Below are positions 1 to 64,000 of a DNA stretch of 64,000 bases, in pieces. Numbering within the stretch: the stretch's first letter is position 1; each line of letters begins with the position of its first letter. Where the stretch lies: IMG/VR virus record IMGVR_UViG_3300007609_001079, positions 37,662 through 101,661 of that record; one strand, written 5' to 3'. Below the pieces are notes generated by a model. That model saw only the letters and a list, made by a program, of their open reading frames with translations. It was not told where the DNA came from and made no database searches. The position numbers and the translations under genes were made by a program. The stretch is from a virus.

Positions 1-172
1 AAAGTTCTTCAACTTCTTTATTTGAATAAAATGAATGTTCATAACAGGTTCTATCATCGGTTATTTCAACTGTTATTCCATCATTTGTAATTCCACTACG
101 TACAAATTCTCCACAGAGTGATAGAATTTTTTCACATTCTTTTTTGGTAAAAATTATATCTTGTTGTATCAT
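1..172 (-). CDS. Partial CDS running off the window edge, possibly a 2OG-Fe(II) oxygenase N-terminus
   Basis: Own translation: MIQQDIIFTKKECEKILSLCGEFVRSG...; the ATG overlaps the upstream stop (ATGA). IFTxxEC is typical of prolyl-hydroxylase-like N-termini. Confidence 0.45.
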   Translation of the reverse strand, partial: MIQQDIIFTKKECEKILSLCGEFVRSGITNDGITVEITDDRTCYEHSFYSNKEVEEL

Positions 173-2553
173 AGTTCTTGAGGAGTTTTAACAGTAGGTA
201 ATGTATCTACGGTAGGAGTTACACCCGGTGGTGTACCACCACCGCTTAATCTACCAAGTTCAATATAAATTGAAAAGTTTTTACCACTTGTATCAGATGT
301 AGTTAAATCGATTGTGGTATTAACACTTTGACCTGCACTTGGTGCAGTTACCTTTAATCTAAAATGAGTTATATATGGTGAAACATCTGGATATTCAGTT
401 AGAAAGTCAATATATGATAAACTTAGTGTAGAAGTTGGTGATACTATTGAAAAATTACCAAATCCATTTTCCACTACTCTATATGTTACCTCTGCGTTTG
501 TTCTTAATGAAAATGTTAAATATCGGGTATCACTTTCAGTAGCCGCCCAAAATCCACTTTGAACATACTGACCATTTATACCACCAACTTCCCAACCAGG
601 TCTTTGGGTAGTAGTAGTGGATGGAAAATATAAATATCCAGTTAAATCCACTGCTTGTTGAACAGTACTTCTTGATTTTACAAAAGTTGTATTGGAATTA
701 AACCACCCGCTTGGAACAGTCATTGAAGCATTTACCCATCGAGTTTCATCATTTACCGAAGCCTTAAATCCTCTTGCAAGAGTAACAGGTGTTCCTGAAT
801 TTTGTAAAGGAGTATATGTGGTTGTAATTGTTGGATTGCCCACCGCAGTTACATTTGCAGCTGTTATAGCTCCACTTGAAGCAACACTAAAATTTGTTAT
901 AGATACTTGTGCATCACCATATACTCTTGATTCCTGTATAGCACTTACAGTTCGTGTAAATGAACCAGGATTCTGATAAGTACTTGGTACATTTACCGTA
1001 ACATTTACATATCTTGGTGTATTTGTACCAACTAATGGAAATCCAGCTGCAGCTGAATATGATGTACCTGAATTAAATCCAGTTGTATATGTTATTGTGT
1101 ATGCAATATTACCAGTAGTTGTAACAGTTGGTACTGAAATATCACCAAATTCATCAACATCAAAACCACTAATAGCAATATTTGAATTACTCCAAATAGG
1201 TTTAGTAGTTTGCGAAAAAGTTACAGAATCCGATGGACTACCATCTAACACAGAAACCGATGCACTACCATTTCGTGTAGATGTTCCTGTATTTTCTAAT
1301 ATTCTTATATAAACTCTATCATCCCCATTACCACTTATATTAGCAGTAGTAAATCCACTTGTAGATGAAAGGGATTGTTGATAACCAGTTCCGGTTATAT
1401 CCGATATCCAATTTGTATTTGATACCACATCAAAGAATTTAGTTTCCCCTTGTGCACTAAATGAGAGTGTAGATGTTGCAATTGATAATGTTTCAACAAA
1501 TGCTGCTTGTGATAAGTTTACAGTATCGGATGGACTTCCATCAGTAACCGCTACTGAAACTGTTCCTGTTCGTGTAGATGTGTTTGTATTATTCAATGCC
1601 CGTATGTAAATAACATCATCTCCATTACCATTTATATTAGCAGTGGTAAATCCACTTGTTGATGATAGTGATTGTTGGAATCCGGTACCGGATATATTGG
1701 AAATCCAATCGGTATTTGATAAAACTGTAAATGATTTAACTTGTGAAGTTGATGTAAATGATAATGAACTAATAGCTATTGATAATGTCTCTACAAATCC
1801 AGATTGTGTATGTGTTATACTTCTTTCTTGGTTAAAATTGGTAGTACTTATTGAAAAATTTAATTGAGCGGTTCGTTGTGGGCCTGTATTACTTGCCATA
1901 GTTAATGTAAACCTATATCTACTTGTACTTCCTAAATTGGTTTTAACGGGAGATGATAACGTAAACCCACTACCAATTACCGTACCAGTTACTACAAGAG
2001 GATTTGTTACAGTTACATCTTGTGTAAATGAAGTTGTAGATGTAGCTATGGTTTGTGCTGTACTTGGAGTTAATACAATAGAAGCTGGATTACCTGCCTG
2101 TACTACTGATAATGTACGATATGTATTCCCACCCTGCCCTATGAATGTAATTGTTGCACTTCGTTCTGTATTACCAAGAGTATTATTAGAAGAAGCTACA
2201 AAACTAATACTACCATTATTAGAAGTACTCAAATAAACCGTATCAGTTTCTAACCAAGCGGGTTTGCCAACCATTAATGTAAATCCATTAGTACTAAAAT
2301 TGATTGTTTGTGTACTTGTTACATTTGAATATGATAACGATGTTGGTGAAATACCAACGGAAGTAGCAGTTAAATTTAAACTTTTATTATAAAAAGAATC
2401 AGCTAAAACAATATTACGTGGAGATGCTGCATTATAATTATCAATATTGAACACTTGTGCCATTTCTGTAAAGGTGTTTGTATTACCTTTAGAAATAGTA
2501 GCTTCATCTTGTAAATCTCTTATACTCAGAGGTCCGCTAGGTGGTAATGGCAT
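169..2553 (-). CDS. Tail fibre/adhesin with BACON-like Ig repeats
   Basis: N-terminal MPLPPSGPLSIRDL resembles phage fibre-tip adhesins. S/T-rich beta repeats with VxSNTxW...RTGTVSV...VxLSQ (BACON-like). Lies directly downstream of the S74 tail fibre. Confidence 0.7.
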   Translation of the reverse strand: MPLPPSGPLSIRDLQDEATISKGNTNTFTEMAQVFNIDNYNAASPRNIVLADSFYNKSLNLTATSVGISPTSLSYSNVTSTQTINFSTNGFTLMVGKPAWLETDTVYLSTSNNGSISFVASSNNTLGNTERSATITFIGQGGNTYRTLSVVQAGNPASIVLTPSTAQTIATSTTSFTQDVTVTNPLVVTGTVIGSGFTLSSPVKTNLGSTSRYRFTLTMASNTGPQRTAQLNFSISTTNFNQERSITHTQSGFVETLSIAISSLSFTSTSQVKSFTVLSNTDWISNISGTGFQQSLSSTSGFTTANINGNGDDVIYIRALNNTNTSTRTGTVSVAVTDGSPSDTVNLSQAAFVETLSIATSTLSFSAQGETKFFDVVSNTNWISDITGTGYQQSLSSTSGFTTANISGNGDDRVYIRILENTGTSTRNGSASVSVLDGSPSDSVTFSQTTKPIWSNSNIAISGFDVDEFGDISVPTVTTTGNIAYTITYTTGFNSGTSYSAAAGFPLVGTNTPRYVNVTVNVPSTYQNPGSFTRTVSAIQESRVYGDAQVSITNFSVASSGAITAANVTAVGNPTITTTYTPLQNSGTPVTLARGFKASVNDETRWVNASMTVPSGWFNSNTTFVKSRSTVQQAVDLTGYLYFPSTTTTQRPGWEVGGINGQYVQSGFWAATESDTRYLTFSLRTNAEVTYRVVENGFGNFSIVSPTSTLSLSYIDFLTEYPDVSPYITHFRLKVTAPSAGQSVNTTIDLTTSDTSGKNFSIYIELGRLSGGGTPPGVTPTVDTLPTVKTPQEL

Positions 2554-5500
2554 TATTTATCCTTTTTTAAATTTTTGTTTTCTTCTTCTAATTCAATTAA
2601 TCTATTATTTAGATTTTTTACAGCTTCTAATAGATATACAGTTAACTTTTCATACTTAACGCCCATATATCCACCATACATATCACCAACTAATTCTGGC
2701 ATATTTTCTTTAATTTCTTGCGCAATTACACCAACATCATGTCCTTTGGAATTATGTATTTTTTCATATTCAGGTCTCCAATCAAACTCATAACCACCAA
2801 TTTTATTTATTTTATCAAATGGATTATTAATAGGAATTATATTATCCTTCAATCTTTTATCCGATGAATAGTATGCGGTTATATTTCCAGTAGCAGTTAT
2901 ATTTCCACCCACCTCAACCATTGTACCCGATGCTTGTCTATCCATTCTAACATATTCAGTAGTAGTTCTTACAACCTGCAATCCTCCACCATTTATTTCA
3001 GTTACCGAAACTTCTTTAAATACTCTAACATTTGAGTATCCGGCTCCACGTCCTTCGATAGTTAAATCGGCAAAATATCCATTTGGAAGAAATATACTTG
3101 AATATATTGGAATATTATATGTAACTAATACTTTACTTCTTACAGTATATGTACCACCATTAGCATTAAATGTAGTTGCTTGTGGTCCACGGGAACTTGG
3201 TATGGTTACAAAATTTCTAGTAGTAACTTCTGATTGAGTTGAACCAACTAAATCGAGAGCAACCCCATTAAAAACAGATTGTACATGTTGAGCAGCAACA
3301 TTACCACCACTATCTATTAGTTGTAAATAAATTGTACATGAAATTTGAGCATTTCCTACTGTCATGTAATATGAACTTGGGTTTTGACCCGGTATTTCAA
3401 GAACTATATTAGCAGATAATGATGCATCGTTACTTGGATATGAATTATCTTGGTTATCAATAGAATCATATGCAAATGTTAAAGTTTGACCAGATAATCC
3501 AGATGTACTTATTGTGCCCGCATCATATGAATCTTCTAAGGTTCCGGTAAACGTAGTTTGATTACTAAATTGAGAAAATCTAGTATCCCCATCATAAACG
3601 GTTCCTTCCGGTACGTTTACCGAACCAGCAGTTGTCGCACCTAATGCAGATAAATTTGCCGATGAGTTTAAATCTACACGAATTGTAGTACCATCTTGGA
3701 TTTCAATCGCAGGTCTAGCTGCATTTAAAACAATTTGATTCGGTTTATAAATTTTGTCAGATGTGATTATCCAACCACCGATATTACCTAATGTAGATGT
3801 GATTTCACCAGAAAAAGTTCCTTCGGCCCCAACAAACGTAGTACCATTAATCACACCACCGGTAATATTTGCACCGGTAATATTTGCACCGGCTGATATA
3901 TTTCCTGCAAAGAACGCATCACCACTACTATCTATTCTAAACGAAGGTGTAGTTATAGTTCCGCCAGTTAAATCAAAATTAGTACCATTTGTTGAAAAAT
4001 TACTACCATCAGTTACACCACTATAACTATTTGATTGAATATTTCCTGTCCTAATTTTATTACCTTGAATGGTTGTGGTATTACTATTTACATCTCCAGC
4101 CGCATCACCTGGTCCTAACAAATTTCCAGCTGTCGTACCCCCAATGGTAACTGTATCTGATATTGTACCGGTAGTTGCGCTAATATTTCCCTTTATCTCT
4201 AATGTAGTTCCTGTCCATTTAAGGTAGTTAGTGTTTCCATTTTCAAGAGACATTTTATATTCCCCATCACCATCCCTACCAATGAATATACCATCCCCAA
4301 CCGAATATCCTTGATTTCCTTGTGTATTCGATTGACCTAATGAGAAGTAAGGAAAATTATCTCCACCATATAAGGTTATATTTGCTGAAGAAAGTGCACC
4401 ACTATTATTCGAACCAATATTCAAAGTGTTTCTAACAAACGATTCATCAAATATTGCTATCTTTGCAGCTACAAAGAAATCTTCAGTACCTAAATCTTGC
4501 CAGAAAGTATTTCCACCTGAAGTAGGAACTTGGTTTGTATTAGATTGTAATGTAGCGTAATATCTTCCATCATATAAAACAGCATCTCTTCTTCCATTAG
4601 ATATATCATATTGGTATGTACGTGATGAATTCCATGGACCTGTAAACACAATACCTGGACCGGTTGAACCCTCTGCTATAACTCGTATTGAGTGCGTCTT
4701 TTCAATAGCATCTGATTCATTTCCATCTCTATCTTTATATGTAACATCAAATGTAATTAGGTTACCAAGTACACTAGCCGGCTTTGCAGCAGTTATTGTA
4801 CCATCTGAATTTGATGAGGTACCATCTCCATTTGAATCTGTTAAGTTTGTAATTTTAAAAGTTCCATTTGTAGATAGTGTTGCATCATATGTGTATAATC
4901 CAAGAGAATCATATACTTGAACAGAAAATGTATTAGTATCTGATATGATATCATTAACATCTACACTAACTTCTTGAGATGGTGGGTTTAATTCTATTGT
5001 AACCGCACCCAATCCATCCACACCTTGTTTAGCAACACCAATGGTAAATGAAATATCTTCACTATCAGAAGTTCCTTCTGAGTTTACATAATTTATTGTA
5101 GCAGTACCACTAACCGTTGTAGATGGTGAAGTATCTGCGGTTATTACACCTAATGATGAAACACTAAATTCAGAAGATAGAGATTCTATTGTGAATTGAT
5201 ATTCACTTGGAGCTCCACTATTTAGGTATGTATAATTTGTAGTACCTTCTTTTACTGAAATATTAATCTCACTTGGTGTTGACCCAAAATCTATTGTTTG
5301 TGATTGTGGTGATACTGTAACCAATACATTAGGTGCAGCTTTTTTAACTTTAGATAATGCGATTGTATCTGTAATTGTTCGAGGAGTTCCTTCAGAATCT
5401 TCTACTGTGGCAGATATTGCAACAGTTGTTGAATCTATATTATCACCTAAAGTTCTACCACTTAATGTGATTGTACCACTTAATTCATCAGTAACAATAC

Positions 5501-8372
5501 TTGAAATATCAGATGAAATTGCATCTAAATTTGTAATTGTTTTATTAGATGAACTTCCTTCATATTGTTCTTTAACAACAACAATTGAATTACTAAAAGA
5601 ACCTGTTTGTTCGCCTGTTGATTTAGCAACTACACTTTGGTCTTTATTACTTGTTTCAATTGAAAGAAGTGGTGCAGCTATTTTTGATTTAGAATAATTT
5701 ACCTTTTTGGTAAAATCTATTTCAGTTGCATTATCACCAGCTTTATATCTTATTAAAAGTGTTAAATCTCCACTATCTCCACTCATCGCAGAAATACCAT
5801 ATGAGTTGGAATCTGGGTTAGGGTCATTTGGAGTTACACCTGATGATGGGGTTACTGAAACTATATCAAAGGTATTTTTAGTTCCCAATCCTTCACTATG
5901 TGAAATAACATTCGAACCAATTCTAACATCAACTGTACCATCACCATTATCAAATTCAGTAGAAGTTACATTACCAATTGAATCGGATTTGAATGAGGTA
6001 TTTTCTGTTGAAAGAACCACCGAGACCCCATCAAAGTTTATTACTTTTGAAATGGTAATTTCATCAGATTGTTCTACTCCAAAAACATCCGAGCCAGTAA
6101 ATTCATATGTAATTTCATCAAAGTTATTTTCTGCAAATGATGCAGAAAATTGTAACGCAGATAAGGTATATGTAGTTACACCACTTTCAGTAGAAACCTC
6201 AACTAAATCAGGTCCATTTACATTACTTTTATTAATAGTAATTGGAGTATCAATTGATGCTAAGTTTTTCCTTTGTGCACGAATTGTGATACTCTGTCCA
6301 CTTGGTTTTGGTGAAAGTGTTGTTGGTTCGTAAATAAATTGATTTGCGTTTGAACTAACTAAAAGAGTGGGTGCATTTTCACCATCTTCCAAACGATATA
6401 TTGTTTCAAATTCTTCAAGTTCCTCAATCGATGCAGTATAGATTATAGAGAATACTTCTGGTTTAGGGTCTACACCACCCCACGTTCCTTCAAATGAACC
6501 AATAGTAACCAACCCACCATTATTACTTGGATTGGTTAAACCACCAGGATATGATACCCAATCCGTTGGTTCGATGTAAACACCATCTTCATCAAATGCA
6601 CTCGAGAAATATGCAACTGAACCTGTTAAATTTTGGATAGTAGTTTTAAATTGTATTTGTTGTGATGTAGGACTTGCCGAACCACTTATATATCTAAATG
6701 CATTTCTATCCGATTCAAAGGTTAATAATTTTGAAGTTGTATTAAAATCGTTACCACCATTGAAAGTTTTGGTTGCAACTACATTGACTGGAATGTAATT
6801 ATTATTTATATCGTAAAACTCGAATCGGAAATCAAATGTTTCACTTGCAAGTTTTCTTGGTATATCTTGGATTAAGGTAAATTCATCAGGTGAGAATGAT
6901 GTATCTTGTGCATTCTTTAAAGATACATTTGAGATATACCAATCATCTCCTTTGAATTCAAATACCAATTTAGCATCAACATTTTGTTGTGCTATAATAT
7001 TTTCACTAATAGATTTACGAACCACATAGGAACCATCCGGAGTAACATCTACAAACGATTGAGTAAATGGACTACCATTATCATATGCTCCACTAAAATA
7101 AGCTTTAAGATATTTATCATCTGATATGGACCCACTTAATAAAGTTCTAAAGTTTAAAGTGTATTCAACATCTTTAGAAATAGAAAAAGATTGTGAAGTG
7201 ATTAACTGTTGAATACCACTACCATTATAATCTATTTTAACTGCTTGAGATAAAACAGAAGAATCTATTTCAGTTGGGTGGTCTATACTTGTGGTAACCC
7301 AATATCTTTCTAAATTAGTTTGGTCAAATCTACCATAAGATAATTCAGTATTTTCGGTAGTGGTTATATCACGAAGTAATTCCGTTGATTCTAATCTTGA
7401 TTCTTGTACAAATTGAAAATCATTTGCAGAACTTCTTGATTTACGAAATACCTTAACCCTTGCAACATCACCAACAAAAGTTTTTAATTGAGTAATATCT
7501 ATTTTAGCAAATGAACCAGTAAGCGCAGATTCTCCAATAGTTTCACGTTGGAAATCGGTATAAGTAACTGAATATGATTGTGATGTAAAATTATCAACTA
7601 TATTATTATCGTTGGTATATGGTATATTTACTAAAAGTTCTCTATCATTAAGAACCTCAATTATATTCGAGGAATATGTAGAACCATCAACATTTACATC
7701 GATTGTATTTTCATCAACATCAATATCCCATGTACCCGAACTTTTAATTAATTTATAGAAAGTACCCCCACGATAGTTTGTTAAATCGGTTCCTGCGTTT
7801 GGTAGTTGAGCAACACCACTAACTTCACCCGTATCAGTAACTTGATTAACACTTTTAGTAAAAATAGGTTTTACAAGTTCATCTATGGATACTAATGGTC
7901 TTTTGTAAAACCTAACAATAGTTTCGTTGGCAAGGTTTTTATTTATCTTAAATGTCCTCTCCCACTTAACATTGTAGATACCCCTCCATTCTTCTGGCAC
8001 GGGTAGTGTTTCACCATTAGGACCTATATAATTTTTTAACTCACCAAGAATGGTGATTTTACCTAAGCCTATTGGAGTATCATCATAAACATGAACTGAT
8101 ACTAATTTTGAAGTTCCCTCATAGTATTCGGGTATACCATCACCTGGTTCAAAATATACAGGATTTCCTTCAACATCTAATACTTCAATTTTTACCTCAG
8201 TAGTTTCTTTTAAAAACTCAGAACCTTCAATTAAAAACCCATTTTTACCACCAGTATATTGTTCAGTAAATTCAGAAATCCTAAAGTAATCTGAATTAGG
8301 ATTTTCATCTACCAAAAAAGTTTGGAAATTGGAAAGGTTTTGAAAGGGTGAAAAAGATTTTATTATTGCCAT
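2553..8372 (-). CDS. Long tail fibre protein with C-terminal intramolecular chaperone (peptidase S74)
   Basis: C-terminal SDKRLKDNI...GYEFDW...GVIAQEI plus coiled coil. Start adjusted to MAIIKSF (8372), which has a GGAGA RBS and a late promoter. Confidence 0.85.
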   Translation of the reverse strand: MAIIKSFSPFQNLSNFQTFLVDENPNSDYFRISEFTEQYTGGKNGFLIEGSEFLKETTEVKIEVLDVEGNPVYFEPGDGIPEYYEGTSKLVSVHVYDDTPIGLGKITILGELKNYIGPNGETLPVPEEWRGIYNVKWERTFKINKNLANETIVRFYKRPLVSIDELVKPIFTKSVNQVTDTGEVSGVAQLPNAGTDLTNYRGGTFYKLIKSSGTWDIDVDENTIDVNVDGSTYSSNIIEVLNDRELLVNIPYTNDNNIVDNFTSQSYSVTYTDFQRETIGESALTGSFAKIDITQLKTFVGDVARVKVFRKSRSSANDFQFVQESRLESTELLRDITTTENTELSYGRFDQTNLERYWVTTSIDHPTEIDSSVLSQAVKIDYNGSGIQQLITSQSFSISKDVEYTLNFRTLLSGSISDDKYLKAYFSGAYDNGSPFTQSFVDVTPDGSYVVRKSISENIIAQQNVDAKLVFEFKGDDWYISNVSLKNAQDTSFSPDEFTLIQDIPRKLASETFDFRFEFYDINNNYIPVNVVATKTFNGGNDFNTTSKLLTFESDRNAFRYISGSASPTSQQIQFKTTIQNLTGSVAYFSSAFDEDGVYIEPTDWVSYPGGLTNPSNNGGLVTIGSFEGTWGGVDPKPEVFSIIYTASIEELEEFETIYRLEDGENAPTLLVSSNANQFIYEPTTLSPKPSGQSITIRAQRKNLASIDTPITINKSNVNGPDLVEVSTESGVTTYTLSALQFSASFAENNFDEITYEFTGSDVFGVEQSDEITISKVINFDGVSVVLSTENTSFKSDSIGNVTSTEFDNGDGTVDVRIGSNVISHSEGLGTKNTFDIVSVTPSSGVTPNDPNPDSNSYGISAMSGDSGDLTLLIRYKAGDNATEIDFTKKVNYSKSKIAAPLLSIETSNKDQSVVAKSTGEQTGSFSNSIVVVKEQYEGSSSNKTITNLDAISSDISSIVTDELSGTITLSGRTLGDNIDSTTVAISATVEDSEGTPRTITDTIALSKVKKAAPNVLVTVSPQSQTIDFGSTPSEINISVKEGTTNYTYLNSGAPSEYQFTIESLSSEFSVSSLGVITADTSPSTTVSGTATINYVNSEGTSDSEDISFTIGVAKQGVDGLGAVTIELNPPSQEVSVDVNDIISDTNTFSVQVYDSLGLYTYDATLSTNGTFKITNLTDSNGDGTSSNSDGTITAAKPASVLGNLITFDVTYKDRDGNESDAIEKTHSIRVIAEGSTGPGIVFTGPWNSSRTYQYDISNGRRDAVLYDGRYYATLQSNTNQVPTSGGNTFWQDLGTEDFFVAAKIAIFDESFVRNTLNIGSNNSGALSSANITLYGGDNFPYFSLGQSNTQGNQGYSVGDGIFIGRDGDGEYKMSLENGNTNYLKWTGTTLEIKGNISATTGTISDTVTIGGTTAGNLLGPGDAAGDVNSNTTTIQGNKIRTGNIQSNSYSGVTDGSNFSTNGTNFDLTGGTITTPSFRIDSSGDAFFAGNISAGANITGANITGGVINGTTFVGAEGTFSGEITSTLGNIGGWIITSDKIYKPNQIVLNAARPAIEIQDGTTIRVDLNSSANLSALGATTAGSVNVPEGTVYDGDTRFSQFSNQTTFTGTLEDSYDAGTISTSGLSGQTLTFAYDSIDNQDNSYPSNDASLSANIVLEIPGQNPSSYYMTVGNAQISCTIYLQLIDSGGNVAAQHVQSVFNGVALDLVGSTQSEVTTRNFVTIPSSRGPQATTFNANGGTYTVRSKVLVTYNIPIYSSIFLPNGYFADLTIEGRGAGYSNVRVFKEVSVTEINGGGLQVVRTTTEYVRMDRQASGTMVEVGGNITATGNITAYYSSDKRLKDNIIPINNPFDKINKIGGYEFDWRPEYEKIHNSKGHDVGVIAQEIKENMPELVGDMYGGYMGVKYEKLTVYLLEAVKNLNNRLIELEEENKNLKKDK

Positions 8373-8456
8373 TGAGTATTCTCCATATACACTATAAATA
8401 TACCTCAAAAAAAGTTATAATATATTTATACATAGAAATACATAGAAAGTTATAGA

Positions 8457-8615
8457 ATGAGAAAATATACTACAATACAGATACAAAAAGAAACCCATGA
8501 ACTCTTACAAGAATATTGTAAGGAACATGGGTATAAATTAAGCGGATTGGTAGAATCGTTAATTAAACAAAGATGTACTCAATCTCGTAATGTTCTTCCG
8601 GTCACTAAAACTTAA
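8457..8615 (+). CDS. Small ribbon-helix-helix (CopG/Arc-like) DNA-binding protein, 52 aa, absent from the ORF track
   Basis: MRKYTTIQIQKETHELLQEYCKEHGYKLSGLVESLIKQRC...: alternating beta strand, helix, G-x-K-L-S turn, helix. TATTTATA lies upstream on the + strand (8423-8430). Confidence 0.75.
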   Translation: MRKYTTIQIQKETHELLQEYCKEHGYKLSGLVESLIKQRCTQSRNVLPVTKT

Positions 8616-11600
8616 CATGAGAGAAACCTTCTACTTTTTTAATTTCAATTAAATTATCTACCACATCTCGCATGGAATCGATATGGGAGATAATCATGAC
8701 GAAATCAAACTGTGTTTTAAGGTAGGTAAACAGCATAAAGAGTGATTGTAGGTTCTCACTATCTAAAGTTCCAAATCCTTCATCTATCACGAGAAAATTA
8801 GGTCGTGGTAGGTTACATACGTTGATTAGAGCAACTCTAATCGCAAGACCACTAATAAACCTCTCCATACCACTACACATTTCTAAACTCCATCTCTGGT
8901 CTCCATATACAAGGTAGGCGTTGATATTCTTACCATCAATCTCTAACTGCATTCCAAAATCAACAATCTGACCTAAGATGTTATTTACCTCACCTTCAAT
9001 CATTGGAAGTGATTTCTCAATGAGTTCATAACTCACACCATCTTTAGAAAGAGCGTTTAGATAATAATCAAATAATTTAGATTGTTGTTCTAAATCCTTT
9101 ACTTCACTAATTCGTTCTTGTATAGATTCTTTTTGATTTTGTAATGCAGATACTTTACCATTTAAAGTTAGAATATCTTTATTAACCTTTTTTAAATCAT
9201 TTTTAACAATATCTAATTTTGAACGAACTTCTGAAATTTGACTTCTAATTTCTTTATTTTGTTTTATTTGTTCTTCGTTCTTATAATATTCTTCAATTAG
9301 TTGTTTTTGTTGTACAACTTGAGTATCTAAACGAATTTCTTCGGTTTCGGTTGTTGATAACTTGTTGATAAGTTGTGAGATTTCCCTATCTAATTTATCC
9401 TCCTTTTCCTTGACTTCCTTATACTTAACATACTCATCCTCGATATCTTTAAGTTCTTGTAATGATTGAGAAATTATTTGAATTCCCTCGTTGAATTTAA
9501 CCAAGTGTAATTCACCATCTTGGATTTGAGAATCTACACTTGCCTTTTGTTCTAATATAGTTTGAGAGTTATCCATACACACATCACAATTTTCATTGTA
9601 TCTGTGTTTATCCAAATGTTCTTTCCTTTCTCTTAGGGATTCTAATTTAATTTGAATTTTATCTACTTCGGATTCTGCCCTTTGAAGTTTTGTTTTTCCT
9701 TCTTGGATTTTTTGAATACCATTTTCTAACTTTTCCTCATCATATGTATCTAAAATTTCTTCCAACGTAAGCTGTAATTCTTCTCTATGAGTTATAAGTT
9801 CTTGAGTAGAACTCTTTTTGGTTTTTACCTCATCTAATTTAGATTCTAATATCTTCAATCGAGATTCCAATTCCTCAATAGATACACCACTATCTGCGTT
9901 TAATTTTACTATTTTAGAATTTAAGTAAATGATTTGTTTATTTAATCCATCTTCTTCAGTTGTTAATGATGATTGATTAATTTCTAAAAGGTTGTATTCA
10001 GATTTATCAGTTTTTAATTGTGTATCGATATTAGCCAACTTTGTCGTAAAATCATCGGACTTGAATTTTCTGATAAGTGTTGCATTATCTCTATTCTCAT
10101 CTGATGCCTTTTGGTATAATTTATCAAAGATATCTACACCAATAAATTGAGAAAGTATTTCTTTTCTTTCTGATTGTGATTTATCAATAAAGAGTGCATT
10201 GTTTCCTTGTAAAGATAAGGTAGTTAAAACAAAATCTTCAAACTTACCTAAATACTTTTCAATATTCTGATTGGTTTCTCTCCTTTGTTCTCCATTGAGT
10301 GAAGTTATAACACCTCCACTTTCAGACCAGAAATTTACATCTACTTTTACTGCTGTTTTCTTTCTAACATACTTAGCAGTTCGTTCAATGAAGTAATCTA
10401 CCCCATCAATTTCAAAGTTAAATTTACAATAGAATTTATCTGAACGATTATTTAAGATATTCTTTGCAACATTAGTTTTAGATGTTTTATCATAAATTAC
10501 AAACGATAATGCATCGAATAAAGAAGATTTACCACTTGCGTTCGGAGCAAAAATTCCAACGATTCCTTGTGCATTATCAAACTTTATTTTGTTTCCTTCA
10601 CCATATGAGAACATATTAGAAAACTCTAAAGTTTTTGGTGTCCAAAGAATATTACCCATTGAATCTGAATCATCAATTTGAGTATTTAAATCTTTATTAA
10701 TATCTGTTATTTTATCTAATTCACCTTCTTCTAACAAATATTGTCTTTCTAAGTAATCACGAATTAATTGGTTTTGAAAAGTTTCATCTTTTACGTTACC
10801 AACGATGTTTTTGTTTACCTTTTGGTTTGTTTTTAACTGACCTATTGTATCTGTTCTTGTTACTGTAACCTCTGCAACCTTGAATAGTTTTTTCAATTCG
10901 GTGATACGAAGTTTCATATCACTTGGTTCGGTATTGGTAAATCTCAATCTTAAACGAGGATACTTTGGAAGTTTAGTATCAACTTCATCGTAAACCCATT
11001 GTGGAATTTGACCATCAATTACATCGACAGTTAAGAACCCATAATCATTATGAATATGATGTTCGGTGAAAGTACGAGTAGGTACATCCCACAATAAGTA
11101 ACCATGATTTTCTAATAGTTCACCATGATTCTGTTGAACCATAGAACCTGCATAAGCAACCCACTCATAACCTTCACCGAAAGTTTGTCTTTTGTGAATA
11201 TCACCTAACATTGCCATATCGAACCCATCAAACATATCTACTTGGAATGAGTTTGAAGAGACAGTATAACCAATATCAGTTTGTGCTTTGTTTACAGGTC
11301 CATGGAATAAAACAATTTTATTTTCACCTTCTACATCTTTACCTTTAGGCCAGTTTTCCTTATCATCTAAGATAGAATAAACCACAAAGGTAAGGTTGTG
11401 TATGTTATACACTCCAGTATCCCTTAGATAGTGGATACGTGAGTTGTTGAGGTTTTCAACAATAGGTGTAAGAACATCTAACCTATGATTGTTATTTAAA
11501 TTACAATCGTGATTACCTGTGATTAAGATAGTTTCTCGTAATTTCGCACACTCGGTTAAGAACCATGAGATTTCTTGAACCAACTCGGGACTCATCTCGG

Positions 11601-11763
11601 TTTTTGCGTGAGCAATATCTCCTGCTAAATAAATAACAGAATCTTCAATTGCATCTTGTTTAACTTGATTTAAGAATTTTTCGAATACCAACCGATATTC
11701 TCTGTGTCTTTGGAGATTTCTAATGTGTAAATCTGCCAAATGATAAATCTTGTTTATTATCAT
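8605..11763 (-). CDS. Fused SbcD/Mre11 nuclease - SbcC/Rad50 ATPase (gp47-gp46-like)
   Basis: Phosphoesterase motifs ADLH, GD, GNHD, GDIH; Walker A APNASGKS; zinc hook CDVC; signature CSGME; Walker B LVIDEGFGTLD. Confidence 0.92.
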   Translation of the reverse strand: MIINKIYHLADLHIRNLQRHREYRLVFEKFLNQVKQDAIEDSVIYLAGDIAHAKTEMSPELVQEISWFLTECAKLRETILITGNHDCNLNNNHRLDVLTPIVENLNNSRIHYLRDTGVYNIHNLTFVVYSILDDKENWPKGKDVEGENKIVLFHGPVNKAQTDIGYTVSSNSFQVDMFDGFDMAMLGDIHKRQTFGEGYEWVAYAGSMVQQNHGELLENHGYLLWDVPTRTFTEHHIHNDYGFLTVDVIDGQIPQWVYDEVDTKLPKYPRLRLRFTNTEPSDMKLRITELKKLFKVAEVTVTRTDTIGQLKTNQKVNKNIVGNVKDETFQNQLIRDYLERQYLLEEGELDKITDINKDLNTQIDDSDSMGNILWTPKTLEFSNMFSYGEGNKIKFDNAQGIVGIFAPNASGKSSLFDALSFVIYDKTSKTNVAKNILNNRSDKFYCKFNFEIDGVDYFIERTAKYVRKKTAVKVDVNFWSESGGVITSLNGEQRRETNQNIEKYLGKFEDFVLTTLSLQGNNALFIDKSQSERKEILSQFIGVDIFDKLYQKASDENRDNATLIRKFKSDDFTTKLANIDTQLKTDKSEYNLLEINQSSLTTEEDGLNKQIIYLNSKIVKLNADSGVSIEELESRLKILESKLDEVKTKKSSTQELITHREELQLTLEEILDTYDEEKLENGIQKIQEGKTKLQRAESEVDKIQIKLESLRERKEHLDKHRYNENCDVCMDNSQTILEQKASVDSQIQDGELHLVKFNEGIQIISQSLQELKDIEDEYVKYKEVKEKEDKLDREISQLINKLSTTETEEIRLDTQVVQQKQLIEEYYKNEEQIKQNKEIRSQISEVRSKLDIVKNDLKKVNKDILTLNGKVSALQNQKESIQERISEVKDLEQQSKLFDYYLNALSKDGVSYELIEKSLPMIEGEVNNILGQIVDFGMQLEIDGKNINAYLVYGDQRWSLEMCSGMERFISGLAIRVALINVCNLPRPNFLVIDEGFGTLDSENLQSLFMLFTYLKTQFDFVMIISHIDSMRDVVDNLIEIKKVEGFSHVKF

Positions 11764-12539
11764 ATAATCTTGTTTGTGTTGATGAAATTGAATAGTTCAT
11801 CTGCTATTAATTTATAACCTTCTTTATTTGGATGTTGAGTTGCACGGGTATCATATTTTTCTAAGTGCTCCCATATATCTATTCTATTTAATTTATTTAA
11901 CAAATCCCTAAAAGTATATTTTAATTCACCAAAAATAGGTTTAGTATCTATTAATTTAGTGTAATCATTCTTCAATGGTGGTTGTACCATATATTCAAAG
12001 GATTCACACATTATATATTTTATATCATACTCTTTAAATAATTTTTGTAAAAAAATTATATAATTTTGATTTACTATATTATAGTAATCCTGTGTAAATA
12101 ATTCGGTTACAAAGAATTTCTTATAATCGGATAGAAATTTATTAAATTGACTCGATACACCATGCTCATCATATGAGTTATAAAATCTATCAGGCGTTTC
12201 TAACAAATGCTTTACAGACCATGATACCCACTCACCTTGTGGTAAAAATGGAACATAATCTCTAAGAGATGATGAAAACATTATAGTAACAAAATCATCA
12301 GATGTAACATTACCATTTTCAATATCTTTGATAATATCATTAAACATTTTTCTATTTGAATTACCACTAATACCTTTATTAAGTACTTTGGGTATATTCA
12401 TTTTATCCGCCAATTTCTTTGGCCAGGCATGTTCATTTCTAAAATTTCTTTTATCGTTTGGAGATAGTGTATTTTCAATTAACACATCACTACCCTCACC
12501 TTCAGTCCAAGAACATCCATATGCAACTAATCTTTTCAT
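11760..12539 (-). CDS. SGNH/GDSL-fold hydrolase or acyltransferase-like protein
   Basis: GCSWTEG block I, NKGISGNSN block II, C-terminal HPNxxGY. Confidence 0.65.
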   Translation of the reverse strand: MKRLVAYGCSWTEGEGSDVLIENTLSPNDKRNFRNEHAWPKKLADKMNIPKVLNKGISGNSNRKMFNDIIKDIENGNVTSDDFVTIMFSSSLRDYVPFLPQGEWVSWSVKHLLETPDRFYNSYDEHGVSSQFNKFLSDYKKFFVTELFTQDYYNIVNQNYIIFLQKLFKEYDIKYIMCESFEYMVQPPLKNDYTKLIDTKPIFGELKYTFRDLLNKLNRIDIWEHLEKYDTRATQHPNKEGYKLIADELFNFINTNKII

Positions 12540-13477
12540 AAACTCATTAATTTCTGTGATATAATATCAGTAAAGTCTGTTTTCTTGGATTCTTTAAGAA
12601 TAGAATTGATTTGGGAGAATCCCATCTCACCTGCATCCTTTTCTGATGGTACTATATTTTTGGTTTCTATTCCTTGATTTTGAAATTGTAATGTATAACG
12701 TAACGCCTGTTCTTGAGCATCTTCATCAAGTAAGATATTGATGTTCTTAACTCCTTGTTTATATATATTATCATTTAAATTTCTTGGTATAAATTTACCA
12801 AGTATAGGAATTGCGTTTCTCTTCACAGCCATCGCATCGAATACTCCCTCTACTATTGTAATTGGTTCCTTCCAATTTATTTGGTTCTCAAACATGATAA
12901 TGTTTTTCGAAACCGGCGGGTTTTTATATTTAAATTTTTCCTCATCGAATACAGAACGTGCGATGAAGTAATTGAGTCTATTGTTAGAATCATAAGATGG
13001 AATAATAATACGACCGGAATAAAGACCAGTATCGCAATATCCGATATTATATCTAATAATGTCCTCTTTAGTAATACCACGAGAATTCGCATATTGTTTT
13101 ACCTTTCTGAACGTTGGGTTAAACCCCGTTGGTTCTTTTAGTAATGATTTAAATTCATTTGGTAACCTTAACTCAATCTTTTCTTCTTCGGTAGATGGAG
13201 TATATGTAACGTAATCATCCCCATAGATTTCAAAAATCTTTTTTAGTTTGTGGGAATCCGTATGTAACCTCCTTAATAGTGATTGAATTTTCTTTCCCTT
13301 TGAATCACAGACCCAACAATGCCATTGTTGAGTTTCAAGGTTTATTTGTAACTTCTTTTTGTGGTGATGACAGAATGGACAATGATGTGCCTGTTCATTT
13401 CCCTTCATGGAAGTACCAGTACCCAAAGTTTCATCAAGTATGTTTATAACTGTTATTCTATCTCTATGTGAAAGCAT
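12536..13477 (-). CDS. DNA primase (CHC2 zinc finger + TOPRIM)
   Basis: CPFC...HCWVC zinc finger; RIIIP; VEGVFDAM; LDED TOPRIM motifs. Confidence 0.9.
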   Translation of the reverse strand: MLSHRDRITVINILDETLGTGTSMKGNEQAHHCPFCHHHKKKLQINLETQQWHCWVCDSKGKKIQSLLRRLHTDSHKLKKIFEIYGDDYVTYTPSTEEEKIELRLPNEFKSLLKEPTGFNPTFRKVKQYANSRGITKEDIIRYNIGYCDTGLYSGRIIIPSYDSNNRLNYFIARSVFDEEKFKYKNPPVSKNIIMFENQINWKEPITIVEGVFDAMAVKRNAIPILGKFIPRNLNDNIYKQGVKNINILLDEDAQEQALRYTLQFQNQGIETKNIVPSEKDAGEMGFSQINSILKESKKTDFTDIISQKLMSL

Positions 13478-13494
13478 ACTAATTTTTTATTTGA

Positions 13495-13528
13495 TACAAA
13501 TATACGAAAAATATTTAATATATCCAAA
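13495..13528 (-). promoter_or_regulatory. Bacteroidota sigma-A-type promoter (-33 TTTG / -7 TATATTTG) for the primase-SbcCD operon
   Basis: Minus strand TTTGGATATATTAAATATTTTTCGTATATTTG matches the TTTG...TAnnTTTG consensus. Confidence 0.75.
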
Positions 13529-13807
13529 TTATACCATCGGAAATCCATTAACATTCACAGTTGAACGAAATGGTTTAGATTTTGGTTTTTGTTTTGTTTC
13601 TTTAATTCCTAATCGCATTTCTCTCATTTGATTTAGGAATTGTTTTGCATTATCATTATATTTCCTTTTAACAAAAATGTTCATCATCCACTCCATTCTC
13701 TTATCAGCATCAGGATCTTTACCTTGTTTGATTAATTCGTGTTTCCACCAGGTGATGAGTTTAAGTAATACTGTTCTTTGTTTGTCTGAAAGTGGGTGAT
13801 ATGTCAT
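13529..13807 (-). CDS. Hypothetical protein
   Basis: ORF preceded by a sigma-A-like promoter at about 13833-13866. Confidence 0.6.
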   Translation of the reverse strand: MTYHPLSDKQRTVLLKLITWWKHELIKQGKDPDADKRMEWMMNIFVKRKYNDNAKQFLNQMREMRLGIKETKQKPKSKPFRSTVNVNGFPMV

Positions 13808-13846
13808 AATTTTATATTTTATCTTTTACAAGACTAATATACGAAA

Positions 13847-14890
13847 TTATTCTGTAATTTCCAAATCTTTTACGTATTTTCTTAAAGGGATAAATGATTC
13901 GGTTTCAAGTAAGTTTTTCATTTTTATATCATCATACATCCGAGCTTTGTTATATTCAATTATATTATTTAGCTCATATGTATTATGATGTTTTAATAAT
14001 TCTTTAGCTGCATCTATTGCATAATCCATTCGAATTGAATCATCCATAGTATCATATGATTCATCAATAAGTGTGTCAAATGTTTTAAATCCTAATCGTT
14101 TTAGTTCATACAATGAACCCCTTGATGATATTAAAACAAATGGTAACCCGTATGAAATATTTCTCCAAGTTTTTTCCGATAAATGTAACATCTCTTCAAA
14201 AAAATTAGGATTATCATTTGTATGTTGTGAATAATATTCCGATTCTGCTATAATCTGTATTTTAGAATTATAATAAACTTCGGATTTTAAATGAAATTTC
14301 CACTCATCATGTAAATTATCATTAATATCATCAAATATAGAATCATCTATAAAATTTCTATTTTTTTTATATGTAATAAAAACATTATCTAAATTTTTAT
14401 TTCTTATTTTAAAATACCCCTCTTCCTTATGTTTTTTTCCATTTCTAACCAAATATGAATAATCATATTTTGGTATTATTTTATTTTTATTTGGTAAATA
14501 ACTATTAAATGGATTTAAAGCAAATGTTGGAATATATAACATGGTTATATTATGATTATTATAATGAACAACGCCCTTATTATATGCATTATTATAACAA
14601 ATTATACCACGGTTTCTGTTAACTTTAAATTCATCTAATACATTATAAAAGCGAGTATATTCTAATCTTAATATTTGAGGATACCCTTCAGGCCCATCAT
14701 CTAACAAAAATATAAGTTTATCATTTTTTAAAAAGTTTGTCCAGTATTCATCATGTACTTCTTGAGTATTTATAATAAAATATGCATCTTCACCTTTATA
14801 GTTTTCAATGATATCGCATTCATATCCAAATCTATTTATTATTTTATATAATAAACGTTGATTATTATTATTTGTGATATAAAATTTCAT
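13847..14890 (-). CDS. Glycosyltransferase-like (GT-B-type) phage accessory protein
   Basis: SEKTWRNI...PFVLIS...GFKTFD...DESYD motif, shared with 41329..42369; resembles GT10/exostosin-like C-terminal motifs. Confidence 0.45.
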   Translation of the reverse strand: MKFYITNNNNQRLLYKIINRFGYECDIIENYKGEDAYFIINTQEVHDEYWTNFLKNDKLIFLLDDGPEGYPQILRLEYTRFYNVLDEFKVNRNRGIICYNNAYNKGVVHYNNHNITMLYIPTFALNPFNSYLPNKNKIIPKYDYSYLVRNGKKHKEEGYFKIRNKNLDNVFITYKKNRNFIDDSIFDDINDNLHDEWKFHLKSEVYYNSKIQIIAESEYYSQHTNDNPNFFEEMLHLSEKTWRNISYGLPFVLISSRGSLYELKRLGFKTFDTLIDESYDTMDDSIRMDYAIDAAKELLKHHNTYELNNIIEYNKARMYDDIKMKNLLETESFIPLRKYVKDLEITE

Positions 14891-14916
14891 AAATTAAATA
14901 TAAGAAATAGTTTACA

Positions 14917-15357
14917 CTATTCCAAATCTTTTCTAAAAAACTTTCCTAAGAGGTTATCATTCAAGGATAACTCATCTCCCAATACATCATGTGCGAATTG
15001 TTCTTGTAGTTCGTAGTAGGTTAGTGATTTCTTATTTGAACAGAAGCGAAGTATTTCTAATTTACATTGGGATGTACTTTCATTGGTAGAAAACCAACTA
15101 TTTACAATTTTATTTGAAGAACGATAATCCTTCCAATCTGATTCTTTAGTAACCATCTCATATTTCTTTACTCTCTTGTCTTCCAGAGCAGCAATTTCTT
15201 TTTTACCGAAATTTCTTTTACGAACCGAAACTACTTGTTTCTTACCAATATAGAATTCACCTGTTGTAGTGTTTGTGATTTTATAAATAAATCCAAAAAC
15301 ATCATCTGGCATATCCGATAGTTCTGTAATATAGTTTCCATTATATATCCAACTCAT
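14917..15357 (-). CDS. GIY-YIG family endonuclease-like protein
   Basis: GFIYKITN...FYIGKK motif; start adjusted to MSWIYNG. Confidence 0.65.
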   Translation of the reverse strand: MSWIYNGNYITELSDMPDDVFGFIYKITNTTTGEFYIGKKQVVSVRKRNFGKKEIAALEDKRVKKYEMVTKESDWKDYRSSNKIVNSWFSTNESTSQCKLEILRFCSNKKSLTYYELQEQFAHDVLGDELSLNDNLLGKFFRKDLE

Positions 15358-15904
15358 AGTTAAATTGTTTAAAATCATCTTTATACCTTTCTCGAACCCA
15401 ATCTTTCATCCATTCTTCATTATACATATATTTGTAATACCTTTGTTGGTTTAAATCTGGATGTTTATCATAAAGTGGATTTCGATTTAAGTGCGGAATT
15501 GTAGATTGAATTCCAATTTGTGTAAAGATATTACTTACATCTTCTTTAAAGTTTTCGTATCTACCAATGAAGGATACATCAACATTTCCCGCGTTAATAT
15601 AGTAACTTTGGGGTAATAGAACTAAATCTAAATTATTTGATTTTTTTAAAAAGGTTCCGAAATCGTAATCGGTTCTTCCTTTTCTTTTTTCGTGTAAAAA
15701 TGCAGATGTTAATCTTGTAAAAGGATTTCTAACCATAGTATAAATTTTATAGTTAGGAAATTTCTGAAATACACGAATAGAATCATGTACCATAGGAGAG
15801 GTTGTATTTTCTATATTTTGTAAAATACTTGATATAGAAGTACCACCAGTCTTAGGTATGTGAATAAATCCCCATTTATTAGAATGATTGATGAGTAAAC
15901 TCAA
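15341..15904 (-). CDS. Sulfotransferase family protein
   Basis: 5'-PSB FIHIPKTGGTSI and 3'-PB VRNPFTRLTSAF. Confidence 0.8.
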   Translation of the reverse strand: MSLLINHSNKWGFIHIPKTGGTSISSILQNIENTTSPMVHDSIRVFQKFPNYKIYTMVRNPFTRLTSAFLHEKRKGRTDYDFGTFLKKSNNLDLVLLPQSYYINAGNVDVSFIGRYENFKEDVSNIFTQIGIQSTIPHLNRNPLYDKHPDLNQQRYYKYMYNEEWMKDWVRERYKDDFKQFNYELDI

Positions 15905-15915
15905 ATCTTACGATT

Positions 15916-16098
15916 TTAGTACTTAATAGAATCTGAGTATTTTTTTAAATTCACTTTACCACCTCTTGCCTGTGCAAGGGCTTTATCATCTTTGTGAAGT
16001 TTGTTTACCTCATCTGCAGAGATTGGAGTTTTATCTTTCGATTTATCTGCCAATTTAGCAAATTCAGATTTTTCGTATAATTCTTGTATTGAAGCCAT
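15916..16098 (-). CDS. Small late protein, hypothetical
   Basis: GGAGA RBS and TATTTATA late motif upstream. Confidence 0.65.
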   Translation of the reverse strand: MASIQELYEKSEFAKLADKSKDKTPISADEVNKLHKDDKALAQARGGKVNLKKYSDSIKY

Positions 16099-16133
16099 AA
16101 TTTAATTTCTCCTTTGTATTATATAAATATAGA

Positions 16134-17258
16134 TTACGTATCAAAACGAACAATGAAGTTCACATCGTAATCCGGTAAATTCTTAATTGGTTGTGGTAAC
16201 TTAGCTACTGCAACCATATCTCCATCCTTATCATAGATACCGATTGTGGTTACCATTGGAGCAAGATATGATCCTGTTGGGTCCATTTTAGAGTTAATGG
16301 AATAATCATCCCAAGAACCACTTACAGAACTACTATACGAACTAACAAATGTTTCTCGTACTGATATATCTTGTATTTCTTTTATCTTAATTGTTTTAGC
16401 AGTAGATACGTTTGATATTGGGGTTGTTGTGAAATCATATGAGCCACTTAGGGTAACATTAACTGCCGATGGGTTTTGTGAGTAATTAAATTCACCTGCT
16501 TTTGCCTCTAATAAAATTTCGGTTTCATGGATAGTTGTAGTAGAACGATATTGTAAATCATAATCAGTAAATTCAGATACATTACTAACCACAAATCTAC
16601 CATCAGAGTAAAAAATGTTACCATATGTTTGGTTAGAAACAATGATACCATTGAAGTTTAGAATTGCAGTAAATGAAATTAAATTATTTTCAAAATTGAT
16701 GTTAGTAAGAAACATTTCATCGGTATCACCATTAAATGTTAAAATAGTACTACCGGTTTCCAAATCCATAGATAATATGGTTAACTCAAATGAATTTATC
16801 CCATCTACTATAATTAAAATCTCATTTTCAAAATCTAATTCAGAAAAGATATATGTTGGGTTTGGATTCACTAATTTACCATCCCCATCATCAACATAAG
16901 TATTATCACCAATTTGTATATTTACTGATTTTGGTTTTATCTTTTCACCAATTTTATCTCTATCTAAATCAATTACAAATATGGTATCTTCTATTTTTCG
17001 TTCACTATTAAACTCAGCGGGATTATAAAAGGAACCATAATTGTTTAATAAACCATTATCAGTATAATACTTTTTCTTGATACTTTGATAAAGTAGATGC
17101 ACAAACACACCCTCATCAGTTGGTGAGGTATCTGAATCAAATACCCCATCCACATTATACGCCTTGATAACTGGATTATTATTTTGAGAAGTATTCCATT
17201 GTTTATAAACTTTGAAACTTCTACGAGATATATTTGATTTTGGTATTGACTTTAACAT
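16134..17258 (-). CDS. Virion structural protein (baseplate/tail-associated)
   Basis: C-terminal TTIGIYD...VAKLPQPIK...VRFD, paralogous to 17339..18532; lies in the structural block. Confidence 0.65.
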   Translation of the reverse strand: MLKSIPKSNISRRSFKVYKQWNTSQNNNPVIKAYNVDGVFDSDTSPTDEGVFVHLLYQSIKKKYYTDNGLLNNYGSFYNPAEFNSERKIEDTIFVIDLDRDKIGEKIKPKSVNIQIGDNTYVDDGDGKLVNPNPTYIFSELDFENEILIIVDGINSFELTILSMDLETGSTILTFNGDTDEMFLTNINFENNLISFTAILNFNGIIVSNQTYGNIFYSDGRFVVSNVSEFTDYDLQYRSTTTIHETEILLEAKAGEFNYSQNPSAVNVTLSGSYDFTTTPISNVSTAKTIKIKEIQDISVRETFVSSYSSSVSGSWDDYSINSKMDPTGSYLAPMVTTIGIYDKDGDMVAVAKLPQPIKNLPDYDVNFIVRFDT

Positions 17259-17289
17259 AATATAATTCCTCTATATAAATATACAGAAA

Positions 17290-17316
17290 TAAAAAACCCC
17301 CACCGAAGTGAGGGTT
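17290..17316 (-). terminator. Rho-independent terminator
   Basis: Minus strand AACCCTCAC-TTCG-GTGGGGGTT followed by a U tract. Confidence 0.85.
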
Positions 17317-17338
17317 AGTGTTTTATCATTTAAGTTTT

Positions 17339-18532
17339 TTAGAAATCTAATTTAACTTTAATTAATACTTCTTTATCAAATGATTTAGCGATTGGTTGTG
17401 AAGTTTTAGCTACGGATAATAATTCGTTTGCATCGTTGTATAAACCAACAGTTGTAATATATGTTTTAGGGTCTGTTTCAAAGGTAGATTGTACAAATGA
17501 ACCATCTGAACCCGTTACGTAAGATGGGTTGTTTGAATAGTTAAATTCTCTGTTTGTTGCTCTTACGAAGTAATGTGATGTTGATACATTCTCAGTTCTT
17601 CTTGCATCAAAATCTGCCCCACCTGATATAGCGTTATATAGATATTGATGATTTTTCTGTTCAGCTGAAGTTTCTAAACTACCGCTTAACTCTCCCCCAA
17701 CTTTACTACCCAATGCAGATGGGTTTAGTACTATCAATCCTTGGTCTGGATAAAACAATCCATATCCTTCACCATTAGAAGCAGTTGTACTATCTACTGA
17801 GGCAGTAACTCCACTTCCTAAATTAAGAGAACCTTCTACTATATTAAATACTCTACCAGCTTTACCAACTGTATCTGAAAATTTCTTACCACTATCATCA
17901 ATAAAGGTTACAGATGAACTTATTGAACCACTTAAAGTTAATTCCCAGTTTCCAGCATCCACTTTTTCTTTATATCGTGAACGAGCTATATTAATTACAT
18001 ATATATCATCCGATTCATGCTCAACTGCCGATGATGATGTAAATGTAAAATATTCATCAGTTTGGTCTAATAAAATTTGTCTATATTGTGCATAAGTTGC
18101 TTTAGTTGCATAGGTTGAATCCGGGTCAGTATCTATATCAGCAGAACCTAAACCAGTTTTATGACCATATGCAACTGCAAATTGTACAGATGATGAATCT
18201 ATTGTATCATAAACATTATAATAATATTTTCCACTAGTTGATGCAATTTGTTCATCTGAAAGAAAAAATTCAGTAATCTGGCCAGTTGTATTACCCCATA
18301 AACTATCTGTTACTACTTCAACTTTACCAGTTACTTGGTCAAATTCACCAAATCTTTTGTAAATACCCGTTGAGATAGAACCACCTTGTGCAGCAATTTT
18401 ATCACCACCAGTCAAATACTGATTTATAATTTGAGATAATTGCTCGGATGTAAGATTACCTTGATTAGCCGATAGATACGATGCTAACTCTGCTGATAAA
18501 TTTACTCCCGCTTGTCCTGTTATTTGTGCCAT
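17339..18532 (-). CDS. Virion structural protein (baseplate/tail-associated)
   Basis: TTVGLYND...VAKTSQPIAK...VKLDF C-terminus; late structural operon. Confidence 0.65.
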   Translation of the reverse strand: MAQITGQAGVNLSAELASYLSANQGNLTSEQLSQIINQYLTGGDKIAAQGGSISTGIYKRFGEFDQVTGKVEVVTDSLWGNTTGQITEFFLSDEQIASTSGKYYYNVYDTIDSSSVQFAVAYGHKTGLGSADIDTDPDSTYATKATYAQYRQILLDQTDEYFTFTSSSAVEHESDDIYVINIARSRYKEKVDAGNWELTLSGSISSSVTFIDDSGKKFSDTVGKAGRVFNIVEGSLNLGSGVTASVDSTTASNGEGYGLFYPDQGLIVLNPSALGSKVGGELSGSLETSAEQKNHQYLYNAISGGADFDARRTENVSTSHYFVRATNREFNYSNNPSYVTGSDGSFVQSTFETDPKTYITTVGLYNDANELLSVAKTSQPIAKSFDKEVLIKVKLDF

Positions 18533-18551
18533 GTTCTTTTATTCTCCGTTA

Positions 18552-19181
18552 TTATGTTGGTTGTACATAAGTTACGGTTACTGGAATAGTTTGTGAACCA
18601 CCAGTTTCGTTACCATATACAGTAATTGTTGTTTTTATTGTTTGAGTAATGTTTGGATTAGGAATAAATGTAAATGTTAATCCAGTTTCTACTGCAGCAG
18701 TTGTTGTGATTTCATCACCTAAGAATACAGGAATAGTTCCACTACCAGCACTTGCACCTGCACCTACAATAGAACCTGCGTTTTTATTAGAAAGTACAAT
18801 AGTATATCCACTTTGTGAATTACCACTTGGGGAAGTTGTTGGTGTTAACGATACTTGACCAGAAGTTTGATTTACTGAAATAGAAGGAATACCAAATCCT
18901 ACCTTTGGAATTTTCTTCGTACCTTTTGGTAAAGTTACCAATTTGTATTTCAATACTTGTGTTTCATCCGGTGAAGCTTCAGTAATTGGAATTGCTCTAA
19001 TTGCTGAATCATAATAAGCAGACCCCTTTGGGTGCGCAGGGTCATATAAGGTATAATCTACCTCATCATCACCTAATGCGAATTTTGTAATGTTTAACCC
19101 TTGACCAGCCGCAAGTTTCTCTCTACCTTTTTTGGTAAGGATTGCATCTACTGTAATCGTTGAATTATCTAAATATGCCAT
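18552..19181 (-). CDS. Baseplate/tail-fibre attachment protein
   Basis: ILTKKGREKLAAG...ITKFALGD resembles the N-terminal domain of gpH-like fibre/collar proteins. Confidence 0.55.
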   Translation of the reverse strand: MAYLDNSTITVDAILTKKGREKLAAGQGLNITKFALGDDEVDYTLYDPAHPKGSAYYDSAIRAIPITEASPDETQVLKYKLVTLPKGTKKIPKVGFGIPSISVNQTSGQVSLTPTTSPSGNSQSGYTIVLSNKNAGSIVGAGASAGSGTIPVFLGDEITTTAAVETGLTFTFIPNPNITQTIKTTITVYGNETGGSQTIPVTVTYVQPT

Positions 19182-19246
19182 AATTTATTCCTCTATGTTT
19201 TCAATATATAAATATAAGTAATTTTATTTTTAGTTATTTTTTATTT

Positions 19247-22200
19247 TTAATCAACTTCTAAGATTGGTTCTCCACTTCCTCTACCACTATCATTAACCCT
19301 TAATGTATTTGGATTAGTAGTAAATGTTTGTACAGCATCTCCACCATCTAAAGTTGTAAGATGAGTTTGCTTGGAACCATTGTAGTATGAATTTTCCAAT
19401 CCGGTTGATACATCTTCTACAAAACGATAGTGAGTTGAGAATGTACCATTTAAAGGAGTTACTGTTCTATCAATAGTATTAGTAATATCATCACCATTCC
19501 ATGGTAATATGGTAACAAATTCTCTAAATTTATCAACATCAACCACATCATATATAACGTAGTCATTGGAGCCAGTAGTTGTTGGATAGCCTGATATCTG
19601 TTGCCTTTCAGCTTCAGTATATCTTTCTTTTACTTTAAATACTTTAACTCTATCTTTAATAATGTTTCCATTTCCATCTAATCGAGTTCTAATAGAATAA
19701 GAGCCACTACCAAATAAATTAAATCCCGCAACCGCCAAATCATTATTTCCGAATCCACCAACTTCAGTAAAGGTGGTTGAATCATAGAATGCATCAACAG
19801 AACCAGTCATCTTTGCATCTATGTTGAATTCAAATCCACCCATAGTTGCTTCTTCGTTTCTTTGAATAAATCCACTCTGAATTGATGAATTCGTTGTTAC
19901 AAATGTTCCATCTAAATTAGAGATATCGGAAATAATATTAACATCGGCACCACCACTTACATAACCATCATAGAATGGTTGTTCAGTTGATACGTGAATA
20001 TCCTCAGAGGTAGATACTAAAGCAAGTTTAGTAAGTTCCTCCGATGTAACAATAGTATCTTCGGTTGTATCAATAGAAACCTCGTGATAATTTTCTTCAC
20101 CACTCGGTCTATTCCATTTAGTTTTACTTCTTTCTAAAATATGCGGTTCAATCAATAATCCTTTTGCCACCTTTGCTCTTGCAGGTACTAAAGATTCTAA
20201 TTGGTCAAATAAAGTTCTATCAATATAACGAACTAATTGTACATATTCATTGAAATTTAAATTATATCTTTGGAAATAGTATTCTCTAAATGTAGTTAAA
20301 TCTTTATATGAATCATTATAATCATCAGATGGATTACCAATAAAATCATCAATATTAATTGGTCCTACTGAACGAAGGATATCCATATTGATTTCTTTGA
20401 TTGGAGAAAAGAATAATCCCAATCTATCTGAATCAATTGGTGATTGTTCATATGATTTTTGAGTACTTCTTTCTCTATAAGATAGTCCAAGACCATCTTC
20501 TCCAATTTCAGAACCATCTAAATTATATTGAGTTTCAAATCGAACTTTATTACTATAATTAAATCCACTTTGAGGAACTTGAGCAGTTACAGTTCTTTCA
20601 TATGGAGTATAGTTGTATGGATACTCTGATATTGAATCAAAATTAGAAGCAGTTGCATGAGTTTCATATGTTTGCTTAATAGCAACATTTTTAATAGAAA
20701 CATCGGTTCCTCTATCTTTTGGATATTCAAAATCTAATCTTAAAAGTAAATCTTCGGTAGATGCTGAATTATGATTTCCATTTATTGCATCTGGCAATAA
20801 AGTATGATTATCAATTACGGATTCTAATAATGGGGTTGTCCATAAACGAACTTCATCGATAGAAGCAGTTAAAGTAGAACCACCAATTACTAATTCACTA
20901 CCACTTGTCCAGCCACTCGTTCCACTAACTGAGAATGAAGTAGATACCTCGTTTCTAATTCTTTCTTGAAACCCTTCTTTTGCAAAAATCTCAAAAGTAT
21001 CATTACCACCAACAACTGATTTGTTAATCGTAATATGAGTAAACTCATCATTATAAAATGGGAATGGGTTAGTAGATTGTGATACTAAAGTAGAACCTTC
21101 TAATACTTTTAATTCTACTTTCGCATGCGAACCTGTATCTTTTAATAAATGTAAACTCCACCCACTACCACTAACAATTCGTTGGTCAACTCTTTCTTCG
21201 GTAGATAATCTAATTTCAAATGAGTTTGGATAATCATTAGTACCACTATATTCTTTCCATGGAATGGTTATTGCAGCAGAACCACCAACGTTTATTGAAG
21301 CAGTTCTATCATCATATGTAAATTTAGTTGTACCACTTTCATTAACATCTCTTGGTCCACCAAATTCCATTACAGTCAACATTGATGATGGAATACCATA
21401 ACAACTCATCAATGCATGTAATGCACGTTTAGAACCTTTGTGTTTAAGTAAATAAGGTAAATTGTTTAGTATTCTTCTCCAAATTTGATTTTGGTTTTCT
21501 TTACCTTTTAGTACCGAACCCCTAGATTCATCTATATCTCTTTCATCCCCATCTGCATTCCAATTACCATATGCATATTCCCAAAGTGCTTGAGATTGAA
21601 CGCCCATATCAGCATCCCAACCAAGAGATTCTAACATTTGGTATAAGAATTCATCCTTTATACCACTTTCATATTTGTGTTCTAATTTCTTAGATTCTGC
21701 TAATGCCTTTGTGTGCAGCCAGAGAGTATCAAAGTGTTGTCCTAACATATGGAAGAACAAAACAAATTCCTGTCCTTCATCATCATCTTGAACATGTTGT
21801 GGGAGATTTCGTACTAACCCATTTATATTATTATAATCATATGTTCTTGCATCACTTAAAAGGTTAGATGCATTTTCTCCACTAATATAAAGATGATTTT
21901 CAAACGCATCAAACCCAACAACTACTCCATTGATTTGTGATTCTAATCTTTCTTTTTCATTTGAAAGAGATATGGATGATGTATATTCTGAACCCGATGT
22001 TACTAAATCTATTCGTTGATTGTAAAAATCAATTAAATTTACTTTGTATATATAATTTTCAACTCTCTCTTCTGCAGATGAATATTTTACAAAATTTTCC
22101 CAAACATAATTCCCATTGGAACTGGTAAATTGTATATCTAATTTTTTTAAATCGAACCCACTACCACTTACAAACTGATTAACTAAATCCGTAGATGAGG

Positions 22201-24298
22201 TTGAACCGCTCGCGATTAAATCATCATAAATGAGTAATCCAACATTATCAGTAAACTTTTCATTAAAGTTTGGTTGTAATGAAATACATTCTTCAACAAC
22301 CTCATCAATAACAGTCATTTGTTCAATCAAAGGAATTGATTGAATCTTAGACATCCAAACTTGTTGGTTGGGTTGAATTGATTTTGGTAGGGGTTCGTAT
22401 AATTTTAAAACTAATGTTTTTACTTCTTTAGTTTTTTCTTCTCTACCAGTTAGAGGGTCTACAACTTCATATTCAGAGAATGTTTCAGTATCAACTCCCC
22501 ATGTAGAGATTAATTTATTATCACCTTCACCTAAATGTAATAAGTGAGTTAAGTATTTTGAATTCTCCGATTGAAGAATACTTTTATCAAATTGCTTAGA
22601 AATTGCTTCACGAATATCTCGTACTACATTTCCTCTACGTAATCTTAAATTTCCTTTATCAAATGAAATTGTAATTTCTTCAGTTTTACCTGCGAAAGTA
22701 GAATCACCTTCATCATTGTATGGAATAAAGAGAAGTTTAAAATCAACTACATCAACTGATTCAGCAAGAGATTTACCAGCTTTGGTTAAAACATCTTTAA
22801 CATTTAAAGTAAGCTGTCCTTGTGCATCTCTTTTAGTTGCAATCTTGGTTTGATTTGAAATTTTACCAACCCACACATCAACCCAATTGGTATTAATAGA
22901 TGTCCAACTAACTCTAAAATCAACATTATATCCTTTAAAATCTTCACCAATAATATTTTCAGGATATGTGATATGTGTTATATCTGGTCCTGCGAATGAT
23001 TTGGTTTCTGAAACATTAATAATTACCTTTGTACTTTCACCACTTCCACCATTATTAGAAACAGGTTGTAAATAAAGTTCAAATGTACCAACACGACCAA
23101 AATCAGATGGTGAAAATCTAACCGTACCATTTGCTGGCAATGTTCGTGTAACATTACCTAATGAGTATGTTACTTTATCTGCAAATGCAGTAGAGTATGA
23201 TATACTTGGCCCACCACCCGCTAAATTATATGATATAGAATTAGAACTTACCGATATAACTGGTTTACCAAATACTGGTGGTTGAATTTCTGGTATTATA
23301 CCTTTACTTGCAGATACATGTAAAGTATAATTTTCTCCAGTAACTAAGTTATATGATTGGTTTGGGGAGGATGAGTTGGATAGTACGTTTCCATTTTTTC
23401 TCAAAGTATATTCAAAATTATACTCTGATGTAGTTGGTGTTATACTAAAAATTCCACTATCATTTGCCTCAAAAACACCTTCTGTTAAATTACCAGAATT
23501 TCCATCAAATGAATAATTTAATAAACTTGAAATAATCGAAGAATCAAACGATACTTCTATTGATACTATTGGATTGGGTTGTATAACGACATCCCAAATA
23601 GAAGTATCCCAATTAATATCCGATGGGAATCTACCACTTTCTGTTTTTGAAACTACAACACCATTTTTAAAAAGTTTTACACCTACATCCCCACGGATTT
23701 GTCTAATGGTATAAACATCTGGGTGTGTTTTTGATTGCCAATTTAATTTAAAAGTATGACCACTGGATGGTATTTCAGATATAGGAAAAATAAATAATTC
23801 TCTTGTTGTAAGAGATTCATCTAAATAAACATTTCCTCTATCTGGTGTCTTTTTTACCATAATAGATACACTTCTCTCTTCAGCAACGATTGAAGAATTC
23901 CCCTCAAACGTAGTTGTTTCTATAACAGGATTAAATGGGTCAAACTGCAAATCAGCAAGTACCGCTTCTGTAATACCCATTAGTTCGTTAGAGGGGGTGG
24001 TGTTTATAGTGTTAGCACCAGGTAATGTTCCAAACGCATTTAACTCAACATTTTCATTTGCATCAAAGTTAATTGATAAATCACCAGTACCAACACCGAT
24101 AATATTTCCAAATCCCGGATTTGGTTCTAAAAAATCATCCAAACGATTTCCCGTTCCAGTTGGACCATTTAATATATTCCAATTTTGCTTGATAATAACA
24201 CCAGAAGAGTTTCTGAGAACTTTCCATTCCCAACGCTCTCCATTTGGATAGGTAAATATTTCACCAGGGAATAATCCACTTCTTAAAGGTTTTGCCAT
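19247..24298 (-). CDS. Large baseplate wedge protein
   Basis: LGWD...ILNNLPYLLKHKGSKRAL segment (P2 gpI/T4 gp7-like), LamG-like SIDEVRLW region; adjacent to gp6/gp25 homologues. Confidence 0.6.
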   Translation of the reverse strand: MAKPLRSGLFPGEIFTYPNGERWEWKVLRNSSGVIIKQNWNILNGPTGTGNRLDDFLEPNPGFGNIIGVGTGDLSINFDANENVELNAFGTLPGANTINTTPSNELMGITEAVLADLQFDPFNPVIETTTFEGNSSIVAEERSVSIMVKKTPDRGNVYLDESLTTRELFIFPISEIPSSGHTFKLNWQSKTHPDVYTIRQIRGDVGVKLFKNGVVVSKTESGRFPSDINWDTSIWDVVIQPNPIVSIEVSFDSSIISSLLNYSFDGNSGNLTEGVFEANDSGIFSITPTTSEYNFEYTLRKNGNVLSNSSSPNQSYNLVTGENYTLHVSASKGIIPEIQPPVFGKPVISVSSNSISYNLAGGGPSISYSTAFADKVTYSLGNVTRTLPANGTVRFSPSDFGRVGTFELYLQPVSNNGGSGESTKVIINVSETKSFAGPDITHITYPENIIGEDFKGYNVDFRVSWTSINTNWVDVWVGKISNQTKIATKRDAQGQLTLNVKDVLTKAGKSLAESVDVVDFKLLFIPYNDEGDSTFAGKTEEITISFDKGNLRLRRGNVVRDIREAISKQFDKSILQSENSKYLTHLLHLGEGDNKLISTWGVDTETFSEYEVVDPLTGREEKTKEVKTLVLKLYEPLPKSIQPNQQVWMSKIQSIPLIEQMTVIDEVVEECISLQPNFNEKFTDNVGLLIYDDLIASGSTSSTDLVNQFVSGSGFDLKKLDIQFTSSNGNYVWENFVKYSSAEERVENYIYKVNLIDFYNQRIDLVTSGSEYTSSISLSNEKERLESQINGVVVGFDAFENHLYISGENASNLLSDARTYDYNNINGLVRNLPQHVQDDDEGQEFVLFFHMLGQHFDTLWLHTKALAESKKLEHKYESGIKDEFLYQMLESLGWDADMGVQSQALWEYAYGNWNADGDERDIDESRGSVLKGKENQNQIWRRILNNLPYLLKHKGSKRALHALMSCYGIPSSMLTVMEFGGPRDVNESGTTKFTYDDRTASINVGGSAAITIPWKEYSGTNDYPNSFEIRLSTEERVDQRIVSGSGWSLHLLKDTGSHAKVELKVLEGSTLVSQSTNPFPFYNDEFTHITINKSVVGGNDTFEIFAKEGFQERIRNEVSTSFSVSGTSGWTSGSELVIGGSTLTASIDEVRLWTTPLLESVIDNHTLLPDAINGNHNSASTEDLLLRLDFEYPKDRGTDVSIKNVAIKQTYETHATASNFDSISEYPYNYTPYERTVTAQVPQSGFNYSNKVRFETQYNLDGSEIGEDGLGLSYRERSTQKSYEQSPIDSDRLGLFFSPIKEINMDILRSVGPINIDDFIGNPSDDYNDSYKDLTTFREYYFQRYNLNFNEYVQLVRYIDRTLFDQLESLVPARAKVAKGLLIEPHILERSKTKWNRPSGEENYHEVSIDTTEDTIVTSEELTKLALVSTSEDIHVSTEQPFYDGYVSGGADVNIISDISNLDGTFVTTNSSIQSGFIQRNEEATMGGFEFNIDAKMTGSVDAFYDSTTFTEVGGFGNNDLAVAGFNLFGSGSYSIRTRLDGNGNIIKDRVKVFKVKERYTEAERQQISGYPTTTGSNDYVIYDVVDVDKFREFVTILPWNGDDITNTIDRTVTPLNGTFSTHYRFVEDVSTGLENSYYNGSKQTHLTTLDGGDAVQTFTTNPNTLRVNDSGRGSGEPILEVD

Positions 24299-26040
24299 TA
24301 TAATTCTCTCCCCTTAGTTGTTTGTGTTTTAGCTGTAACTTTAGTTACAGGTTGAGTTGATTTTTGTCTACTCAATAATCTTTCTCTTGCAGCGAGTTGT
24401 TCATTAGAAGTAAAGTTTCCTCTACCTGTTTCTGGTTCTAAAATTTGATTAGGTTGTTGAACAACTGATGAACCTGGAGTTCTACCAAGGCCTTGTGATA
24501 AATCACCAGTCCCACCTACTAATAATTCCTTTGCATTCATTATTATATTATTAGCATTTGTGTTTGCAATTTGAGCAACTCCATTTATATTTTCCATTCT
24601 AACTTCATCATCAAATCCAATTCCACGAACATCTATATCTCGTTGGTCTGTAAATATGTTGGGTGATTTAGTAGTATTCTTTTCTCTATCACCAAGTGGT
24701 ATTACAGCAGTTGTACCATCATCTTGTATTAAAATTGATGTATCGTATTCTAAGGTTGGGAAAACCTCAAATGGCCTATCATCCTTTGGTAATGGGAATA
24801 TACAAACTCCCGGTAGTCCATAATTTAAAGCAGCTGGATTTTCACACAACATTGGTTTTGGTGGTTGGGGTGGGTCTAATTCTATTGGGTCTGATTCTAT
24901 TTTAATTTTAGTATCACGTGGTTCATCGATAACAACATTTTCGGATGTATCTGCATAGATACACATATCAGGTACACTTATAGTTGCATTTGGATTATAT
25001 GTTCTTGCATTTGGGTCCATACAACCGGGTATTCCTGCTTCTACACTTGGTGGTATTGTAGATGAATAATTTTTATTACTCGTTACTGTTTTTAAAATCT
25101 CACCAACCTTATCTAATGTTTCTTGTTGTTCAATGGTTAAAGAAGTTTCTTCTTGTATATTCCGTTTTGGTAAATAATATTCAATACAACTACCAATAAT
25201 ACTCGTTACCGTATCCATGATTTCATTTGTATCATAACACAATTGAGGTATAGTACTTTTTGGTTGTCCAAAGTTATTTGAAAGAATATTGTACTCTCTA
25301 TTATTTTTATAATGATTTACAGCCTGTACAAACTTTTCTTTTACGTTTTGTAAATATATTTCAAAGTTTTGTATTTTGAATTCTTCAATAATTAAATTGA
25401 TATAATTCTGACCAGATTCAACTGTACCTTTTAAGGTTAACATATTTTCCAATGCCTTCTGAACATCAAATTGTTCTACGAATTCATCTAATAGTGGAAG
25501 AACATCTGCTCCAAAAGTTTTACCTTGAATCAAACATTGATATCTTTCATTTAAATCAGAATTGGGTTTTCCATTTTCATCAATAGTTGGTAGGATTCTA
25601 ATCTCAGTTCTTGATGGAGAAATCTCGTGTATCCAAGTAGTATCGTTTTCTTTACCATCGGAACCCAACCTTCTATTTAACAAAGAAATTTGAGATTTAA
25701 ATATTCCATTAGAATACCCAGCTTCTTTAATTAACTTTTCAACATCTACGAAGAATTCTTCTGCTTGGTTTGATTTTATATTTTGTTTATTGATTTGGGC
25801 TTTACCAAAGTAATCTTTTTTGGTATCATCATTATACTCAATATATCTTGCAGTTTTACCTTTAGCAGATTCTTGCGGTAATGGATTATCATTTGAATCA
25901 TAAAGAACAAACTCAATAGTATCACCTATATTAATACCAAAGTAACCCTTGGAGATTTCTCTCTCAAAGATTTTTCTATCTTTGTCATCAACAAGATATC
26001 CTTTAGTATCTTCTATTTTTTTAAAGTTATCTATTGCCAT
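24298..26040 (-). CDS. Virion structural protein, hypothetical
   Basis: In the baseplate operon; EISPSRTEIRI motif; GCMDPNARTYNPNA Cys repeat. Confidence 0.55.
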   Translation of the reverse strand: MAIDNFKKIEDTKGYLVDDKDRKIFEREISKGYFGINIGDTIEFVLYDSNDNPLPQESAKGKTARYIEYNDDTKKDYFGKAQINKQNIKSNQAEEFFVDVEKLIKEAGYSNGIFKSQISLLNRRLGSDGKENDTTWIHEISPSRTEIRILPTIDENGKPNSDLNERYQCLIQGKTFGADVLPLLDEFVEQFDVQKALENMLTLKGTVESGQNYINLIIEEFKIQNFEIYLQNVKEKFVQAVNHYKNNREYNILSNNFGQPKSTIPQLCYDTNEIMDTVTSIIGSCIEYYLPKRNIQEETSLTIEQQETLDKVGEILKTVTSNKNYSSTIPPSVEAGIPGCMDPNARTYNPNATISVPDMCIYADTSENVVIDEPRDTKIKIESDPIELDPPQPPKPMLCENPAALNYGLPGVCIFPLPKDDRPFEVFPTLEYDTSILIQDDGTTAVIPLGDREKNTTKSPNIFTDQRDIDVRGIGFDDEVRMENINGVAQIANTNANNIIMNAKELLVGGTGDLSQGLGRTPGSSVVQQPNQILEPETGRGNFTSNEQLAARERLLSRQKSTQPVTKVTAKTQTTKGREL

Positions 26041-26043
26041 TTC

Positions 26044-27222
26044 TTAGGTTTTCTCTTGACCCACATTAACTGATGTGTTCCCACGTGTACCCCACGTATC
26101 TTTTCTATCAACTTCTCGTTCGTATGATGCTCTAATTCTATGTGTTTCTCCCAAAGAGGTTTGTACTAATACATTCCCCTCAAATGTTCTATTTCGTTTA
26201 CCTTTAGTATCATCGGTTTTATTTAACCATTGAAGTGTTACAAACCCCTTACCAGCTTCAGAACCTTGTCTTGGTGGTATTGTTATTGATGGTGGAACTT
26301 TTAACCACTTTCTCGCCTCGACATCTAATGATAAATTAAATGTTTGTTCTTCTTCGGCAAAATTATATAAATTAATAGCCGTACCTTGTAATGTATCTAC
26401 TTTATTATCATCTTTGGTTCTGATGTAAAGAACTCTATCTTGACGTTTTAATTCAGATTGTGGTAGTTTCCAACCGGATTTTGCTTTTTGGTCAAACGTA
26501 CCCGCCCTACCATCTAAAGCTTCACCCGCAGCTTGTCTAACTTGTTCAGCTTCAATTTGTTGTTGTTGTATTTCAATTTGTCCTCGTAGAGCTTTAACTA
26601 TATTATTTAATGCTTGTAATTGTTGTCTTAACGCCTCTTTTTGTGCAATCAAACCTTCTGTTTGAGCTTTTAGAGAAACTCTCTCAATACCCTCTTTAGT
26701 TGATTTTACAATTGCAGTAGAGAAATCTTGTAGTAGAGTTGTATATCTATCATTCGTTGCTTGTGCTTCGTTTTGAGCAGCTGCGGTTTGTAATGATAAA
26801 GCATCCATTTGAATTAATAAAGATTCAACTTGTGCTTCCAATGAAGCAACTTGAGAACGTAAATCTCGTGTAATAGCTTTTTCAGCAGCAAGTTCAGCAG
26901 AAACATCTAAGAACCTCTGTCTCATATCCTCAAATACCGGTCTTGGAACTACATCAGGACTTTCTGGTCTTGGTTCTGTAATTAACTCATCTACGATAGT
27001 ATCTACCGATTTTTTGAGTTCTTCCTCGTTGTATTTGGGTTTTTCGATTCTACCAATTAATTCACCATCTCTCTCACCTTTGATGTGTTCGTATGGTTCA
27101 GTTAAAACCTCCTTAGAACCAATGGTAAATGTATGATTGCCCGATACTACATCTTTAGAGATGATAGCACGAGAACCACTACTGATTAACTCACCTATTC
27201 TAAATTGATTATCTATTGCCAT
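26044..27222 (-). CDS. Coiled-coil virion protein, hypothetical
   Basis: Long A/Q/E heptad region; located in the structural operon. Confidence 0.55.
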   Translation of the reverse strand: MAIDNQFRIGELISSGSRAIISKDVVSGNHTFTIGSKEVLTEPYEHIKGERDGELIGRIEKPKYNEEELKKSVDTIVDELITEPRPESPDVVPRPVFEDMRQRFLDVSAELAAEKAITRDLRSQVASLEAQVESLLIQMDALSLQTAAAQNEAQATNDRYTTLLQDFSTAIVKSTKEGIERVSLKAQTEGLIAQKEALRQQLQALNNIVKALRGQIEIQQQQIEAEQVRQAAGEALDGRAGTFDQKAKSGWKLPQSELKRQDRVLYIRTKDDNKVDTLQGTAINLYNFAEEEQTFNLSLDVEARKWLKVPPSITIPPRQGSEAGKGFVTLQWLNKTDDTKGKRNRTFEGNVLVQTSLGETHRIRASYEREVDRKDTWGTRGNTSVNVGQEKT

Positions 27223-27225
27223 TTA

Positions 27226-28284
27226 TTATTTTTCTACTGTAAAGGTTAAATCTTTATCTTCAAAGTATTCAATTACCCCATCTCTTTCAACTTTAATTTC
27301 CAAATAGTAATCTCTTTGTGTTTCCCAATTTTTTAAATTGAGTTTAAAGAAGTTACCATTAGAATCACAACTTACTTTTGTGTAATCTGAAAAAGGAATA
27401 ATCACCTCTTCAGTAATTACATCTTTTACTTGATAATAAGTAGTAGAAGGTAAGAATTTCACATCGTTGTAAGCATATAGATTACTATATGTTTTAAGTG
27501 GATACTTCTCTCTACCGAACACTCTAATCTCAGGTGAACTACCAACCTTATATCTTGTTTTTAATCTCTTAAACGTTACGTGAATATCATCAGAAGTAAG
27601 TTCAGTAAGAGAACCAGTCTCAAAGGTGGAATCATCCCAACCAATTCTTAATTTAGGTTGGTAGATTGTATTAGTTTCTTTACCAAAGAATTTTAGTTGT
27701 CCGTAATCTTCGGTATCATTTTCTAAAACTGAATCGTGTTTGATAATCCAACCATTGTTTGGAAGTGAACCATCTAACCAAGATTGTAGTGGAGTAATAA
27801 CATCCATAACTACATCTGAAGTTTCGTATGAGAATGATTGAGTTGCAACTGATGATGTGTACCATGTACCACCTTTACCATTAAAAGAACCAGTTGTACC
27901 ACTTACATAATCACCCTCCAACCAACCAGTTCCAGTGGTTTTAGAATTCCAAGTTACACCATCAGTAGAAATCTCATCAAAACGAGTCCCAATTCCCATA
28001 TCCCAATCTTGATAAATTGGATGTGCGAAGATTGTATAATCAACAGGTATTTCCGAAGATTCACATTCTCTCAAAATAAGTTCAGCTGAACTCATAGTAA
28101 CCTCTCCACTTACAAGTGATGATGATAGTGATGTGGTATCAAACTTAATTAATGAATGTGCAATATCTTTTAAGTTTCCATAATAAGTTTTAGAAACTTC
28201 TAATATCTCATCTAACCCAGTATTCTGACTAGGTTGTTGTAAGTATATGGTTGCATCTTTTGATGCTGTTAAAAACTGATACAT
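27226..28284 (-). CDS. Structural protein with DNRLRE-like beta-sandwich domain
   Basis: KDATIY...NTG...SLIKFD...AELIL...W...TW...NNGWII...PKL pattern. Confidence 0.5.
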   Translation of the reverse strand: MYQFLTASKDATIYLQQPSQNTGLDEILEVSKTYYGNLKDIAHSLIKFDTTSLSSSLVSGEVTMSSAELILRECESSEIPVDYTIFAHPIYQDWDMGIGTRFDEISTDGVTWNSKTTGTGWLEGDYVSGTTGSFNGKGGTWYTSSVATQSFSYETSDVVMDVITPLQSWLDGSLPNNGWIIKHDSVLENDTEDYGQLKFFGKETNTIYQPKLRIGWDDSTFETGSLTELTSDDIHVTFKRLKTRYKVGSSPEIRVFGREKYPLKTYSNLYAYNDVKFLPSTTYYQVKDVITEEVIIPFSDYTKVSCDSNGNFFKLNLKNWETQRDYYLEIKVERDGVIEYFEDKDLTFTVEK

Positions 28285-30308
28285 TAAACAACCCTCCCTT
28301 TTATATCTTTATTTGGGTACTTCACTTCAAACACCGATGGGTCTAATGAAGGATATACCATTTTATTTTTAGTTGCGTTTGGAATGTTATAACTTACGTT
28401 AGAATAATTGCCACCACATTTATTTGTTACTTCACATTTAGGAACCGACTGTACACCCTCTACCCCTGCAATAATCAATTCTAATTCAGAAATGTTTATT
28501 GGCATGTTAAAAGTCCAATCATCGATGTTTAAGTAATTTTTTATTTCTGTTATACACTTAACAAGAACTTCTTGTTTATTATACCCACCATATACTCTTA
28601 TTTCAAAATCAACACCAACGTTGATAATAAACCCATTTAATATGTTTACACCATCGGTTAATAATCTGTATTCACTTAAATACGTTTTTAGATTTTCTTT
28701 AACTGCCCTATTTAATAAATTTAAATTTTTATTTGAATCATATCCTAACACGTATAAGTTAATTGCAAAAGGATTGTTCTTTTCTTTTGAATTGGTTTGT
28801 TTGCCAATTAAGAAAGTATTTACTTCGTTTTTAATTTCTTGTTCTGATAAATCTTTTTCTTTTAAAGAGGTTACCAAATCAGTAAATTCTTGTAACGAAT
28901 TTGGATTTGATAAAATAGATGCAGGAGAATTATTATCCAATTCACCATCAGGTGCACAATATACTTTTGCAATCCCACCATATTTCGCCGGTAAAGATAA
29001 TGCTCTTACTTGATAATCTTTACGAGTTACTGCTCTGTTTTGAGAACCAAAGTTTGCAAGTGCATTTTGTCTAATTTCTTCTAAAGTTTCTATACCACGA
29101 CCACCAACAGCGGGTTCTTCATTATCAACTGCAATCGATGATTTACAAAAATTATATAAAGGTATTAAATCTTGGTCAAACGTAGTTATATCTTCATCAA
29201 ATGAAATAGATGATATTCTTGTTAAATTATTTTTTGATACATTTGAAGATATACCACCACCAACTAAATAAGAAACTGTTAGTGTTGTATTAGATGGGGA
29301 TTGTCCATATGAATTTGTTTTCAAAAAGTTAGCAGGGTCGAATGATGCCCCTAATTTATTAATAGAAGAATTTAATCCAAGACCTACATTTTTTAAATTA
29401 GGTATTAGAGTTTCATCATTACTATTTTCACCACCACCAAATATCAATGAAGTGGTTCCATCGGTATTTATTTTTCTAACAAATCTACGAGATGTTTTAA
29501 CTAATTTTAAAATACTTGGAACTGAATTTTTGAATTGTGATAAATCTTTATCAAATTGTTCTGTATTTGGATAATCTACATAAACCATATCTTGTGCAAG
29601 ATACGGAACTTCATACCACTTATTACCACTTGAATCACGAACATCATAAATATCAATAACGTTTGTATCAGAGATATTTATTTGAGAAAATTCTTGAGAA
29701 GTACCAAATGATTGTGTTTGGGTTTTTAATTCCGCAGAAATACAATTAACATATTTTTTTACTAAATATAATGATGGATAATTTGTGAGAGAATCTCTTT
29801 CATAAATAGTAATTTCTCTATCATTTGAATCAGAAAAATCTACAATATCTGTTGTTCTAAATTGTACTCCATTATTCGATTCAACACCCAATCCTTCTTT
29901 TAATCTTAAATAAAAATTCTCATCCGGTTCAAAATTATCACCAGTACCACTTGACCTTCTTTTACTTGGTACTAGTTGGAATACCGATAATCTAGTTAAT
30001 GCAGGTGAAGTTACTTTAGGTTTGTATCCAAGTACATTTGCCAGTTCAATAACACTCTCAGAATCCTCTGCTGTTGTTATTAGGGATTCCTTTAAAGTAT
30101 CATCAATATAATATCCAAGAACATCTCCTAAGTAAGATGCCATTTCAATGAACATCATACCTGGTGATGATTCATTAAAATCAGTATAGGTTTGTGGGAA
30201 ATATGTTTTAGCGTACTCGATTAGATTTTGTCTAAATTGTCCAAAATCTTTATTGAGATATTTTATATCTCTACCTCTATTTTTTTTATTTGTGGTGTTA
30301 AGTGTCAT
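28284..30308 (-). CDS. Baseplate wedge protein (T4 gp6 / P2 gpJ-like)
   Basis: KDFGQFRQNL...YTDFNESSPG...LGYKP; GG...ETLEEIRQNA...QNRAVTRKDY. Confidence 0.85.
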   Translation of the reverse strand: MTLNTTNKKNRGRDIKYLNKDFGQFRQNLIEYAKTYFPQTYTDFNESSPGMMFIEMASYLGDVLGYYIDDTLKESLITTAEDSESVIELANVLGYKPKVTSPALTRLSVFQLVPSKRRSSGTGDNFEPDENFYLRLKEGLGVESNNGVQFRTTDIVDFSDSNDREITIYERDSLTNYPSLYLVKKYVNCISAELKTQTQSFGTSQEFSQINISDTNVIDIYDVRDSSGNKWYEVPYLAQDMVYVDYPNTEQFDKDLSQFKNSVPSILKLVKTSRRFVRKINTDGTTSLIFGGGENSNDETLIPNLKNVGLGLNSSINKLGASFDPANFLKTNSYGQSPSNTTLTVSYLVGGGISSNVSKNNLTRISSISFDEDITTFDQDLIPLYNFCKSSIAVDNEEPAVGGRGIETLEEIRQNALANFGSQNRAVTRKDYQVRALSLPAKYGGIAKVYCAPDGELDNNSPASILSNPNSLQEFTDLVTSLKEKDLSEQEIKNEVNTFLIGKQTNSKEKNNPFAINLYVLGYDSNKNLNLLNRAVKENLKTYLSEYRLLTDGVNILNGFIINVGVDFEIRVYGGYNKQEVLVKCITEIKNYLNIDDWTFNMPINISELELIIAGVEGVQSVPKCEVTNKCGGNYSNVSYNIPNATKNKMVYPSLDPSVFEVKYPNKDIKGRVV

Positions 30309-30312
30309 TATA

Positions 30313-30744
30313 TTATCCCTGTACTGTAAATGTTAGTTCTTGTGTTTCTATATTATTACCAACGGTGAATTCAATTTTCATACCAGCGGTATGTCTATCT
30401 TTCATTTCATCGCTCATATCAACTTCAATATTTTCAACTGTAATATATGGTAACCAAAAACTTACAGAGTTAGTAATCATTTCTTGTAACTTTTGTTCAA
30501 ATGCGTTATCCATTGGTTCAAACAATAGTGAGTGAAGTCCTGTTCCAAATTGTGGTTGCATTACGCGTTCACCTCTTTTTGTTAAAAGTAGATTTCTTAA
30601 ATTAGCTTTTGCCGCATCAAGAGATGTAAATGTTTGTTCAAACATAACATTCCCTCTTTTTGTTGGTGAGGTAATACCATAAGCAACAGAATCAAATTCT
30701 GTTTCAGTATCTTTAATTACTTTTCTACCAATTACGTAAGCCAC
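30313..30744 (-). CDS. Baseplate wedge subunit gp25 (GPW/gp25 family)
   Basis: NLRNLLLTKRGERVMQPQFGTGLHSLLFEP signature. Confidence 0.9.
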   Translation of the reverse strand: MAYVIGRKVIKDTETEFDSVAYGITSPTKRGNVMFEQTFTSLDAAKANLRNLLLTKRGERVMQPQFGTGLHSLLFEPMDNAFEQKLQEMITNSVSFWLPYITVENIEVDMSDEMKDRHTAGMKIEFTVGNNIETQELTFTVQG

Positions 30745-30755
30745 TTATAATCTCC

Positions 30756-31397
30756 CTATATCTTAAACTTTTTTACAAGTTCTGAATTATCTCTATTTAA
30801 TATTCTATCTAAACCAGGTAATCCTGTCTGAACTCCTAATCCTGTTTTTTTAACTCCAACTCCCCCCATGTTACCATATCCCATTTTTTGAGCCATTTGA
30901 GCTCTCATAGCACCACTTCCACCAGCTCCTAATGAAGAATCCATATTAATGGTTTGTTCAATATCTGGTTCTGCATCCATATAGGATGGTATGTGTGTAT
31001 TTTCTTGAATCGGTGCTTGTTGTGGTAATCCATCTAATACTGATTTATTACTCCCACCAACTTGACCACCATTTCGTTGTGCTGAACTAAAAGGTTGGGT
31101 TTGGTTTAAGATATTATTAAGAACTGGGTTCTTAGTAAATTGTTTTTGTTCTTGAACTTGTGTTCTTTCTTGTTGTAATACATTATTGGCAGCTTCAAAT
31201 GGGTCTACTTCTTCCACAACATTCGCGGAGGAAGCGGACACACCTCCCTTCACCTCTTTTAGAGCCTTTTTGACTCTACGATTTACCTCTTCCTCTAATA
31301 TTTTAGGGAAGGTTTTAGAAAGAAATTGCTCTTGTCTTTTAGCAACTTCAGCTTCTACGATTACTTTAATTAGTTTTGCTAATTTTTTTGAATCCAT
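30756..31397 (-). CDS. Hypothetical late protein
   Basis: Late motif upstream; first gene of the gp25 operon. Confidence 0.6.
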   Translation of the reverse strand: MDSKKLAKLIKVIVEAEVAKRQEQFLSKTFPKILEEEVNRRVKKALKEVKGGVSASSANVVEEVDPFEAANNVLQQERTQVQEQKQFTKNPVLNNILNQTQPFSSAQRNGGQVGGSNKSVLDGLPQQAPIQENTHIPSYMDAEPDIEQTINMDSSLGAGGSGAMRAQMAQKMGYGNMGGVGVKKTGLGVQTGLPGLDRILNRDNSELVKKFKI

Positions 31398-31450
31398 TTT
31401 TAATTATTTGTTATTATCTTAGTATAAATATATTCTCGTTAAGTTTATGG

Positions 31451-32863
31451 TTATTCACACCCATCTGGTAGAACAAATCCCAAATACTTTTTGGGTACTT
31501 TTTGAAATACACCACATCCATTTCTACTAAACCCACCACCACTTGTGTTTCCCTCAATAGTGGTTACAATACCATCGGGTGTAACTCCTGCCACAATTCC
31601 AATGTGATGTGCATCTGATGGTGAACCATATAAAACTGCTGCTCCTATCTTTGGCTTACTTGACCACTTACCATTACTCTTACCCCATGCCATCCAATTA
31701 TCACAACTTGCACCACCACTTGGAGTTTTTAATCCGGCCTCTTGCCACCAAGTTGAAACAGCGGCTGCACACCAATAATATCCACTACCATCTTTTCTAA
31801 CTTTAGCTTGATTATCTAAGCCAACATTATCAAACATATCATCAATTCTACCTCGTCTGTTATTCTGAACACCGCCTGGAAATCCCCCATAGTTTAGACC
31901 AGGTGGAGTACCTGTTTCTAAAATTCCAATATCCCTTTTAGCAATTGCCACTATCTTAGTACCAATTTCACATTTATATTCATCTGGTGTTTCATCTTCG
32001 ATAGACTGTAATTCTTCTTCTGTTAAATTAACAGTTAAAGCGTTAACCTTTCCACTTGATATTTCTTTTTCTTTTAGTCCTACATATTCTCTGGCAGAAG
32101 ATTTACCAATGGGTGGTAACGTTGTATCTTCTAATACAATTTTTGCTTCTTCTACTTCTATTTTAGCTGATTCGATTTGTTCTGAACTCATTGAATCATC
32201 TTGTTCAAAAACATTTTTAATTTTTTCAACAACTTTAGCAAATACACCAGGTTCTTGAATTGGTGGAGATGTTGATGGACTAGCCGGAGTTAATGTGTAT
32301 CCAGTTAGTGAAATGAATCCCGATAAGGGTGGAATAAGAGGAAACCCTGTATATAAAGAAATGGTTGTACAACTAAATTGTATTGTTGTTAAATGTATTT
32401 GTGCATATAGAATAAATAAATCTAAAAAATTACCAGCAGAATCGGTTGGTTGTTCGGGTGGAGTTTCCGGCCATTTACCTGGATTAGAAACTATACCACC
32501 TGTTAATGCTATATTAAGGAACGAACCTACTGCTGGTATTTGTGGTGGTATCTGTGCTAGTTGGGCACCACTCCAATAACCAATAATAGCCTGACCGATG
32601 CTCTTTAACCACTTATGTTTGCCCGTTTCGGATTTAGTTAACGCAATTGAACATGCTGATATCATTAATTTTTCCATCACTTCAGTATTACCTTTAATAA
32701 GTGGAAGTGGTAATCCAAAAATTCCCCGTGTAGTAACACTACCAGGTTTCATTGCAGTATCGTATGCAGTAGTGAATTGTTTAGCAAAATCTTCTTTGGA
32801 TTTAACTCCATTGGGATTATCCATATAGGATTTCATTATATTTTTAAAGATATCCCAAGACAT
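31451..32863 (-). CDS. Virion-associated CHAP-domain peptidoglycan hydrolase
   Basis: YWCAAAVS (catalytic Cys), HHIGIV (His), TIEGNT; next to the baseplate hub gene. Confidence 0.8.
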   Translation of the reverse strand: MSWDIFKNIMKSYMDNPNGVKSKEDFAKQFTTAYDTAMKPGSVTTRGIFGLPLPLIKGNTEVMEKLMISACSIALTKSETGKHKWLKSIGQAIIGYWSGAQLAQIPPQIPAVGSFLNIALTGGIVSNPGKWPETPPEQPTDSAGNFLDLFILYAQIHLTTIQFSCTTISLYTGFPLIPPLSGFISLTGYTLTPASPSTSPPIQEPGVFAKVVEKIKNVFEQDDSMSSEQIESAKIEVEEAKIVLEDTTLPPIGKSSAREYVGLKEKEISSGKVNALTVNLTEEELQSIEDETPDEYKCEIGTKIVAIAKRDIGILETGTPPGLNYGGFPGGVQNNRRGRIDDMFDNVGLDNQAKVRKDGSGYYWCAAAVSTWWQEAGLKTPSGGASCDNWMAWGKSNGKWSSKPKIGAAVLYGSPSDAHHIGIVAGVTPDGIVTTIEGNTSGGGFSRNGCGVFQKVPKKYLGFVLPDGCE

Positions 32864-32866
32864 GAT

Positions 32867-34138
32867 TTATTCTGTGAAGTTTAGTGTAGATTTAATATCT
32901 TCTAATCTTGATTGTATTTCATCAAATTGAGATATATTAGTTGGTCCAACTGCCGATGGTCCTGCTGGGGTATTAAATACTTGTTTTTTTATCTCATCAA
33001 TTAAATCATTTAGAACATCCACTAATTGTTGTCCTCTTACCAATGGTTCGGTTTTTTCTGTGGTATTTAAAAGTATGTTACCATTACCAGTATTGATAAA
33101 AACATTTCCGCTATTTCTATCAGTTGTAATATTAACATCACCACCAAAATCTAAATCCGCGCCACCATTTCCATTATCTATTGTAAACTTACCATCAGAG
33201 ATAAATCCATAATCTCCTTTAGAAAAGAATAACATCTTATCTGTTTTGGATGATATGGTAATACGGCCCGAATTTATTAAAACTTGGTCTAATCCTTCTG
33301 GTTCATCGGTTTCGGCATTAATTGGTTTGGTTTTAAAATCAGTTGAACCACCATCATCAATGGTTCCGGGCAAAAAACCTAATTTGTAATTGTTAGAAGA
33401 TAATACAATAGTAGAACCATCTTTGTTTACATCTTCTTCGGTTAAAGACCTCTTTTTTAATTTTTCAATAGATTCATCATTCTGTCTATTTCTTATAACA
33501 ATAGTTGGAGAAAATTCAGTATCATCTTTAGTACCATTATTATATGCAGAAAATCTAATAGATTGACCAAATCGAGATTCTATTATTTTATCTCCCTCAT
33601 ATAATTTTAATTTATTTATTTGAGTGGGACCAAAATAATCACCAAGAAGTTGCTTCCTATCGGTTGGTTCATTTCCATCAGAGGATTTTTTTGGTATGGA
33701 AGTTTGAGATGATTCCGAATAATCCTTTGATTTACTTTCAGATGGTTTTTCTGATTTACCATATAATGAAATATCGGCATCCTCTATTGCATTTCCTTTA
33801 TTAATATCAGCAGAATGAATTCTATCATAAAATCGATTACTACCATCTTTTAATATTCTAACAGTTTCTCCTCGTATAGGAATACCAACCGAATCATTGA
33901 ATGGCCTTGCAATGGGAAACTGTTTATTGTTGGAAACTAAATCTGTGGTTTCTCTTATGAAGATACAGCCTACTAAATCGGTATCAATTGATTCAACATC
34001 ATCTGATACATTTTCAAATTCAGCAATCCTTGGGTCTTTATCATCTAAAACCACATGGTCTACAATAGCGGTAGTCCATTGGCCGGGTGAGCCACCGAAT
34101 CTATTATTCTTTGATTGTGATTCTCTACTTCCCGCCAT
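32867..34138 (-). CDS. Baseplate hub/spike protein (gp5/VgrG-like)
   Basis: N-terminal OB-like IPIRGETV; EGDKIIESRFGQSIRF; beta-repeat C-terminus ending TPAGPS. Confidence 0.6.
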   Translation of the reverse strand: MAGSRESQSKNNRFGGSPGQWTTAIVDHVVLDDKDPRIAEFENVSDDVESIDTDLVGCIFIRETTDLVSNNKQFPIARPFNDSVGIPIRGETVRILKDGSNRFYDRIHSADINKGNAIEDADISLYGKSEKPSESKSKDYSESSQTSIPKKSSDGNEPTDRKQLLGDYFGPTQINKLKLYEGDKIIESRFGQSIRFSAYNNGTKDDTEFSPTIVIRNRQNDESIEKLKKRSLTEEDVNKDGSTIVLSSNNYKLGFLPGTIDDGGSTDFKTKPINAETDEPEGLDQVLINSGRITISSKTDKMLFFSKGDYGFISDGKFTIDNGNGGADLDFGGDVNITTDRNSGNVFINTGNGNILLNTTEKTEPLVRGQQLVDVLNDLIDEIKKQVFNTPAGPSAVGPTNISQFDEIQSRLEDIKSTLNFTE

Positions 34139-34550
34139 TACCTTTACCTACTCTTTGTTTTAGTTCTTCAATTTCGTTAGTAAGTGAATCAACTTTTAAA
34201 TCTTGTTCATCTGCAACTTCATTGACAGTATTTTCTAATTGTTGTAAAAGTTGTTCTTTTTCTTCATCGGATAAGAATCCAACATCTCCTTCTGCTTTGT
34301 GTTGGGCACCAATGATTCGTTGGGCAATTGCTGCCATCTTAATTAATGAATCATCGTTACGAACCGATGAATCAATTAAATCTTTTATAATAGGACCCAT
34401 CACTGCCATATCACCTGAATGACGGATAAGTTTTCTCATCTCAGCAATCAGTTCTGATATTCTAAGTTTCTTAGTTTGTTGGTTATCATATATATCCTTA
34501 AACAAACCACCAAGGTTCTTTCCAGGAAATAATTCAAAATCTGTACTCAT
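34125..34550 (-). CDS. Hypothetical helical late protein
   Basis: Late motif upstream; overlaps the hub gene. Confidence 0.6.
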   Translation of the reverse strand: MSTDFELFPGKNLGGLFKDIYDNQQTKKLRISELIAEMRKLIRHSGDMAVMGPIIKDLIDSSVRNDDSLIKMAAIAQRIIGAQHKAEGDVGFLSDEEKEQLLQQLENTVNEVADEQDLKVDSLTNEIEELKQRVGKGNGGK

Positions 34551-34589
34551 GATTTTACTATATTATGTTGTATATAAATATAGTAAAAC

Positions 34590-34617
34590 AAAAAACCCTC
34601 CATAATGGGAGGGTTTT
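34590..34617. terminator. Rho-independent terminator (potentially bidirectional)
   Basis: AAAAAACCCTCCC-ATAAT-GGGAGGGTTTT hairpin with A/T tracts on both sides. Confidence 0.85.
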
Positions 34618-34640
34618 GGAATAATCACTTTAGTCTACGA

Positions 34641-34952
34641 TTATTTATTATTGGATGCCAAACGTGTTTCTAAACGTTGTACCTTTCTTCGGAGTTGTTC
34701 CATCCTGATTTGATTATAAGTATATCGTTCGCCATTCTTCAGTTGAATCCAAACCAAGGTTCCCATGTTATACTCTGCCTTTGCATAATCAGATTTCCAA
34801 ATACCATCTTGTACATATTTGGTTCCATTGTAAATTAAGGTACCTTTTTGGATACCATCGTTTACTTTAATTTTTTCTTTGATTACCTCTACCTCTTGTG
34901 AGAATGCAATTGTTGTAAAGAGGAGAAGTAATAGTGTACTAAGTTTTCTCAT
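34641..34952 (-). CDS. Small secreted protein (SPI signal peptide)
   Basis: MRKLSTLLLLLFTTIAFSQ: signal peptide with +1 Gln, typical of Bacteroidota. Confidence 0.65.
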   Translation of the reverse strand: MRKLSTLLLLLFTTIAFSQEVEVIKEKIKVNDGIQKGTLIYNGTKYVQDGIWKSDYAKAEYNMGTLVWIQLKNGERYTYNQIRMEQLRRKVQRLETRLASNNK

Positions 34953-35022
34953 AATATATTCCTCTTTATTATAAATATGGGAATGTTAAGAAAACGTTAA
35001 ATAATGTTAAGGGAATGTTAAG

Positions 35023-36729
35023 TTAAAATATTTTCTTCTTTACAATAAAGTTACCAAGAACCAATGTATCCATTTCACAATCTAAGAAAGTTTTGATTGC
35101 CGTTAAAGGGTCTAACACCATTGTCTGGTCTTTTAGATTGAATGAAGTATTTAAAACCATTGGATACCCATTATCCTTTTCGAGTTGTTGTAATAACTTA
35201 TACATTCTTCTGTGGTGATTGTTGGATACTGATTGTATTCTTGCAGAACCATCAATGTGAGTAATTGCAGGAAGATACTTTTGATGTTCTTCTTTTACCT
35301 TTACCACTTGGTTCATATAAGGAACTACTTTATCGTAATGGAAGTAACGAGTTTGTTCTTCTAACTTTACCATTGGAGCGAATGGTCTGAACCCTTCACG
35401 TTTTTTAATTACTCGATTTACTCTTGCCTTCATTTGTGGGTCACATGGATTTGCAAGTATCGAACGATTACCTAATGCTCGCGAACCAAATTCCATAGGA
35501 CCCTCGAACCAACCCACCACATTACCTTCAGTAATTTGTTTGGATATAATTGGTATAAGTTCTGAATCTATTTTATGTTGGTAATATACTTCACTCTTCA
35601 TTGAAATTAAAACTTCTTCCATTTCTTCTCTTGAATAAGAAGGACCTAAGTAAGGATTAGTATTATCAATTCTTGGTGAATCTGGGTTGGTTCTATAAAA
35701 GAATTCTAACGCACAACCAATAGCAGAACCTGCATCAGATGGTGCAGATGGAATCCATAATTGTTTGTATAAAGATTTCTCTAAGATTTTCCCATTAGCA
35801 GTTCCGTTGTATGCACATCCCCCACTTAAACATAAGTTAGTAGTTGAACGAGTAACATATAACTTATCAATTAAACGAAATAACAAAAACTCATATTCGT
35901 GTTGTAAGGTTGCCGCTAAATCTTTATGGTCTTGAGTAAGTTCTTCTTCGGGAAATCTATTTGGTAATCCCAACAAAGAACTCAACTTCTCATTAAACAT
36001 GTGGTCATCTGACCAATCATAAGTAAAATATTTCATATCCAATTCAAATCCACCATCTTTAGTAGTTTTGTAAAGTTTCTGAAATTGTTTTAAATAGGTT
36101 TCGTGATTTCCATACGGAGCCAATCCCATTACCTTATACTCACCTTCATTAGGTTTAAATCCAAGAAAAGCAGTAAAGGCAGAATATAACATCCCCAATG
36201 AATGAGGGAAATTAATCGATTGTAGAGGGAATAATTTATTTCCTTCTCCATAATATAGAGAAGTTGTTTCCCACTCCCCTACACCATCTACCGAAAGAAT
36301 AGAGGACTTTTGGAATGGAGATGTAAAGTAAGAATATGCAACGTGAGATAAATGATGGTCTCCATACTCAATATCTACATAAGGATGTGTGATTTCAAGT
36401 ATCTGTTGTTCGATTTCTTCGAACTTTTCTTTATTACGTTGGATGATTTCTAAACGATGTTCTTTCTCAGATTTAGGTCCTCGTTTAGTTGATTGTTCAA
36501 TTCTATCTAATTTAATTTTTGGATTATCGTAAAAACAAACATCGGTAATTTCTCTACCATCAACGTTAAATTTTTTCTTTAACCAATTAATAGTATTAGT
36601 AGGGAAGGATGAATCGTGTTTGATACCCGTGAATCTTTCTTCTTCACAAGCACCCAACACTTTTCCATCTTTTAATAAGGCTGCGGCTGAATCATGGTAT
36701 CCACAACTAATTCCTAATATATAACTCAT
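35023..36729 (-). CDS. Carbamoyltransferase (NodU/CmcH family)
   Basis: GYHDSAAAL...EEERF, HHLSH, DGVGE, GEYKVMGLAPYG, EFGSRALGNRSIL, KKREGFRPFAP, LNTSFN. Confidence 0.93.
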   Translation of the reverse strand: MSYILGISCGYHDSAAALLKDGKVLGACEEERFTGIKHDSSFPTNTINWLKKKFNVDGREITDVCFYDNPKIKLDRIEQSTKRGPKSEKEHRLEIIQRNKEKFEEIEQQILEITHPYVDIEYGDHHLSHVAYSYFTSPFQKSSILSVDGVGEWETTSLYYGEGNKLFPLQSINFPHSLGMLYSAFTAFLGFKPNEGEYKVMGLAPYGNHETYLKQFQKLYKTTKDGGFELDMKYFTYDWSDDHMFNEKLSSLLGLPNRFPEEELTQDHKDLAATLQHEYEFLLFRLIDKLYVTRSTTNLCLSGGCAYNGTANGKILEKSLYKQLWIPSAPSDAGSAIGCALEFFYRTNPDSPRIDNTNPYLGPSYSREEMEEVLISMKSEVYYQHKIDSELIPIISKQITEGNVVGWFEGPMEFGSRALGNRSILANPCDPQMKARVNRVIKKREGFRPFAPMVKLEEQTRYFHYDKVVPYMNQVVKVKEEHQKYLPAITHIDGSARIQSVSNNHHRRMYKLLQQLEKDNGYPMVLNTSFNLKDQTMVLDPLTAIKTFLDCEMDTLVLGNFIVKKKIF

Positions 36730-36801
36730 TGATATTTTTTGTATTTATGTATAAATATACTTTCCAATAAAAATTAAAAGTATTATTATAATTAGAATAT
36801 T

Positions 36802-37578
36802 TTATAAAAAATCCTCATCTATATATGGATTTGAATCTTGGTAATCATCTTGAGTAGGCGCTTGCCAAAATTCTTTCTTTTTTGGTTCTCTAAACTCACC
36901 ATGTTCTAAATAATCATTTAACATTATCTTTTGGTGTTGTTTCATGGTATTAACAACTTTTGTAATGTAATGAGTCTTACAATCTGTCATTTCTCTTACC
37001 AAAAGATAAAGATGTTTTTTATTGAAGTTTTCAATATGTTCACTTCTACGAAACAATTCTAAGATTGCATCTGCAATTTGTAAATCACGTTTTTTGGTAA
37101 AGATAGAATTTAAATTTCTATCCCAATAATCCAACATAATATATTTGAATTCCTTAAACTCACCTGCCTCAGTAGTATCATCAAAATCATTTTCAGGATT
37201 CCAAGTTTCAGGCATCTCAGAAATCAAAGCATTTTGTTTCCATCTTTTGTAATTACCATTGTTAGCTAAAATTAAATGGTTCTTAGCAATGATAGTAAAG
37301 TATGAGAAAGCTCTACCCTTTCCTTCTTGGAACATATGCATCTTTTCTACCATAGTAGAAACTACTTCGGTTTGCATATCTTTTTTAGGAACATCAAAAT
37401 AAGAAAACTTAAATGTATTAATTACATTCTCTGCTAATTTTTCAAAAGGGTACTTAATACGTTCTGCGTAAATCTTAGAACGTTTCTTAGGGTCTTTACA
37501 ATTGTTATACTCTACTATCGCTTCTTGTGCAGGTGTACCAAAATAAATTTTGGATTTTTTTCTTCTCTTTTTAGCCAT
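36802..37578 (-). CDS. Phage late sigma factor (T4 gp55-like)
   Basis: Region-2-like KLAENVINTFKF...KGRAFSYFTIIAKN, matching gp55-type AF(S/A)YFT. Confidence 0.7.
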   Translation of the reverse strand: MAKKRRKKSKIYFGTPAQEAIVEYNNCKDPKKRSKIYAERIKYPFEKLAENVINTFKFSYFDVPKKDMQTEVVSTMVEKMHMFQEGKGRAFSYFTIIAKNHLILANNGNYKRWKQNALISEMPETWNPENDFDDTTEAGEFKEFKYIMLDYWDRNLNSIFTKKRDLQIADAILELFRRSEHIENFNKKHLYLLVREMTDCKTHYITKVVNTMKQHQKIMLNDYLEHGEFREPKKKEFWQAPTQDDYQDSNPYIDEDFL

Positions 37579-37580
37579 TA

Positions 37581-37844
37581 TTATAATGATTCGTTTAAAT
37601 CTTCTACTACTTTTTTAAGTTGTGAAAAGGTTTCACCAACCTCATCATCTTTTTCGAAAGCTTGTCTTGTATCAATTTCTTGCATTTTCTCAAGAGCAGT
37701 TAATACTTTAGATTGGGTATCTTTAATAGTCCCAACTAATCTATCCTCAAGTTGTTCGTTCTGTCTTAATAGATTCCGAACCCCTATAAGGAATACTAAA
37801 TTAACTACACCTGATGCAATCAATCCAATTAAAATGTAATCCAT
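37581..37844 (-). CDS. Single-pass membrane protein with coiled coil
   Basis: N-terminal hydrophobic helix YILIGLIASGVVNLVFLIGV. Confidence 0.6.
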   Translation of the reverse strand: MDYILIGLIASGVVNLVFLIGVRNLLRQNEQLEDRLVGTIKDTQSKVLTALEKMQEIDTRQAFEKDDEVGETFSQLKKVVEDLNESL

Positions 37845-37845
37845 A

Positions 37846-38433
37846 TTATTCTAAATTTAATTCGTAACCTGAGAATAATCTCATATATTTGGTAATCGGT
37901 GTTCCATTTCCATCTTTGAAAACTTCTCCCTTTCTAAACCACTTAATCACATTACCAGCTCCACCAAGATGTGCAGCTGCAAGTACACCACTTTCTGTAA
38001 CATAAATTCCATGTAGAGATTTATTATTATATTTTTTAATAAATCTTCGAAGTGTTCTTTTATTAGAAGTTAACAATTTAGTCATAGCTTCTTCTTGTAA
38101 AGTGGGCGAATTTAAAAACTTTTTCTTAGTAGTCTTAATACCAATAGCCTTTAAAGTAGATATATGAAATTGATATCTTCCCATATATCCCCAACGATTT
38201 ACTTTAGAGTAATTGTTTCCACTTTCAAAATTTCCAAGTTTACTTAAAAAAGTAGTATGGTTCTTTAAATTAATTTCAACTTTAGGAACCTCTACTTTAG
38301 GTTCTATAACTTTAATTGAAATTGGTTCTATTGTTTCTATTGGTTCTTGCCATTCTAAAACTATCTCATGGGCTTTAAAAGCCATTAGACATAGTGAAAT
38401 GGTAACAATGAATGATAAAAAAAAGTGTCTCAT
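37846..38433 (-). CDS. Lysozyme-like / lytic transglycosylase with N-terminal signal anchor
   Basis: FESGNNY (catalytic ES), GYMGRYQF, LAAAHLGGAG. Confidence 0.75.
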   Translation of the reverse strand: MRHFFLSFIVTISLCLMAFKAHEIVLEWQEPIETIEPISIKVIEPKVEVPKVEINLKNHTTFLSKLGNFESGNNYSKVNRWGYMGRYQFHISTLKAIGIKTTKKKFLNSPTLQEEAMTKLLTSNKRTLRRFIKKYNNKSLHGIYVTESGVLAAAHLGGAGNVIKWFRKGEVFKDGNGTPITKYMRLFSGYELNLE

Positions 38434-38461
38434 GTGAATAGTTCCTCGATAATACTTCGTA

Positions 38462-38495
38462 ACAAAGATACGAAATAATTCTTACATAACCAAAT
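38462..38495 (-). promoter_or_regulatory. Bacteroidota sigma-A-type promoter
   Basis: Minus strand TTTGGTTATGTAAGAATTATTTCGTATCTTTG. Confidence 0.75.
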
Positions 38496-38509
38496 GTTTC
38501 TTCAGATTT

Positions 38510-38752
38510 CTAACATTCTCCTATGGGCCCAAAGTATAATGACCCTAAATCTAATTCAGATTTTTGTTGTTCTTTTATTTCTTCTATATACTTTTCTTGG
38601 TCTAAAACATAATTATCAATGAACTCGTTAAGTTCTTCATCACTAATTACATTTTTTTCCACCAAAACATCACATAAGGCATCTATAATAGCACCTTGTT
38701 GTAATACTTGTTTTGCTAAATCTCTAATTATCTCGTTTGATACTGAGCTCAT
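38510..38752 (-). CDS. Hypothetical protein
   Basis: ORF in operon; acidic. Confidence 0.6.
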   Translation of the reverse strand: MSSVSNEIIRDLAKQVLQQGAIIDALCDVLVEKNVISDEELNEFIDNYVLDQEKYIEEIKEQQKSELDLGSLYFGPIGEC

Positions 38753-38978
38753 CTAATAAATCTTTTAGTGTGTTCTTATCTTCATCTCCAAATACTAAAT
38801 CACCAAACCCACGATTTATGGAATTTTCACTATAACCCATAGCCGAAGCTAATCTAACACACATAACCTTGTACTCGTTGATATCCATATCATCAGGTAC
38901 TGTTAATTCTATTTGTGAAGCCTCACGATTGAACTCAATCATATCATCATCGGTATATTTAAATATAAGTTTTCCCAT
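38724..38978 (-). CDS. Hypothetical protein
   Basis: ORF in operon. Confidence 0.6.
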   Translation of the reverse strand: MGKLIFKYTDDDMIEFNREASQIELTVPDDMDINEYKVMCVRLASAMGYSENSINRGFGDLVFGDEDKNTLKDLLDELSIKRDN

Positions 38979-38990
38979 CTTTTCGTTTAT

Positions 38991-39602
38991 TTATAAGATT
39001 TCACATCCAATTGCAAGAAGAGATTCAGCCTTCTTGTACTTCATAAATTCAGTTTTACCATCAGGTAATTTTACCATTACTCGTTCGTTTCTACCATATT
39101 TTTTAGGGGCAGTAACGGTGGTTGTATATCTTCTAACTTTATCGGTGATTAGAATCCCATTAAGGTGGTCTATCTCGTGTTGAGCACAAACTGTTTCCAA
39201 TAACCCTTCATCAGAAAAGAACTCGTTAGAATCCTTCCATTCGTTTGAATCAGGTGAGAAGATTACAGTTCCTAAGTTATCACACTCAACTGTAAATGAT
39301 TTATGCCTTACTGTCTTAACAGGTTTCTTAATAGTTTTATCTAATGATAAACATTGTTCTACATACGCAACCGTTTCTTTAGAAACTTCAGTTACAACTG
39401 GGTTGATTAGAACCAATGGTTCTTTTACATTAATAACACATGCACGAACATCTAAACCAATCTGATTTGCCGATAACCCAATACCACCATGTTTTGCTAA
39501 ACTATCTAATAATTTTGTAGAGATATCATCTATCTCCTCTTGTGTCATCGGTTTATTTACCAATGGTGTTCTTAACTTGTTTGGGTCTTTAATTAACTTC
39601 AT
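38991..39602 (-). CDS. def: Peptide deformylase
   Basis: GIGLSANQIG, EQCLS (variant of EGCLS), QHEIDHLNG. Confidence 0.92.
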   Translation of the reverse strand: MKLIKDPNKLRTPLVNKPMTQEEIDDISTKLLDSLAKHGGIGLSANQIGLDVRACVINVKEPLVLINPVVTEVSKETVAYVEQCLSLDKTIKKPVKTVRHKSFTVECDNLGTVIFSPDSNEWKDSNEFFSDEGLLETVCAQHEIDHLNGILITDKVRRYTTTVTAPKKYGRNERVMVKLPDGKTEFMKYKKAESLLAIGCEIL

Positions 39603-39828
39603 CGAATAATTCTAATTGGTTTGTAACTAATTTTCTTGTTGAAGTATCTTCACCCCAACCACGAACATAAACAGTCTTACCACCATCAGGTGATTCGTAA
39701 ATCTTCGCATCTTTCATTTCTTCTTTTAACTTATCAAAGTTGTTTTTATTTTGTAAATAAATTTCTCTGATTTTACTACCGAGTTCCATATCATTTGGAT
39801 ACTCTTTTACTAATTTTTCTATATCCAT
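39589..39828 (-). CDS. Hypothetical protein
   Basis: YPNDMELG and IYESPDGGKTVY motifs typical of small phage proteins; start adjusted to MDIEK. Confidence 0.6.
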   Translation of the reverse strand: MDIEKLVKEYPNDMELGSKIREIYLQNKNNFDKLKEEMKDAKIYESPDGGKTVYVRGWGEDTSTRKLVTNQLELFDEVN

Positions 39829-39829
39829 C

Positions 39830-40300
39830 TTATTCTGCAATATTTAAATATTTTTCTAATAACCAAGATGATGATTGAACTTTATCACCAAGTCCCCATA
39901 CTGAATCTATTCCAAAACCTTCACATACATCATTTTCTGGAGTAGTAGTTTCGGTTCTATCACCACCATTACCAAATGCCATTACACCTTTTGGTAAATC
40001 ACCATTTTCTTTAATGTATTTGTATCTTGCCTTTTCGATAAAATCAATTGCAGTGGTATCATCATATTGTTTTGGATTCATAATATAAACCCAATCAACA
40101 TTTTTAAGATTAGACATGACGAAGGCTCTTTCTTTTTCATCCATAAATGATTTACCTTTTTTCTGTTTTAACCATCTATCATTATTTAATCCAACCCAAA
40201 CTTCATCAGCAAGTTCTTTGGCTTGATTAATACATTCAATGTGTCCTCGATGGACAGGGTCAAACCCACCCGATAATAATATAACTTTATACTTCTTCAT
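39830..40300 (-). CDS. Cytidylyltransferase/nucleotidyltransferase (RfaE domain II / TagD-like)
   Basis: SGGFDPVHRGH (HxGH), GLNND, FGNGGDR, KVQSSS. Confidence 0.85.
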   Translation of the reverse strand: MKKYKVILLSGGFDPVHRGHIECINQAKELADEVWVGLNNDRWLKQKKGKSFMDEKERAFVMSNLKNVDWVYIMNPKQYDDTTAIDFIEKARYKYIKENGDLPKGVMAFGNGGDRTETTTPENDVCEGFGIDSVWGLGDKVQSSSWLLEKYLNIAE

Positions 40301-40352
40301 ATTGTATTTGTTTTATAATGTAAAGATACGAAATATTTTTGGATTTACCAAA

Positions 40353-41318
40353 TTATTTCCAAGAAAATCCACAACCCATATGACCAAACTTAGCAGTGTC
40401 AGCAAAGATTGGTTCTCTCAATCCTAAGAAATCAATAATACCCTGTGGTGAAAGGTCATACCCATGTATCTTGGTTTCTTTCCCATCAATCACTGCAGTT
40501 GCTTGTAATGGTTCATCGTATCCAATAGCATATGCAAGTTGAACAAATACCTCTTGTGCCTCTGAATTTTGTTCCAAGATATCTACTGCAACTCTACGAG
40601 CCATATATGCTGCACTTCTATCAACTTTGGTAGAATCTTTACCACTAAACGCACCCCCACCAATTGGAATACGAGGACCGTAATTATCAACCGCTAGTTT
40701 TCTACCTGTTAAACCGGCATCAGCAGTAAAACCACCAATGTTCCAATCCCCGGCTGGATTCACATGGATTTGTTCTAAAGTGTATTGTGGGTATTGGTTA
40801 AAGAACTCATTTACCAAAGTATAAAGTTCGGTGTTCTTTGCATTTTGAAATGATGCAACCACTCTTGTACGATTTCTATCCAAAGTGATTTGCGTTTTAC
40901 CATCAAATGGAAACTTCTCAAAGATGAACTTATTGAGTTCTCTTGCAAGGAAGTATTCTTGTGGAAGGTATTGGTCATTCTCTCTACAAGCATAACCAGT
41001 CATAATCCCTTGGTCACCTGCACCACCAGTATCAACTCCTTGAGAAATTTCAGGTGATTGAGTGTTGAGATTAATCATAACCGTGATGTTATCATCAGTA
41101 GTAATAGTTCTTACCACATTAGTGATTTGTTCTTTCGATATAATTGCAGTTGAAGTAACCTCCCCTGTAATATAAACCATACCATTACCACCAGCGGTTT
41201 CAATTGCCACTCGTGAATTTGGGTCTTGTTTTAAATATAAATCTAATAGTGTGTCTGAAATTCTATCACACATTTTATCTGGATGCATCGGAGATACACA
41301 TTCTGCTGTTCTTATCAT
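40353..41318 (-). CDS. metK: S-adenosylmethionine synthetase
   Basis: HPDKMCDRISD, GAGDQG, DAGLTGRK, GGGAFSGKD, KVDRSAAY. Confidence 0.95.
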   Translation of the reverse strand: MIRTAECVSPMHPDKMCDRISDTLLDLYLKQDPNSRVAIETAGGNGMVYITGEVTSTAIISKEQITNVVRTITTDDNITVMINLNTQSPEISQGVDTGGAGDQGIMTGYACRENDQYLPQEYFLARELNKFIFEKFPFDGKTQITLDRNRTRVVASFQNAKNTELYTLVNEFFNQYPQYTLEQIHVNPAGDWNIGGFTADAGLTGRKLAVDNYGPRIPIGGGAFSGKDSTKVDRSAAYMARRVAVDILEQNSEAQEVFVQLAYAIGYDEPLQATAVIDGKETKIHGYDLSPQGIIDFLGLREPIFADTAKFGHMGCGFSWK

Positions 41319-41328
41319 AACTTTTATT

Positions 41329-42369
41329 TTATATTATATTAGTTTTACTTATAATTTCATTATCCATATCAACAAACTCCCAATACTCAAGATTATATAT
41401 ACCATCTTGTGCATATTTCTTACATAATGTTTGATTGTGAAGTAATGTTGGTATCATCTCTATATAAATGTTTTCTAATTCTTGTATGGATAACGATGAT
41501 ATATAATCTATATTTTTTTTAATTAATTTAATTCGTTTTTTATAATCACTTTCCAAGTCATAACTTTCATCCCACCACTTATTAAATGTTTTAAAACCAT
41601 AATTATGTAACGTTTTTAAATAATTTGGCCCAGATACTAATATAAATGGTTGACCCGCTGTAAAACATTTATCTGTTTTTTCTGTTATATGAATAGATTT
41701 ATTATAAGTAGTTGTTTCGGTTACAATATTACAAAATGATTTAGTTTGATGAGGTGATACAAATCCTCGAGCAAATAAAGTTTTATAAAACGGTATTTGT
41801 AAATCATCCAATACTAAGTGTCTTTCATTGGTTGGTTCTTCTGGAGCAAATGATAAATATGAATCATTTTTATAATTTTTAATTAAAAAATCAAACATAT
41901 CTCGTCTATGTGGCTTATCCACTCGATTTAGACAAATAAACTTTTTTTTAAATTTTCTTGGTTTTATGGTCTTGGGATGGATACTCGTATATCCAAACAT
42001 CATGGGATATGAGTGAAATTTAAAACCATCTTCTTTATATTTAGTTGGATATAAATCGTTATCAACAAAATACAATTGGTCTGATTTATTTAATTCTTTG
42101 AATGCATCTACTATAACTTTTTTAAAAAAAATACTTTGGGTTTTTATTTTCGCAGATTCAGCATGTTCAAACCACCAAAAATCATAATTTTTATATTCTG
42201 AAATTATATTCTTAATAACGTTTTTAATAAAATCCAAATCATCATATATGTGTGTCTTATTAAAATAACGTATAGGTAAATTATAATTTTTATTAAAACA
42301 TAGCTTAGATATATCAATTATATCTTTACGATTCGATTTACAAAAAGATAAAGTATCATATCCAACCAT
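41329..42369 (-). CDS. Glycosyltransferase-like accessory protein
   Basis: FICLNR...HR, IVTET...ITEKT...PFIL...GFKTF...DESYD; paralogue of 13847..14890. Confidence 0.45.
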   Translation of the reverse strand: MVGYDTLSFCKSNRKDIIDISKLCFNKNYNLPIRYFNKTHIYDDLDFIKNVIKNIISEYKNYDFWWFEHAESAKIKTQSIFFKKVIVDAFKELNKSDQLYFVDNDLYPTKYKEDGFKFHSYPMMFGYTSIHPKTIKPRKFKKKFICLNRVDKPHRRDMFDFLIKNYKNDSYLSFAPEEPTNERHLVLDDLQIPFYKTLFARGFVSPHQTKSFCNIVTETTTYNKSIHITEKTDKCFTAGQPFILVSGPNYLKTLHNYGFKTFNKWWDESYDLESDYKKRIKLIKKNIDYISSLSIQELENIYIEMIPTLLHNQTLCKKYAQDGIYNLEYWEFVDMDNEIISKTNII

Positions 42370-42373
42370 ATAC

Positions 42374-44137
42374 TTACATTAAGCTTTTATAACCATGTTC
42401 TTTATTAACACGTTTAATATTATCGGTTAATCTTTTTGATATTGTTTCAATTTTTTCAAAAAAAGTATCTAAATTAGAATCATCTATTTTTTTAATTTGA
42501 TTAATATATTCTCTTAAAGTTTTAACTTCAGTTGCATAATTAGTATCTATTAGAGCTTTATTTATAAATGAATCTTTTTCTGCCAATTTTTTATTTAACT
42601 CATCACGTAATAATTCTAATTCAGCAACGTATGCGGTTTGATGTAATGTCTTGGATATAAATGAATCCTTTTCAGCTAATTTTTTATTTAATTCATCTCT
42701 GATTAATTCAAGTTCCTTAACGTATCCTGTTTCGTGTAATGTCTTGGATATAAATGAATCCTTTTCAGCTAATTTTTTATTTAACTTATCTCGTTCTATT
42801 TCAACCTCGATTATATACTCTTGTTGTTTTTTAATATGCTCTTTTTGTGCACCAATTGTTTCTATTGCTTTATCACCAACATCATCTTTTAAAGTTTGAT
42901 ATTTTAAATACCACTCCAAATCACTAAATTCAGGGTATATATCAAAAAAAGATTCTTCTCTGATTTTATCCAATTTAACATTATAATCAATAAATTCTTT
43001 TAATTTTTCTGTATCACCATCTTCCTTTAGATATTTTATTACTTTTTTAAATTCATTAATAGATAATGCAGAACTTTTCAGAGTTTCTAACCAAGATATA
43101 TGTTCATTATATAATTTAGTTAATCTATCTTTATGGTGCTTAGGTAAATTACGTATATCATATGCATGTGGTTCTGTTAATAAATTTATCTTTATATCAT
43201 TTGGTAATATAAATTTCTTAGTAACCCATTCTCTATGAAATTCCAATATATTGTAAACATTTAAAATACCAATTGTTGGTATTATTTCAAAATTCACATC
43301 TGGCATTTCTTTTAGTAGTTTTTTTCTATTATTAACTACATCTTTCCATACTATATTTTTTCGTTGATATTCTCCTTGCTTATATGATGCGTCTAAGCTT
43401 GCTCCAATGTTTACAAACTGAAAGTTTTTCCATAATGAAATAATATCTTTATTTTTATAATTTAATGATGAAAAATTTGTATTATATGTTAATCGTATAT
43501 TTTTACTATATCCCATTTCTATCGCAGCTTCTAAAATCTTATAATGATTATCTTGCATGAGTGGTTCTCCCCCTGCAAAAAATATTTCATCAACATGTGG
43601 AATAGAATCTACAATAAACATCATCGTTTCAGCAGATATGGATTCTTTATAAACATCAACCTTTTCTTTTGGCTTAATACCCAACTTAACTTCATCAGAA
43701 TACCAAGATGTTGAAAATGTAGAATTACATATTCTACATTTTAAATTACATTTATTATCAAATCTAATATCTAACCTTTTTGGTTCAATTGATTTTAGTG
43801 AAAAATCTTCATTAGTATTTTCTAAAACTTTATCAATATATTTACCATAGAATTCATTATGAAATTGCCTATAACTTTCATTCTTTGATATTTTTTCTTG
43901 CTTCCAACAGGAACCACACTCTTTTGCTTTTTCACCATTAAATAATTTATATCTTAATAATTTAGCATTTTCGGAATTATATATTTCTTCAATAGTACCA
44001 TCATTTAGATTACCAAATGGATTATATCGTGTGTAAGTACAACATGGCATTACTTCTTTACTAACACCAAAATGAATTTCTGTCCATGGTGCAATACAAA
44101 ATGTATCTTTAAAATATTTCTTACCCTTTAAACTCAT
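42374..44137 (-). CDS. Radical SAM enzyme with N-terminal SPASM/twitch-like domain and C-terminal coiled-coil repeats
   Basis: CIAPW...PCC...CGSCW; CNLKCRIC; FAGGEPL; YNTN. Confidence 0.88.
   Translation of the reverse strand: MSLKGKKYFKDTFCIAPWTEIHFGVSKEVMPCCTYTRYNPFGNLNDGTIEEIYNSENAKLLRYKLFNGEKAKECGSCWKQEKISKNESYRQFHNEFYGKYIDKVLENTNEDFSLKSIEPKRLDIRFDNKCNLKCRICNSTFSTSWYSDEVKLGIKPKEKVDVYKESISAETMMFIVDSIPHVDEIFFAGGEPLMQDNHYKILEAAIEMGYSKNIRLTYNTNFSSLNYKNKDIISLWKNFQFVNIGASLDASYKQGEYQRKNIVWKDVVNNRKKLLKEMPDVNFEIIPTIGILNVYNILEFHREWVTKKFILPNDIKINLLTEPHAYDIRNLPKHHKDRLTKLYNEHISWLETLKSSALSINEFKKVIKYLKEDGDTEKLKEFIDYNVKLDKIREESFFDIYPEFSDLEWYLKYQTLKDDVGDKAIETIGAQKEHIKKQQEYIIEVEIERDKLNKKLAEKDSFISKTLHETGYVKELELIRDELNKKLAEKDSFISKTLHQTAYVAELELLRDELNKKLAEKDSFINKALIDTNYATEVKTLREYINQIKKIDDSNLDTFFEKIETISKRLTDNIKRVNKEHGYKSLM
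42530..42795 (-). repeat. Three tandem 93-bp (31-aa) coding repeats
   Basis: RD(K/E)LNKKLAEKDSFI(S/N)K..L...Y..E occurs three times; DNA gtaatgtcttggatataaatgaatccttttcagc at 42643 and 42736. Confidence 0.9.
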
Positions 44138-45516
44138 TTTAAATTATCTAACCTCAGTATTTCATTTTTTATTTTTATATTCCACGGACCCCAAGTTATA
44201 TTATCCAATAACCACTTTCTATAATAAGGTGGTATTGATGCAACTGGTTTGCCCGAGTATTTGCCAAAGGTCATATAAACTTTTTCTATATCACCATCTT
44301 CGTTTTTCTTTTCTGAAAGATTTATACCTCCTTCTAAGTGAACACCAATTTCGTGCATTGGAATACCAGTAATCTGTTTTTTATTCTCTCCATAAAGTTC
44401 CCAATTTTCATCACCATCTTGCTTGTAATAAAGTTCTTCTACTTTTCCGAACTTTTCTACCGAACCCACGAAATCTACCACCAAACAATCTTTCTTGTTC
44501 TCGTGGATACGAGTTCCTCTACCAACAAACTGATACCACCAAGAAATAGAGGCAGTGGGTCTTCCTGTAATCAAACAATCCAATTCTGGATAATCGAATC
44601 CAACCGTTAGTACGTTCACTTGTACGATAACTCGTGTTTTCTGAGAACGGAAATCTTCTATGATTCTTCTTCGTTCATCTTTAGAAGTACCACCATGAAC
44701 TACTTCAGCATTTGGAATTCTGCCAGCAAGTTGGGTAGCCTGTTCTATCGTTGGTACCGCAACTAAGATAGATTTTCTATCAACTAATTCGGCAACTTTC
44801 TTTACAATTTTATTACCAATGTTTTGGTTTTCATAAGAACGAGCAATTGAATCATTGGTATATTCAGCACCACTTGAATTATAAACAAGAGCACCAGTAT
44901 CAAAATCATAAGATTGATAAACAAGTGGTGTCCAATATCCTAACTTGACAATATCTTGAATCTGTGAAACATGTAGAATAAACTTAAAGAACATTCCATG
45001 TTTACTTCGATTGGTTAACATTACCAACTTCGAGAAAGGACCAGCATCTCCCATATTGGTTTGTAACTTTAAAGGAGTTGCAGTTAATCCAAGAACGTGG
45101 GTTGCTTTCATTCCATCAACGAATCTCCTTAGTTGTCCTGATTTAGCACGTGGGTATCTATCACATTCATCAATAATGATTTTAGTTACCCCCATCTCTC
45201 TAAATTTACTCGCTATCTTAATGATAGAACCAATGGTTGCATAGGTAACATCACCAAGTTCTTTACTTCCCATAGAAGCAGAATAAATCGAAGCTTCACC
45301 ACCAAGAGTGATAAACTTATCATAGTTTTGTTCTAATAATTCTTTGGAAGGTTGTAAGACAAGAAGTTTTTCACCAAGTTCTTTAGCAATAGCAGCGATA
45401 ACAATCGATTTACCGAAAGCCGTTGGGGCAACGATAATCGATGGTTTCATCTTTTTAGTTCTAAAGAACTCTACACCGATTGCCACCGGCTCTACTTGGT
45501 TTTCACGTAACTTCAA
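44134..45516 (-). CDS. SF2 DEAD/DEAH helicase (RadD/YejH-like)
   Basis: APTAFGKS, DECD, LTATP, LTVGFD, QFVGRGTR; C-terminal MTFGKYSG...IP..Y..WL module. Confidence 0.9.
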   Translation of the reverse strand: MKLRENQVEPVAIGVEFFRTKKMKPSIIVAPTAFGKSIVIAAIAKELGEKLLVLQPSKELLEQNYDKFITLGGEASIYSASMGSKELGDVTYATIGSIIKIASKFREMGVTKIIIDECDRYPRAKSGQLRRFVDGMKATHVLGLTATPLKLQTNMGDAGPFSKLVMLTNRSKHGMFFKFILHVSQIQDIVKLGYWTPLVYQSYDFDTGALVYNSSGAEYTNDSIARSYENQNIGNKIVKKVAELVDRKSILVAVPTIEQATQLAGRIPNAEVVHGGTSKDERRRIIEDFRSQKTRVIVQVNVLTVGFDYPELDCLITGRPTASISWWYQFVGRGTRIHENKKDCLVVDFVGSVEKFGKVEELYYKQDGDENWELYGENKKQITGIPMHEIGVHLEGGINLSEKKNEDGDIEKVYMTFGKYSGKPVASIPPYYRKWLLDNITWGPWNIKIKNEILRLDNLK

Positions 45517-46022
45517 ATTATATTATTTTTTTTAGATAAACTTCTAAATCTATCATCGGAATCCACATCGTATATATCTTCATAGTAAATTATATCTATA
45601 TTAAGTACCAAACTCAACTTTTTCAAATTAGAATTTAAATTTAATATAGTATTATATACTTCATTTAAATTAGGAGTTGATTCCCATATATATTTATCAT
45701 GTTTTGAAATTCCATTTGATAAATTCCATTGTAGAAATGCGTAACTTTTTGCACATTCTAATAAATCTCTCCTACTTAATAATATTATTTCATCAAATTT
45801 CTTAGAATATTTTACATAAAATTCTATAATATCACTTACCCTTGGTTGCCCTATTAATGATTTAACAATATAATCATCATCATTATCTAACCAATTATAA
45901 TCAGTATGATTTTTTTCAAATGAAAATGGCTCATCATACTTTTTTAAATTCCTTTTCAATGATATATCATTCAAAAGTGATGTAGAACCTGTTCGTGGTA
46001 ATGATATTATTAAAACCTTCAT
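45513..46022 (-). CDS. Sulfotransferase-like P-loop protein
   Basis: ISLPRTGSTSL, EPF, LSRRD...S, IYYED. Confidence 0.65.
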   Translation of the reverse strand: MKVLIISLPRTGSTSLLNDISLKRNLKKYDEPFSFEKNHTDYNWLDNDDDYIVKSLIGQPRVSDIIEFYVKYSKKFDEIILLSRRDLLECAKSYAFLQWNLSNGISKHDKYIWESTPNLNEVYNTILNLNSNLKKLSLVLNIDIIYYEDIYDVDSDDRFRSLSKKNNII

Positions 46023-46237
46023 TTGAGTTTATACTTTTTTTCAAATTTTTCTTTGAAAGAATTACCAACACCAATATCAAGAATTTCGTTTTCATGTGGT
46101 ATTGGTGGTTTTCTTTTATTACCATCGATGATATCATCAACTCGTATGTTAGTAAATATATCTAATTGAATTTTAGAGTTTTTTCTCGGGCCTTTGTGAA
46201 CCACTATTGTTGGTGGAGTTTCGTTTATATTGGCCAT
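46019..46237 (-). CDS. Hypothetical protein
   Basis: Start adjusted to MANINETPP. Confidence 0.55.
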   Translation of the reverse strand: MANINETPPTIVVHKGPRKNSKIQLDIFTNIRVDDIIDGNKRKPPIPHENEILDIGVGNSFKEKFEKKYKLK

Positions 46238-46238
46238 T

Positions 46239-46802
46239 TTACAATAATGTTTTTTTAGTCTTATATGATACCGATGAAATAATCCCACCAATAACCCTAC
46301 GATTAATAGTTGATGTTGGGTTCACCTTTGGTAAATGTTTTAAATCAGATGGAAATATCAATAAATCCCCAACCTCCGGTAACATTGAGATGGTTTCATT
46401 ATCATCTTTAAAGTAGATATAACCATCATCCTGTTTTAAATTATTTGGCATACTAACATAATATACGTATGTCCATTCTCCTATCGTATTTAAATTATTC
46501 ATACGTAAATGATTATGATAATCAATTCCTTCAGGGGAATCTTTATCTACAATGTAAACCCAATTTTTAAAAGTGTAAATTAATTCATTTGTTTTGTAAA
46601 TATCTTTTTTTATTATATCAATTATTTGTTTATTGATATCATCAATGAGACCACCATGGATAACAACATCTGATTGTATTCTTGGGGAAATGTTTCCATT
46701 TTTATTATCGGTAATTGCAAGTGAATCTAAAGTAACATTATAATCAACTTCTAATGATAACTTTTCAAAATCAGAATCCAATTTATACTTTCGTATATCC
46801 AT
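46239..46802 (-). CDS. Putative 2OG-Fe(II) oxygenase
   Basis: YHNH, WTYVYY, LLIFPSDLKH...RRVI. Confidence 0.75.
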   Translation of the reverse strand: MDIRKYKLDSDFEKLSLEVDYNVTLDSLAITDNKNGNISPRIQSDVVIHGGLIDDINKQIIDIIKKDIYKTNELIYTFKNWVYIVDKDSPEGIDYHNHLRMNNLNTIGEWTYVYYVSMPNNLKQDDGYIYFKDDNETISMLPEVGDLLIFPSDLKHLPKVNPTSTINRRVIGGIISSVSYKTKKTLL

Positions 46803-46966
46803 TATAACTTATTATCATGATGTCTTGATTTAATCTTTTGGTATTTCTTACGAAGTCTTTTCATATCCGAAAATCTTCTTTTTTGTATTGTTTCTTTTAT
46901 CGCATTAATACCACTTCTTCTACTTCTTGCTCTTTTTGATTTTTGTAATCTTTCTGCTCTACTCAT
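46802..46966 (-). CDS. Small, very basic protein (54 aa), absent from the ORF track
   Basis: MSRAERLQKSKRARSRRSGINAIKETIQKRRFSDMKRLRKKYQKIKSRHHDNKL; fills the intergenic gap, TAATG coupling to the next gene. Confidence 0.65.
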   Translation of the reverse strand: MSRAERLQKSKRARSRRSGINAIKETIQKRRFSDMKRLRKKYQKIKSRHHDNKL

Positions 46967-46977
46967 AATTTATTAAT

Positions 46978-47553
46978 TTATAAAAGGTTAAATTGATAAT
47001 TATTTGTTATTTCATATAATGAAATTTTATTATTATTTTTTAAACAATCCAAATAGTTAAATTCTATTATTTTATTAAATGCTATTTTATTTTTAAAACT
47101 ATGAATTGCATTGGTAACTGTATTAAATTGGGTATCATCAAATACAATATATTTAATTTCCATTTTGCTAGCTAATAAAATATCATTAACTACACAATTA
47201 AATTCATGACACCCATCGATAAAAATTAAATCAAATTTATTTTTATATAATTTGTAATTAATCTTATTTGATTCTGAGTGTAAAAAATTAAATTTATCTA
47301 CATATTTTTCTTTTAGTAATCTTGAACATTCAAGTGTATAATCAGTATCAACTTTATCAACGCTAGTTATATTAACCCCATACATATCTAATAATAGATG
47401 TGATGTGTGTCCTGCATTAAATCCTATTTCAAATAGGGATTTAAATTTAGTATAATTATAAACCTTATTCCAAAATTTACTATAATTACCATCTATGGTT
47501 GGATACCACTTTAAATCGTAATTATTAGAAATTTTAGATGGAGGCCATTTCAT
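46978..47553 (-). CDS. Class I SAM-dependent methyltransferase (Methyltransf_24-like)
   Basis: FEIGFNAGHTS, FDLIFIDGCH, IVFDD. Confidence 0.8.
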   Translation of the reverse strand: MKWPPSKISNNYDLKWYPTIDGNYSKFWNKVYNYTKFKSLFEIGFNAGHTSHLLLDMYGVNITSVDKVDTDYTLECSRLLKEKYVDKFNFLHSESNKINYKLYKNKFDLIFIDGCHEFNCVVNDILLASKMEIKYIVFDDTQFNTVTNAIHSFKNKIAFNKIIEFNYLDCLKNNNKISLYEITNNYQFNLL

Positions 47554-47570
47554 AATTTATCTTTTTTGAA

Positions 47571-48518
47571 TTATATATAACTCTCTACATTCAACAACCC
47601 ACTATATTCACATCTCGTTTTACCAACGAAAGGTAGGATTGATAATTCTTTTGCTTTTGCTTCTACCATCACATCCACCACATTACCATATAAGTTAGGT
47701 AATGATTTAATATAATCCGAGTGTGCTTGTGGTTTTAGTTTTGAGTTTTCTTCGTGTAATGCTTTACTCTCTGAATAATGAACTTCAGGTGTAATACCCT
47801 CAGGCCACGTTGTCATAGCAAGCTCCAATGCTTCTTGTTCAGATAAATCACCAGTACAAAATTGGTGATGATGATAATCAAAGACGATTGGAATACCGAT
47901 ACGTTCGTGAATATACATTAAATCTTTTACTGAATACATTGAAGATTTATCATCGTTCTCAATGGTTAAACGAGATTTAACTGCGTCTGATAATCTTTCA
48001 AAGTTGGTACAGAATCTATCCATAGCAGATTGTTTATCACCATACGCACCATTACAATGAATGTTAAGATTATTGTAAGGAGAACGTTCTAATCCCATCA
48101 TATCGAATATCTTACCATGAATCTCTAAATCAGTAATAGTATTTTTTACCACATTCTCACGTGGAGATACCAATACATTAAACGGACCAGGATGTGCATT
48201 GACGCGAATACCATTTTGTTTGGCATAGTTACCACAGGCTTGCAATACTATTTCTATTCGTTTGTAGTAGGGGGAGTTTTCGATTCCATATTCCGAAGCC
48301 CATGGAAACATATCAGATGATACTCGAAAGAACTTAATACCTTTACGATTATTCCATTGGAGTATCTTAAATAAATCTCGCGCGTTTTGCAAACCAAGTT
48401 CACCTGCGTATTCAACACCCTTCTCCAAGAATGTTTTTTTAATCATTGAACGATTGGTTGTTACTTTTGGTTTTTGAGAACCAAGTGTCATGTTAATACA
48501 AGCGTATCCTAAATTCAT
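47571..48518 (-). CDS. uvsE: UV-damage endonuclease
   Basis: LGYACIN, FFRVSS, HPGPF, IENDD, FDYHHH, HSDY, MVEAKAKE. Confidence 0.93.
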   Translation of the reverse strand: MNLGYACINMTLGSQKPKVTTNRSMIKKTFLEKGVEYAGELGLQNARDLFKILQWNNRKGIKFFRVSSDMFPWASEYGIENSPYYKRIEIVLQACGNYAKQNGIRVNAHPGPFNVLVSPRENVVKNTITDLEIHGKIFDMMGLERSPYNNLNIHCNGAYGDKQSAMDRFCTNFERLSDAVKSRLTIENDDKSSMYSVKDLMYIHERIGIPIVFDYHHHQFCTGDLSEQEALELAMTTWPEGITPEVHYSESKALHEENSKLKPQAHSDYIKSLPNLYGNVVDVMVEAKAKELSILPFVGKTRCEYSGLLNVESYI

Positions 48519-48580
48519 AATTTGTAGTTTTAAATTTTATACTACTAATATACGAAAATTATTTTAAATATCCAAATTTA

Positions 48581-49879
48581 TTAGTAAGTTTTTGATGTAA
48601 AATCATCTGGGTAGTTTTCATCTTGAAATTTCTTTAACGTAGAACGAGAACCTCCTCTAAAGTTTATCCAATGATTGATTGCAGCTCTATCGTTTATCCA
48701 TCTTTCTTTTTTACTCCAATCAAACCATGGGTGGTAGTAATAGGCACGACCCTCATACGGAGATTTCCAACCACCATTTTCATACCACTCTCGTTTTTCT
48801 TCTTCAGAAATTACACCATCTCCATCAGTATCAGCCAATAGTTCATCTTCGGTAATAATACCATCTCCATCCAAGTCTAAATGTTTATTGTATTTATCTT
48901 CTTTATATTTTTCAGCAGCTTCTCTCAGAGCTTCATTTGGTTCATCTTCCTCATCATCCCATTCTAAATCATCTAAACCATCGTTAAGAGTATTATCCCA
49001 TAAATTAGATTCTTCAGATAATTCATCACTATCATCACTTTCACCATAGAGTTCTCGTTTCTGAACTACTTTCTTTTTATCTTTCTCACCCTTATCTACT
49101 TTAACTGCATTGTTAAATGCAATAACCAAAGTTACAGCAAGTGGGTCAAATACAAAAATGATAATCAAGATAAACCAATTGATAATATCCGTCATTGGTT
49201 TATCCAATAAAGTAGAAAGATATTGGAGAGGTCCTAATTCAGAACTTGCTTCAGTATCAGTATCTAACTCTAATATTTTTAATTGTATAGATTGTAGGGA
49301 ATCTGCAGCAACTTCTCGTTTTGCTTGAACCTCTTTTCTGTTTTGTTCCTCTACTTCAATTCTTTTTTGAGATAAACGAAGTTCGGTAGTTGATATCGTA
49401 TTTCTAAATCCAGTTGATGAGGTCGTATCTCTAACTTGTATACCTGATGTTTTAGCATTGGATAATGTACTAATGTTATTAGATATTCGTTCTAATTCAG
49501 TATCATATCTTGTAACATCATCACCCCAAAACTTTTCTTTTTGTTGTAAGAATTCTTTTTGTTTAGATGATACGTTGTATTGATTTAAGGTATCTTGAAA
49601 TGCAGCAGTTAAGAACCCGTAGATACCTAATGAAGTAATCAGTACCAAAATCAAGGTACCGATGATTAGATATGTTCTTAGAATTTTATTTATGTTATCC
49701 CAATAGTTGTATAGATAACCTGCAACAATTAATTTGGCGAACTCCAATGAAGATGCCATAATAATTACTGAAGTTGCAGCACCAGCAAATAGTTTTGATA
49801 AACCTGTTACTGAGAAGAATGCAGCGTTAAATGCTACAAACAATGCTGATAATCCTAATAAAAGGGTTCTAAATTTCAT
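48581..49879 (-). CDS. Multi-pass membrane protein with coiled coil and two EF-hand-like loops
   Basis: Several N-terminal TM helices, IIFVFDPLAV helix, DLDGDGIITEDE and DTDGDGVISEEE. Confidence 0.7.
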   Translation of the reverse strand: MKFRTLLLGLSALFVAFNAAFFSVTGLSKLFAGAATSVIIMASSLEFAKLIVAGYLYNYWDNINKILRTYLIIGTLILVLITSLGIYGFLTAAFQDTLNQYNVSSKQKEFLQQKEKFWGDDVTRYDTELERISNNISTLSNAKTSGIQVRDTTSSTGFRNTISTTELRLSQKRIEVEEQNRKEVQAKREVAADSLQSIQLKILELDTDTEASSELGPLQYLSTLLDKPMTDIINWFILIIIFVFDPLAVTLVIAFNNAVKVDKGEKDKKKVVQKRELYGESDDSDELSEESNLWDNTLNDGLDDLEWDDEEDEPNEALREAAEKYKEDKYNKHLDLDGDGIITEDELLADTDGDGVISEEEKREWYENGGWKSPYEGRAYYYHPWFDWSKKERWINDRAAINHWINFRGGSRSTLKKFQDENYPDDFTSKTY

Positions 49880-49885
49880 AATGTG

Positions 49886-50065
49886 TTATCCCAAGTCTAT
49901 TAACTCTTGTAACCTTTCTAACCCACCAATGATATTGTTTAGATATTCTGTTGCTTGTTTTGGGTCTGCAGGTCTTTCTCCACTTACCATTTCTTTTACA
50001 ATTCTTGCTCTTGTTGTAAGTGTATCAATCGTATCTCCTGCTCTTTGTTTGTAAACATCTTTCAT
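49886..50065 (-). CDS. Small hypothetical protein (59 aa), absent from the ORF track
   Basis: MKDVYKQRAGDTIDTLTTRARIVKEMVSGERPADPKQ...; late-like motif at about 50091. Confidence 0.65.
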   Translation of the reverse strand: MKDVYKQRAGDTIDTLTTRARIVKEMVSGERPADPKQATEYLNNIIGGLERLQELIDLG

Positions 50066-50106
50066 AACTTCTTGTTGTTTAATGTATAGTAATAAATATG
50101 AGTGTA

Positions 50107-50180
50107 TAAAAAAACCCCTCCATATATCATTCTCGGAAGTACCAAATGGTTATGGTACCAAGGATTTTAGGAGAGGTTCT
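50107..50180 (-). terminator. Terminator-like stem with a large structured loop downstream of hsp20
   Basis: Minus strand AACCTCTCC ... GGAGGGGTT + U tract, with an internal GTACCA/TGGTAC hairpin. Confidence 0.55.
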
Positions 50181-50202
50181 TAGTTAAGAATTAGTAAGTA
50201 AT

Positions 50203-50574
50203 TTAATAGGAAATCTTTAAGGTTTTAGATTTTCTTTCGTTTTTCTTATCAATGGTTAAGATTAATAAACCATTCTCGAATTTGGCTTCTGATTTAGTTC
50301 CATCGTAATCAGTACCAACTGTCAAACTTAAATCAATATCTTTTACAAATCGAGAAGTTCCTTCTTCTTTTTTTGCCTTGATTGTGATTTCATCTTCAGT
50401 AACATCAACTTTAATATCCTTTGGATTATGACCAGTAGTGTTGATAGTTACTTTTTGTTTTCCATCTTCTAGAACTTCTGCTTCAAAAGTTCCATAAGTT
50501 CTTGTTGGAGTTGTAAATGGTTCTCTTGTTAAATCATTGATTAGTTTGTCAAAAGTTGTTAATGTTCCGTACAT
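50203..50574 (-). CDS. Small heat-shock protein (Hsp20/alpha-crystallin)
   Basis: G...DIKVDV...ITIKA, AKFENGLLILTI, C-terminal LKI motif; start adjusted to MYGTL. Confidence 0.88.
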   Translation of the reverse strand: MYGTLTTFDKLINDLTREPFTTPTRTYGTFEAEVLEDGKQKVTINTTGHNPKDIKVDVTEDEITIKAKKEEGTSRFVKDIDLSLTVGTDYDGTKSEAKFENGLLILTIDKKNERKSKTLKISY

Positions 50575-50681
50575 ATCTTTTTTCCTTTTTAATTTATTAA
50601 ACATTTTATATCTTATATTACCAAATCTATACCAAATTAGTTTTTACAAAATTTTGTCAGTATCGGGTGACAAATTGTCAG

Positions 50682-51365
50682 TTAGAATGCCTCCGATACT
50701 TGTTTATCTTTTCCTGATGTAGTTCTATATTCCGAATTCTCCTGTCTTGTACTCATACAATCAGCCCAATGTAAGATGTAAGGTAAATCTGTTTTAAGTT
50801 GGAAATCTTCGTTGTAAGAAATCCAATACTTCTTAGTTGCTTCATTATACAACCCATCTGCCATATGAATACCCAATTGTTCTTTTTGTGTATATTTTAT
50901 TCCATATTGATTTAATAACCAAAAGGCTCTATCGGTTACATCAAAATATTGTAGTTTTGGATTGTGAGTGTACATCTCTAATTTATTTTTTTGATGCCAC
51001 TCTGATGTTTGTGGTAAGTAATATGGTTCTTTACCATCACCAAGTTTACCTAAATCATGATGGAATGCCGCAAAGAATAATTCTTCATCAGTAAAATTTA
51101 CAATCCCACCACCTTCTACAAATAGTTTTTTAATCTTATGTGCATTTCTTGCTACATTCATTACATGGTCTATATAACCACCAGCGTATGCGGAGTGAAA
51201 GTTTAACTTCCCACTCGCAGGCGCCATGGCAAGTTCCTGGCCTAATTCTTCTTCAGAATACATGTGGAGTAGTTTTTCTAATCGTTCTCCACTAAATACC
51301 TTTTTGATAGCTTCTATAAATCTATCATAGTTTTGCTGTAATTGTTCTGCTGTGTAATTTCTCAT
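50682..51365 (-). CDS. HD-domain phosphohydrolase
   Basis: HSAYAGGYIDH, FHHDLGK, HWAD. Confidence 0.85.
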   Translation of the reverse strand: MRNYTAEQLQQNYDRFIEAIKKVFSGERLEKLLHMYSEEELGQELAMAPASGKLNFHSAYAGGYIDHVMNVARNAHKIKKLFVEGGGIVNFTDEELFFAAFHHDLGKLGDGKEPYYLPQTSEWHQKNKLEMYTHNPKLQYFDVTDRAFWLLNQYGIKYTQKEQLGIHMADGLYNEATKKYWISYNEDFQLKTDLPYILHWADCMSTRQENSEYRTTSGKDKQVSEAF

Positions 51366-51417
51366 ATGTTATATTTTATATTTTACAAAGTTACAAAAAA
51401 TAATTTAATTATCCAAA

Positions 51418-51729
51418 TTATTCTAATTCTTTTCGTGTTAATGCTCTGTATAGAATTTCTAATTCTTCTTCATTGGTACATCCACCCAATCCAAAAAACC
51501 CATCTATCTCAACGATATATTCTCCTTTTTTAATTCCATAATCTTCCCATTCATCATTTGCAGTGGTCACTAATACCGGACAATTATCATCTGGATTATC
51601 TTTAGGTAAGGGTAAAATCCAATAGTAAAATTTATCACCATTCGGTTCTTTATCATGTATCTTTATCCATTTCTGTCTTTCTAAAGTTTCTTCGGTAATT
51701 GGGGTAAATATAAAATCAAAGTTTTCCAT
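51418..51729 (-). CDS. Hypothetical protein
   Basis: ORF in operon. Confidence 0.6.
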   Translation of the reverse strand: MENFDFIFTPITEETLERQKWIKIHDKEPNGDKFYYWILPLPKDNPDDNCPVLVTTANDEWEDYGIKKGEYIVEIDGFFGLGGCTNEEELEILYRALTRKELE

Positions 51730-52190
51730 TAATCTAAAACGATATTAAGTGTTTGTGTGATATCCCATTCATTAACTTTACATTCTACCCGTAGTGTATC
51801 GAATTTCATACTATATATGGGCGCAATCATATTAAAAATAGAATCATATTTATTTGGATACGATGCCAAATTTGTGGTAGGTACCTCATCTCCATGAAAT
51901 ATTGTTCCGTTTATTTTCCAAATTATATTAGATTTCCAAGATACCTTTGTGGGTTCAAGTGTATTTAAAACTCTTCCTGCTATTTTGTGAGTGGTCTGAT
52001 TGGAGTATGGGTTTAAAGTTAAATGATAATAACCATTAGAATCCATTGGCAATCTACCATAGAGTTCTAATGTTGGTACGATTGATACTTCATTAATTTC
52101 TTCAGTAGAACACGATGAGAATATAAGAAGTGCAGCAATAACACCAATTAAGATAACCCAATCTAATAATCTATTTAACTTTTCTCCCAT
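51729..52190 (-). CDS. Putative lipoprotein
   Basis: Hydrophobic stretch then FSS-C lipobox followed by STEE. Confidence 0.6.
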   Translation of the reverse strand: MGEKLNRLLDWVILIGVIAALLIFSSCSTEEINEVSIVPTLELYGRLPMDSNGYYHLTLNPYSNQTTHKIAGRVLNTLEPTKVSWKSNIIWKINGTIFHGDEVPTTNLASYPNKYDSIFNMIAPIYSMKFDTLRVECKVNEWDITQTLNIVLD

Positions 52191-52672
52191 TATAATAATC
52201 TATCTAAGATACTATCCCAATTTGGGTATTCTGATTCGATACCGTTTTCCCAATTCACACCGAATTGTAAAAGTTCTCCACTAAACTCACCGGCCCCATT
52301 CTTGGTTCTATCATCAATTAGATAATCACCAAGTAATAAATCTTTTCTGTGGGTTATGAACATTCGTTTGTGAAATAGATTTCCAAAGTGGTCTTCAATC
52401 CACAATCTTTTATCCATCGCAGAACCAGCATTACCCCAAGGAGCAGAAGTGGCAATGAATAATTCATACTTACCACTTTCGTGTAGTTTCTTTACTGCCT
52501 CGATTGCACCCTCCATTGGTGGTGGGTTTCTAAACAAACCTTGGATATGGTCTGGCATATCTTTCCATCGTTCTTCTAAATGTGGGTGTTTCTCAAACCA
52601 ATCTTTAATTGCTGCTCCGAAGTCAACCAATACACCATCCATATCGATGTAAACTATTTTCTTCTCACTCAT
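52190..52672 (-). CDS. 5'(3')-deoxyribonucleotidase (HAD, NT5C-like)
   Basis: YIDMDGVLVDF, KDLLLGDYLIDDR. Confidence 0.88.
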   Translation of the reverse strand: MSEKKIVYIDMDGVLVDFGAAIKDWFEKHPHLEERWKDMPDHIQGLFRNPPPMEGAIEAVKKLHESGKYELFIATSAPWGNAGSAMDKRLWIEDHFGNLFHKRMFITHRKDLLLGDYLIDDRTKNGAGEFSGELLQFGVNWENGIESEYPNWDSILDRLL

Positions 52673-52735
52673 AATATATTATCTCTTTTTTACTTCGTAA
52701 AGATACGAAATTTATTTGGATATACCAAATATTTT

Positions 52736-53989
52736 TTAATTTTTTTTAATAAATTTATCATTTTCAAACCACCATATATCTGTAACTTGTTCGACTTCAG
52801 AATCTCTAAAATTTGATGTATGTAACTCAACGATACCATCTCCATTAAAATCACCCAGATATAACCATTGTATCCATTGCATGTTATGATTTTCATAATC
52901 AAAATTTTCTTCCATATACAAATCAGTAACATCCGTAAACGATGTATTATCATTTCTAAAAATTTCTATTCTCCCATTAAAATATGTATTATTTGTGCTA
53001 CCAATTATATCCAAATCACCATCACCATCAATATCAAAAAATACCATATCAATTAATAAATCTCCTTGGGTTTTTATAAATGTTTTTTCTTTGGTTGTTA
53101 GGTTGTAAACAAAAGAACCTGTACCATCGAGATTATCACTTGGGTGTTTAATCTGATGACCACCCAATATTAATTCAATAGTACCATCATTGTTTAAATC
53201 AATAGATTCTGAAGTGAATTTATTATATGCGTCTAATATATCTATATCAAATTCAGTTATTACTAATCCATTGTTCCAACGTCCACCCGTATCTCCCTCA
53301 AATTCTATTATCCTTGAAATATTTCCCCAAGGTCCTTTGGGATTAATTAAAATAACTTCAGGCTTTCCATCATTATCAATATCAGATGATGTAACTGAGT
53401 GCCAATATCCATCAGCTACTCCATAATTGTTATCTAATCTAAATTCTTTAAATCCCCCATTAGTATCATTAATTAATATAATAGGATATTCATTTGGAAT
53501 ATAGTTTGGTTGATTTGAATCGGGACCCGTTCCGGCAAAGAATACATCCAAGAAACCATCACCATTATAATCTCCAATAATACTCTTTCTTGCATGGATT
53601 AATCCTATAAATTTATTAGTATTGTTGGAATCTTCAATTAAGTTACCATCACCATCACCCAAGTAGAATTTGATATATCTTCTAACTCGATTACCTTGAA
53701 TTGAATTACCAACATCAGTATTATTATAAATAAAATCCAAATGACCATCGTTATTATAATCAAAAATAGCCATATCCTCTGGATAAAAATCATCCCATAC
53801 AAACTCATTAAACAAATATGGTAATCGGTTGTTTACCGAATTTGAATTAAAATAACTATTATCAATACCCTGATATGAATATTCGGTTATATTATCAATA
53901 ACCAATGGTTCATATATGGTATCAATTATTTCATCTTTACTACAACTAACTAAAGTTAAAACAAACAATAATAAAAATTTAATTTTCAT
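52736..53989 (-). CDS. Lipoprotein with FG-GAP/VCBS repeats
   Basis: LVS-C-SKDE lipobox; repeated DxNxDGxxD motifs (DYNNDGHLD, DYNGDGFLD, DIDNDGKPE, DLNNDGTIE, DIDGDGDLD). Confidence 0.8.
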   Translation of the reverse strand: MKIKFLLLFVLTLVSCSKDEIIDTIYEPLVIDNITEYSYQGIDNSYFNSNSVNNRLPYLFNEFVWDDFYPEDMAIFDYNNDGHLDFIYNNTDVGNSIQGNRVRRYIKFYLGDGDGNLIEDSNNTNKFIGLIHARKSIIGDYNGDGFLDVFFAGTGPDSNQPNYIPNEYPIILINDTNGGFKEFRLDNNYGVADGYWHSVTSSDIDNDGKPEVILINPKGPWGNISRIIEFEGDTGGRWNNGLVITEFDIDILDAYNKFTSESIDLNNDGTIELILGGHQIKHPSDNLDGTGSFVYNLTTKEKTFIKTQGDLLIDMVFFDIDGDGDLDIIGSTNNTYFNGRIEIFRNDNTSFTDVTDLYMEENFDYENHNMQWIQWLYLGDFNGDGIVELHTSNFRDSEVEQVTDIWWFENDKFIKKN

Positions 53990-53990
53990 A

Positions 53991-54203
53991 TTAATTATAA
54001 TTTAAGTTATTTAAGTTATTTTTTTCTTCTAATTGGTAAGAGCGAAATCCCATAATTGGTTTAATACCACTTACTTCAATTTCTCTCTCTTTAATTAACG
54101 TGTTGGTTAATCTTAAAGTTTCCAAATCAGTTTCAGTTCTTACCCAATCATTAAAAAGGTAGGTTAACAATTTAGCTTTTAACTTTTGTATCATATCTCT
54201 CAT
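53991..54203 (-). CDS. Hypothetical protein
   Basis: ORF in operon. Confidence 0.55.
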   Translation of the reverse strand: MRDMIQKLKAKLLTYLFNDWVRTETDLETLRLTNTLIKEREIEVSGIKPIMGFRSYQLEEKNNLNNLNYN

Positions 54204-54207
54204 TTTA

Positions 54208-54417
54208 TTATATATAATCGTATCGTGAAGCCTCTAACTCATATTGTTCATGCTCCATATCAGTATCCCAATCAAAATCATCACTACTATCTACTACAAT
54301 ATCAGTTTCATTAGGAAGTAAATCTAACATATCATCCAACTCAACATCGGTAATCATTCCGTTGGCATATCCAACAACTAACTCGTTTACTCTTTCTTTA
54401 TAATTCATATCTCTCAT
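54208..54417 (-). CDS. Small acidic hypothetical protein
   Basis: Start adjusted to MRDMNY, directly after a promoter; very D/E-rich. Confidence 0.6.
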   Translation of the reverse strand: MRDMNYKERVNELVVGYANGMITDVELDDMLDLLPNETDIVVDSSDDFDWDTDMEHEQYELEASRYDYI

Positions 54418-54457
54418 TTTTATTACATAGTAAATGTACAACAATTATTCAGGTTTA

Positions 54458-54487
54458 CCAAATCCTAAATGTTAAAATTTTGTTAAA
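54458..54487. repeat. Direct repeat copy 1 flanking the ArgRS cassette (upstream part of a promoter)
   Basis: ccaaatcctaaatgttaaaattttgttaaa, 29/30 identical to 55801..55830. Confidence 0.85.
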
Positions 54488-55661
54488 GTTTATTAACAGA
54501 AAACATTCCCAAATTATTCATACCGAATTCAAGGTCTGATAATAAGTTTGAAAATAATTCTGTGTTTTCTTGGTTTCCTTTAATATACAATTCCTCTTTT
54601 AGTTTCATAATTTGTTTAGCGTGATTATGAAGTTCTCCAAATAAAATACTTGGGTCTAAATTCTCAATTGATTTTATATGTGCAGATTGTAATTTCTGTG
54701 ATTGGTAATTTATAATATCAGTTATACCAACATCACAACTCTTTATACTTACCAACGTATAACTTAGATATAACCCAAGTGATTGTTTTACATTTGATAT
54801 TAAATCTAAGTTGATTGATTTTATTTGATTGGGTTTTGATTTTAGAATTTGACCTGCGATAATATTGTAAACTAACTTTATATCGTTATTAAATTTCGGT
54901 AAAAGTTGATTGATAAAATCTTCCAAGAATAAAACATTACCTTTGGATGAGGACATCTTCTCACCATCTAACATTACCAATCCTAATCCCAAATGATTGG
55001 TGTTTGGAAATAATTGGTTAAGAGAATTGAAATGATTATCTTGTTCAAACCCAGTCAAGTAAAGTGTTGATTTGTTTAATTTTTGTGCCAAGGCAACATC
55101 TTGATAGAAATAAGAAGTTGAATTATCTGATTTTATTCCTACTATCTTTTCATTACCTATCTCAAATATTTTAGTATCAGAGTAATCACCATTACCACTT
55201 GTAAGTAATGAATCATCATCGAGTTCCATTTCAGATGCGAAATAAATATCTGATATTTCATAACCAAAGTTTTTACAATACTCTTTATACTTTTGTAATG
55301 CAAGTTCCTTACTAACTTCACCACTCAAAGTATCACCAAGAATGGAAATAAAGTTTTTGCCAACTCCCAACTTTTGGAATGAGTTTGCCAATACTAAATT
55401 GGAAAAATGTCCAATATGAAGTTCTTTATTCAAGTTAGGAGAAAACCCATCTACATACTCATATGGAGTTGGTGTTTCAAAACACTCAAATAAATTTTGA
55501 TTGGTTGGTATTATAATATTTGTAAACGGACCAGATTGTTGAGTTTTAAAGTTCCAATAAGTTACCCAGTCTTTTACTTCGTTTGTTAATTCACCATACT
55601 GACAGAATCCGAATTCTAAATGTGATGGTGTTTGTTTTATTTTGTTTATATTAAGTTTCAT
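54483..55661 (-). CDS. argS: Compact arginyl-tRNA synthetase-like protein
   Basis: SPNLNKELHIGH (ArgRS-type SPNxxKxLHIGH), IKSDNSTSYFYQD (cf. KSDGxxxYxxxD), EQDNHF, KMSSSKG, LYLSY, anticodon-domain-like C-terminus. Confidence 0.75.
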   Translation of the reverse strand: MKLNINKIKQTPSHLEFGFCQYGELTNEVKDWVTYWNFKTQQSGPFTNIIIPTNQNLFECFETPTPYEYVDGFSPNLNKELHIGHFSNLVLANSFQKLGVGKNFISILGDTLSGEVSKELALQKYKEYCKNFGYEISDIYFASEMELDDDSLLTSGNGDYSDTKIFEIGNEKIVGIKSDNSTSYFYQDVALAQKLNKSTLYLTGFEQDNHFNSLNQLFPNTNHLGLGLVMLDGEKMSSSKGNVLFLEDFINQLLPKFNNDIKLVYNIIAGQILKSKPNQIKSINLDLISNVKQSLGLYLSYTLVSIKSCDVGITDIINYQSQKLQSAHIKSIENLDPSILFGELHNHAKQIMKLKEELYIKGNQENTELFSNLLSDLEFGMNNLGMFSVNKL

Positions 55662-55709
55662 AATAATAAGTTTTGTAAATTAAATAATAATAGTGTAGTC
55701 AATGTAATA

Positions 55710-55754
55710 TTATCTAATCCGCCTTATCTTATTATATGTCTTAATTGTTTTCAT
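55710..55754 (-). CDS. Putative Arg-rich leader peptide MKTIKTYNKIRRIR
   Basis: ATG...ATA AGG CGG ATT AGA TAA, lying between the promoter and the argS start. Confidence 0.6.
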   Translation of the reverse strand: MKTIKTYNKIRRIR

Positions 55755-55771
55755 CTTTCTTAATCTTACTC

Positions 55772-55830
55772 TGTAAATATACGAAATAAGTTTTGGTTTT
55801 CCAAATCCTAAATGTTAAAGTTTTGTTAAA
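55772..55830 (-). promoter_or_regulatory. Sigma-A-type promoter with TTAACA direct repeats; includes repeat copy 2 (55801..55830)
   Basis: Minus strand TTTAACAAAACTTTAACATTTAGGATTTGGAAAACCAAAACTTATTTCGTATATTTAC. Confidence 0.7.
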
Positions 55831-55836
55831 ATTAAA

Positions 55837-55871
55837 ATTCCCCCATCACTTATTTAAAAATGTGGGGGAAC
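55837..55871 (-). terminator. Probable terminator hairpin
   Basis: TTCCCCCA ... TGGGGGAA inverted repeat followed by TTTT on the minus strand. Confidence 0.65.
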
Positions 55872-55914
55872 TTTCACCTCTAAGGTAGCTGCCATAAAGG
55901 AACTCTTAATTAGA

Positions 55915-56634
55915 TTATAATAATGTTTTAACTTCCATTGGCATATTTTTCATTTTAAGATATCCACAATAATGAGTATAATATGTATTACCTGTTTCAA
56001 AACTAACTCCATTGCTAAAGTATTTAACGGAATAATCTTTAGATAATAAAGTTAATAAATATTGAGTATGTGCTGCAGTAGTAAACGTTGGATTTAAATT
56101 ATGAGAGTGTTTGTTTAATACATTATATAAGTATTTCCAATCATCAATATATCGGTTTTTTAATTCTAAATTTGGAATTCGTAATATTCCTACGTTATAT
56201 ACACCTCGTTTAGAATTTAACCAATATGATAAATTAATATCTATATTATTTTTTATATACTCAATGGTTTTAGAATATGCCCAATCCCAATTTAAAGTTT
56301 CAATTCCATCAAAAAATAAATCACTACTATCAAACTCAATTCGGTTTTTATAAATCACATCATTATCTGATAGGAAATAATCATCATTGGGTTCATTTTC
56401 TAAAACATATAATTTAAAACTATCCCATGAGTTATCATAATCATCATCTATATATCGTACATCAATATCAAACTTATTTCCGAATTCAATATCATTAGTA
56501 TATAGTGTCGGAATATATCCCAATCCATCTATACTTTTTAAAGAACCCATTAACCATTTTTCTTGATTAGTGGGTTCTTTATATATTTCGAACTTAGGTT
56601 TTTTGTAAGTATATATTATACGATTTACATCCAT
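55915..56634 (-). CDS. GT-A-like (DxD) accessory protein
   Basis: FKLY...YFLSDNDVI, YNVGIL, YTHYCG, typical of nucleotide-diphospho-sugar transferase folds. Confidence 0.5.
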   Translation of the reverse strand: MDVNRIIYTYKKPKFEIYKEPTNQEKWLMGSLKSIDGLGYIPTLYTNDIEFGNKFDIDVRYIDDDYDNSWDSFKLYVLENEPNDDYFLSDNDVIYKNRIEFDSSDLFFDGIETLNWDWAYSKTIEYIKNNIDINLSYWLNSKRGVYNVGILRIPNLELKNRYIDDWKYLYNVLNKHSHNLNPTFTTAAHTQYLLTLLSKDYSVKYFSNGVSFETGNTYYTHYCGYLKMKNMPMEVKTLL

Positions 56635-57296
56635 TACTGATATGCATAAAGTAATTTTAGTAACTCATCTAACGCCTCATGTCTGTGGTTATCTTTTAAG
56701 TTAATTGAGTAGACAAACTTAGATGGAGTTACCTTTGGTACATCGTGTACTGCAGAATCATTTGAAAACTTTAAATCAATTTGTTGTGGGTCTCCTGTTA
56801 GAATCATAGTTGAGCCTTTACCCAATCTACCTAACACCATTCCAAGTTGCGGTTTAGTTAGATTTTGAAACTCATCCACAATAACTACTGCATTATCAAA
56901 GGTTCTTCCTCTAAAGTGAGCGAGGGATACTAACTCAATGTTTTCTTCTTTTTCCATTTTCTCTAAGATAATTGGTTTGTTATAAACCTTCCTCATGTTA
57001 GAACGAATTGGAACTAACCATGGTTCCATTTTCTCATCCAATGAACCAGGTAGATATCCATTATCCTCATTAGATACAGTTGGCCTTGTTATAATTATTT
57101 TGTTAACCTGTCGTGTAAAGTACATATCCAATGCCACTTGAACTGCGAGAAGGGTTTTACCACTACCGGCCTTTCCCATTATAAAATTGTAGGGATGATA
57201 TAAAATGTTTGTCTTTGCCTCCTTCTGTTCTTCTGATAACGTAATGTTGAATTTAATTTTCCCACGCGGTGGATTTTTTTCAATGTTTTCTGGCAT
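56634..57296 (-). CDS. phoH: PhoH-like ATPase
   Basis: GKAGSGKT, ITRP, GYLPG, RGRTF, DEFQN, GDPQQID. Confidence 0.93.
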   Translation of the reverse strand: MPENIEKNPPRGKIKFNITLSEEQKEAKTNILYHPYNFIMGKAGSGKTLLAVQVALDMYFTRQVNKIIITRPTVSNEDNGYLPGSLDEKMEPWLVPIRSNMRKVYNKPIILEKMEKEENIELVSLAHFRGRTFDNAVVIVDEFQNLTKPQLGMVLGRLGKGSTMILTGDPQQIDLKFSNDSAVHDVPKVTPSKFVYSINLKDNHRHEALDELLKLLYAYQ

Positions 57297-57321
57297 AATT
57301 AATATAGTTAAGTTAATAAAT

Positions 57322-57813
57322 TTATAGAATGGATTTTGTATTGGTAGTATCCATTCTATACCAAATTACTAAAACATTTCGGTTACCCGAAATGAGTTCC
57401 GTAACTTCATGATAAGTCTTTCCTCCATTATAAAGTAAATACTCACCCTCTTCTTTAAATTCTATTTTCTTTTTATTAAATAAAAAATCACCTCCTTCTG
57501 AATTATTTTCTAACATAATAACACATGTTAAATCAGAATCATCAACATGCTCTCTAACCTTAGAACCTTTAGTATATTCTATTTTATGAATGGATGTTAA
57601 ATACGTAGAATCCCAATTGGTTATTTCAGATATAAAATTATTTAATGGAGTGTGGTTTAATGTATATTTTATAGTATCCATATTATATGCACGGTTACTG
57701 TAATATATTCCAGGAGCTCTAAGTTTAAGTAGTTTTAATTCTGAATTACCCATTAGAGGTGTTGAACCTAATATGGATTTTAATTCTAATAATTTTTCTT
57801 TAGTTATTTTCAT
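57322..57813 (-). CDS. 2OG-Fe(II) oxygenase
   Basis: EHVDDS (HxD), EGGDF, YHEV...GNRNVLVIW. Confidence 0.8.
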   Translation of the reverse strand: MKITKEKLLELKSILGSTPLMGNSELKLLKLRAPGIYYSNRAYNMDTIKYTLNHTPLNNFISEITNWDSTYLTSIHKIEYTKGSKVREHVDDSDLTCVIMLENNSEGGDFLFNKKKIEFKEEGEYLLYNGGKTYHEVTELISGNRNVLVIWYRMDTTNTKSIL

Positions 57814-58333
57814 TTAAAAAATTATATTGAGTGAATCCACATTTATAGCAAAGTTGAGCTGATGCCCTATTCCAACTATCAGAATATAAATAAATTGTAT
57901 GATACTTTAAATCAGTTAACCACGTATAAAATGAATAATTATAAAATTTAAATCCAGCAATTGGTGGAGTCTTTGATTTTCTTGATAAAAATGCACCACC
58001 CACGTAAAGTTCATTTGGATTTAGTTGTTGATAGAGATTTATCCAATCAATAGTTATATTAGAATTAAACCAAGTCCATCCTACAACCACATCATCATAT
58101 AACCATAAAAAACATTCTGATTTATTTTGAAATCTTTTTATAATCTCATCTTTATTAGGGATACCATCCCATTCAAGGTCTATATGAAGTAGTTCCACAA
58201 CATATAATAATTCACTTAAATATTCATCATAGTTAGCTTCCGTTAGATGAATCAATTTATATGAATCATTTATACTTATTTTTTTAAATTCAGATTTTAA
58301 TAATCTAAATTGTACTATGTTATTTATATCCAT
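57800..58333 (-). CDS. GNAT-family acetyltransferase-like protein
   Basis: VVGWTW, LYSDSWNRASAQLCYKCGF (motif B NxxA..LYxKxGF-like). Confidence 0.65.
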   Translation of the reverse strand: MDINNIVQFRLLKSEFKKISINDSYKLIHLTEANYDEYLSELLYVVELLHIDLEWDGIPNKDEIIKRFQNKSECFLWLYDDVVVGWTWFNSNITIDWINLYQQLNPNELYVGGAFLSRKSKTPPIAGFKFYNYSFYTWLTDLKYHTIYLYSDSWNRASAQLCYKCGFTQYNFLNENN

Positions 58334-58357
58334 AAAACATGTTTATAGGTATAAATA

Positions 58358-58741
58358 TTATATTATGGTTTTTTGAATATTAGAAGTATCTTTATTAGAT
58401 TTTAACTGAGAGGTTTTATTTATTAAATCATTCTTTATTTCAACAATACCCGAACATCGTTCATAGTATTCTCTTTTTTCAAACCACTTTAATGATAACT
58501 CCAACACATCCATATAATCTTTTTTTTCTATTAAGATTGCTGCTGGTGCGTTCTCGTGGATAACCATCACCAATGATTCTCTGTTCTTTCTATTTGCTCG
58601 TTGGATGTTTTGAGATATTTGCCATAAGACATCATCACCACGGGATTCTAAGAATCTTTTTACTTGTGGATTACCATTATTGATATCCAAATATTTTTTC
58701 CAATTAACTGTACTTAAAGCTTTTCCCATTCTGTACTCCAA
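58358..58741 (-). CDS. Hypothetical protein with a UVR-like coiled-coil motif
   Basis: FEKREYYERCSGIVEIKNDL resembles the UvrB/C ExYExAAxxRD motif. Confidence 0.5.
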   Translation of the reverse strand: MEYRMGKALSTVNWKKYLDINNGNPQVKRFLESRGDDVLWQISQNIQRANRKNRESLVMVIHENAPAAILIEKKDYMDVLELSLKWFEKREYYERCSGIVEIKNDLINKTSQLKSNKDTSNIQKTII

Positions 58742-58748
58742 TTGTTTT

Positions 58749-59510
58749 TTAAAAATTAGTACCTATATTATAGTAATCTACAAAATCAATTCCCCTACCT
58801 CGTGTGAAAGGATTTGATATATCGTAACGTATGGGAATCTTAACTTCCGTTTTAACCGAACCACCCTCTGGTGTATTTGTTGTTAATTGAGTTGTAAGAA
58901 CTTTACCAATTGAATCATCTTGTACCAATTGGGTAGCTGTGGTTTCATTTTCTGCAACATATTCTATACCACTTTGTACTGCATCTGAATACTCTAACCC
59001 TACACCCATATCCGATTCTACATCATAGGTACTTGTATTCAAATTCCAAGTACCATACTCACCAATATTACGTAAAGTTTGAGTTTCACTTACCAACCAA
59101 TCAATGTGTTTAATTATATCTTCGGTTGTTTTTAAATTTTTGGTAATATTAACTTCCGCATACTTTTCACGAGTAGTAAATTTTTCCGCGTTTAATAACT
59201 CATCCTTTGAAAACTGAATACGTGTTACATTTGATTTTTGAATATATGGGTTACCCGATTTTAAACTATTTTCTAAAAAGGATTTGAATTGGGGTGAGGT
59301 ATATTCTTGACCATCCAATTCTAAGATAAAATTAAATGAAGTACCACTAACCACAGAAACCCCACGTAAATCTTCTATTGTGAAGTTTAGGGAGTTTTCA
59401 TTATAACGACCCTGGTAATCAATTGAGTTACCATTACTTTGATAACTTAACTCAACATTACGTTCGTCTGGATACTGATTTCTTAGTTGATTAATCCTTT
59501 TATAATCCAT
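58749..59510 (-). CDS. Hypothetical protein
   Basis: Late motif immediately upstream of the ATG. Confidence 0.6.
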   Translation of the reverse strand: MDYKRINQLRNQYPDERNVELSYQSNGNSIDYQGRYNENSLNFTIEDLRGVSVVSGTSFNFILELDGQEYTSPQFKSFLENSLKSGNPYIQKSNVTRIQFSKDELLNAEKFTTREKYAEVNITKNLKTTEDIIKHIDWLVSETQTLRNIGEYGTWNLNTSTYDVESDMGVGLEYSDAVQSGIEYVAENETTATQLVQDDSIGKVLTTQLTTNTPEGGSVKTEVKIPIRYDISNPFTRGRGIDFVDYYNIGTNF

Positions 59511-59535
59511 ATCTATAAATATAGATTGAAACGAA

Positions 59536-59694
59536 TTATGGTTTTAATTTGGAGTACGCAAGTTCGATAGAACTATGTAAATCCAACTTAGGATTTATTT
59601 CTCGTAATTCCTTTGCGAAGTTAATAACCTCATCGGTGATTCCGAGAGAATGTGCGTGGTGTAGTATTTCTTCTACCAATTCTGAATTTGTCAT
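59536..59694 (-). CDS. Small hypothetical protein (52 aa), absent from the ORF track
   Basis: MTNSELVEEILHHAHSLGITDEVINFAKELRE...; fills the gap. Confidence 0.6.
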   Translation of the reverse strand: MTNSELVEEILHHAHSLGITDEVINFAKELREINPKLDLHSSIELAYSKLKP

Positions 59695-59709
59695 AACTTA
59701 TTATAAGTA

Positions 59710-60756
59710 TTATATTATTTTATAATCTATAAAGTTGATAATATCTTTTATGGAATTTTTTAATCGGGTTGTTCGCAATGTAGTTATACCATTCTCCAAA
59801 TATATAATTATTTCTTTCTTTTCATCCGATGATAGATTTTTTATTGAATATTTTTTAGGATATGTTACAAAGTTATCAATGTGAAGTTCATTTTCATTAT
59901 TTATCAAATTTAATTTAAATAATTGTTCTATAAATTCATATATATCTTTTACATTATATGTTCCAATTGTATAAGAGATGTGCGTTTTTATATTATTATC
60001 ATGTAACGTTTTAATATTCTTTATAAGTGTGTTTGTATTTAATCCAACTCGTATAGCTTCACCCTTTTCATATAAACCATCTAAACTTACCTGTACAAGA
60101 ACTTCTTTAAATTCTTTCCATAATAAAAATAAATCATTCATTTCATATTTTATTACGGATAAATTTGTATTATATATTATTGATATATTGTTATTGTGTT
60201 TATGTAAAAAATTTAAAATTTCAAAATGTTCTTTGGTAATTAATGGCTCTCCACCTGCAAAGTATATGTGCTTTATGTTTTTTATATATGGAATCAACTC
60301 ATCTACAAACCCATCCTTTATATTTACTACTTTACTTATTCCAAGTTCTTTATGGTTATTTGTATAGTGCATGGATGAATATTCATGATTACACATTATA
60401 CATTTAAAGTTACATAGGTTTGAAAATCTAACATCTATATACTCAAAGTTAGGAGTTATATATCCGTTGGCATCCATATCATATTCAGATGATAATTGTT
60501 TTTTCCAATTCTCTCGTAGTGATTCTATACCAACTCGTTCGGTATCCCAACATATGTTACATAGTTTATTTTGAACACCGTTTGTTAAATCTAATCTAAG
60601 TTGTCTAAATTCTTTACTATTGTAAGCTTCTTCTATTGTTTGGTTTTTTAAGCTAATTGGATTTTTAAAATATCCCGAAATACAACACGCTTTTAATGTA
60701 CCATCCGTGTGTGTATATAGGTGTTTAAATGGTAATGGACAGAATACATCTTTCAT
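59710..60756 (-). CDS. Radical SAM enzyme with SPASM/twitch-like N-terminal domain
   Basis: CPLPF...ACC...CNICW; CNFKCIMC; FAGGEPL; paralogue of 42374..44137. Confidence 0.88.
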   Translation of the reverse strand: MKDVFCPLPFKHLYTHTDGTLKACCISGYFKNPISLKNQTIEEAYNSKEFRQLRLDLTNGVQNKLCNICWDTERVGIESLRENWKKQLSSEYDMDANGYITPNFEYIDVRFSNLCNFKCIMCNHEYSSMHYTNNHKELGISKVVNIKDGFVDELIPYIKNIKHIYFAGGEPLITKEHFEILNFLHKHNNNISIIYNTNLSVIKYEMNDLFLLWKEFKEVLVQVSLDGLYEKGEAIRVGLNTNTLIKNIKTLHDNNIKTHISYTIGTYNVKDIYEFIEQLFKLNLINNENELHIDNFVTYPKKYSIKNLSSDEKKEIIIYLENGITTLRTTRLKNSIKDIINFIDYKII

Positions 60757-61214
60757 TACATTCCACCGAATTCATCATCATAGAAACAAACTTTAACACC
60801 TGCTTCATCAAACATCTCCCAACTACGTTCTGCGGATTCAACCCATTTGATTCCTTGAGCCCCACCACCTTTTTCACAAAAGATACGAACAATCCCCGCA
60901 TTTATGATTCCTCGTGCACAATCTGAACAAGGAACTCCACATGAAAGGTACATGGTTGTTCCTTTAGTTGATACTCCTATTCTTGCTGCATTGTAGATTG
61001 CATTTCTTTCAGCGTGTTCAAACCAATAATACTTTTCTGGTCTTTCTTGTCTTTTCAATACATCATCGTTTATACCACGAGGAAATGAGTTATAACCAGT
61101 TGAGATGATTTCTTTATCTTTACCAACAATCACTACACCGATTTGTGTATTGTTATCTTTCGATTTTTTCTTAATCGTGTGTGCAAGTTCCCTAAAGTAT
61201 TCTACCCATCTCAT
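60756..61214 (-). CDS. dCMP deaminase
   Basis: STGYN, HAERNA, PCSDC; start adjusted to MRWVEY. Confidence 0.9.
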   Translation of the reverse strand: MRWVEYFRELAHTIKKKSKDNNTQIGVVIVGKDKEIISTGYNSFPRGINDDVLKRQERPEKYYWFEHAERNAIYNAARIGVSTKGTTMYLSCGVPCSDCARGIINAGIVRIFCEKGGGAQGIKWVESAERSWEMFDEAGVKVCFYDDEFGGM

Positions 61215-61225
61215 ATTATTAATTT

Positions 61226-61459
61226 TTATTTTATATCTTCCCATGAAATTTCTTCTATCTCATCACAGAAGATGTAGTTACCATTTCTATTATCTTTAAA
61301 AGCACTATCTACCCCTAACCAATCTTTAATGGCAGGTGCATCTAATACTCTAACTATTGGATAAACGGCATGAACCATATATGGGGTATTATTAATATAC
61401 TGAATATATCTTTTATGGATTGGTAATCTACTCATCCTCATCTTCGTAATTGATACCAT
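61226..61459 (-). CDS. Hypothetical protein
   Basis: ORF in operon; true start probably about 61435-61441. Confidence 0.55.
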   Translation of the reverse strand: MVSITKMRMSRLPIHKRYIQYINNTPYMVHAVYPIVRVLDAPAIKDWLGVDSAFKDNRNGNYIFCDEIEEISWEDIK

Positions 61460-61634
61460 TGATTAATTCCAAGTAGCCAGAACGTAGTATTATAAATAAC
61501 ATTACACTTCCCCAACATTCCATAAAAGAAAAATGGTGATATGGATTAATCCAAACACCAAGAAAATATAATACAAGTGTTATTACTACAAACACCAATA
61601 CTCCACTTAACCAATCTATAAAACTATCACTCAT
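61428..61634 (-). CDS. Small two-TM membrane protein
   Basis: Two hydrophobic stretches. Confidence 0.55.
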   Translation of the reverse strand: MSDSFIDWLSGVLVFVVITLVLYFLGVWINPYHHFSFMECWGSVMLFIILRSGYLELINGINYEDEDE

Positions 61635-61652
61635 ATTATTTAATTTAAGTTG

Positions 61653-61726
61653 CGGTCTGGACGAGACTCGAACTCGCGACCCCCTGCGTGACAGGCAGGT
61701 ATTCTAACCAACTGAACTACCAGACC
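61653..61726 (-). tRNA. tRNA-Asp(GTC)
   Basis: GGTCTGG acceptor; anticodon arm CCTGC-CTGTCAC-GCAGG; TTCGAG T-loop; CCA not encoded. Confidence 0.95.
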
Positions 61727-61733
61727 AATATTG

Positions 61734-61818
61734 CGGAAGATGAGGGATTCGAACCCCCGGACCTGTTACAGTCAACAGTTTTCAAGACTGCCGCATTCGA
61801 CCACTCTGCCAATCTTCC
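61734..61818 (-). tRNA. tRNA-Ser(TGA)
   Basis: GGAAGAT acceptor; GCAGT-CTTGAAA-ACTGT; long variable arm; G discriminator. Confidence 0.95.
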
Positions 61819-61822
61819 TTTG

Positions 61823-61896
61823 AGCCTCCAACCGGATTCGAACCGATGACCTGCTGAGTACAAATCAGCTGCTCTAGCCAACTGAGCTATGGAGGC
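61823..61896 (-). tRNA. tRNA-Thr(TGT)
   Basis: GCCTCCA acceptor; GCTGA-TTTGTAC-TCAGC; TTCGAAT T-loop. Confidence 0.93.
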
Positions 61897-61946
61897 AATA
61901 AAATGAGATTGTATCGTTACCTATCATACAAAATCCCACGATTATT

Positions 61947-62300
61947 TTATTGATTCATTCTATATGTGTATGAATCTTTTTCAACTTTTTCTATTCTTTT
62001 TAATATCTCTTCATTCGTAGGAGGAATTTCAGAACGAAGTTTATCTACCGATTTAATAATTTGATTTGTCAATCTATCAAATCTTGATTGGGATGTGGAT
62101 TTAATATCACTTTCCGTTTCTCTTAATAGTTGATGCAAATCTGTCAATTCAATTTTTAACTTTTGAAAATCAGAACGAATGTAATTAAACACATGTTGAT
62201 TTTGTTCATATCTTTCTTGTAATTTAGTTTTTAATTTCCAAACTACAATTGATAAAATAATTACCGATACCGATAATAATACTATTGCTAATGTAACCAT
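61947..62300 (-). CDS. Membrane-anchored coiled-coil protein
   Basis: Start adjusted to MVTLAIVLL (the track ORF extends over tRNA-Glu); N-terminal TM helix. Confidence 0.65.
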   Translation of the reverse strand: MVTLAIVLLSVSVIILSIVVWKLKTKLQERYEQNQHVFNYIRSDFQKLKIELTDLHQLLRETESDIKSTSQSRFDRLTNQIIKSVDKLRSEIPPTNEEILKRIEKVEKDSYTYRMNQ

Positions 62301-62315
62301 AATAAATAATTTTTG

Positions 62316-62387
62316 TAGCCCGTAGGAGAATCGAACTCCTCTCTCGTCCGTGAAAGGGACGTGTCCTAACCGATAGACGAACGGGCC
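62316..62387 (-). tRNA. tRNA-Glu(TTC)
   Basis: GGCCCGT acceptor; CGTCC-CTTTCAC-GGACG; TTCGATT T-loop. Confidence 0.93.
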
Positions 62388-62491
62388 ATAATGAGTAAAG
62401 ATATCTAATAACACTAAGTGGGTGGTTTTATTCCCATCTTCAACCTTTACTTGTATATAAATATATACCTTACAAAGATACGAAAATTAAT

Positions 62492-62653
62492 TTAATCTTC
62501 TAAATCTTTTTCCCAATTTTTATATTTGGGTCTTTTGTAATCTTTTTTACTCTTATGTACCTTCTCGGTCATCTTCTTTCCAATATGGTGGGATACCTCA
62601 CCATGAGTCATATCATCCCAATCCACTTTTTCTTTGTATCTATTCTTTGCCAT
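62492..62653 (-). CDS. Small basic hypothetical protein
   Basis: Start adjusted to MAKNRY; HKSKKDYKRPK tail. Confidence 0.55.
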   Translation of the reverse strand: MAKNRYKEKVDWDDMTHGEVSHHIGKKMTEKVHKSKKDYKRPKYKNWEKDLED

Positions 62654-62658
62654 TATTT

Positions 62659-62790
62659 CTAATCTAAAACTTCCCACGTAAATGGTTCTCGGTTACGTTG
62701 GTACTGATTCATAGACCACTCCAAATCATCAGTAGTAATTTCTAGCGTATCAGTACTACCATCTAAGTATGTTAATTTTATTTTATACAT
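62659..62790 (-). CDS. Small hypothetical protein (43 aa), absent from the ORF track
   Basis: MYKIKLTYLDGSTDTLEITTDDLEWSMNQYQRNREPFTWEVLD. Confidence 0.6.
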   Translation of the reverse strand: MYKIKLTYLDGSTDTLEITTDDLEWSMNQYQRNREPFTWEVLD

Positions 62791-62813
62791 AATCTTATGT
62801 GTTATCTATTTTA

Positions 62814-63437
62814 TTAAAACCCTTCGTATTCTTCCGGGTTATCAATTCTATCTTGTAGGTATTCTAAATAAACCACTTCTAACTCTTTTGTTAATTTATG
62901 AAGTCCATCGTGATAGTTTTCTAAGTAGAAATCATCTTCATCATATTCATCCCAATCAAATGGTTCATCATAATCTTCCATATCATCATAGTCAAACTTT
63001 CCATAAACGAAAGAACCACATGGGTCATAAGATTCATCTTCATAATCACCATAGAAGTAACATTCAGGGTCAATCTTCTGAAGTTCGTTTCTCAATACAT
63101 TCAAAAATGCAGTAGGTACTGACCACGCAGTTCTCAAAACAATGTTACACATTTTTGGTTCATCATCCACGTGTTCATATTCTACATACAACCATTTTGG
63201 CCCAATCATTTCTTCCCACAACTCATCTGAAGGGAAATCCACATCTTTATCCCAATCTTCTTTTGTGGTTTCATTAGAGTAAGAATAATCAGTTCCTTTG
63301 ATATTGTTGATAATATCCAATGCACTTGGTTCATACTTTCCATCAACTTTTTCAAACTTGAATATTTCTTGTAATCTTGTTGCTACTCGTGGTTCATCTG
63401 ATACCACATTCACAAAGGTTCTCATTTCGTTTGCCAT
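62814..63437 (-). CDS. Acidic hypothetical protein (DUF1281/YubB-like TAW motif)
   Basis: GPKW...LRTAWSVP...YEDE pattern. Confidence 0.45.
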   Translation of the reverse strand: MANEMRTFVNVVSDEPRVATRLQEIFKFEKVDGKYEPSALDIINNIKGTDYSYSNETTKEDWDKDVDFPSDELWEEMIGPKWLYVEYEHVDDEPKMCNIVLRTAWSVPTAFLNVLRNELQKIDPECYFYGDYEDESYDPCGSFVYGKFDYDDMEDYDEPFDWDEYDEDDFYLENYHDGLHKLTKELEVVYLEYLQDRIDNPEEYEGF

Positions 63438-63441
63438 AACT

Positions 63442-63594
63442 TTAACTTATTTCGTTTATTTCATCCCACAATTTTGCAATTGCGTTTCTAATGTTTTCTA
63501 TTGGTTCTCCTTTATCTTCTAACTCATCTACTAATTCCTCGATATCATCTAATTTCATTTCGATTAGTTGAAATATGTTTTCAATCGCTGTCAT
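63442..63594 (-). CDS. Small acidic hypothetical protein (50 aa)
   Basis: MTAIENIFQLIEMKLDDIEELVDELEDK... Confidence 0.55.
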   Translation of the reverse strand: MTAIENIFQLIEMKLDDIEELVDELEDKGEPIENIRNAIAKLWDEINEIS

Positions 63595-63597
63595 AAC

Positions 63598-63708
63598 TTA
63601 TTGGGTTTCTTTTATTTTATCCATTAAGGTTAAGATTTCTTCTTTCATATATTTGGTATGAACACCACTTATATAATTTAGTTCTTTTAAGATTTCTTCG
63701 GTACTCAT
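63598..63708 (-). CDS. Small hypothetical protein (36 aa)
   Basis: MSTEEILKELNYISGVHTKYMKEEILTLMDKIKETQ. Confidence 0.5.
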   Translation of the reverse strand: MSTEEILKELNYISGVHTKYMKEEILTLMDKIKETQ

Positions 63709-63711
63709 AAC

Positions 63712-63966
63712 TTATACTGTTTTATACAATTCACCATCTACGTAGATACGATACTCATCTACTACATTTCCATATCCATTTGGATTACCAATGGAATACA
63801 AATCTACATCAGTTTCAGGTACGATTTCCATTAGGGCATCATAGATTTGAGAATCATCTTGAGCGGATTGAATATCATTGTAAAGTGTTTCATCAAAGTA
63901 ACCTTCACCAATAACATGAGTAGTTCCATACCCATCATCCATTAATCGTTGAACTTTTAATTTCAT
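63712..63966 (-). CDS. Hypothetical protein
   Basis: ORF track; acidic. Confidence 0.6.
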   Translation of the reverse strand: MKLKVQRLMDDGYGTTHVIGEGYFDETLYNDIQSAQDDSQIYDALMEIVPETDVDLYSIGNPNGYGNVVDEYRIYVDGELYKTV

Positions 63967-64000
63967 TTTAATAATCGTTTAGTTCTTCTAAATCTACTTC

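What the first reader, a model, noticed from the sequence alone, without database searches (positions are those of the whole stretch)
11760..60756. Dispersed tailoring enzymes share a C-terminal tag (K/N-rich linker + two aliphatic residues): candidate phage addressing system
Seen: ten accessory proteins of several unrelated folds, scattered across about 49 kb, end almost the same way. They are SGNH 11760 ...NTNKII, GT-like 41329 ...SKTNII, radical SAM 42374 ...GYKSLM, sulfotransferase 45513 ...KKNNII, 2OG oxygenase 46239 ...TKKTLL, methyltransferase 46978 ...YQFNLL, GT-A-like 55915 ...EVKTLL, 2OG oxygenase 57322 ...NTKSIL, UVR-like 58358 ...IQKTII and radical SAM 59710 ...IDYKII; the carbamoyltransferase ends similarly (KKKIF). 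None of the structural proteins (ends such as KKDK, RFDT, KLDF, LEVD, GREL, QEKT, TVEK, GRVV, NFTE), SbcCD, the helicase, MetK or PhoH carry it. Codons differ between copies, so the conservation appears to be at protein level. Established: S/T-x-hydrophobic-COOH is the class I PDZ ligand pattern, and free hydrophobic C-termini are read by PDZ/TPR domains and proteases. Inference: the tail docks interchangeable modifying enzymes on one scaffold or assembly site (e.g. for virion or glycan decoration), or is a shared degron. I know of no described phage system like this.
Basis: partly seen in the sequence, partly recalled or inferred. Interest (0 to 1): 0.85.

Follow-up and report, generated by a model that had tools for sequence, protein, structure and literature searches.

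The report
Shared C-terminal tag on phage enzymes
Ten unrelated accessory enzymes of this uncultured aquatic phage end in the same short floppy tail (polar or lysine residues, then two aliphatic residues as the last residues); selection keeps the tail at the protein level, it has not been described in print, and it most likely acts as a label read by one still-unknown partner.

Summary
All ten listed proteins end as stated. The motif [KNST][ILM][ILM]-COOH closes 10 of 69 window ORFs, against 0.6 expected from internal tripeptides. It also beats per-gene shuffles and spurious AT-rich ORFs.

It is not a general AT-rich effect. Four comparison phages show no enrichment, while the one close relative (45-kb IMG/VR contig) shows the same excess, partly on other enzymes.

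The tag is selected as protein:
- Homologues of the 2OG oxygenase, methyltransferase and SGNH hydrolase keep the aliphatic end across 50-80% identity, despite linker indels.
- Codons and stop codons vary.
- The tail lies outside the predicted fold.

In the relative, and in 79 further phage loci, the same tag (consensus K-[KSTN]-[LI]-[IL]) marks 25% of ORFs around an ATP-grasp-like/tandem-Hint self-cleaving protein, and about 50% just downstream of it. That gene is absent from this 101-kb contig, which is about 55% complete.

Its PDZ reading is not: no PDZ or TPR was found and P-2 is not restricted to Ser/Thr. A degron is not excluded, and the reader of the tag is unknown.

This scan has already reported the same tag on more than ten other phage genomes. 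I found no paper describing it.

The parts
11760..12539 (-). SGNH/GDSL hydrolase, tail ..NTNKII. It is the lone tagged gene, next to the primase.
   Evidence: Pfam PF00657, E 9e-7. 77% of 120 homologues at 50-82% identity end in two aliphatic/Phe residues (NNII, NKIL, NKVI); a minority stop right after the last helix.
41329..42369 (-). 346-aa enzyme of unknown family (weak GT10 lead), tail ..SKTNII
   Evidence: No Pfam hit. Atlas lead to fucosyltransferase family at score 0.80 only. Distant homologues end LNKV, VPLI, KGLI, GRLL.
42374..44137 (-). Radical SAM enzyme with N-terminal SPASM domain, tail ..GYKSLM
   Evidence: Pfam PF04055 and PF13186. 6 of 12 homologues near the ligase/Hint gene are tagged.
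45513..46022 (-). Sulfotransferase-like P-loop protein, tail ..KKNNII
   Evidence: Family alignment A5 shows a PRxGST loop plus R..S. Pfam Sulfotransfer_1 only at E 0.028. Family present in 44 loci, 67% tagged.
46239..46802 (-). 2OG-Fe(II) oxygenase, tail ..TKKTLL
   Evidence: Pfam PF13759/PF13640, below cut-off. Family present in 29 loci, 43% tagged.
46978..47553 (-). Class I SAM methyltransferase, tail ..YQFNLL
   Evidence: Pfam PF13578. Homologues at 50-53% identity end ..KTQII..ETQII..KNKII, with a 2-residue linker indel.
55915..56634 (-). 239-aa DxD-motif protein (GT-A-like, unproven), tail ..EVKTLL
   Evidence: No Pfam or PDB sequence match. Invariant D90-x-D92 in A6. 10 of 20 homologues tagged.
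57322..57813 (-). P4H-like 2OG-Fe(II) oxygenase, tail ..NTKSIL
   Evidence: Pfam PF13640. All 13 homologues end in [IL][ILF] despite linker indels. In the AF2 model the fold ends at residue 152 and the tail is coil with pLDDT below 50. Family present in 76 of 81 loci, 71% tagged.
58358..58741 (-). 127-aa protein with a UVR-like W..KE.YE.C helix, a basic linker and tail ..IQKTII
   Evidence: Alignment A7: ends TII, TIL, KVI, NLI, KLI, ALI, TLI behind a linker of variable length.
59710..60756 (-). Radical SAM enzyme with N-terminal SPASM domain, tail ..IDYKII
   Evidence: Pfam. The 88% identical orthologue in the relative ends ..FKII. 10 of 16 homologues tagged.
35023..36729 (-). Carbamoyltransferase, tail ..KKKIF; borderline member
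   Evidence: Pfam PF02543 and PF16861. 5 of 17 homologues end HKIL; the rest end LIYK, LLYK or MFFK.
52190..52672 (-). NT5C 5'-nucleotidase ending ..DRLL; doubtful member, possibly a fold-intrinsic end
   Evidence: Pfam PF06941. Homologues end DYLL, EKLL, KRLL.
1..172 (-). 3' part of a third P4H-like 2OG oxygenase (173 aa, runs over the window start), untagged here (..KNQIND)
   Evidence: Pfam PF13640, E 1e-13. 45 of 54 homologues near ligase/Hint genes are tagged.

Best explanation
The tails are a short linear motif selected at protein level. The consensus is K-[KSTN]-[LI]-[IL]-COOH, and it sits on a flexible polar linker outside the catalytic fold.

The motif labels the enzymes of one phage tailoring pathway. 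In related phages that pathway is encoded around, and mostly just downstream of, a self-cleaving ATP-grasp-like/tandem-Hint protein. Its usual members (P4H-like 2OG oxygenases, SET-like methyltransferases, SPASM radical SAM enzymes) suggest a protein or peptide substrate.

The tail most likely works in trans as a docking handle. One common partner binds the free aliphatic C-terminus and so brings interchangeable enzymes to the same substrate or assembly. The best candidate partner is the ATP-grasp/Hint protein or its product.

Shown: the tag exists, is selected as protein, lies outside the fold, is specific to a lineage and a pathway, and co-localises with the ligase/Hint gene in relatives. 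Inferred: that it is read by binding, and who reads it.

My odds that the tag is a real selected protein feature are about 0.9. The confidence of 0.45 given below is for the docking mechanism.
For: 1. Enrichment against three nulls, and absence in four comparison phages.

2. The close relative (radical SAM enzyme 88% identical) shows the same excess, 10 of 86 ORFs. This includes enzymes with no homologue here, among them a PF03567 sulfotransferase.

3. Protein-level conservation:
- 2OG homologues at 53-69% identity all end K[SD]II, GLI, KKLI or KKLF, with a 2-residue linker insertion in some.
- The methyltransferase and SGNH families behave likewise.
- Orthologue pairs change codons but keep the residue class, for example TCC ATT CTA TAA against AGT TTG ATT TAA.
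- All Ile codons, five Leu codons, both Ser codon boxes and all three stops occur at tag positions.

4. In the AF2 model of the 57322 oxygenase (pLDDT 91) the fold ends at residue 152 and the last four residues are below pLDDT 50.

5. Link to the ligase/Hint gene:
- In the relative, a 653-aa protein lies among the tagged genes.
- Its model (pLDDT 85) has two Hint domains (Z 18-20.6 to BIL and intein structures) behind an N-terminal part. That part matches YgiC, YjfC, glutathione synthetase and GspS only weakly.
- Around 79 homologues of it, 348 of 1391 unique ORFs (25%) carry the tag, against 2% internal frequency. The frequency is 50-56% at gene offsets 0 to +3 and 6-13% at plus or minus 14 genes.
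- 49 of 55 distinct loci have at least two tags.

6. Homologues of the window's tagged proteins are tagged in those loci: 10/11, 16/25, 10/20, 10/16, 8/17 and 6/12. Homologues of its untagged proteins are not: PhoH 0/11, Hsp20 0/16.

7. Pathway specificity rather than enzyme-class specificity: six radical SAM paralogues in this genome's glycan cluster are untagged. This argues against a cofactor-delivery tag.
Against: - No binding was tested.
- The candidate partner gene is absent from this 101-kb contig by sequence and by profile.
- Co-localisation only shows that tag and ligase/Hint belong to one pathway. It does not separate docking from a shared degron.
- No locus-specific 'flavour' of the tag was found (within-locus agreement z = 1.0, P 0.17). 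So there is no co-evolution signal pointing to a phage-encoded reader.
- Six of 55 ligase loci have at most one tag.
- There is a real nucleotide-level bias at the last codon (ATA 160 against 97 expected; NTA 28 against 11 in this genome). Not all of the pattern is protein-level.
Confidence: 0.45

Rival explanations
1. Shared degron or unfoldase handle. The basic stretch plus the aliphatic free end is recognised by a host AAA+ protease adaptor site (ClpX C-motif-2 type, as on MuA, RRKKAI) or by a tail-specific protease. All enzymes of the pathway would then be removed or remodelled together.
For: The form of the motif: Lys at P-3/P-4, aliphatic P-1/P0, obligatory free C-terminus, flexible linker. 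No phage-encoded reader was found and there is no lineage-specific tag flavour, as expected if a conserved host machine reads it.
Against: The tag is confined to one pathway's genes and is absent from other accessory genes of the same phages. It is missing in related phages that lack the ligase/Hint gene, although their hosts surely have Clp and Tsp proteases. Neither point is decisive.
Confidence: 0.2
2. Substrate tag for the ATP-grasp domain. The ligase activates the free C-terminal carboxylate of each tagged enzyme, as glutathione synthetase, GspS, RimK and TTL do with peptide carboxylates. It then extends it, amidates it, or joins it to an amine. Alternatively, the conserved P-3 Lys accepts the thioester made by the Hint domain.
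For: The tag must be the very last residues. The N-terminal part of the linked protein resembles ATP-grasp enzymes that act on peptide C-termini (Foldseek E about 2e-5 to YgiC, YjfC, glutathione synthetase and GspS). The best Hint match is the Tetrahymena BUBL BIL2 domain (Z 20.6), which from my own knowledge mediates splicing-type conjugation to lysine. Lys dominates P-3 (163 of 348).
Against: The ATP-grasp assignment is weak (TM 0.2-0.35, no Pfam or PDB sequence match). No chemistry was tested. The ligase is not in this contig. A ligase that modifies some thirty different enzymes has no precedent.
Confidence: 0.12
3. One reading: a class I PDZ-type or TPR-type reader, from phage or host, binds S/T-x-hydrophobic-COOH.
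For: About 40% of tags have Ser or Thr at P-2 with a hydrophobic P0.
Against: K and N are as common as S and T at P-2, and P-1 is as constrained as P0. No PDZ or TPR domain was found in the contig, with positive controls. A host reader is not excluded.
Confidence: 0.07
4. Nucleotide-level by-product. The last codons serve the next gene (AU-rich initiation region, ATGA overlap) or contain a TATAA-type promoter, and the peptide is incidental.
For: - In this genome the last codon is NTA in 28 genes against 11.4 expected, and 9 of 10 tagged genes have the next start within 25 nt.
- In relatives ATA is over-used at P0, and TGA stops are commoner on tagged genes.
Against: - Tags end ATT TAA, CTT TAG, TTA TAG and TTG TAA, so there is no fixed DNA word.
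- 23% of genes followed by 41-100 nt spacers are still tagged, against 32% of overlapping genes.
- Equally AT-rich Phe and Tyr codons are rare at P0 and P-1.
- Spurious ORFs of the same DNA reach only 1.9%.
- Equally AT-rich phages lack the tag.
- Linker indels keep the end.
Confidence: 0.03

Closest known systems
PTS1 peroxisomal signal ([SAC]-[KRH]-[LM]-COOH) read by the TPR domain of Pex5 (own knowledge)
   Same: A three- to four-residue signal that must be the free C-terminus. It sits on a flexible linker, is shared by many unrelated enzymes of one compartment or pathway, and is read in trans by one receptor.
   Different: The residue order differs: here polar/basic, then aliphatic, aliphatic. 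There is no TPR protein in the contig, no compartment is known, and the setting is a bacterial virus.
ClpX C-terminal recognition signal of the MuA type (RRKKAI-COOH) and other C-terminal degrons
   Same: Basic residues followed by an aliphatic free end on a flexible tail.
   Different: Here the tag is restricted to one gene set and to phage lineages that carry one ligase/Hint gene. Neither turnover nor remodelling was tested.
Encapsulin cargo-loading peptides, and the shared C-terminal tails of phage replisome proteins (T7 gp2.5/gp4 acidic tails; T4 clamp-binding tails) (own knowledge)
   Same: Unrelated proteins of one functional set carry the same short C-terminal peptide, which docks on one partner. 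The T4 and T7 cases are from phages.
   Different: Those tails are longer or acidic/aromatic and their readers are known (shell, polymerase, clamp).
Tetrahymena BUBL loci: BIL (Hint) domains flanking a ubiquitin-like domain (PDB 6y75, 6tmm)
   Same: This is the best structural match of the Hint domains of the linked 653-aa protein (Z 20.6, rmsd 1.8 over 146 residues). Both have tandem Hint domains with a short intervening segment.
   Different: There is no ubiquitin-like domain; the intervening segment is 0-15 variable residues. It is fused to an ATP-grasp-like domain, found only in phages, and its chemistry is untested. This comparison concerns the linked gene in relatives, not anything in the window itself.
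Cyanophage 8-12 gene tailoring clusters (carbamoyltransferase, 2OGFeDO, methylase, halogenase) described by Iyer et al. 2021, PMC7824862
   Same: The same mix of enzyme families appears in large aquatic phages. The paper proposes that they decorate a polysaccharide or make a secondary metabolite.
   Different: The paper mentions neither a shared C-terminal tail (0 occurrences of 'C-terminal tail') nor an ATP-grasp/Hint gene with these clusters.

Membership tests
Class I PDZ ligand (S/T-x-hydrophobic-COOH) | Ser or Thr at P-2, any residue at P-1, hydrophobic residue at P0 | tested here: not met
   In the window, P-2 is K, N, S, N, T, N, T, S, T, K. In 348 tagged relatives P-2 is K 99, S 77, T 68, N 60, and P-1 is constrained to L (212) or I (125).
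Class I PDZ ligand (S/T-x-hydrophobic-COOH) | A PDZ-domain reader is present | tested here: inconclusive
   No PF13180 or PF17820 match in the 101-kb contig at E up to 1, with 14 of 14 control genomes positive. The contig is only about 55% complete and host proteins were not searched.
PTS1-type signal | [SAC]-[KRH]-[LM]-COOH with a TPR receptor | tested here: not met
   P-1 is aliphatic, not basic. No TPR_8 match in the contig.
ClpX C-motif-2 / MuA-type degron | Basic residues then an aliphatic free C-terminus; ClpX-dependent recognition | not testable with these tools
   The form of the sequence is compatible. Recognition needs a biochemical or in vivo test.
K-x-[LI]-[IL]-COOH tag set around ATP-grasp/Hint genes (reported by this scan on other phage genomes; not in print) | Tail matches the consensus and is the extreme C-terminus of unrelated enzyme families | tested here: met
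   Ten proteins of at least seven different folds. Five have the canonical K-[ST]-aliphatic-aliphatic form and five are variants. The logo from 348 relatives is.
K-x-[LI]-[IL]-COOH tag set around ATP-grasp/Hint genes (reported by this scan on other phage genomes; not in print) | Tail kept at protein level in homologues and lying outside the fold | tested here: met
   homologues; codons; AF2 model.
K-x-[LI]-[IL]-COOH tag set around ATP-grasp/Hint genes (reported by this scan on other phage genomes; not in print) | The window's tagged proteins belong to the families that are tagged near the ligase/Hint gene | tested here: met
   Homologues tagged, by window gene start: 57322, 10/11; 45513, 16/25; 55915, 10/20; 59710, 10/16; 46239, 8/17; 42374, 6/12.
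K-x-[LI]-[IL]-COOH tag set around ATP-grasp/Hint genes (reported by this scan on other phage genomes; not in print) | ATP-grasp/Hint gene present in the same genome | tested here: inconclusive
   Absent from the 101-kb contig by protein and by profile search, but the contig is about 55% complete. It is present among the tagged genes of the close relative.
ATP-grasp superfamily (for the N-terminal part of the linked protein P0014) | ATP-grasp fold | tested here: inconclusive
   Foldseek hits to YgiC, YjfC, glutathione synthetase and GspS at E 2e-5 to 7e-5, but with TM of 0.2-0.36. No Pfam or PDB sequence match. The domain was not folded alone.
Hint / bacterial intein-like domains (for P0014) | Hint fold with N-terminal Cys and C-terminal His-Asn | tested here: met
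   Two Hint domains, residues about 290-466 and 470-653, with Z 18-20.6. Profile against PDB gives E 4e-19. C472, H465-N466 and N652 are invariant in 33 sequences.

The most novel reading that the evidence does not exclude
The tag is the handle of an undescribed phage protein-processing system. The ATP-grasp-like/tandem-Hint protein would recognise the free K-x-L-I carboxyl end, or its conserved Lys. It would then either dock a changeable set of about thirty protein/peptide-modifying enzyme families onto one substrate, or join them to it covalently. That would amount to a viral assembly line whose membership is written in the last four residues.
Probability: 0.15. Interest if true: 0.9.

Novelty: new variant of a known kind. 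Interest (0 to 1): 0.72.

Why it matters
If the tail is an address or docking label, it is a four-residue code that picks out the members of one phage tailoring pathway from sequence alone. At least 25 unrelated enzyme families in uncultured large aquatic phages carry it.

It would give a handle for finding the pathway's unknown substrate and reader. It would also be a compact, portable tag for recruiting enzymes.

It also affects annotation. These genes are usually read as independent auxiliary metabolic genes, whereas the tag suggests they act together.

For this window in particular, the tagged genes are spread over 49 kb rather than sitting in one operon. That fits a signal that works in trans.

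Tried and rejected
1. General AT-rich effect: rejected by four comparison phages and by spurious-ORF and shuffle nulls.

2. TATAA or late-promoter word formed by the last codon plus the stop: seven of ten window tags contain TATAA(T/A). The relative's tags end ATT TAA, CTT TAG, TTA TAG and TTG TAA, so it is not required.

3. Initiation region of the next gene: the tag frequency falls only from 32% to 23% between overlapping genes and genes with 41-100 nt spacers.

4. Cofactor-delivery tag for Fe or Fe-S enzymes: methyltransferase, sulfotransferase-like and SGNH enzymes carry it, and six radical SAM paralogues do not.

5. Reader search:
- No PDZ or TPR in the contig.
- The untagged families that travel with the ligase are an HxGH nucleotidyltransferase-like protein and a DUF2061 membrane protein. 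Neither is an obvious peptide binder, and neither is present here.

6. Co-evolution of tag flavour with locus: none.

7. Searches that found nothing:
- The ligase/Hint protein and the 57322 oxygenase have no match in 50,697 GenBank phage records.
- There is one match in 185,579 GTDB species genomes, on a 2.8-kb contig of a Cyanobium MAG.

The neighbourhoods of the closest metagenomic homologues and the ligase-tail binding idea therefore went untested.

9. Literature: four searches found no description of the tag.

Full report
**What is in the window.** The window is the last 64 kb of a 101.7-kb viral contig (31% GC, about 55% complete by CheckV). Nearly all genes lie on the minus strand. A large structural protein finds its best cultured relatives in Flavobacterium phage immuto (39% identity) and Microcystis phage Mel-JY01 (44%).

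Pfam supports:
- SGNH for 11760;
- radical SAM with an N-terminal SPASM domain for 42374 and 59710;
- 2OG-Fe(II) oxygenase for 57322, and weakly for 46239;
- a class I methyltransferase for 46978.

The other four have no Pfam family. 45513 has a sulfotransferase-like PRxGST loop, 55915 has an invariant DxD, 58358 has a UVR-like helix, and 41329 has only a weak GT10 lead. The untagged neighbours are the carbamoyltransferase, MetK, a helicase, UvdE, Hsp20, NT5C, dCMP deaminase, PhoH, PDF and an ArgRS-like protein.

**Is it more than chance?** Yes.
- [KNST][ILM][ILM]-COOH closes 10 of 69 window ORFs, against 0.57 expected from internal tripeptides.
- A per-gene residue shuffle gives a mean of 1.5 and a maximum of 8, against 13 observed for the slightly broader motif.
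- Spurious ORFs from non-gene frames of the same DNA end in two aliphatic residues surprisingly often (8%). The bare di-aliphatic end is therefore only 1.8-fold enriched. The full motif, with the polar residue, is 12.0% against 1.9% (P 1.4e-5).
- Four comparison phages of similar GC show no enrichment (1.0x to 2.0x). This genome shows 6.5x and its close relative 5.8x.

**DNA signal or protein signal?** I took the DNA rival seriously because this genome does write DNA signals into protein ends. Shine-Dalgarno-like GGGAG inside the last codons gives ..KGREL and ..KGRVV. The last codon is NTA in 28 genes against 11.4 expected.

The tag itself is not a DNA word:
- In the relative the tags end ATT TAA, CTT TAG, TTA TAG and TTG TAA.
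- Across 348 tagged relatives all Ile codons, five Leu codons, both Ser codon boxes and all three stops occur, with only an excess of ATA at the last position.
- 23% of genes followed by 41-100 nt of spacer are tagged, against 32% of overlapping genes.
- Orthologues keep the residue class through codon and indel changes. The 2OG oxygenase family ends KSIL, KSII, KDII, PHGLI, KKLI and DRSLI. The methyltransferase family ends FNLL, TQII and NKII with a two-residue indel. 77% of 120 SGNH homologues end in two aliphatic/Phe residues, while a minority stop right after the last helix.
- In a confident AF2 model of the 57322 oxygenase (pLDDT 91) the fold ends at residue 152. The last eleven residues are coil, and the last four have pLDDT below 50.

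**Where else it occurs.** A 45-kb IMG/VR contig (radical SAM enzyme 88% identical) has the same excess, 10 of 86 ORFs. It appears on orthologues of 57322, 58358 and 59710. It also appears on enzymes that have no homologue here, among them a PF03567 sulfotransferase.

Notes from this scan on other genomes said that such tags surround an ATP-grasp ligase/Hint protein, and I tested that claim.
- The relative encodes a 653-aa protein in the middle of its tagged genes.
- Its AF2 model (pLDDT 85) has two Hint domains, at about 290-466 and 470-653, with Z 18-20.6 to BIL domains and inteins. H465-N466, C472 and N652 are invariant.
- The N-terminal part gives only weak Foldseek matches to YgiC, YjfC, glutathione synthetase and GspS.
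- The family has 835 cluster representatives at E below 1e-3. It has no member in GenBank phages. In 185,579 species genomes it has a single member, on a 2.8-kb contig.
- In 79 IMG/VR loci around homologues, 348 of 1391 unique ORFs (25%) carry the tag, against 2% internal frequency. The logo is P-3 K, P-2 K/S/T/N, P-1 L>I, P0 I>L.
- The frequency is 50-56% for the genes just downstream and falls to 6-13% fourteen genes away.
- 25 unrelated families have at least three tagged members and at least 40% of members tagged.
- The most constant neighbour is the P4H-like 2OG oxygenase family of 57322 (76 of 81 loci, 71% tagged). SET-like (borderline Pfam), SPASM radical SAM, sulfotransferase-like, SGNH and SDR-like families follow.
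- Homologues of the window's tagged proteins are mostly tagged there, and homologues of its untagged proteins are not.
- Phages without the ligase/Hint gene (immuto, Mel-JY01 and two contigs) have no tag enrichment.

**What is special here.** The ligase/Hint gene is not in this contig. It may lie in the missing 45%. The tagged genes are not one operon. They form two loose groups (41.3-47.6 kb and 55.9-60.8 kb) plus a lone SGNH gene at 11.8 kb, interleaved with untagged repair and nucleotide-metabolism genes.

Within the same genome, six radical SAM paralogues of the glycan cluster and one P4H-like oxygenase lack the tag. The tag therefore follows pathway membership, not enzyme class or gene position. 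That fits a signal read in trans.

**Mechanism.** The supported steps are that the tag is a selected, flexible, strictly C-terminal peptide shared by unrelated enzymes of one pathway. That it is bound by a common partner is inference. I rank the readings as follows:
- Docking on a phage-encoded partner, best candidate the ligase/Hint protein: 0.45.
- A ClpX-type or Tsp-type degron: 0.2.
- A substrate tag for the ATP-grasp or Hint chemistry: 0.12.
P-2 is not restricted to Ser/Thr, and no PDZ or TPR is encoded in the contig.
- A DNA by-product: 0.03.

Two results weigh against a phage-encoded reader: there is no locus-specific tag flavour, and no candidate binder turned up among the conserved untagged neighbours.

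**Novelty.** C-terminal address and docking peptides are a known kind: PTS1, encapsulin cargo peptides, T4 and T7 replisome tails, and ClpX signals. This tag matches none of them in sequence or in reader.

Four literature searches found no description. Iyer et al. 2021 (PMC7824862) describe similar cyanophage tailoring clusters but no shared tail.

The scan has already reported the same tag on more than ten other phage genomes. This window is a further, dispersed instance, not a first sighting.

Noticed in passing
L011:10616-12577 (relative; protein P0014) and alignment A3: The ligase/Hint protein has two Hint domains in tandem, not one. The first ends in an invariant His-Asn, and 0-15 variable residues later the second starts with an invariant Cys. 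Homologues of 740-790 aa have a third Hint domain. Nearly all end ..VHNK, so the 'C-extein' is a single Lys.
   Followed up: partly
L011:12592-13248 (relative; protein P0015): Directly downstream of the ligase/Hint gene lies a 218-aa protein that starts MSFLPYSKV..DGS and ends ..IVHKTK. By eye it looks like a free-standing Hint-like domain without the Cys. It has no Pfam hit.
   Followed up: no
window 24298-24330 and 28284-28320 (- strand gene ends): Shine-Dalgarno-like GGGAGA and GGGAGG for the next gene lie inside the last five codons of two structural genes, so unrelated proteins end ..KGREL and ..KGRVV. Highly expressed structural genes seem to use SD sequences, while the accessory genes do not.
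   Followed up: no
whole genome G000, last sense codons: The last codon is NTA in 28 of 105 genes against 11.4 expected. ATA is used 11 times against 2.9 expected. This bias for A before the stop is not limited to tagged genes.
   Followed up: partly
window, intergenic stretches just downstream (3') of the - strand genes whose stops lie at 13529, 13847, 40353, 48581, 51418, 52736 and 62492: A TTTGG(A/T)ATA..N..TTTCGTAT-like intergenic motif recurs just downstream of these genes, ahead of the next gene.
   Followed up: no
window 42374-44137 and 59710-60756: Both tagged radical SAM enzymes have the SPASM auxiliary-cluster domain N-terminal to the radical SAM core (Pfam positions 14-78 and 6-70). 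That is the reverse of the usual order.
   Followed up: no
window 61652-62387 (-): There is a tRNA cluster here: Asp(GTC), Ser(TGA), Thr(TGT) and Glu(TTC). The 54-aa ORF at 61717-61881 is therefore spurious, and the 155-aa GTG ORF at 61947-62414 overlaps tRNA-Glu.
   Followed up: partly
window 50203-50604 (-): The phage Hsp20 and its homologues end in their own L/I-x-I/V motif (..LKISY, ..IKVD, ..ITVD). This gene travels with the ligase/Hint neighbourhood in 24 loci. I did not test whether its alpha-crystallin groove could also bind the enzyme tails.
   Followed up: no
L127 (CAYNGR010000277.1, 2.8-kb contig): The only ligase/Hint homologue in 185,579 GTDB species genomes sits on a short, high-coverage contig binned into an uncultured Cyanobium MAG. 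It is probably phage DNA, and it is a weak hint that some carriers infect picocyanobacteria.
   Followed up: no

Follow-up and report, generated by a model that had tools for sequence, protein, structure and literature searches.

A conserved arginine-codon leader ORF before a compact ArgRS-like gene of a phage, and its possible role in sensing arginine decoding

The leader peptides trpL, hisL, leuL, thrL and ilvL are the classical and multivalent attenuators of amino-acid operons. At erm and cat a pause in the leader ORF requires a drug together with a specific nascent peptide, and the element that is masked is a Shine-Dalgarno site; the fungal arginine attenuator peptide of arg-2/CPA1 works through a conserved nascent chain and is not known to be rich in arginine. 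Large phages carry aminoacyl-tRNA synthetases and tRNAs. Control of a synthetase by a leader peptide of its own amino acid is established for pheST of Escherichia coli, whose leader is pheM (Fayat 1983, Springer 1985 and Mechulam 1987, as referenced in PMC4082710). Reinitiation at a leader stop can act as a booster of expression, for which PMC4833913 reports a peak at a spacing of 10-14 nt. Our literature search found no description of leader-peptide control for a phage synthetase, an ArgRS or tRNA genes: a word search of Al-Shayeb 2020 (PMC7162821) gave neither 'attenuat' nor 'leader', and a word search of Biol Direct 2016 11:20 (PMC4833913) gave no description of leader control of a phage gene or ArgRS.

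The window examined here is a stretch of 64,000 nucleotides from a phage contig of IMG/VR (IMGVR_UViG_3300007609_001079; 101,661 bp, about half complete according to CheckV, with 92 predicted genes, all on one strand). Ahead of argS it carries a leader ORF of 14 codons plus TAA (the uORF; 55710..55754, with ATG 55754-55752 and stop 55712-55710; the parts of this leader and of its promoter, hairpin and gene all lie on the minus strand). Codons 11-14, AGG-CGG-ATT-AGA (55713..55724), form a candidate sensor block of three arginine codons drawn from both codon boxes, starting at 55724 (AGG), 55721 (CGG) and 55715 (AGA). A first-pass annotation of this DNA had reported a 14-codon uORF with this ending before argS, separated from the argS ATG by 48 nt; translation returns the same peptide, and the coordinates give a spacer of exactly 48 nt (55709-55662, before the ATG at 55661). 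It had also called two of the arginine codons GC-rich and unexpected, which holds for AGG and CGG: in the record as a whole (GC 30.8%) arginine makes up 3.6% of codons, to which AGA contributes 57.5%, AGG 8.5% and CGG 1.0% (11 CGG among about 31,500 codons), so that AGG and CGG in the sensor block are both rare. Three arginine codons are fewer than textbook attenuators have. At least three arginines occur in 15 of the 676 short ORFs (10-20 codons, six frames) of the genome, so that composition alone is mildly unusual, and the uORF is unique among the 676 in having three arginines in its last five residues; what lifts it above chance is position and conservation, not composition.

The position is that expected of a first cistron. 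A TATATTTA box, the -7/-10 element of a Bacteroidota-type promoter (55774..55781), lies 20 nt after a -33-like TTTG (55805-55802); from the box it is 27 nt downstream to the uORF ATG and 120 nt to argS. The coding strand has 30 copies of the motif TATATTT[AG], about 18 of them in intergenic DNA (7% of the genome), and the intergenic copies mostly stand 25-37 nt ahead of a gene ATG; with its 27 nt the uORF therefore takes the place that a first cistron usually has. The TTTG belongs to the upstream half of the promoter (55801..55830), a second copy of which, identical at 29 of 30 bases, is found at the 3' end of argS (54458-54487). The promoter that the first-pass annotation had mentioned is described better by the Bacteroidota-type TTTG / TAnnTTTG than by the sigma-70 consensus. 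A scan for the sigma-70 consensus gives 13 sites against 12 expected and is uninformative. This layout, sparing use of Shine-Dalgarno sites (18 of 91 genes) and an A content of 48% ahead of starts are typical of Bacteroidota. Further upstream, a G+C hairpin with a T-rich tail 3' of the preceding 239-aa gene (55828..55868, minus strand; kept in the related loci L053 and L048) fails a strict terminator scan and, to judge from its sequence, probably ends the transcript of that gene, which would make leader and argS a unit of their own. Between uORF and argS, as across 54300-56000, the terminator scan finds no terminator-like site, which agrees with the earlier statement that no classical terminator follows the uORF. 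Neither asnS nor a tRNA-Arg gene is found in the record of this phage (G000), and the leader would therefore gate argS alone.

The gene behind the leader, argS (P0001; 54483..55661), encodes a protein of 392 aa that, by its HIGH and KMSSS motifs and the match of its predicted fold, is a compact, putative ArgRS-like enzyme. Its scores in profile searches are low (TIGR00456, argS, E 1.5e-10 and 40.1 bits, below the cut-off of 261.65; PF00750, 18.9 bits, below the cut-off of 23.3), and a sequence search of the PDB reaches ArgRS chains at E 0.05. An AlphaFold model built on 37 homologues has a pLDDT of 92.7; in a Foldseek search of the PDB with this model each of the best 18 matches listed is an ArgRS (E values of 7e-16 to 4e-12, TM scores (query) of 0.60-0.74), and CysRS and MetRS rank lower. 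Pfam detects neither the Add-1 nor the DALR anticodon-binding domain, and the model has a helical bundle at the C-terminus; given 392 aa against the 550-600 aa or so of ArgRS, any such domains would have to be reduced versions. The 618 homologues found are nearly all of about 392 aa, many of them on contigs of 0.1-0.64 Mb; the closest are P0002-P0005 (95-96% identical), followed by P0006-P0033 (71-83%). A scan of viral contigs with P0001 alone as query gave no match, and the 'phages' collection holds two distant homologues only, from GenBank phages of 634-636 kb. Phage genomes of more than 634 kb are predicted to replicate in Bacteroidetes (Al-Shayeb et al., PMC7162821).

Loci with a P0001 homologue (42 viral and 80 metagenomic) were gathered, and the DNA ahead of each gene was read. 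The first-pass idea implies that uORFs with arginine codons recur before homologues of the compact ArgRS, and the identical 14-residue peptide is indeed found at the same distance from argS (-93 to -48) in five relatives, L046, L048, L049, L050 and L053, which with the window make up class A (six sequences, five distinct rows; the contigs of P0002-P0033 are outside this set). Their ArgRS proteins are 81-82% (L046, L048 and L053) or 71% (L049 and L050) identical to that of the window. Within the uORF only three columns vary in class A, all of them synonymous and all in arginine codons 12 (CGG, CGA or AGG) and 14 (AGA or AGG), with zero nonsynonymous changes; the sensor blocks of the relatives read AGG-CGA-ATT-AGG, AGG-CGG-ATT-AGG and AGG-AGG-ATT-AGG. 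In these alignments the leader is the best-conserved part of the argS locus: identity from -101 to +34 is 88-100%, falls gradually across the first 120 nt of argS, and in 45-nt windows deeper in the coding region is 51-97%, mostly 55-85%. The leader is kept in L049 and L050 even though all sequence before -101, upstream gene included, is different there. Recombination of a promoter cassette, such as the 29/30 repeat at the two ends of argS, could account for part of this conservation. L047, whose ArgRS is 82% identical, has the same promoter with a different ORF of 69 codons instead of the leader, which is therefore dispensable. A search of viral contigs with a degenerate DNA pattern of the leader peptide gave no match.

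Folding of the RNA from the presumed transcription start to argS +20 predicts one long hairpin (MFE -17.3 kcal/mol, z -4.45), which none of 200 shuffled sequences equals in stability. In the MFE and centroid folds and by RNAalifold, the 5' arm of its outer helix consists of uORF codons 4-9 (55728..55745; columns 52-69 of alignment A4) and the 3' arm, in the fold and by RNAalifold, of the argS initiation region from -9 to +12 (55650..55670), AUG included (55661-55659); the inner helix, on the same two predictions, joins arginine codons 12-14, the stop and 2 nt (55708..55722) to a segment within the 48-nt spacer (55675..55689). The hairpin is A/U-rich, in a genome of 31% GC. RNAalifold on the six class-A sequences gives a consensus identical in structure to the window fold. 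From the uORF ATG to the argS ATG eight positions vary, and each of them is either unpaired or still paired through wobble; in the inner helix, for instance, the A/G and G/A changes (columns 84 and 78) leave pairing in place as G-U or A-U. Two-sided base-pair changes are absent from the window-type hairpin in these six sequences, and the leaders of class A are near-identical (five distinct rows), so comparison lends the hairpin thin support.

Accessibility of the argS start was modelled under an assumed ribosome footprint, a mask that takes in 12 nt upstream of the P site and 9 nt downstream of the A site. In this model the argS AUG is unpaired with a probability of 0.02 when the RNA is free and 0.03 with the ribosome at the stop codon; with the A site on AGG or CGG the value is 0.58-0.59, and on AGA 0.48. 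The predicted hairpin would thus bury the argS initiation site, and a ribosome held up at the arginine codons would open it. Two features of the erm/cat type are accordingly present in silico: nucleotides of the leader ORF are predicted to pair around the start of the downstream gene, and in the model the hairpin opens for a ribosome at the pause site but not for one that is terminating.

Homologues with 56-66% ArgRS identity have short leaders unrelated to that of the window, with 2-6 arginines each in motifs such as N-R-N-R, N-R-R, R-R-R, R-R-F-R-H-R, R-R-R-R-F-L-R-R and R-R-R-N-L-R-R. Leaders of sister clades share only their Arg and Asn positions and not the rest of the peptide. A terminator is present in nine distinct argS leaders of this kind (L034:2363-2465, L035:2337-2447, L051:80-189, L052:433-540, L058:2304-2417, L060:2365-2473, L066:2370-2478, L067:2368-2480 and L096:1159-1266): an invariant CTGA overlaps or follows the leader stop, and after it come a G+C hairpin, with an invariant CAGA in its 5' arm, and a U run. 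On folding, the arginine codons lie in the 5' arm of a leader hairpin. A mask that imitates a ribosome on these codons allows a GUCUGA:UCAGAC antiterminator of -7 to -13 kcal/mol to form, and a mask that extends to the stop codon does not. In an alignment of 13 sequences (A5, columns 56-62:99-105) this antiterminator is 91% paired, against at most 34% for slid partners, and its closing pair covaries (GC, AU, CG); the terminator shows 14 double-change cells, a number that none of 500 shuffles reaches. Sequence comparison and folding thus indicate that the terminator-type argS leaders follow the textbook trp/pheM design. None of the class-A sequences has a terminator in the last 95 nt before argS. 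A covariance model, R1, built from the structure and sequence of the terminator-type leaders (13 training elements, which with their copies score 54-105 bits), finds no match in the window at E up to 1, which rules out a hidden attenuator of the terminator type there. The window leader does share the start M-K-T-I/L with terminator-type leaders in L067, L002, L132 and L140.

The amino acids of these leaders match the genes that follow them. In several loci argS adjoins a class II gene, asnS (TIGR00457 score 394.5, cut-off 342.6). The pair asnS-argS follows an N-N-R-N-R leader in L001 (LR745206), and in L057 a leader in which Asn occurs six times in a row and Arg is absent; in L066, where the order is argS-asnS, the leader has N-N-R-S-R; and in L058, on a single contig, the argS leader has five Arg while asnS has a leader of its own with six Asn. 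The R1 search covered five whole giant-phage records (relatives of 0.5-0.68 Mb), and its weak matches (E 0.02-0.5) are more leaders with terminators. A leader with 7 Gln in 16 residues stands before three tRNA-Gln genes and glnS (TIGR00440, 511.8 against 425.8), two Val-run leaders before valS-like genes, two Ser/Arg leaders before alternating tRNA-Ser and tRNA-Arg genes (with serS behind one of them), an Ile/Gly leader before tRNA-Ile, tRNA-Gly and a GlyRS-like gene, a Leu/Asn/Asp leader before tRNA-Leu, tRNA-Asp and tRNA-Asn, and, in L002, an Ile/Arg/Met leader before tRNA-Arg, tRNA-Ile, tRNA-Met and argS. Across nine leader-operon pairs the cognate content is 3.5, compared with a mean of 1.34 after shuffling, and none of 20,000 shuffles reaches the observed value. 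This codon-matched pattern is found on L001, L002, L058 and L128-L143, where many leaders start M-K-T-I/L, and the composition of the window leader mirrors its downstream gene in the same way (Arg, ArgRS). The occurrence of Arg-rich leaders in several clades also lends indirect support to the prediction that P0001 charges tRNA-Arg.

From these features of the locus we infer translation of the uORF, stalling within it, and the direction and level of control, as follows. Transcription would begin a few bases past the TATATTTA box, and the first ribosome would read the 14-codon leader. In free RNA, or with a ribosome at the stop, codons 4-9 would pair with the argS start and the arginine codons and stop with the spacer, leaving the AUG buried. 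When Arg-tRNA is short, the ribosome would wait on AGG, CGG or AGA, its footprint would cover both 5' arms, and the A/U-rich argS start would lie open to initiation; extra ArgRS would restore charging and close the loop, a negative feedback of the pheST type. Because the window clade is without a terminator, control would act on translation, in an erm/cat-type geometry. Sequence comparison and modelling together make it quite probable that the leader senses arginine decoding. That translation initiation is the step controlled in the window, a point on which the folding model bears, we judge nearly evenly poised, with a slight leaning to yes; hungry-codon translational attenuation giving feedback control of ArgRS, the translational step included, we hold to be somewhat probable. 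The first-pass annotation had proposed that a leader of arginine codons couples argS to charged tRNA-Arg, through translational or Rho-dependent control. The former idea gains support from the comparative evidence (synonymous changes at Arg codons only, other Arg leaders, Asn leaders on asnS, and the hairpin), and the latter is in keeping both with that evidence and with the lack of a terminator in the window. Nothing in this evidence bears out its further suggestion of a host defence against tRNA-Arg or ArgRS as the trigger.

Several known arrangements were considered and set aside. An Rfam search around the leader gave no family match even at E up to 10, and a T-box or other known leader family was rejected here for that reason. 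An arginine attenuator peptide of the arg-2/CPA1 type was set aside because that peptide acts as a nascent chain and is not known to be Arg-rich. Nothing in the sequence suggests a pause that depends on a drug and a specific nascent peptide, and hungry codons would be the simpler cause. A plain reinitiation booster was set aside as well, the spacing of 48 nt being far from the 10-14 nt peak reported in PMC4833913.

Four further readings of the uORF deserve weighing. Unlikely, but to be reckoned with, is a mechanism in which arginine is sensed but Rho is the effector. It would load on the 48-nt spacer, which is rich in C and poor in G, once the leader ribosome has left the RNA at the stop, and would be blocked by a stalled ribosome or by rearranged RNA. 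The spacer, with about six C, one G and no terminator, would suit Rho, and all relatives outside the window clade appear to act by transcription termination; yet a stall at codons 11-14 would keep the ribosome clear of most of the spacer, and the conserved pairing between the argS AUG and uORF codons 4-9 would be left without a role. The loss of the terminator in the window clade would also agree with a uORF that is the relic of a terminator-type ancestor, whose translation melts the hairpin constitutively and sets a fixed, low level of ArgRS with no sensing of arginine. The M-K-T-I/L start common to this leader and the terminator-type leaders of L067, L002, L132 and L140, and the existence of L047 without a leader, point the same way, but we regard such a relic as distinctly unlikely: codons have changed only at the arginine positions and every change is still to Arg, AGG and CGG are rare in the genome, and in the model a pause on the arginine block uncovers the AUG whereas a ribosome at the stop does not.

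It is very improbable that the uORF has no function at all, being conserved through a recombining promoter cassette or a second argS promoter within the spacer and having its arginine codons by chance. The repetition of the promoter half at both ends of argS speaks for such an origin, as do the 2% of short ORFs in the genome that have at least three arginines and an octamer 21 nt before the argS ATG that matches the promoter box at 4 of 8 positions; but L049 and L050 keep the leader despite a different sequence upstream of -101 and a different neighbouring gene, the uORF has zero nonsynonymous against three synonymous changes, and unrelated Arg-rich leaders occupy the same place in other clades, as Asn leaders do on asnS. 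Complete conservation of the peptide in six sequences might suggest instead that the basic 14-residue peptide is itself the product, a micropeptide co-expressed with ArgRS. This seems to us barely credible, for the leaders at the same place in sister clades share only Arg (and Asn) positions, and synonymous sites outside the arginine codons are invariant as well, which points to a constraint on the RNA.

If hungry-codon translational attenuation does operate here, a viral aminoacyl-tRNA synthetase would be under a naturally occurring form of erm-type attenuation that responds to hungry codons, and the terminator-less form would carry amino-acid sensing by leader peptides over from transcription to translation initiation. 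A cognate leader on argS would mean that the phage gauges how arginine codons are being decoded in the cell it infects and adds charging capacity only when it is needed. It would also give a direct functional hint for a family of 392-aa ArgRS-like proteins that is hard to annotate, suggest leaders as a way to infer the specificity of unassigned phage translation genes, and offer a compact natural sensor of charged tRNA that has no Shine-Dalgarno site. More broadly, giant phages of Bacteroidota may run a genome-wide supply-on-demand control, in which each synthetase gene or tRNA block lies behind a codon-matched test ORF and the window represents the purely translational, terminator-less form; we consider the case for and against so general a scheme to be evenly balanced.

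Among known systems, the T-box riboswitch (RF00230) likewise makes the expression of an aminoacyl-tRNA synthetase follow the charging of its cognate tRNA, but it binds the tRNA directly and needs no translation, unlike the proposed leader. With the terminator-type leaders of giant phages the window leader has in common the promoter box, the M-K-T start and a short leader written in the amino acids of the downstream genes; it differs from them in gating a synthetase alone, with no tRNA gene, no terminator or antiterminator and no match to R1. As at pheST, with its leader pheM, a synthetase gene stands behind a short ORF rich in the codons of its own amino acid, and expression would rise as charged tRNA falls; pheM, however, is bacterial and works through an intrinsic terminator and an antiterminator, whereas the window has a phage gene, no terminator and three sensor codons, so that L051, L058, L060, L067 and other terminator-type relatives are closer to pheM than the window is. 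The leader resembles those of the trpL type in lying directly past the promoter, with its sensor codons a few codons before the stop, and the relatives add mutually exclusive regions 1:2, 2:3 and 3:4 and mixed codons for mixed operons (N-N-R-N-R before asnS-argS); unlike the biosynthetic operons of the trpL type, what would be gated here is a synthetase (and, in relatives, tRNA genes) in a virus, in the window without a terminator. The predicted hairpin between leader ORF and initiation region, opened by a ribosome paused in the leader, is the arrangement of erm, cat and cmlA; unlike in erm and cat, the pause in the window would come from hungry arginine codons, and the masked element would be the AUG with the A/U-rich sequence around it, in a phage that makes little use of Shine-Dalgarno sites.

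All 92 of the 92 ORFs of the 101-kb phage record lie on a single strand. The genes upstream of the Arg leader (55915-59510) include those for PhoH (56634-57296) and a 2OG-Fe(II) oxygenase (57322-57813), and an FG-GAP repeat protein is encoded downstream (52736-53989). Within the window, the argS promoter has its upstream half in two copies, at 55801-55830 and 54458-54487, which are identical at 29 of 30 bases. The second copy coincides with the argS 3' end and serves the gene that follows, with a TACATTTA box and an ATG near 54444. Because the promoter half occurs at both ends, two copies of one promoter bracket the leader and argS; given these flanking copies, leader and argS together may constitute a movable cassette.

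At L047, the locus of a relative whose ArgRS is 82% identical, the promoter box is kept (2100-2400) and a 69-codon ORF stands in place of the Arg leader; argS may be extended here by an in-frame ATG 71 nt upstream. This locus looks like a natural variant without the Arg leader. In another relative, L058, a single 4.2-kb contig carries two attenuators: argS is preceded by a leader containing five Arg (2304-2417), and asnS by one containing six Asn (3872-3983).

Promoter boxes and a 7-codon ORF (M-G-I-K-P-P-T) are also found upstream of a tRNA-Glu gene of the window (62387-62315), at 62400-62470 on the minus strand; with neither a Glu codon nor a terminator, this is not a cognate leader of the kind reported here.

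AGG is commoner in the Arg leaders (approximately 8 of 23 codons, counted by hand) than among the Arg codons of the whole phage record (8.5%). In the giant-phage record LR745206, a gene for tRNA-Arg(CCU), which reads AGG, is found at L001:5567-5640, directly upstream of an N-N-R-N-R leader that uses AGA and AGG as its Arg codons. Elsewhere in LR745206, ARAGORN calls a tRNA at L133:1230-1303 whose anticodon has four bases (gtag); it lies within an Asp/Pro tRNA array, immediately upstream of a Gln leader. Downstream of a Val-run leader of the same record lies a ValRS-like gene (L132:144-1475, minus strand of the locus) whose product is just 443 aa long, compared with the usual ValRS length of approximately 860-880 aa, and therefore probably lacks the editing domain.
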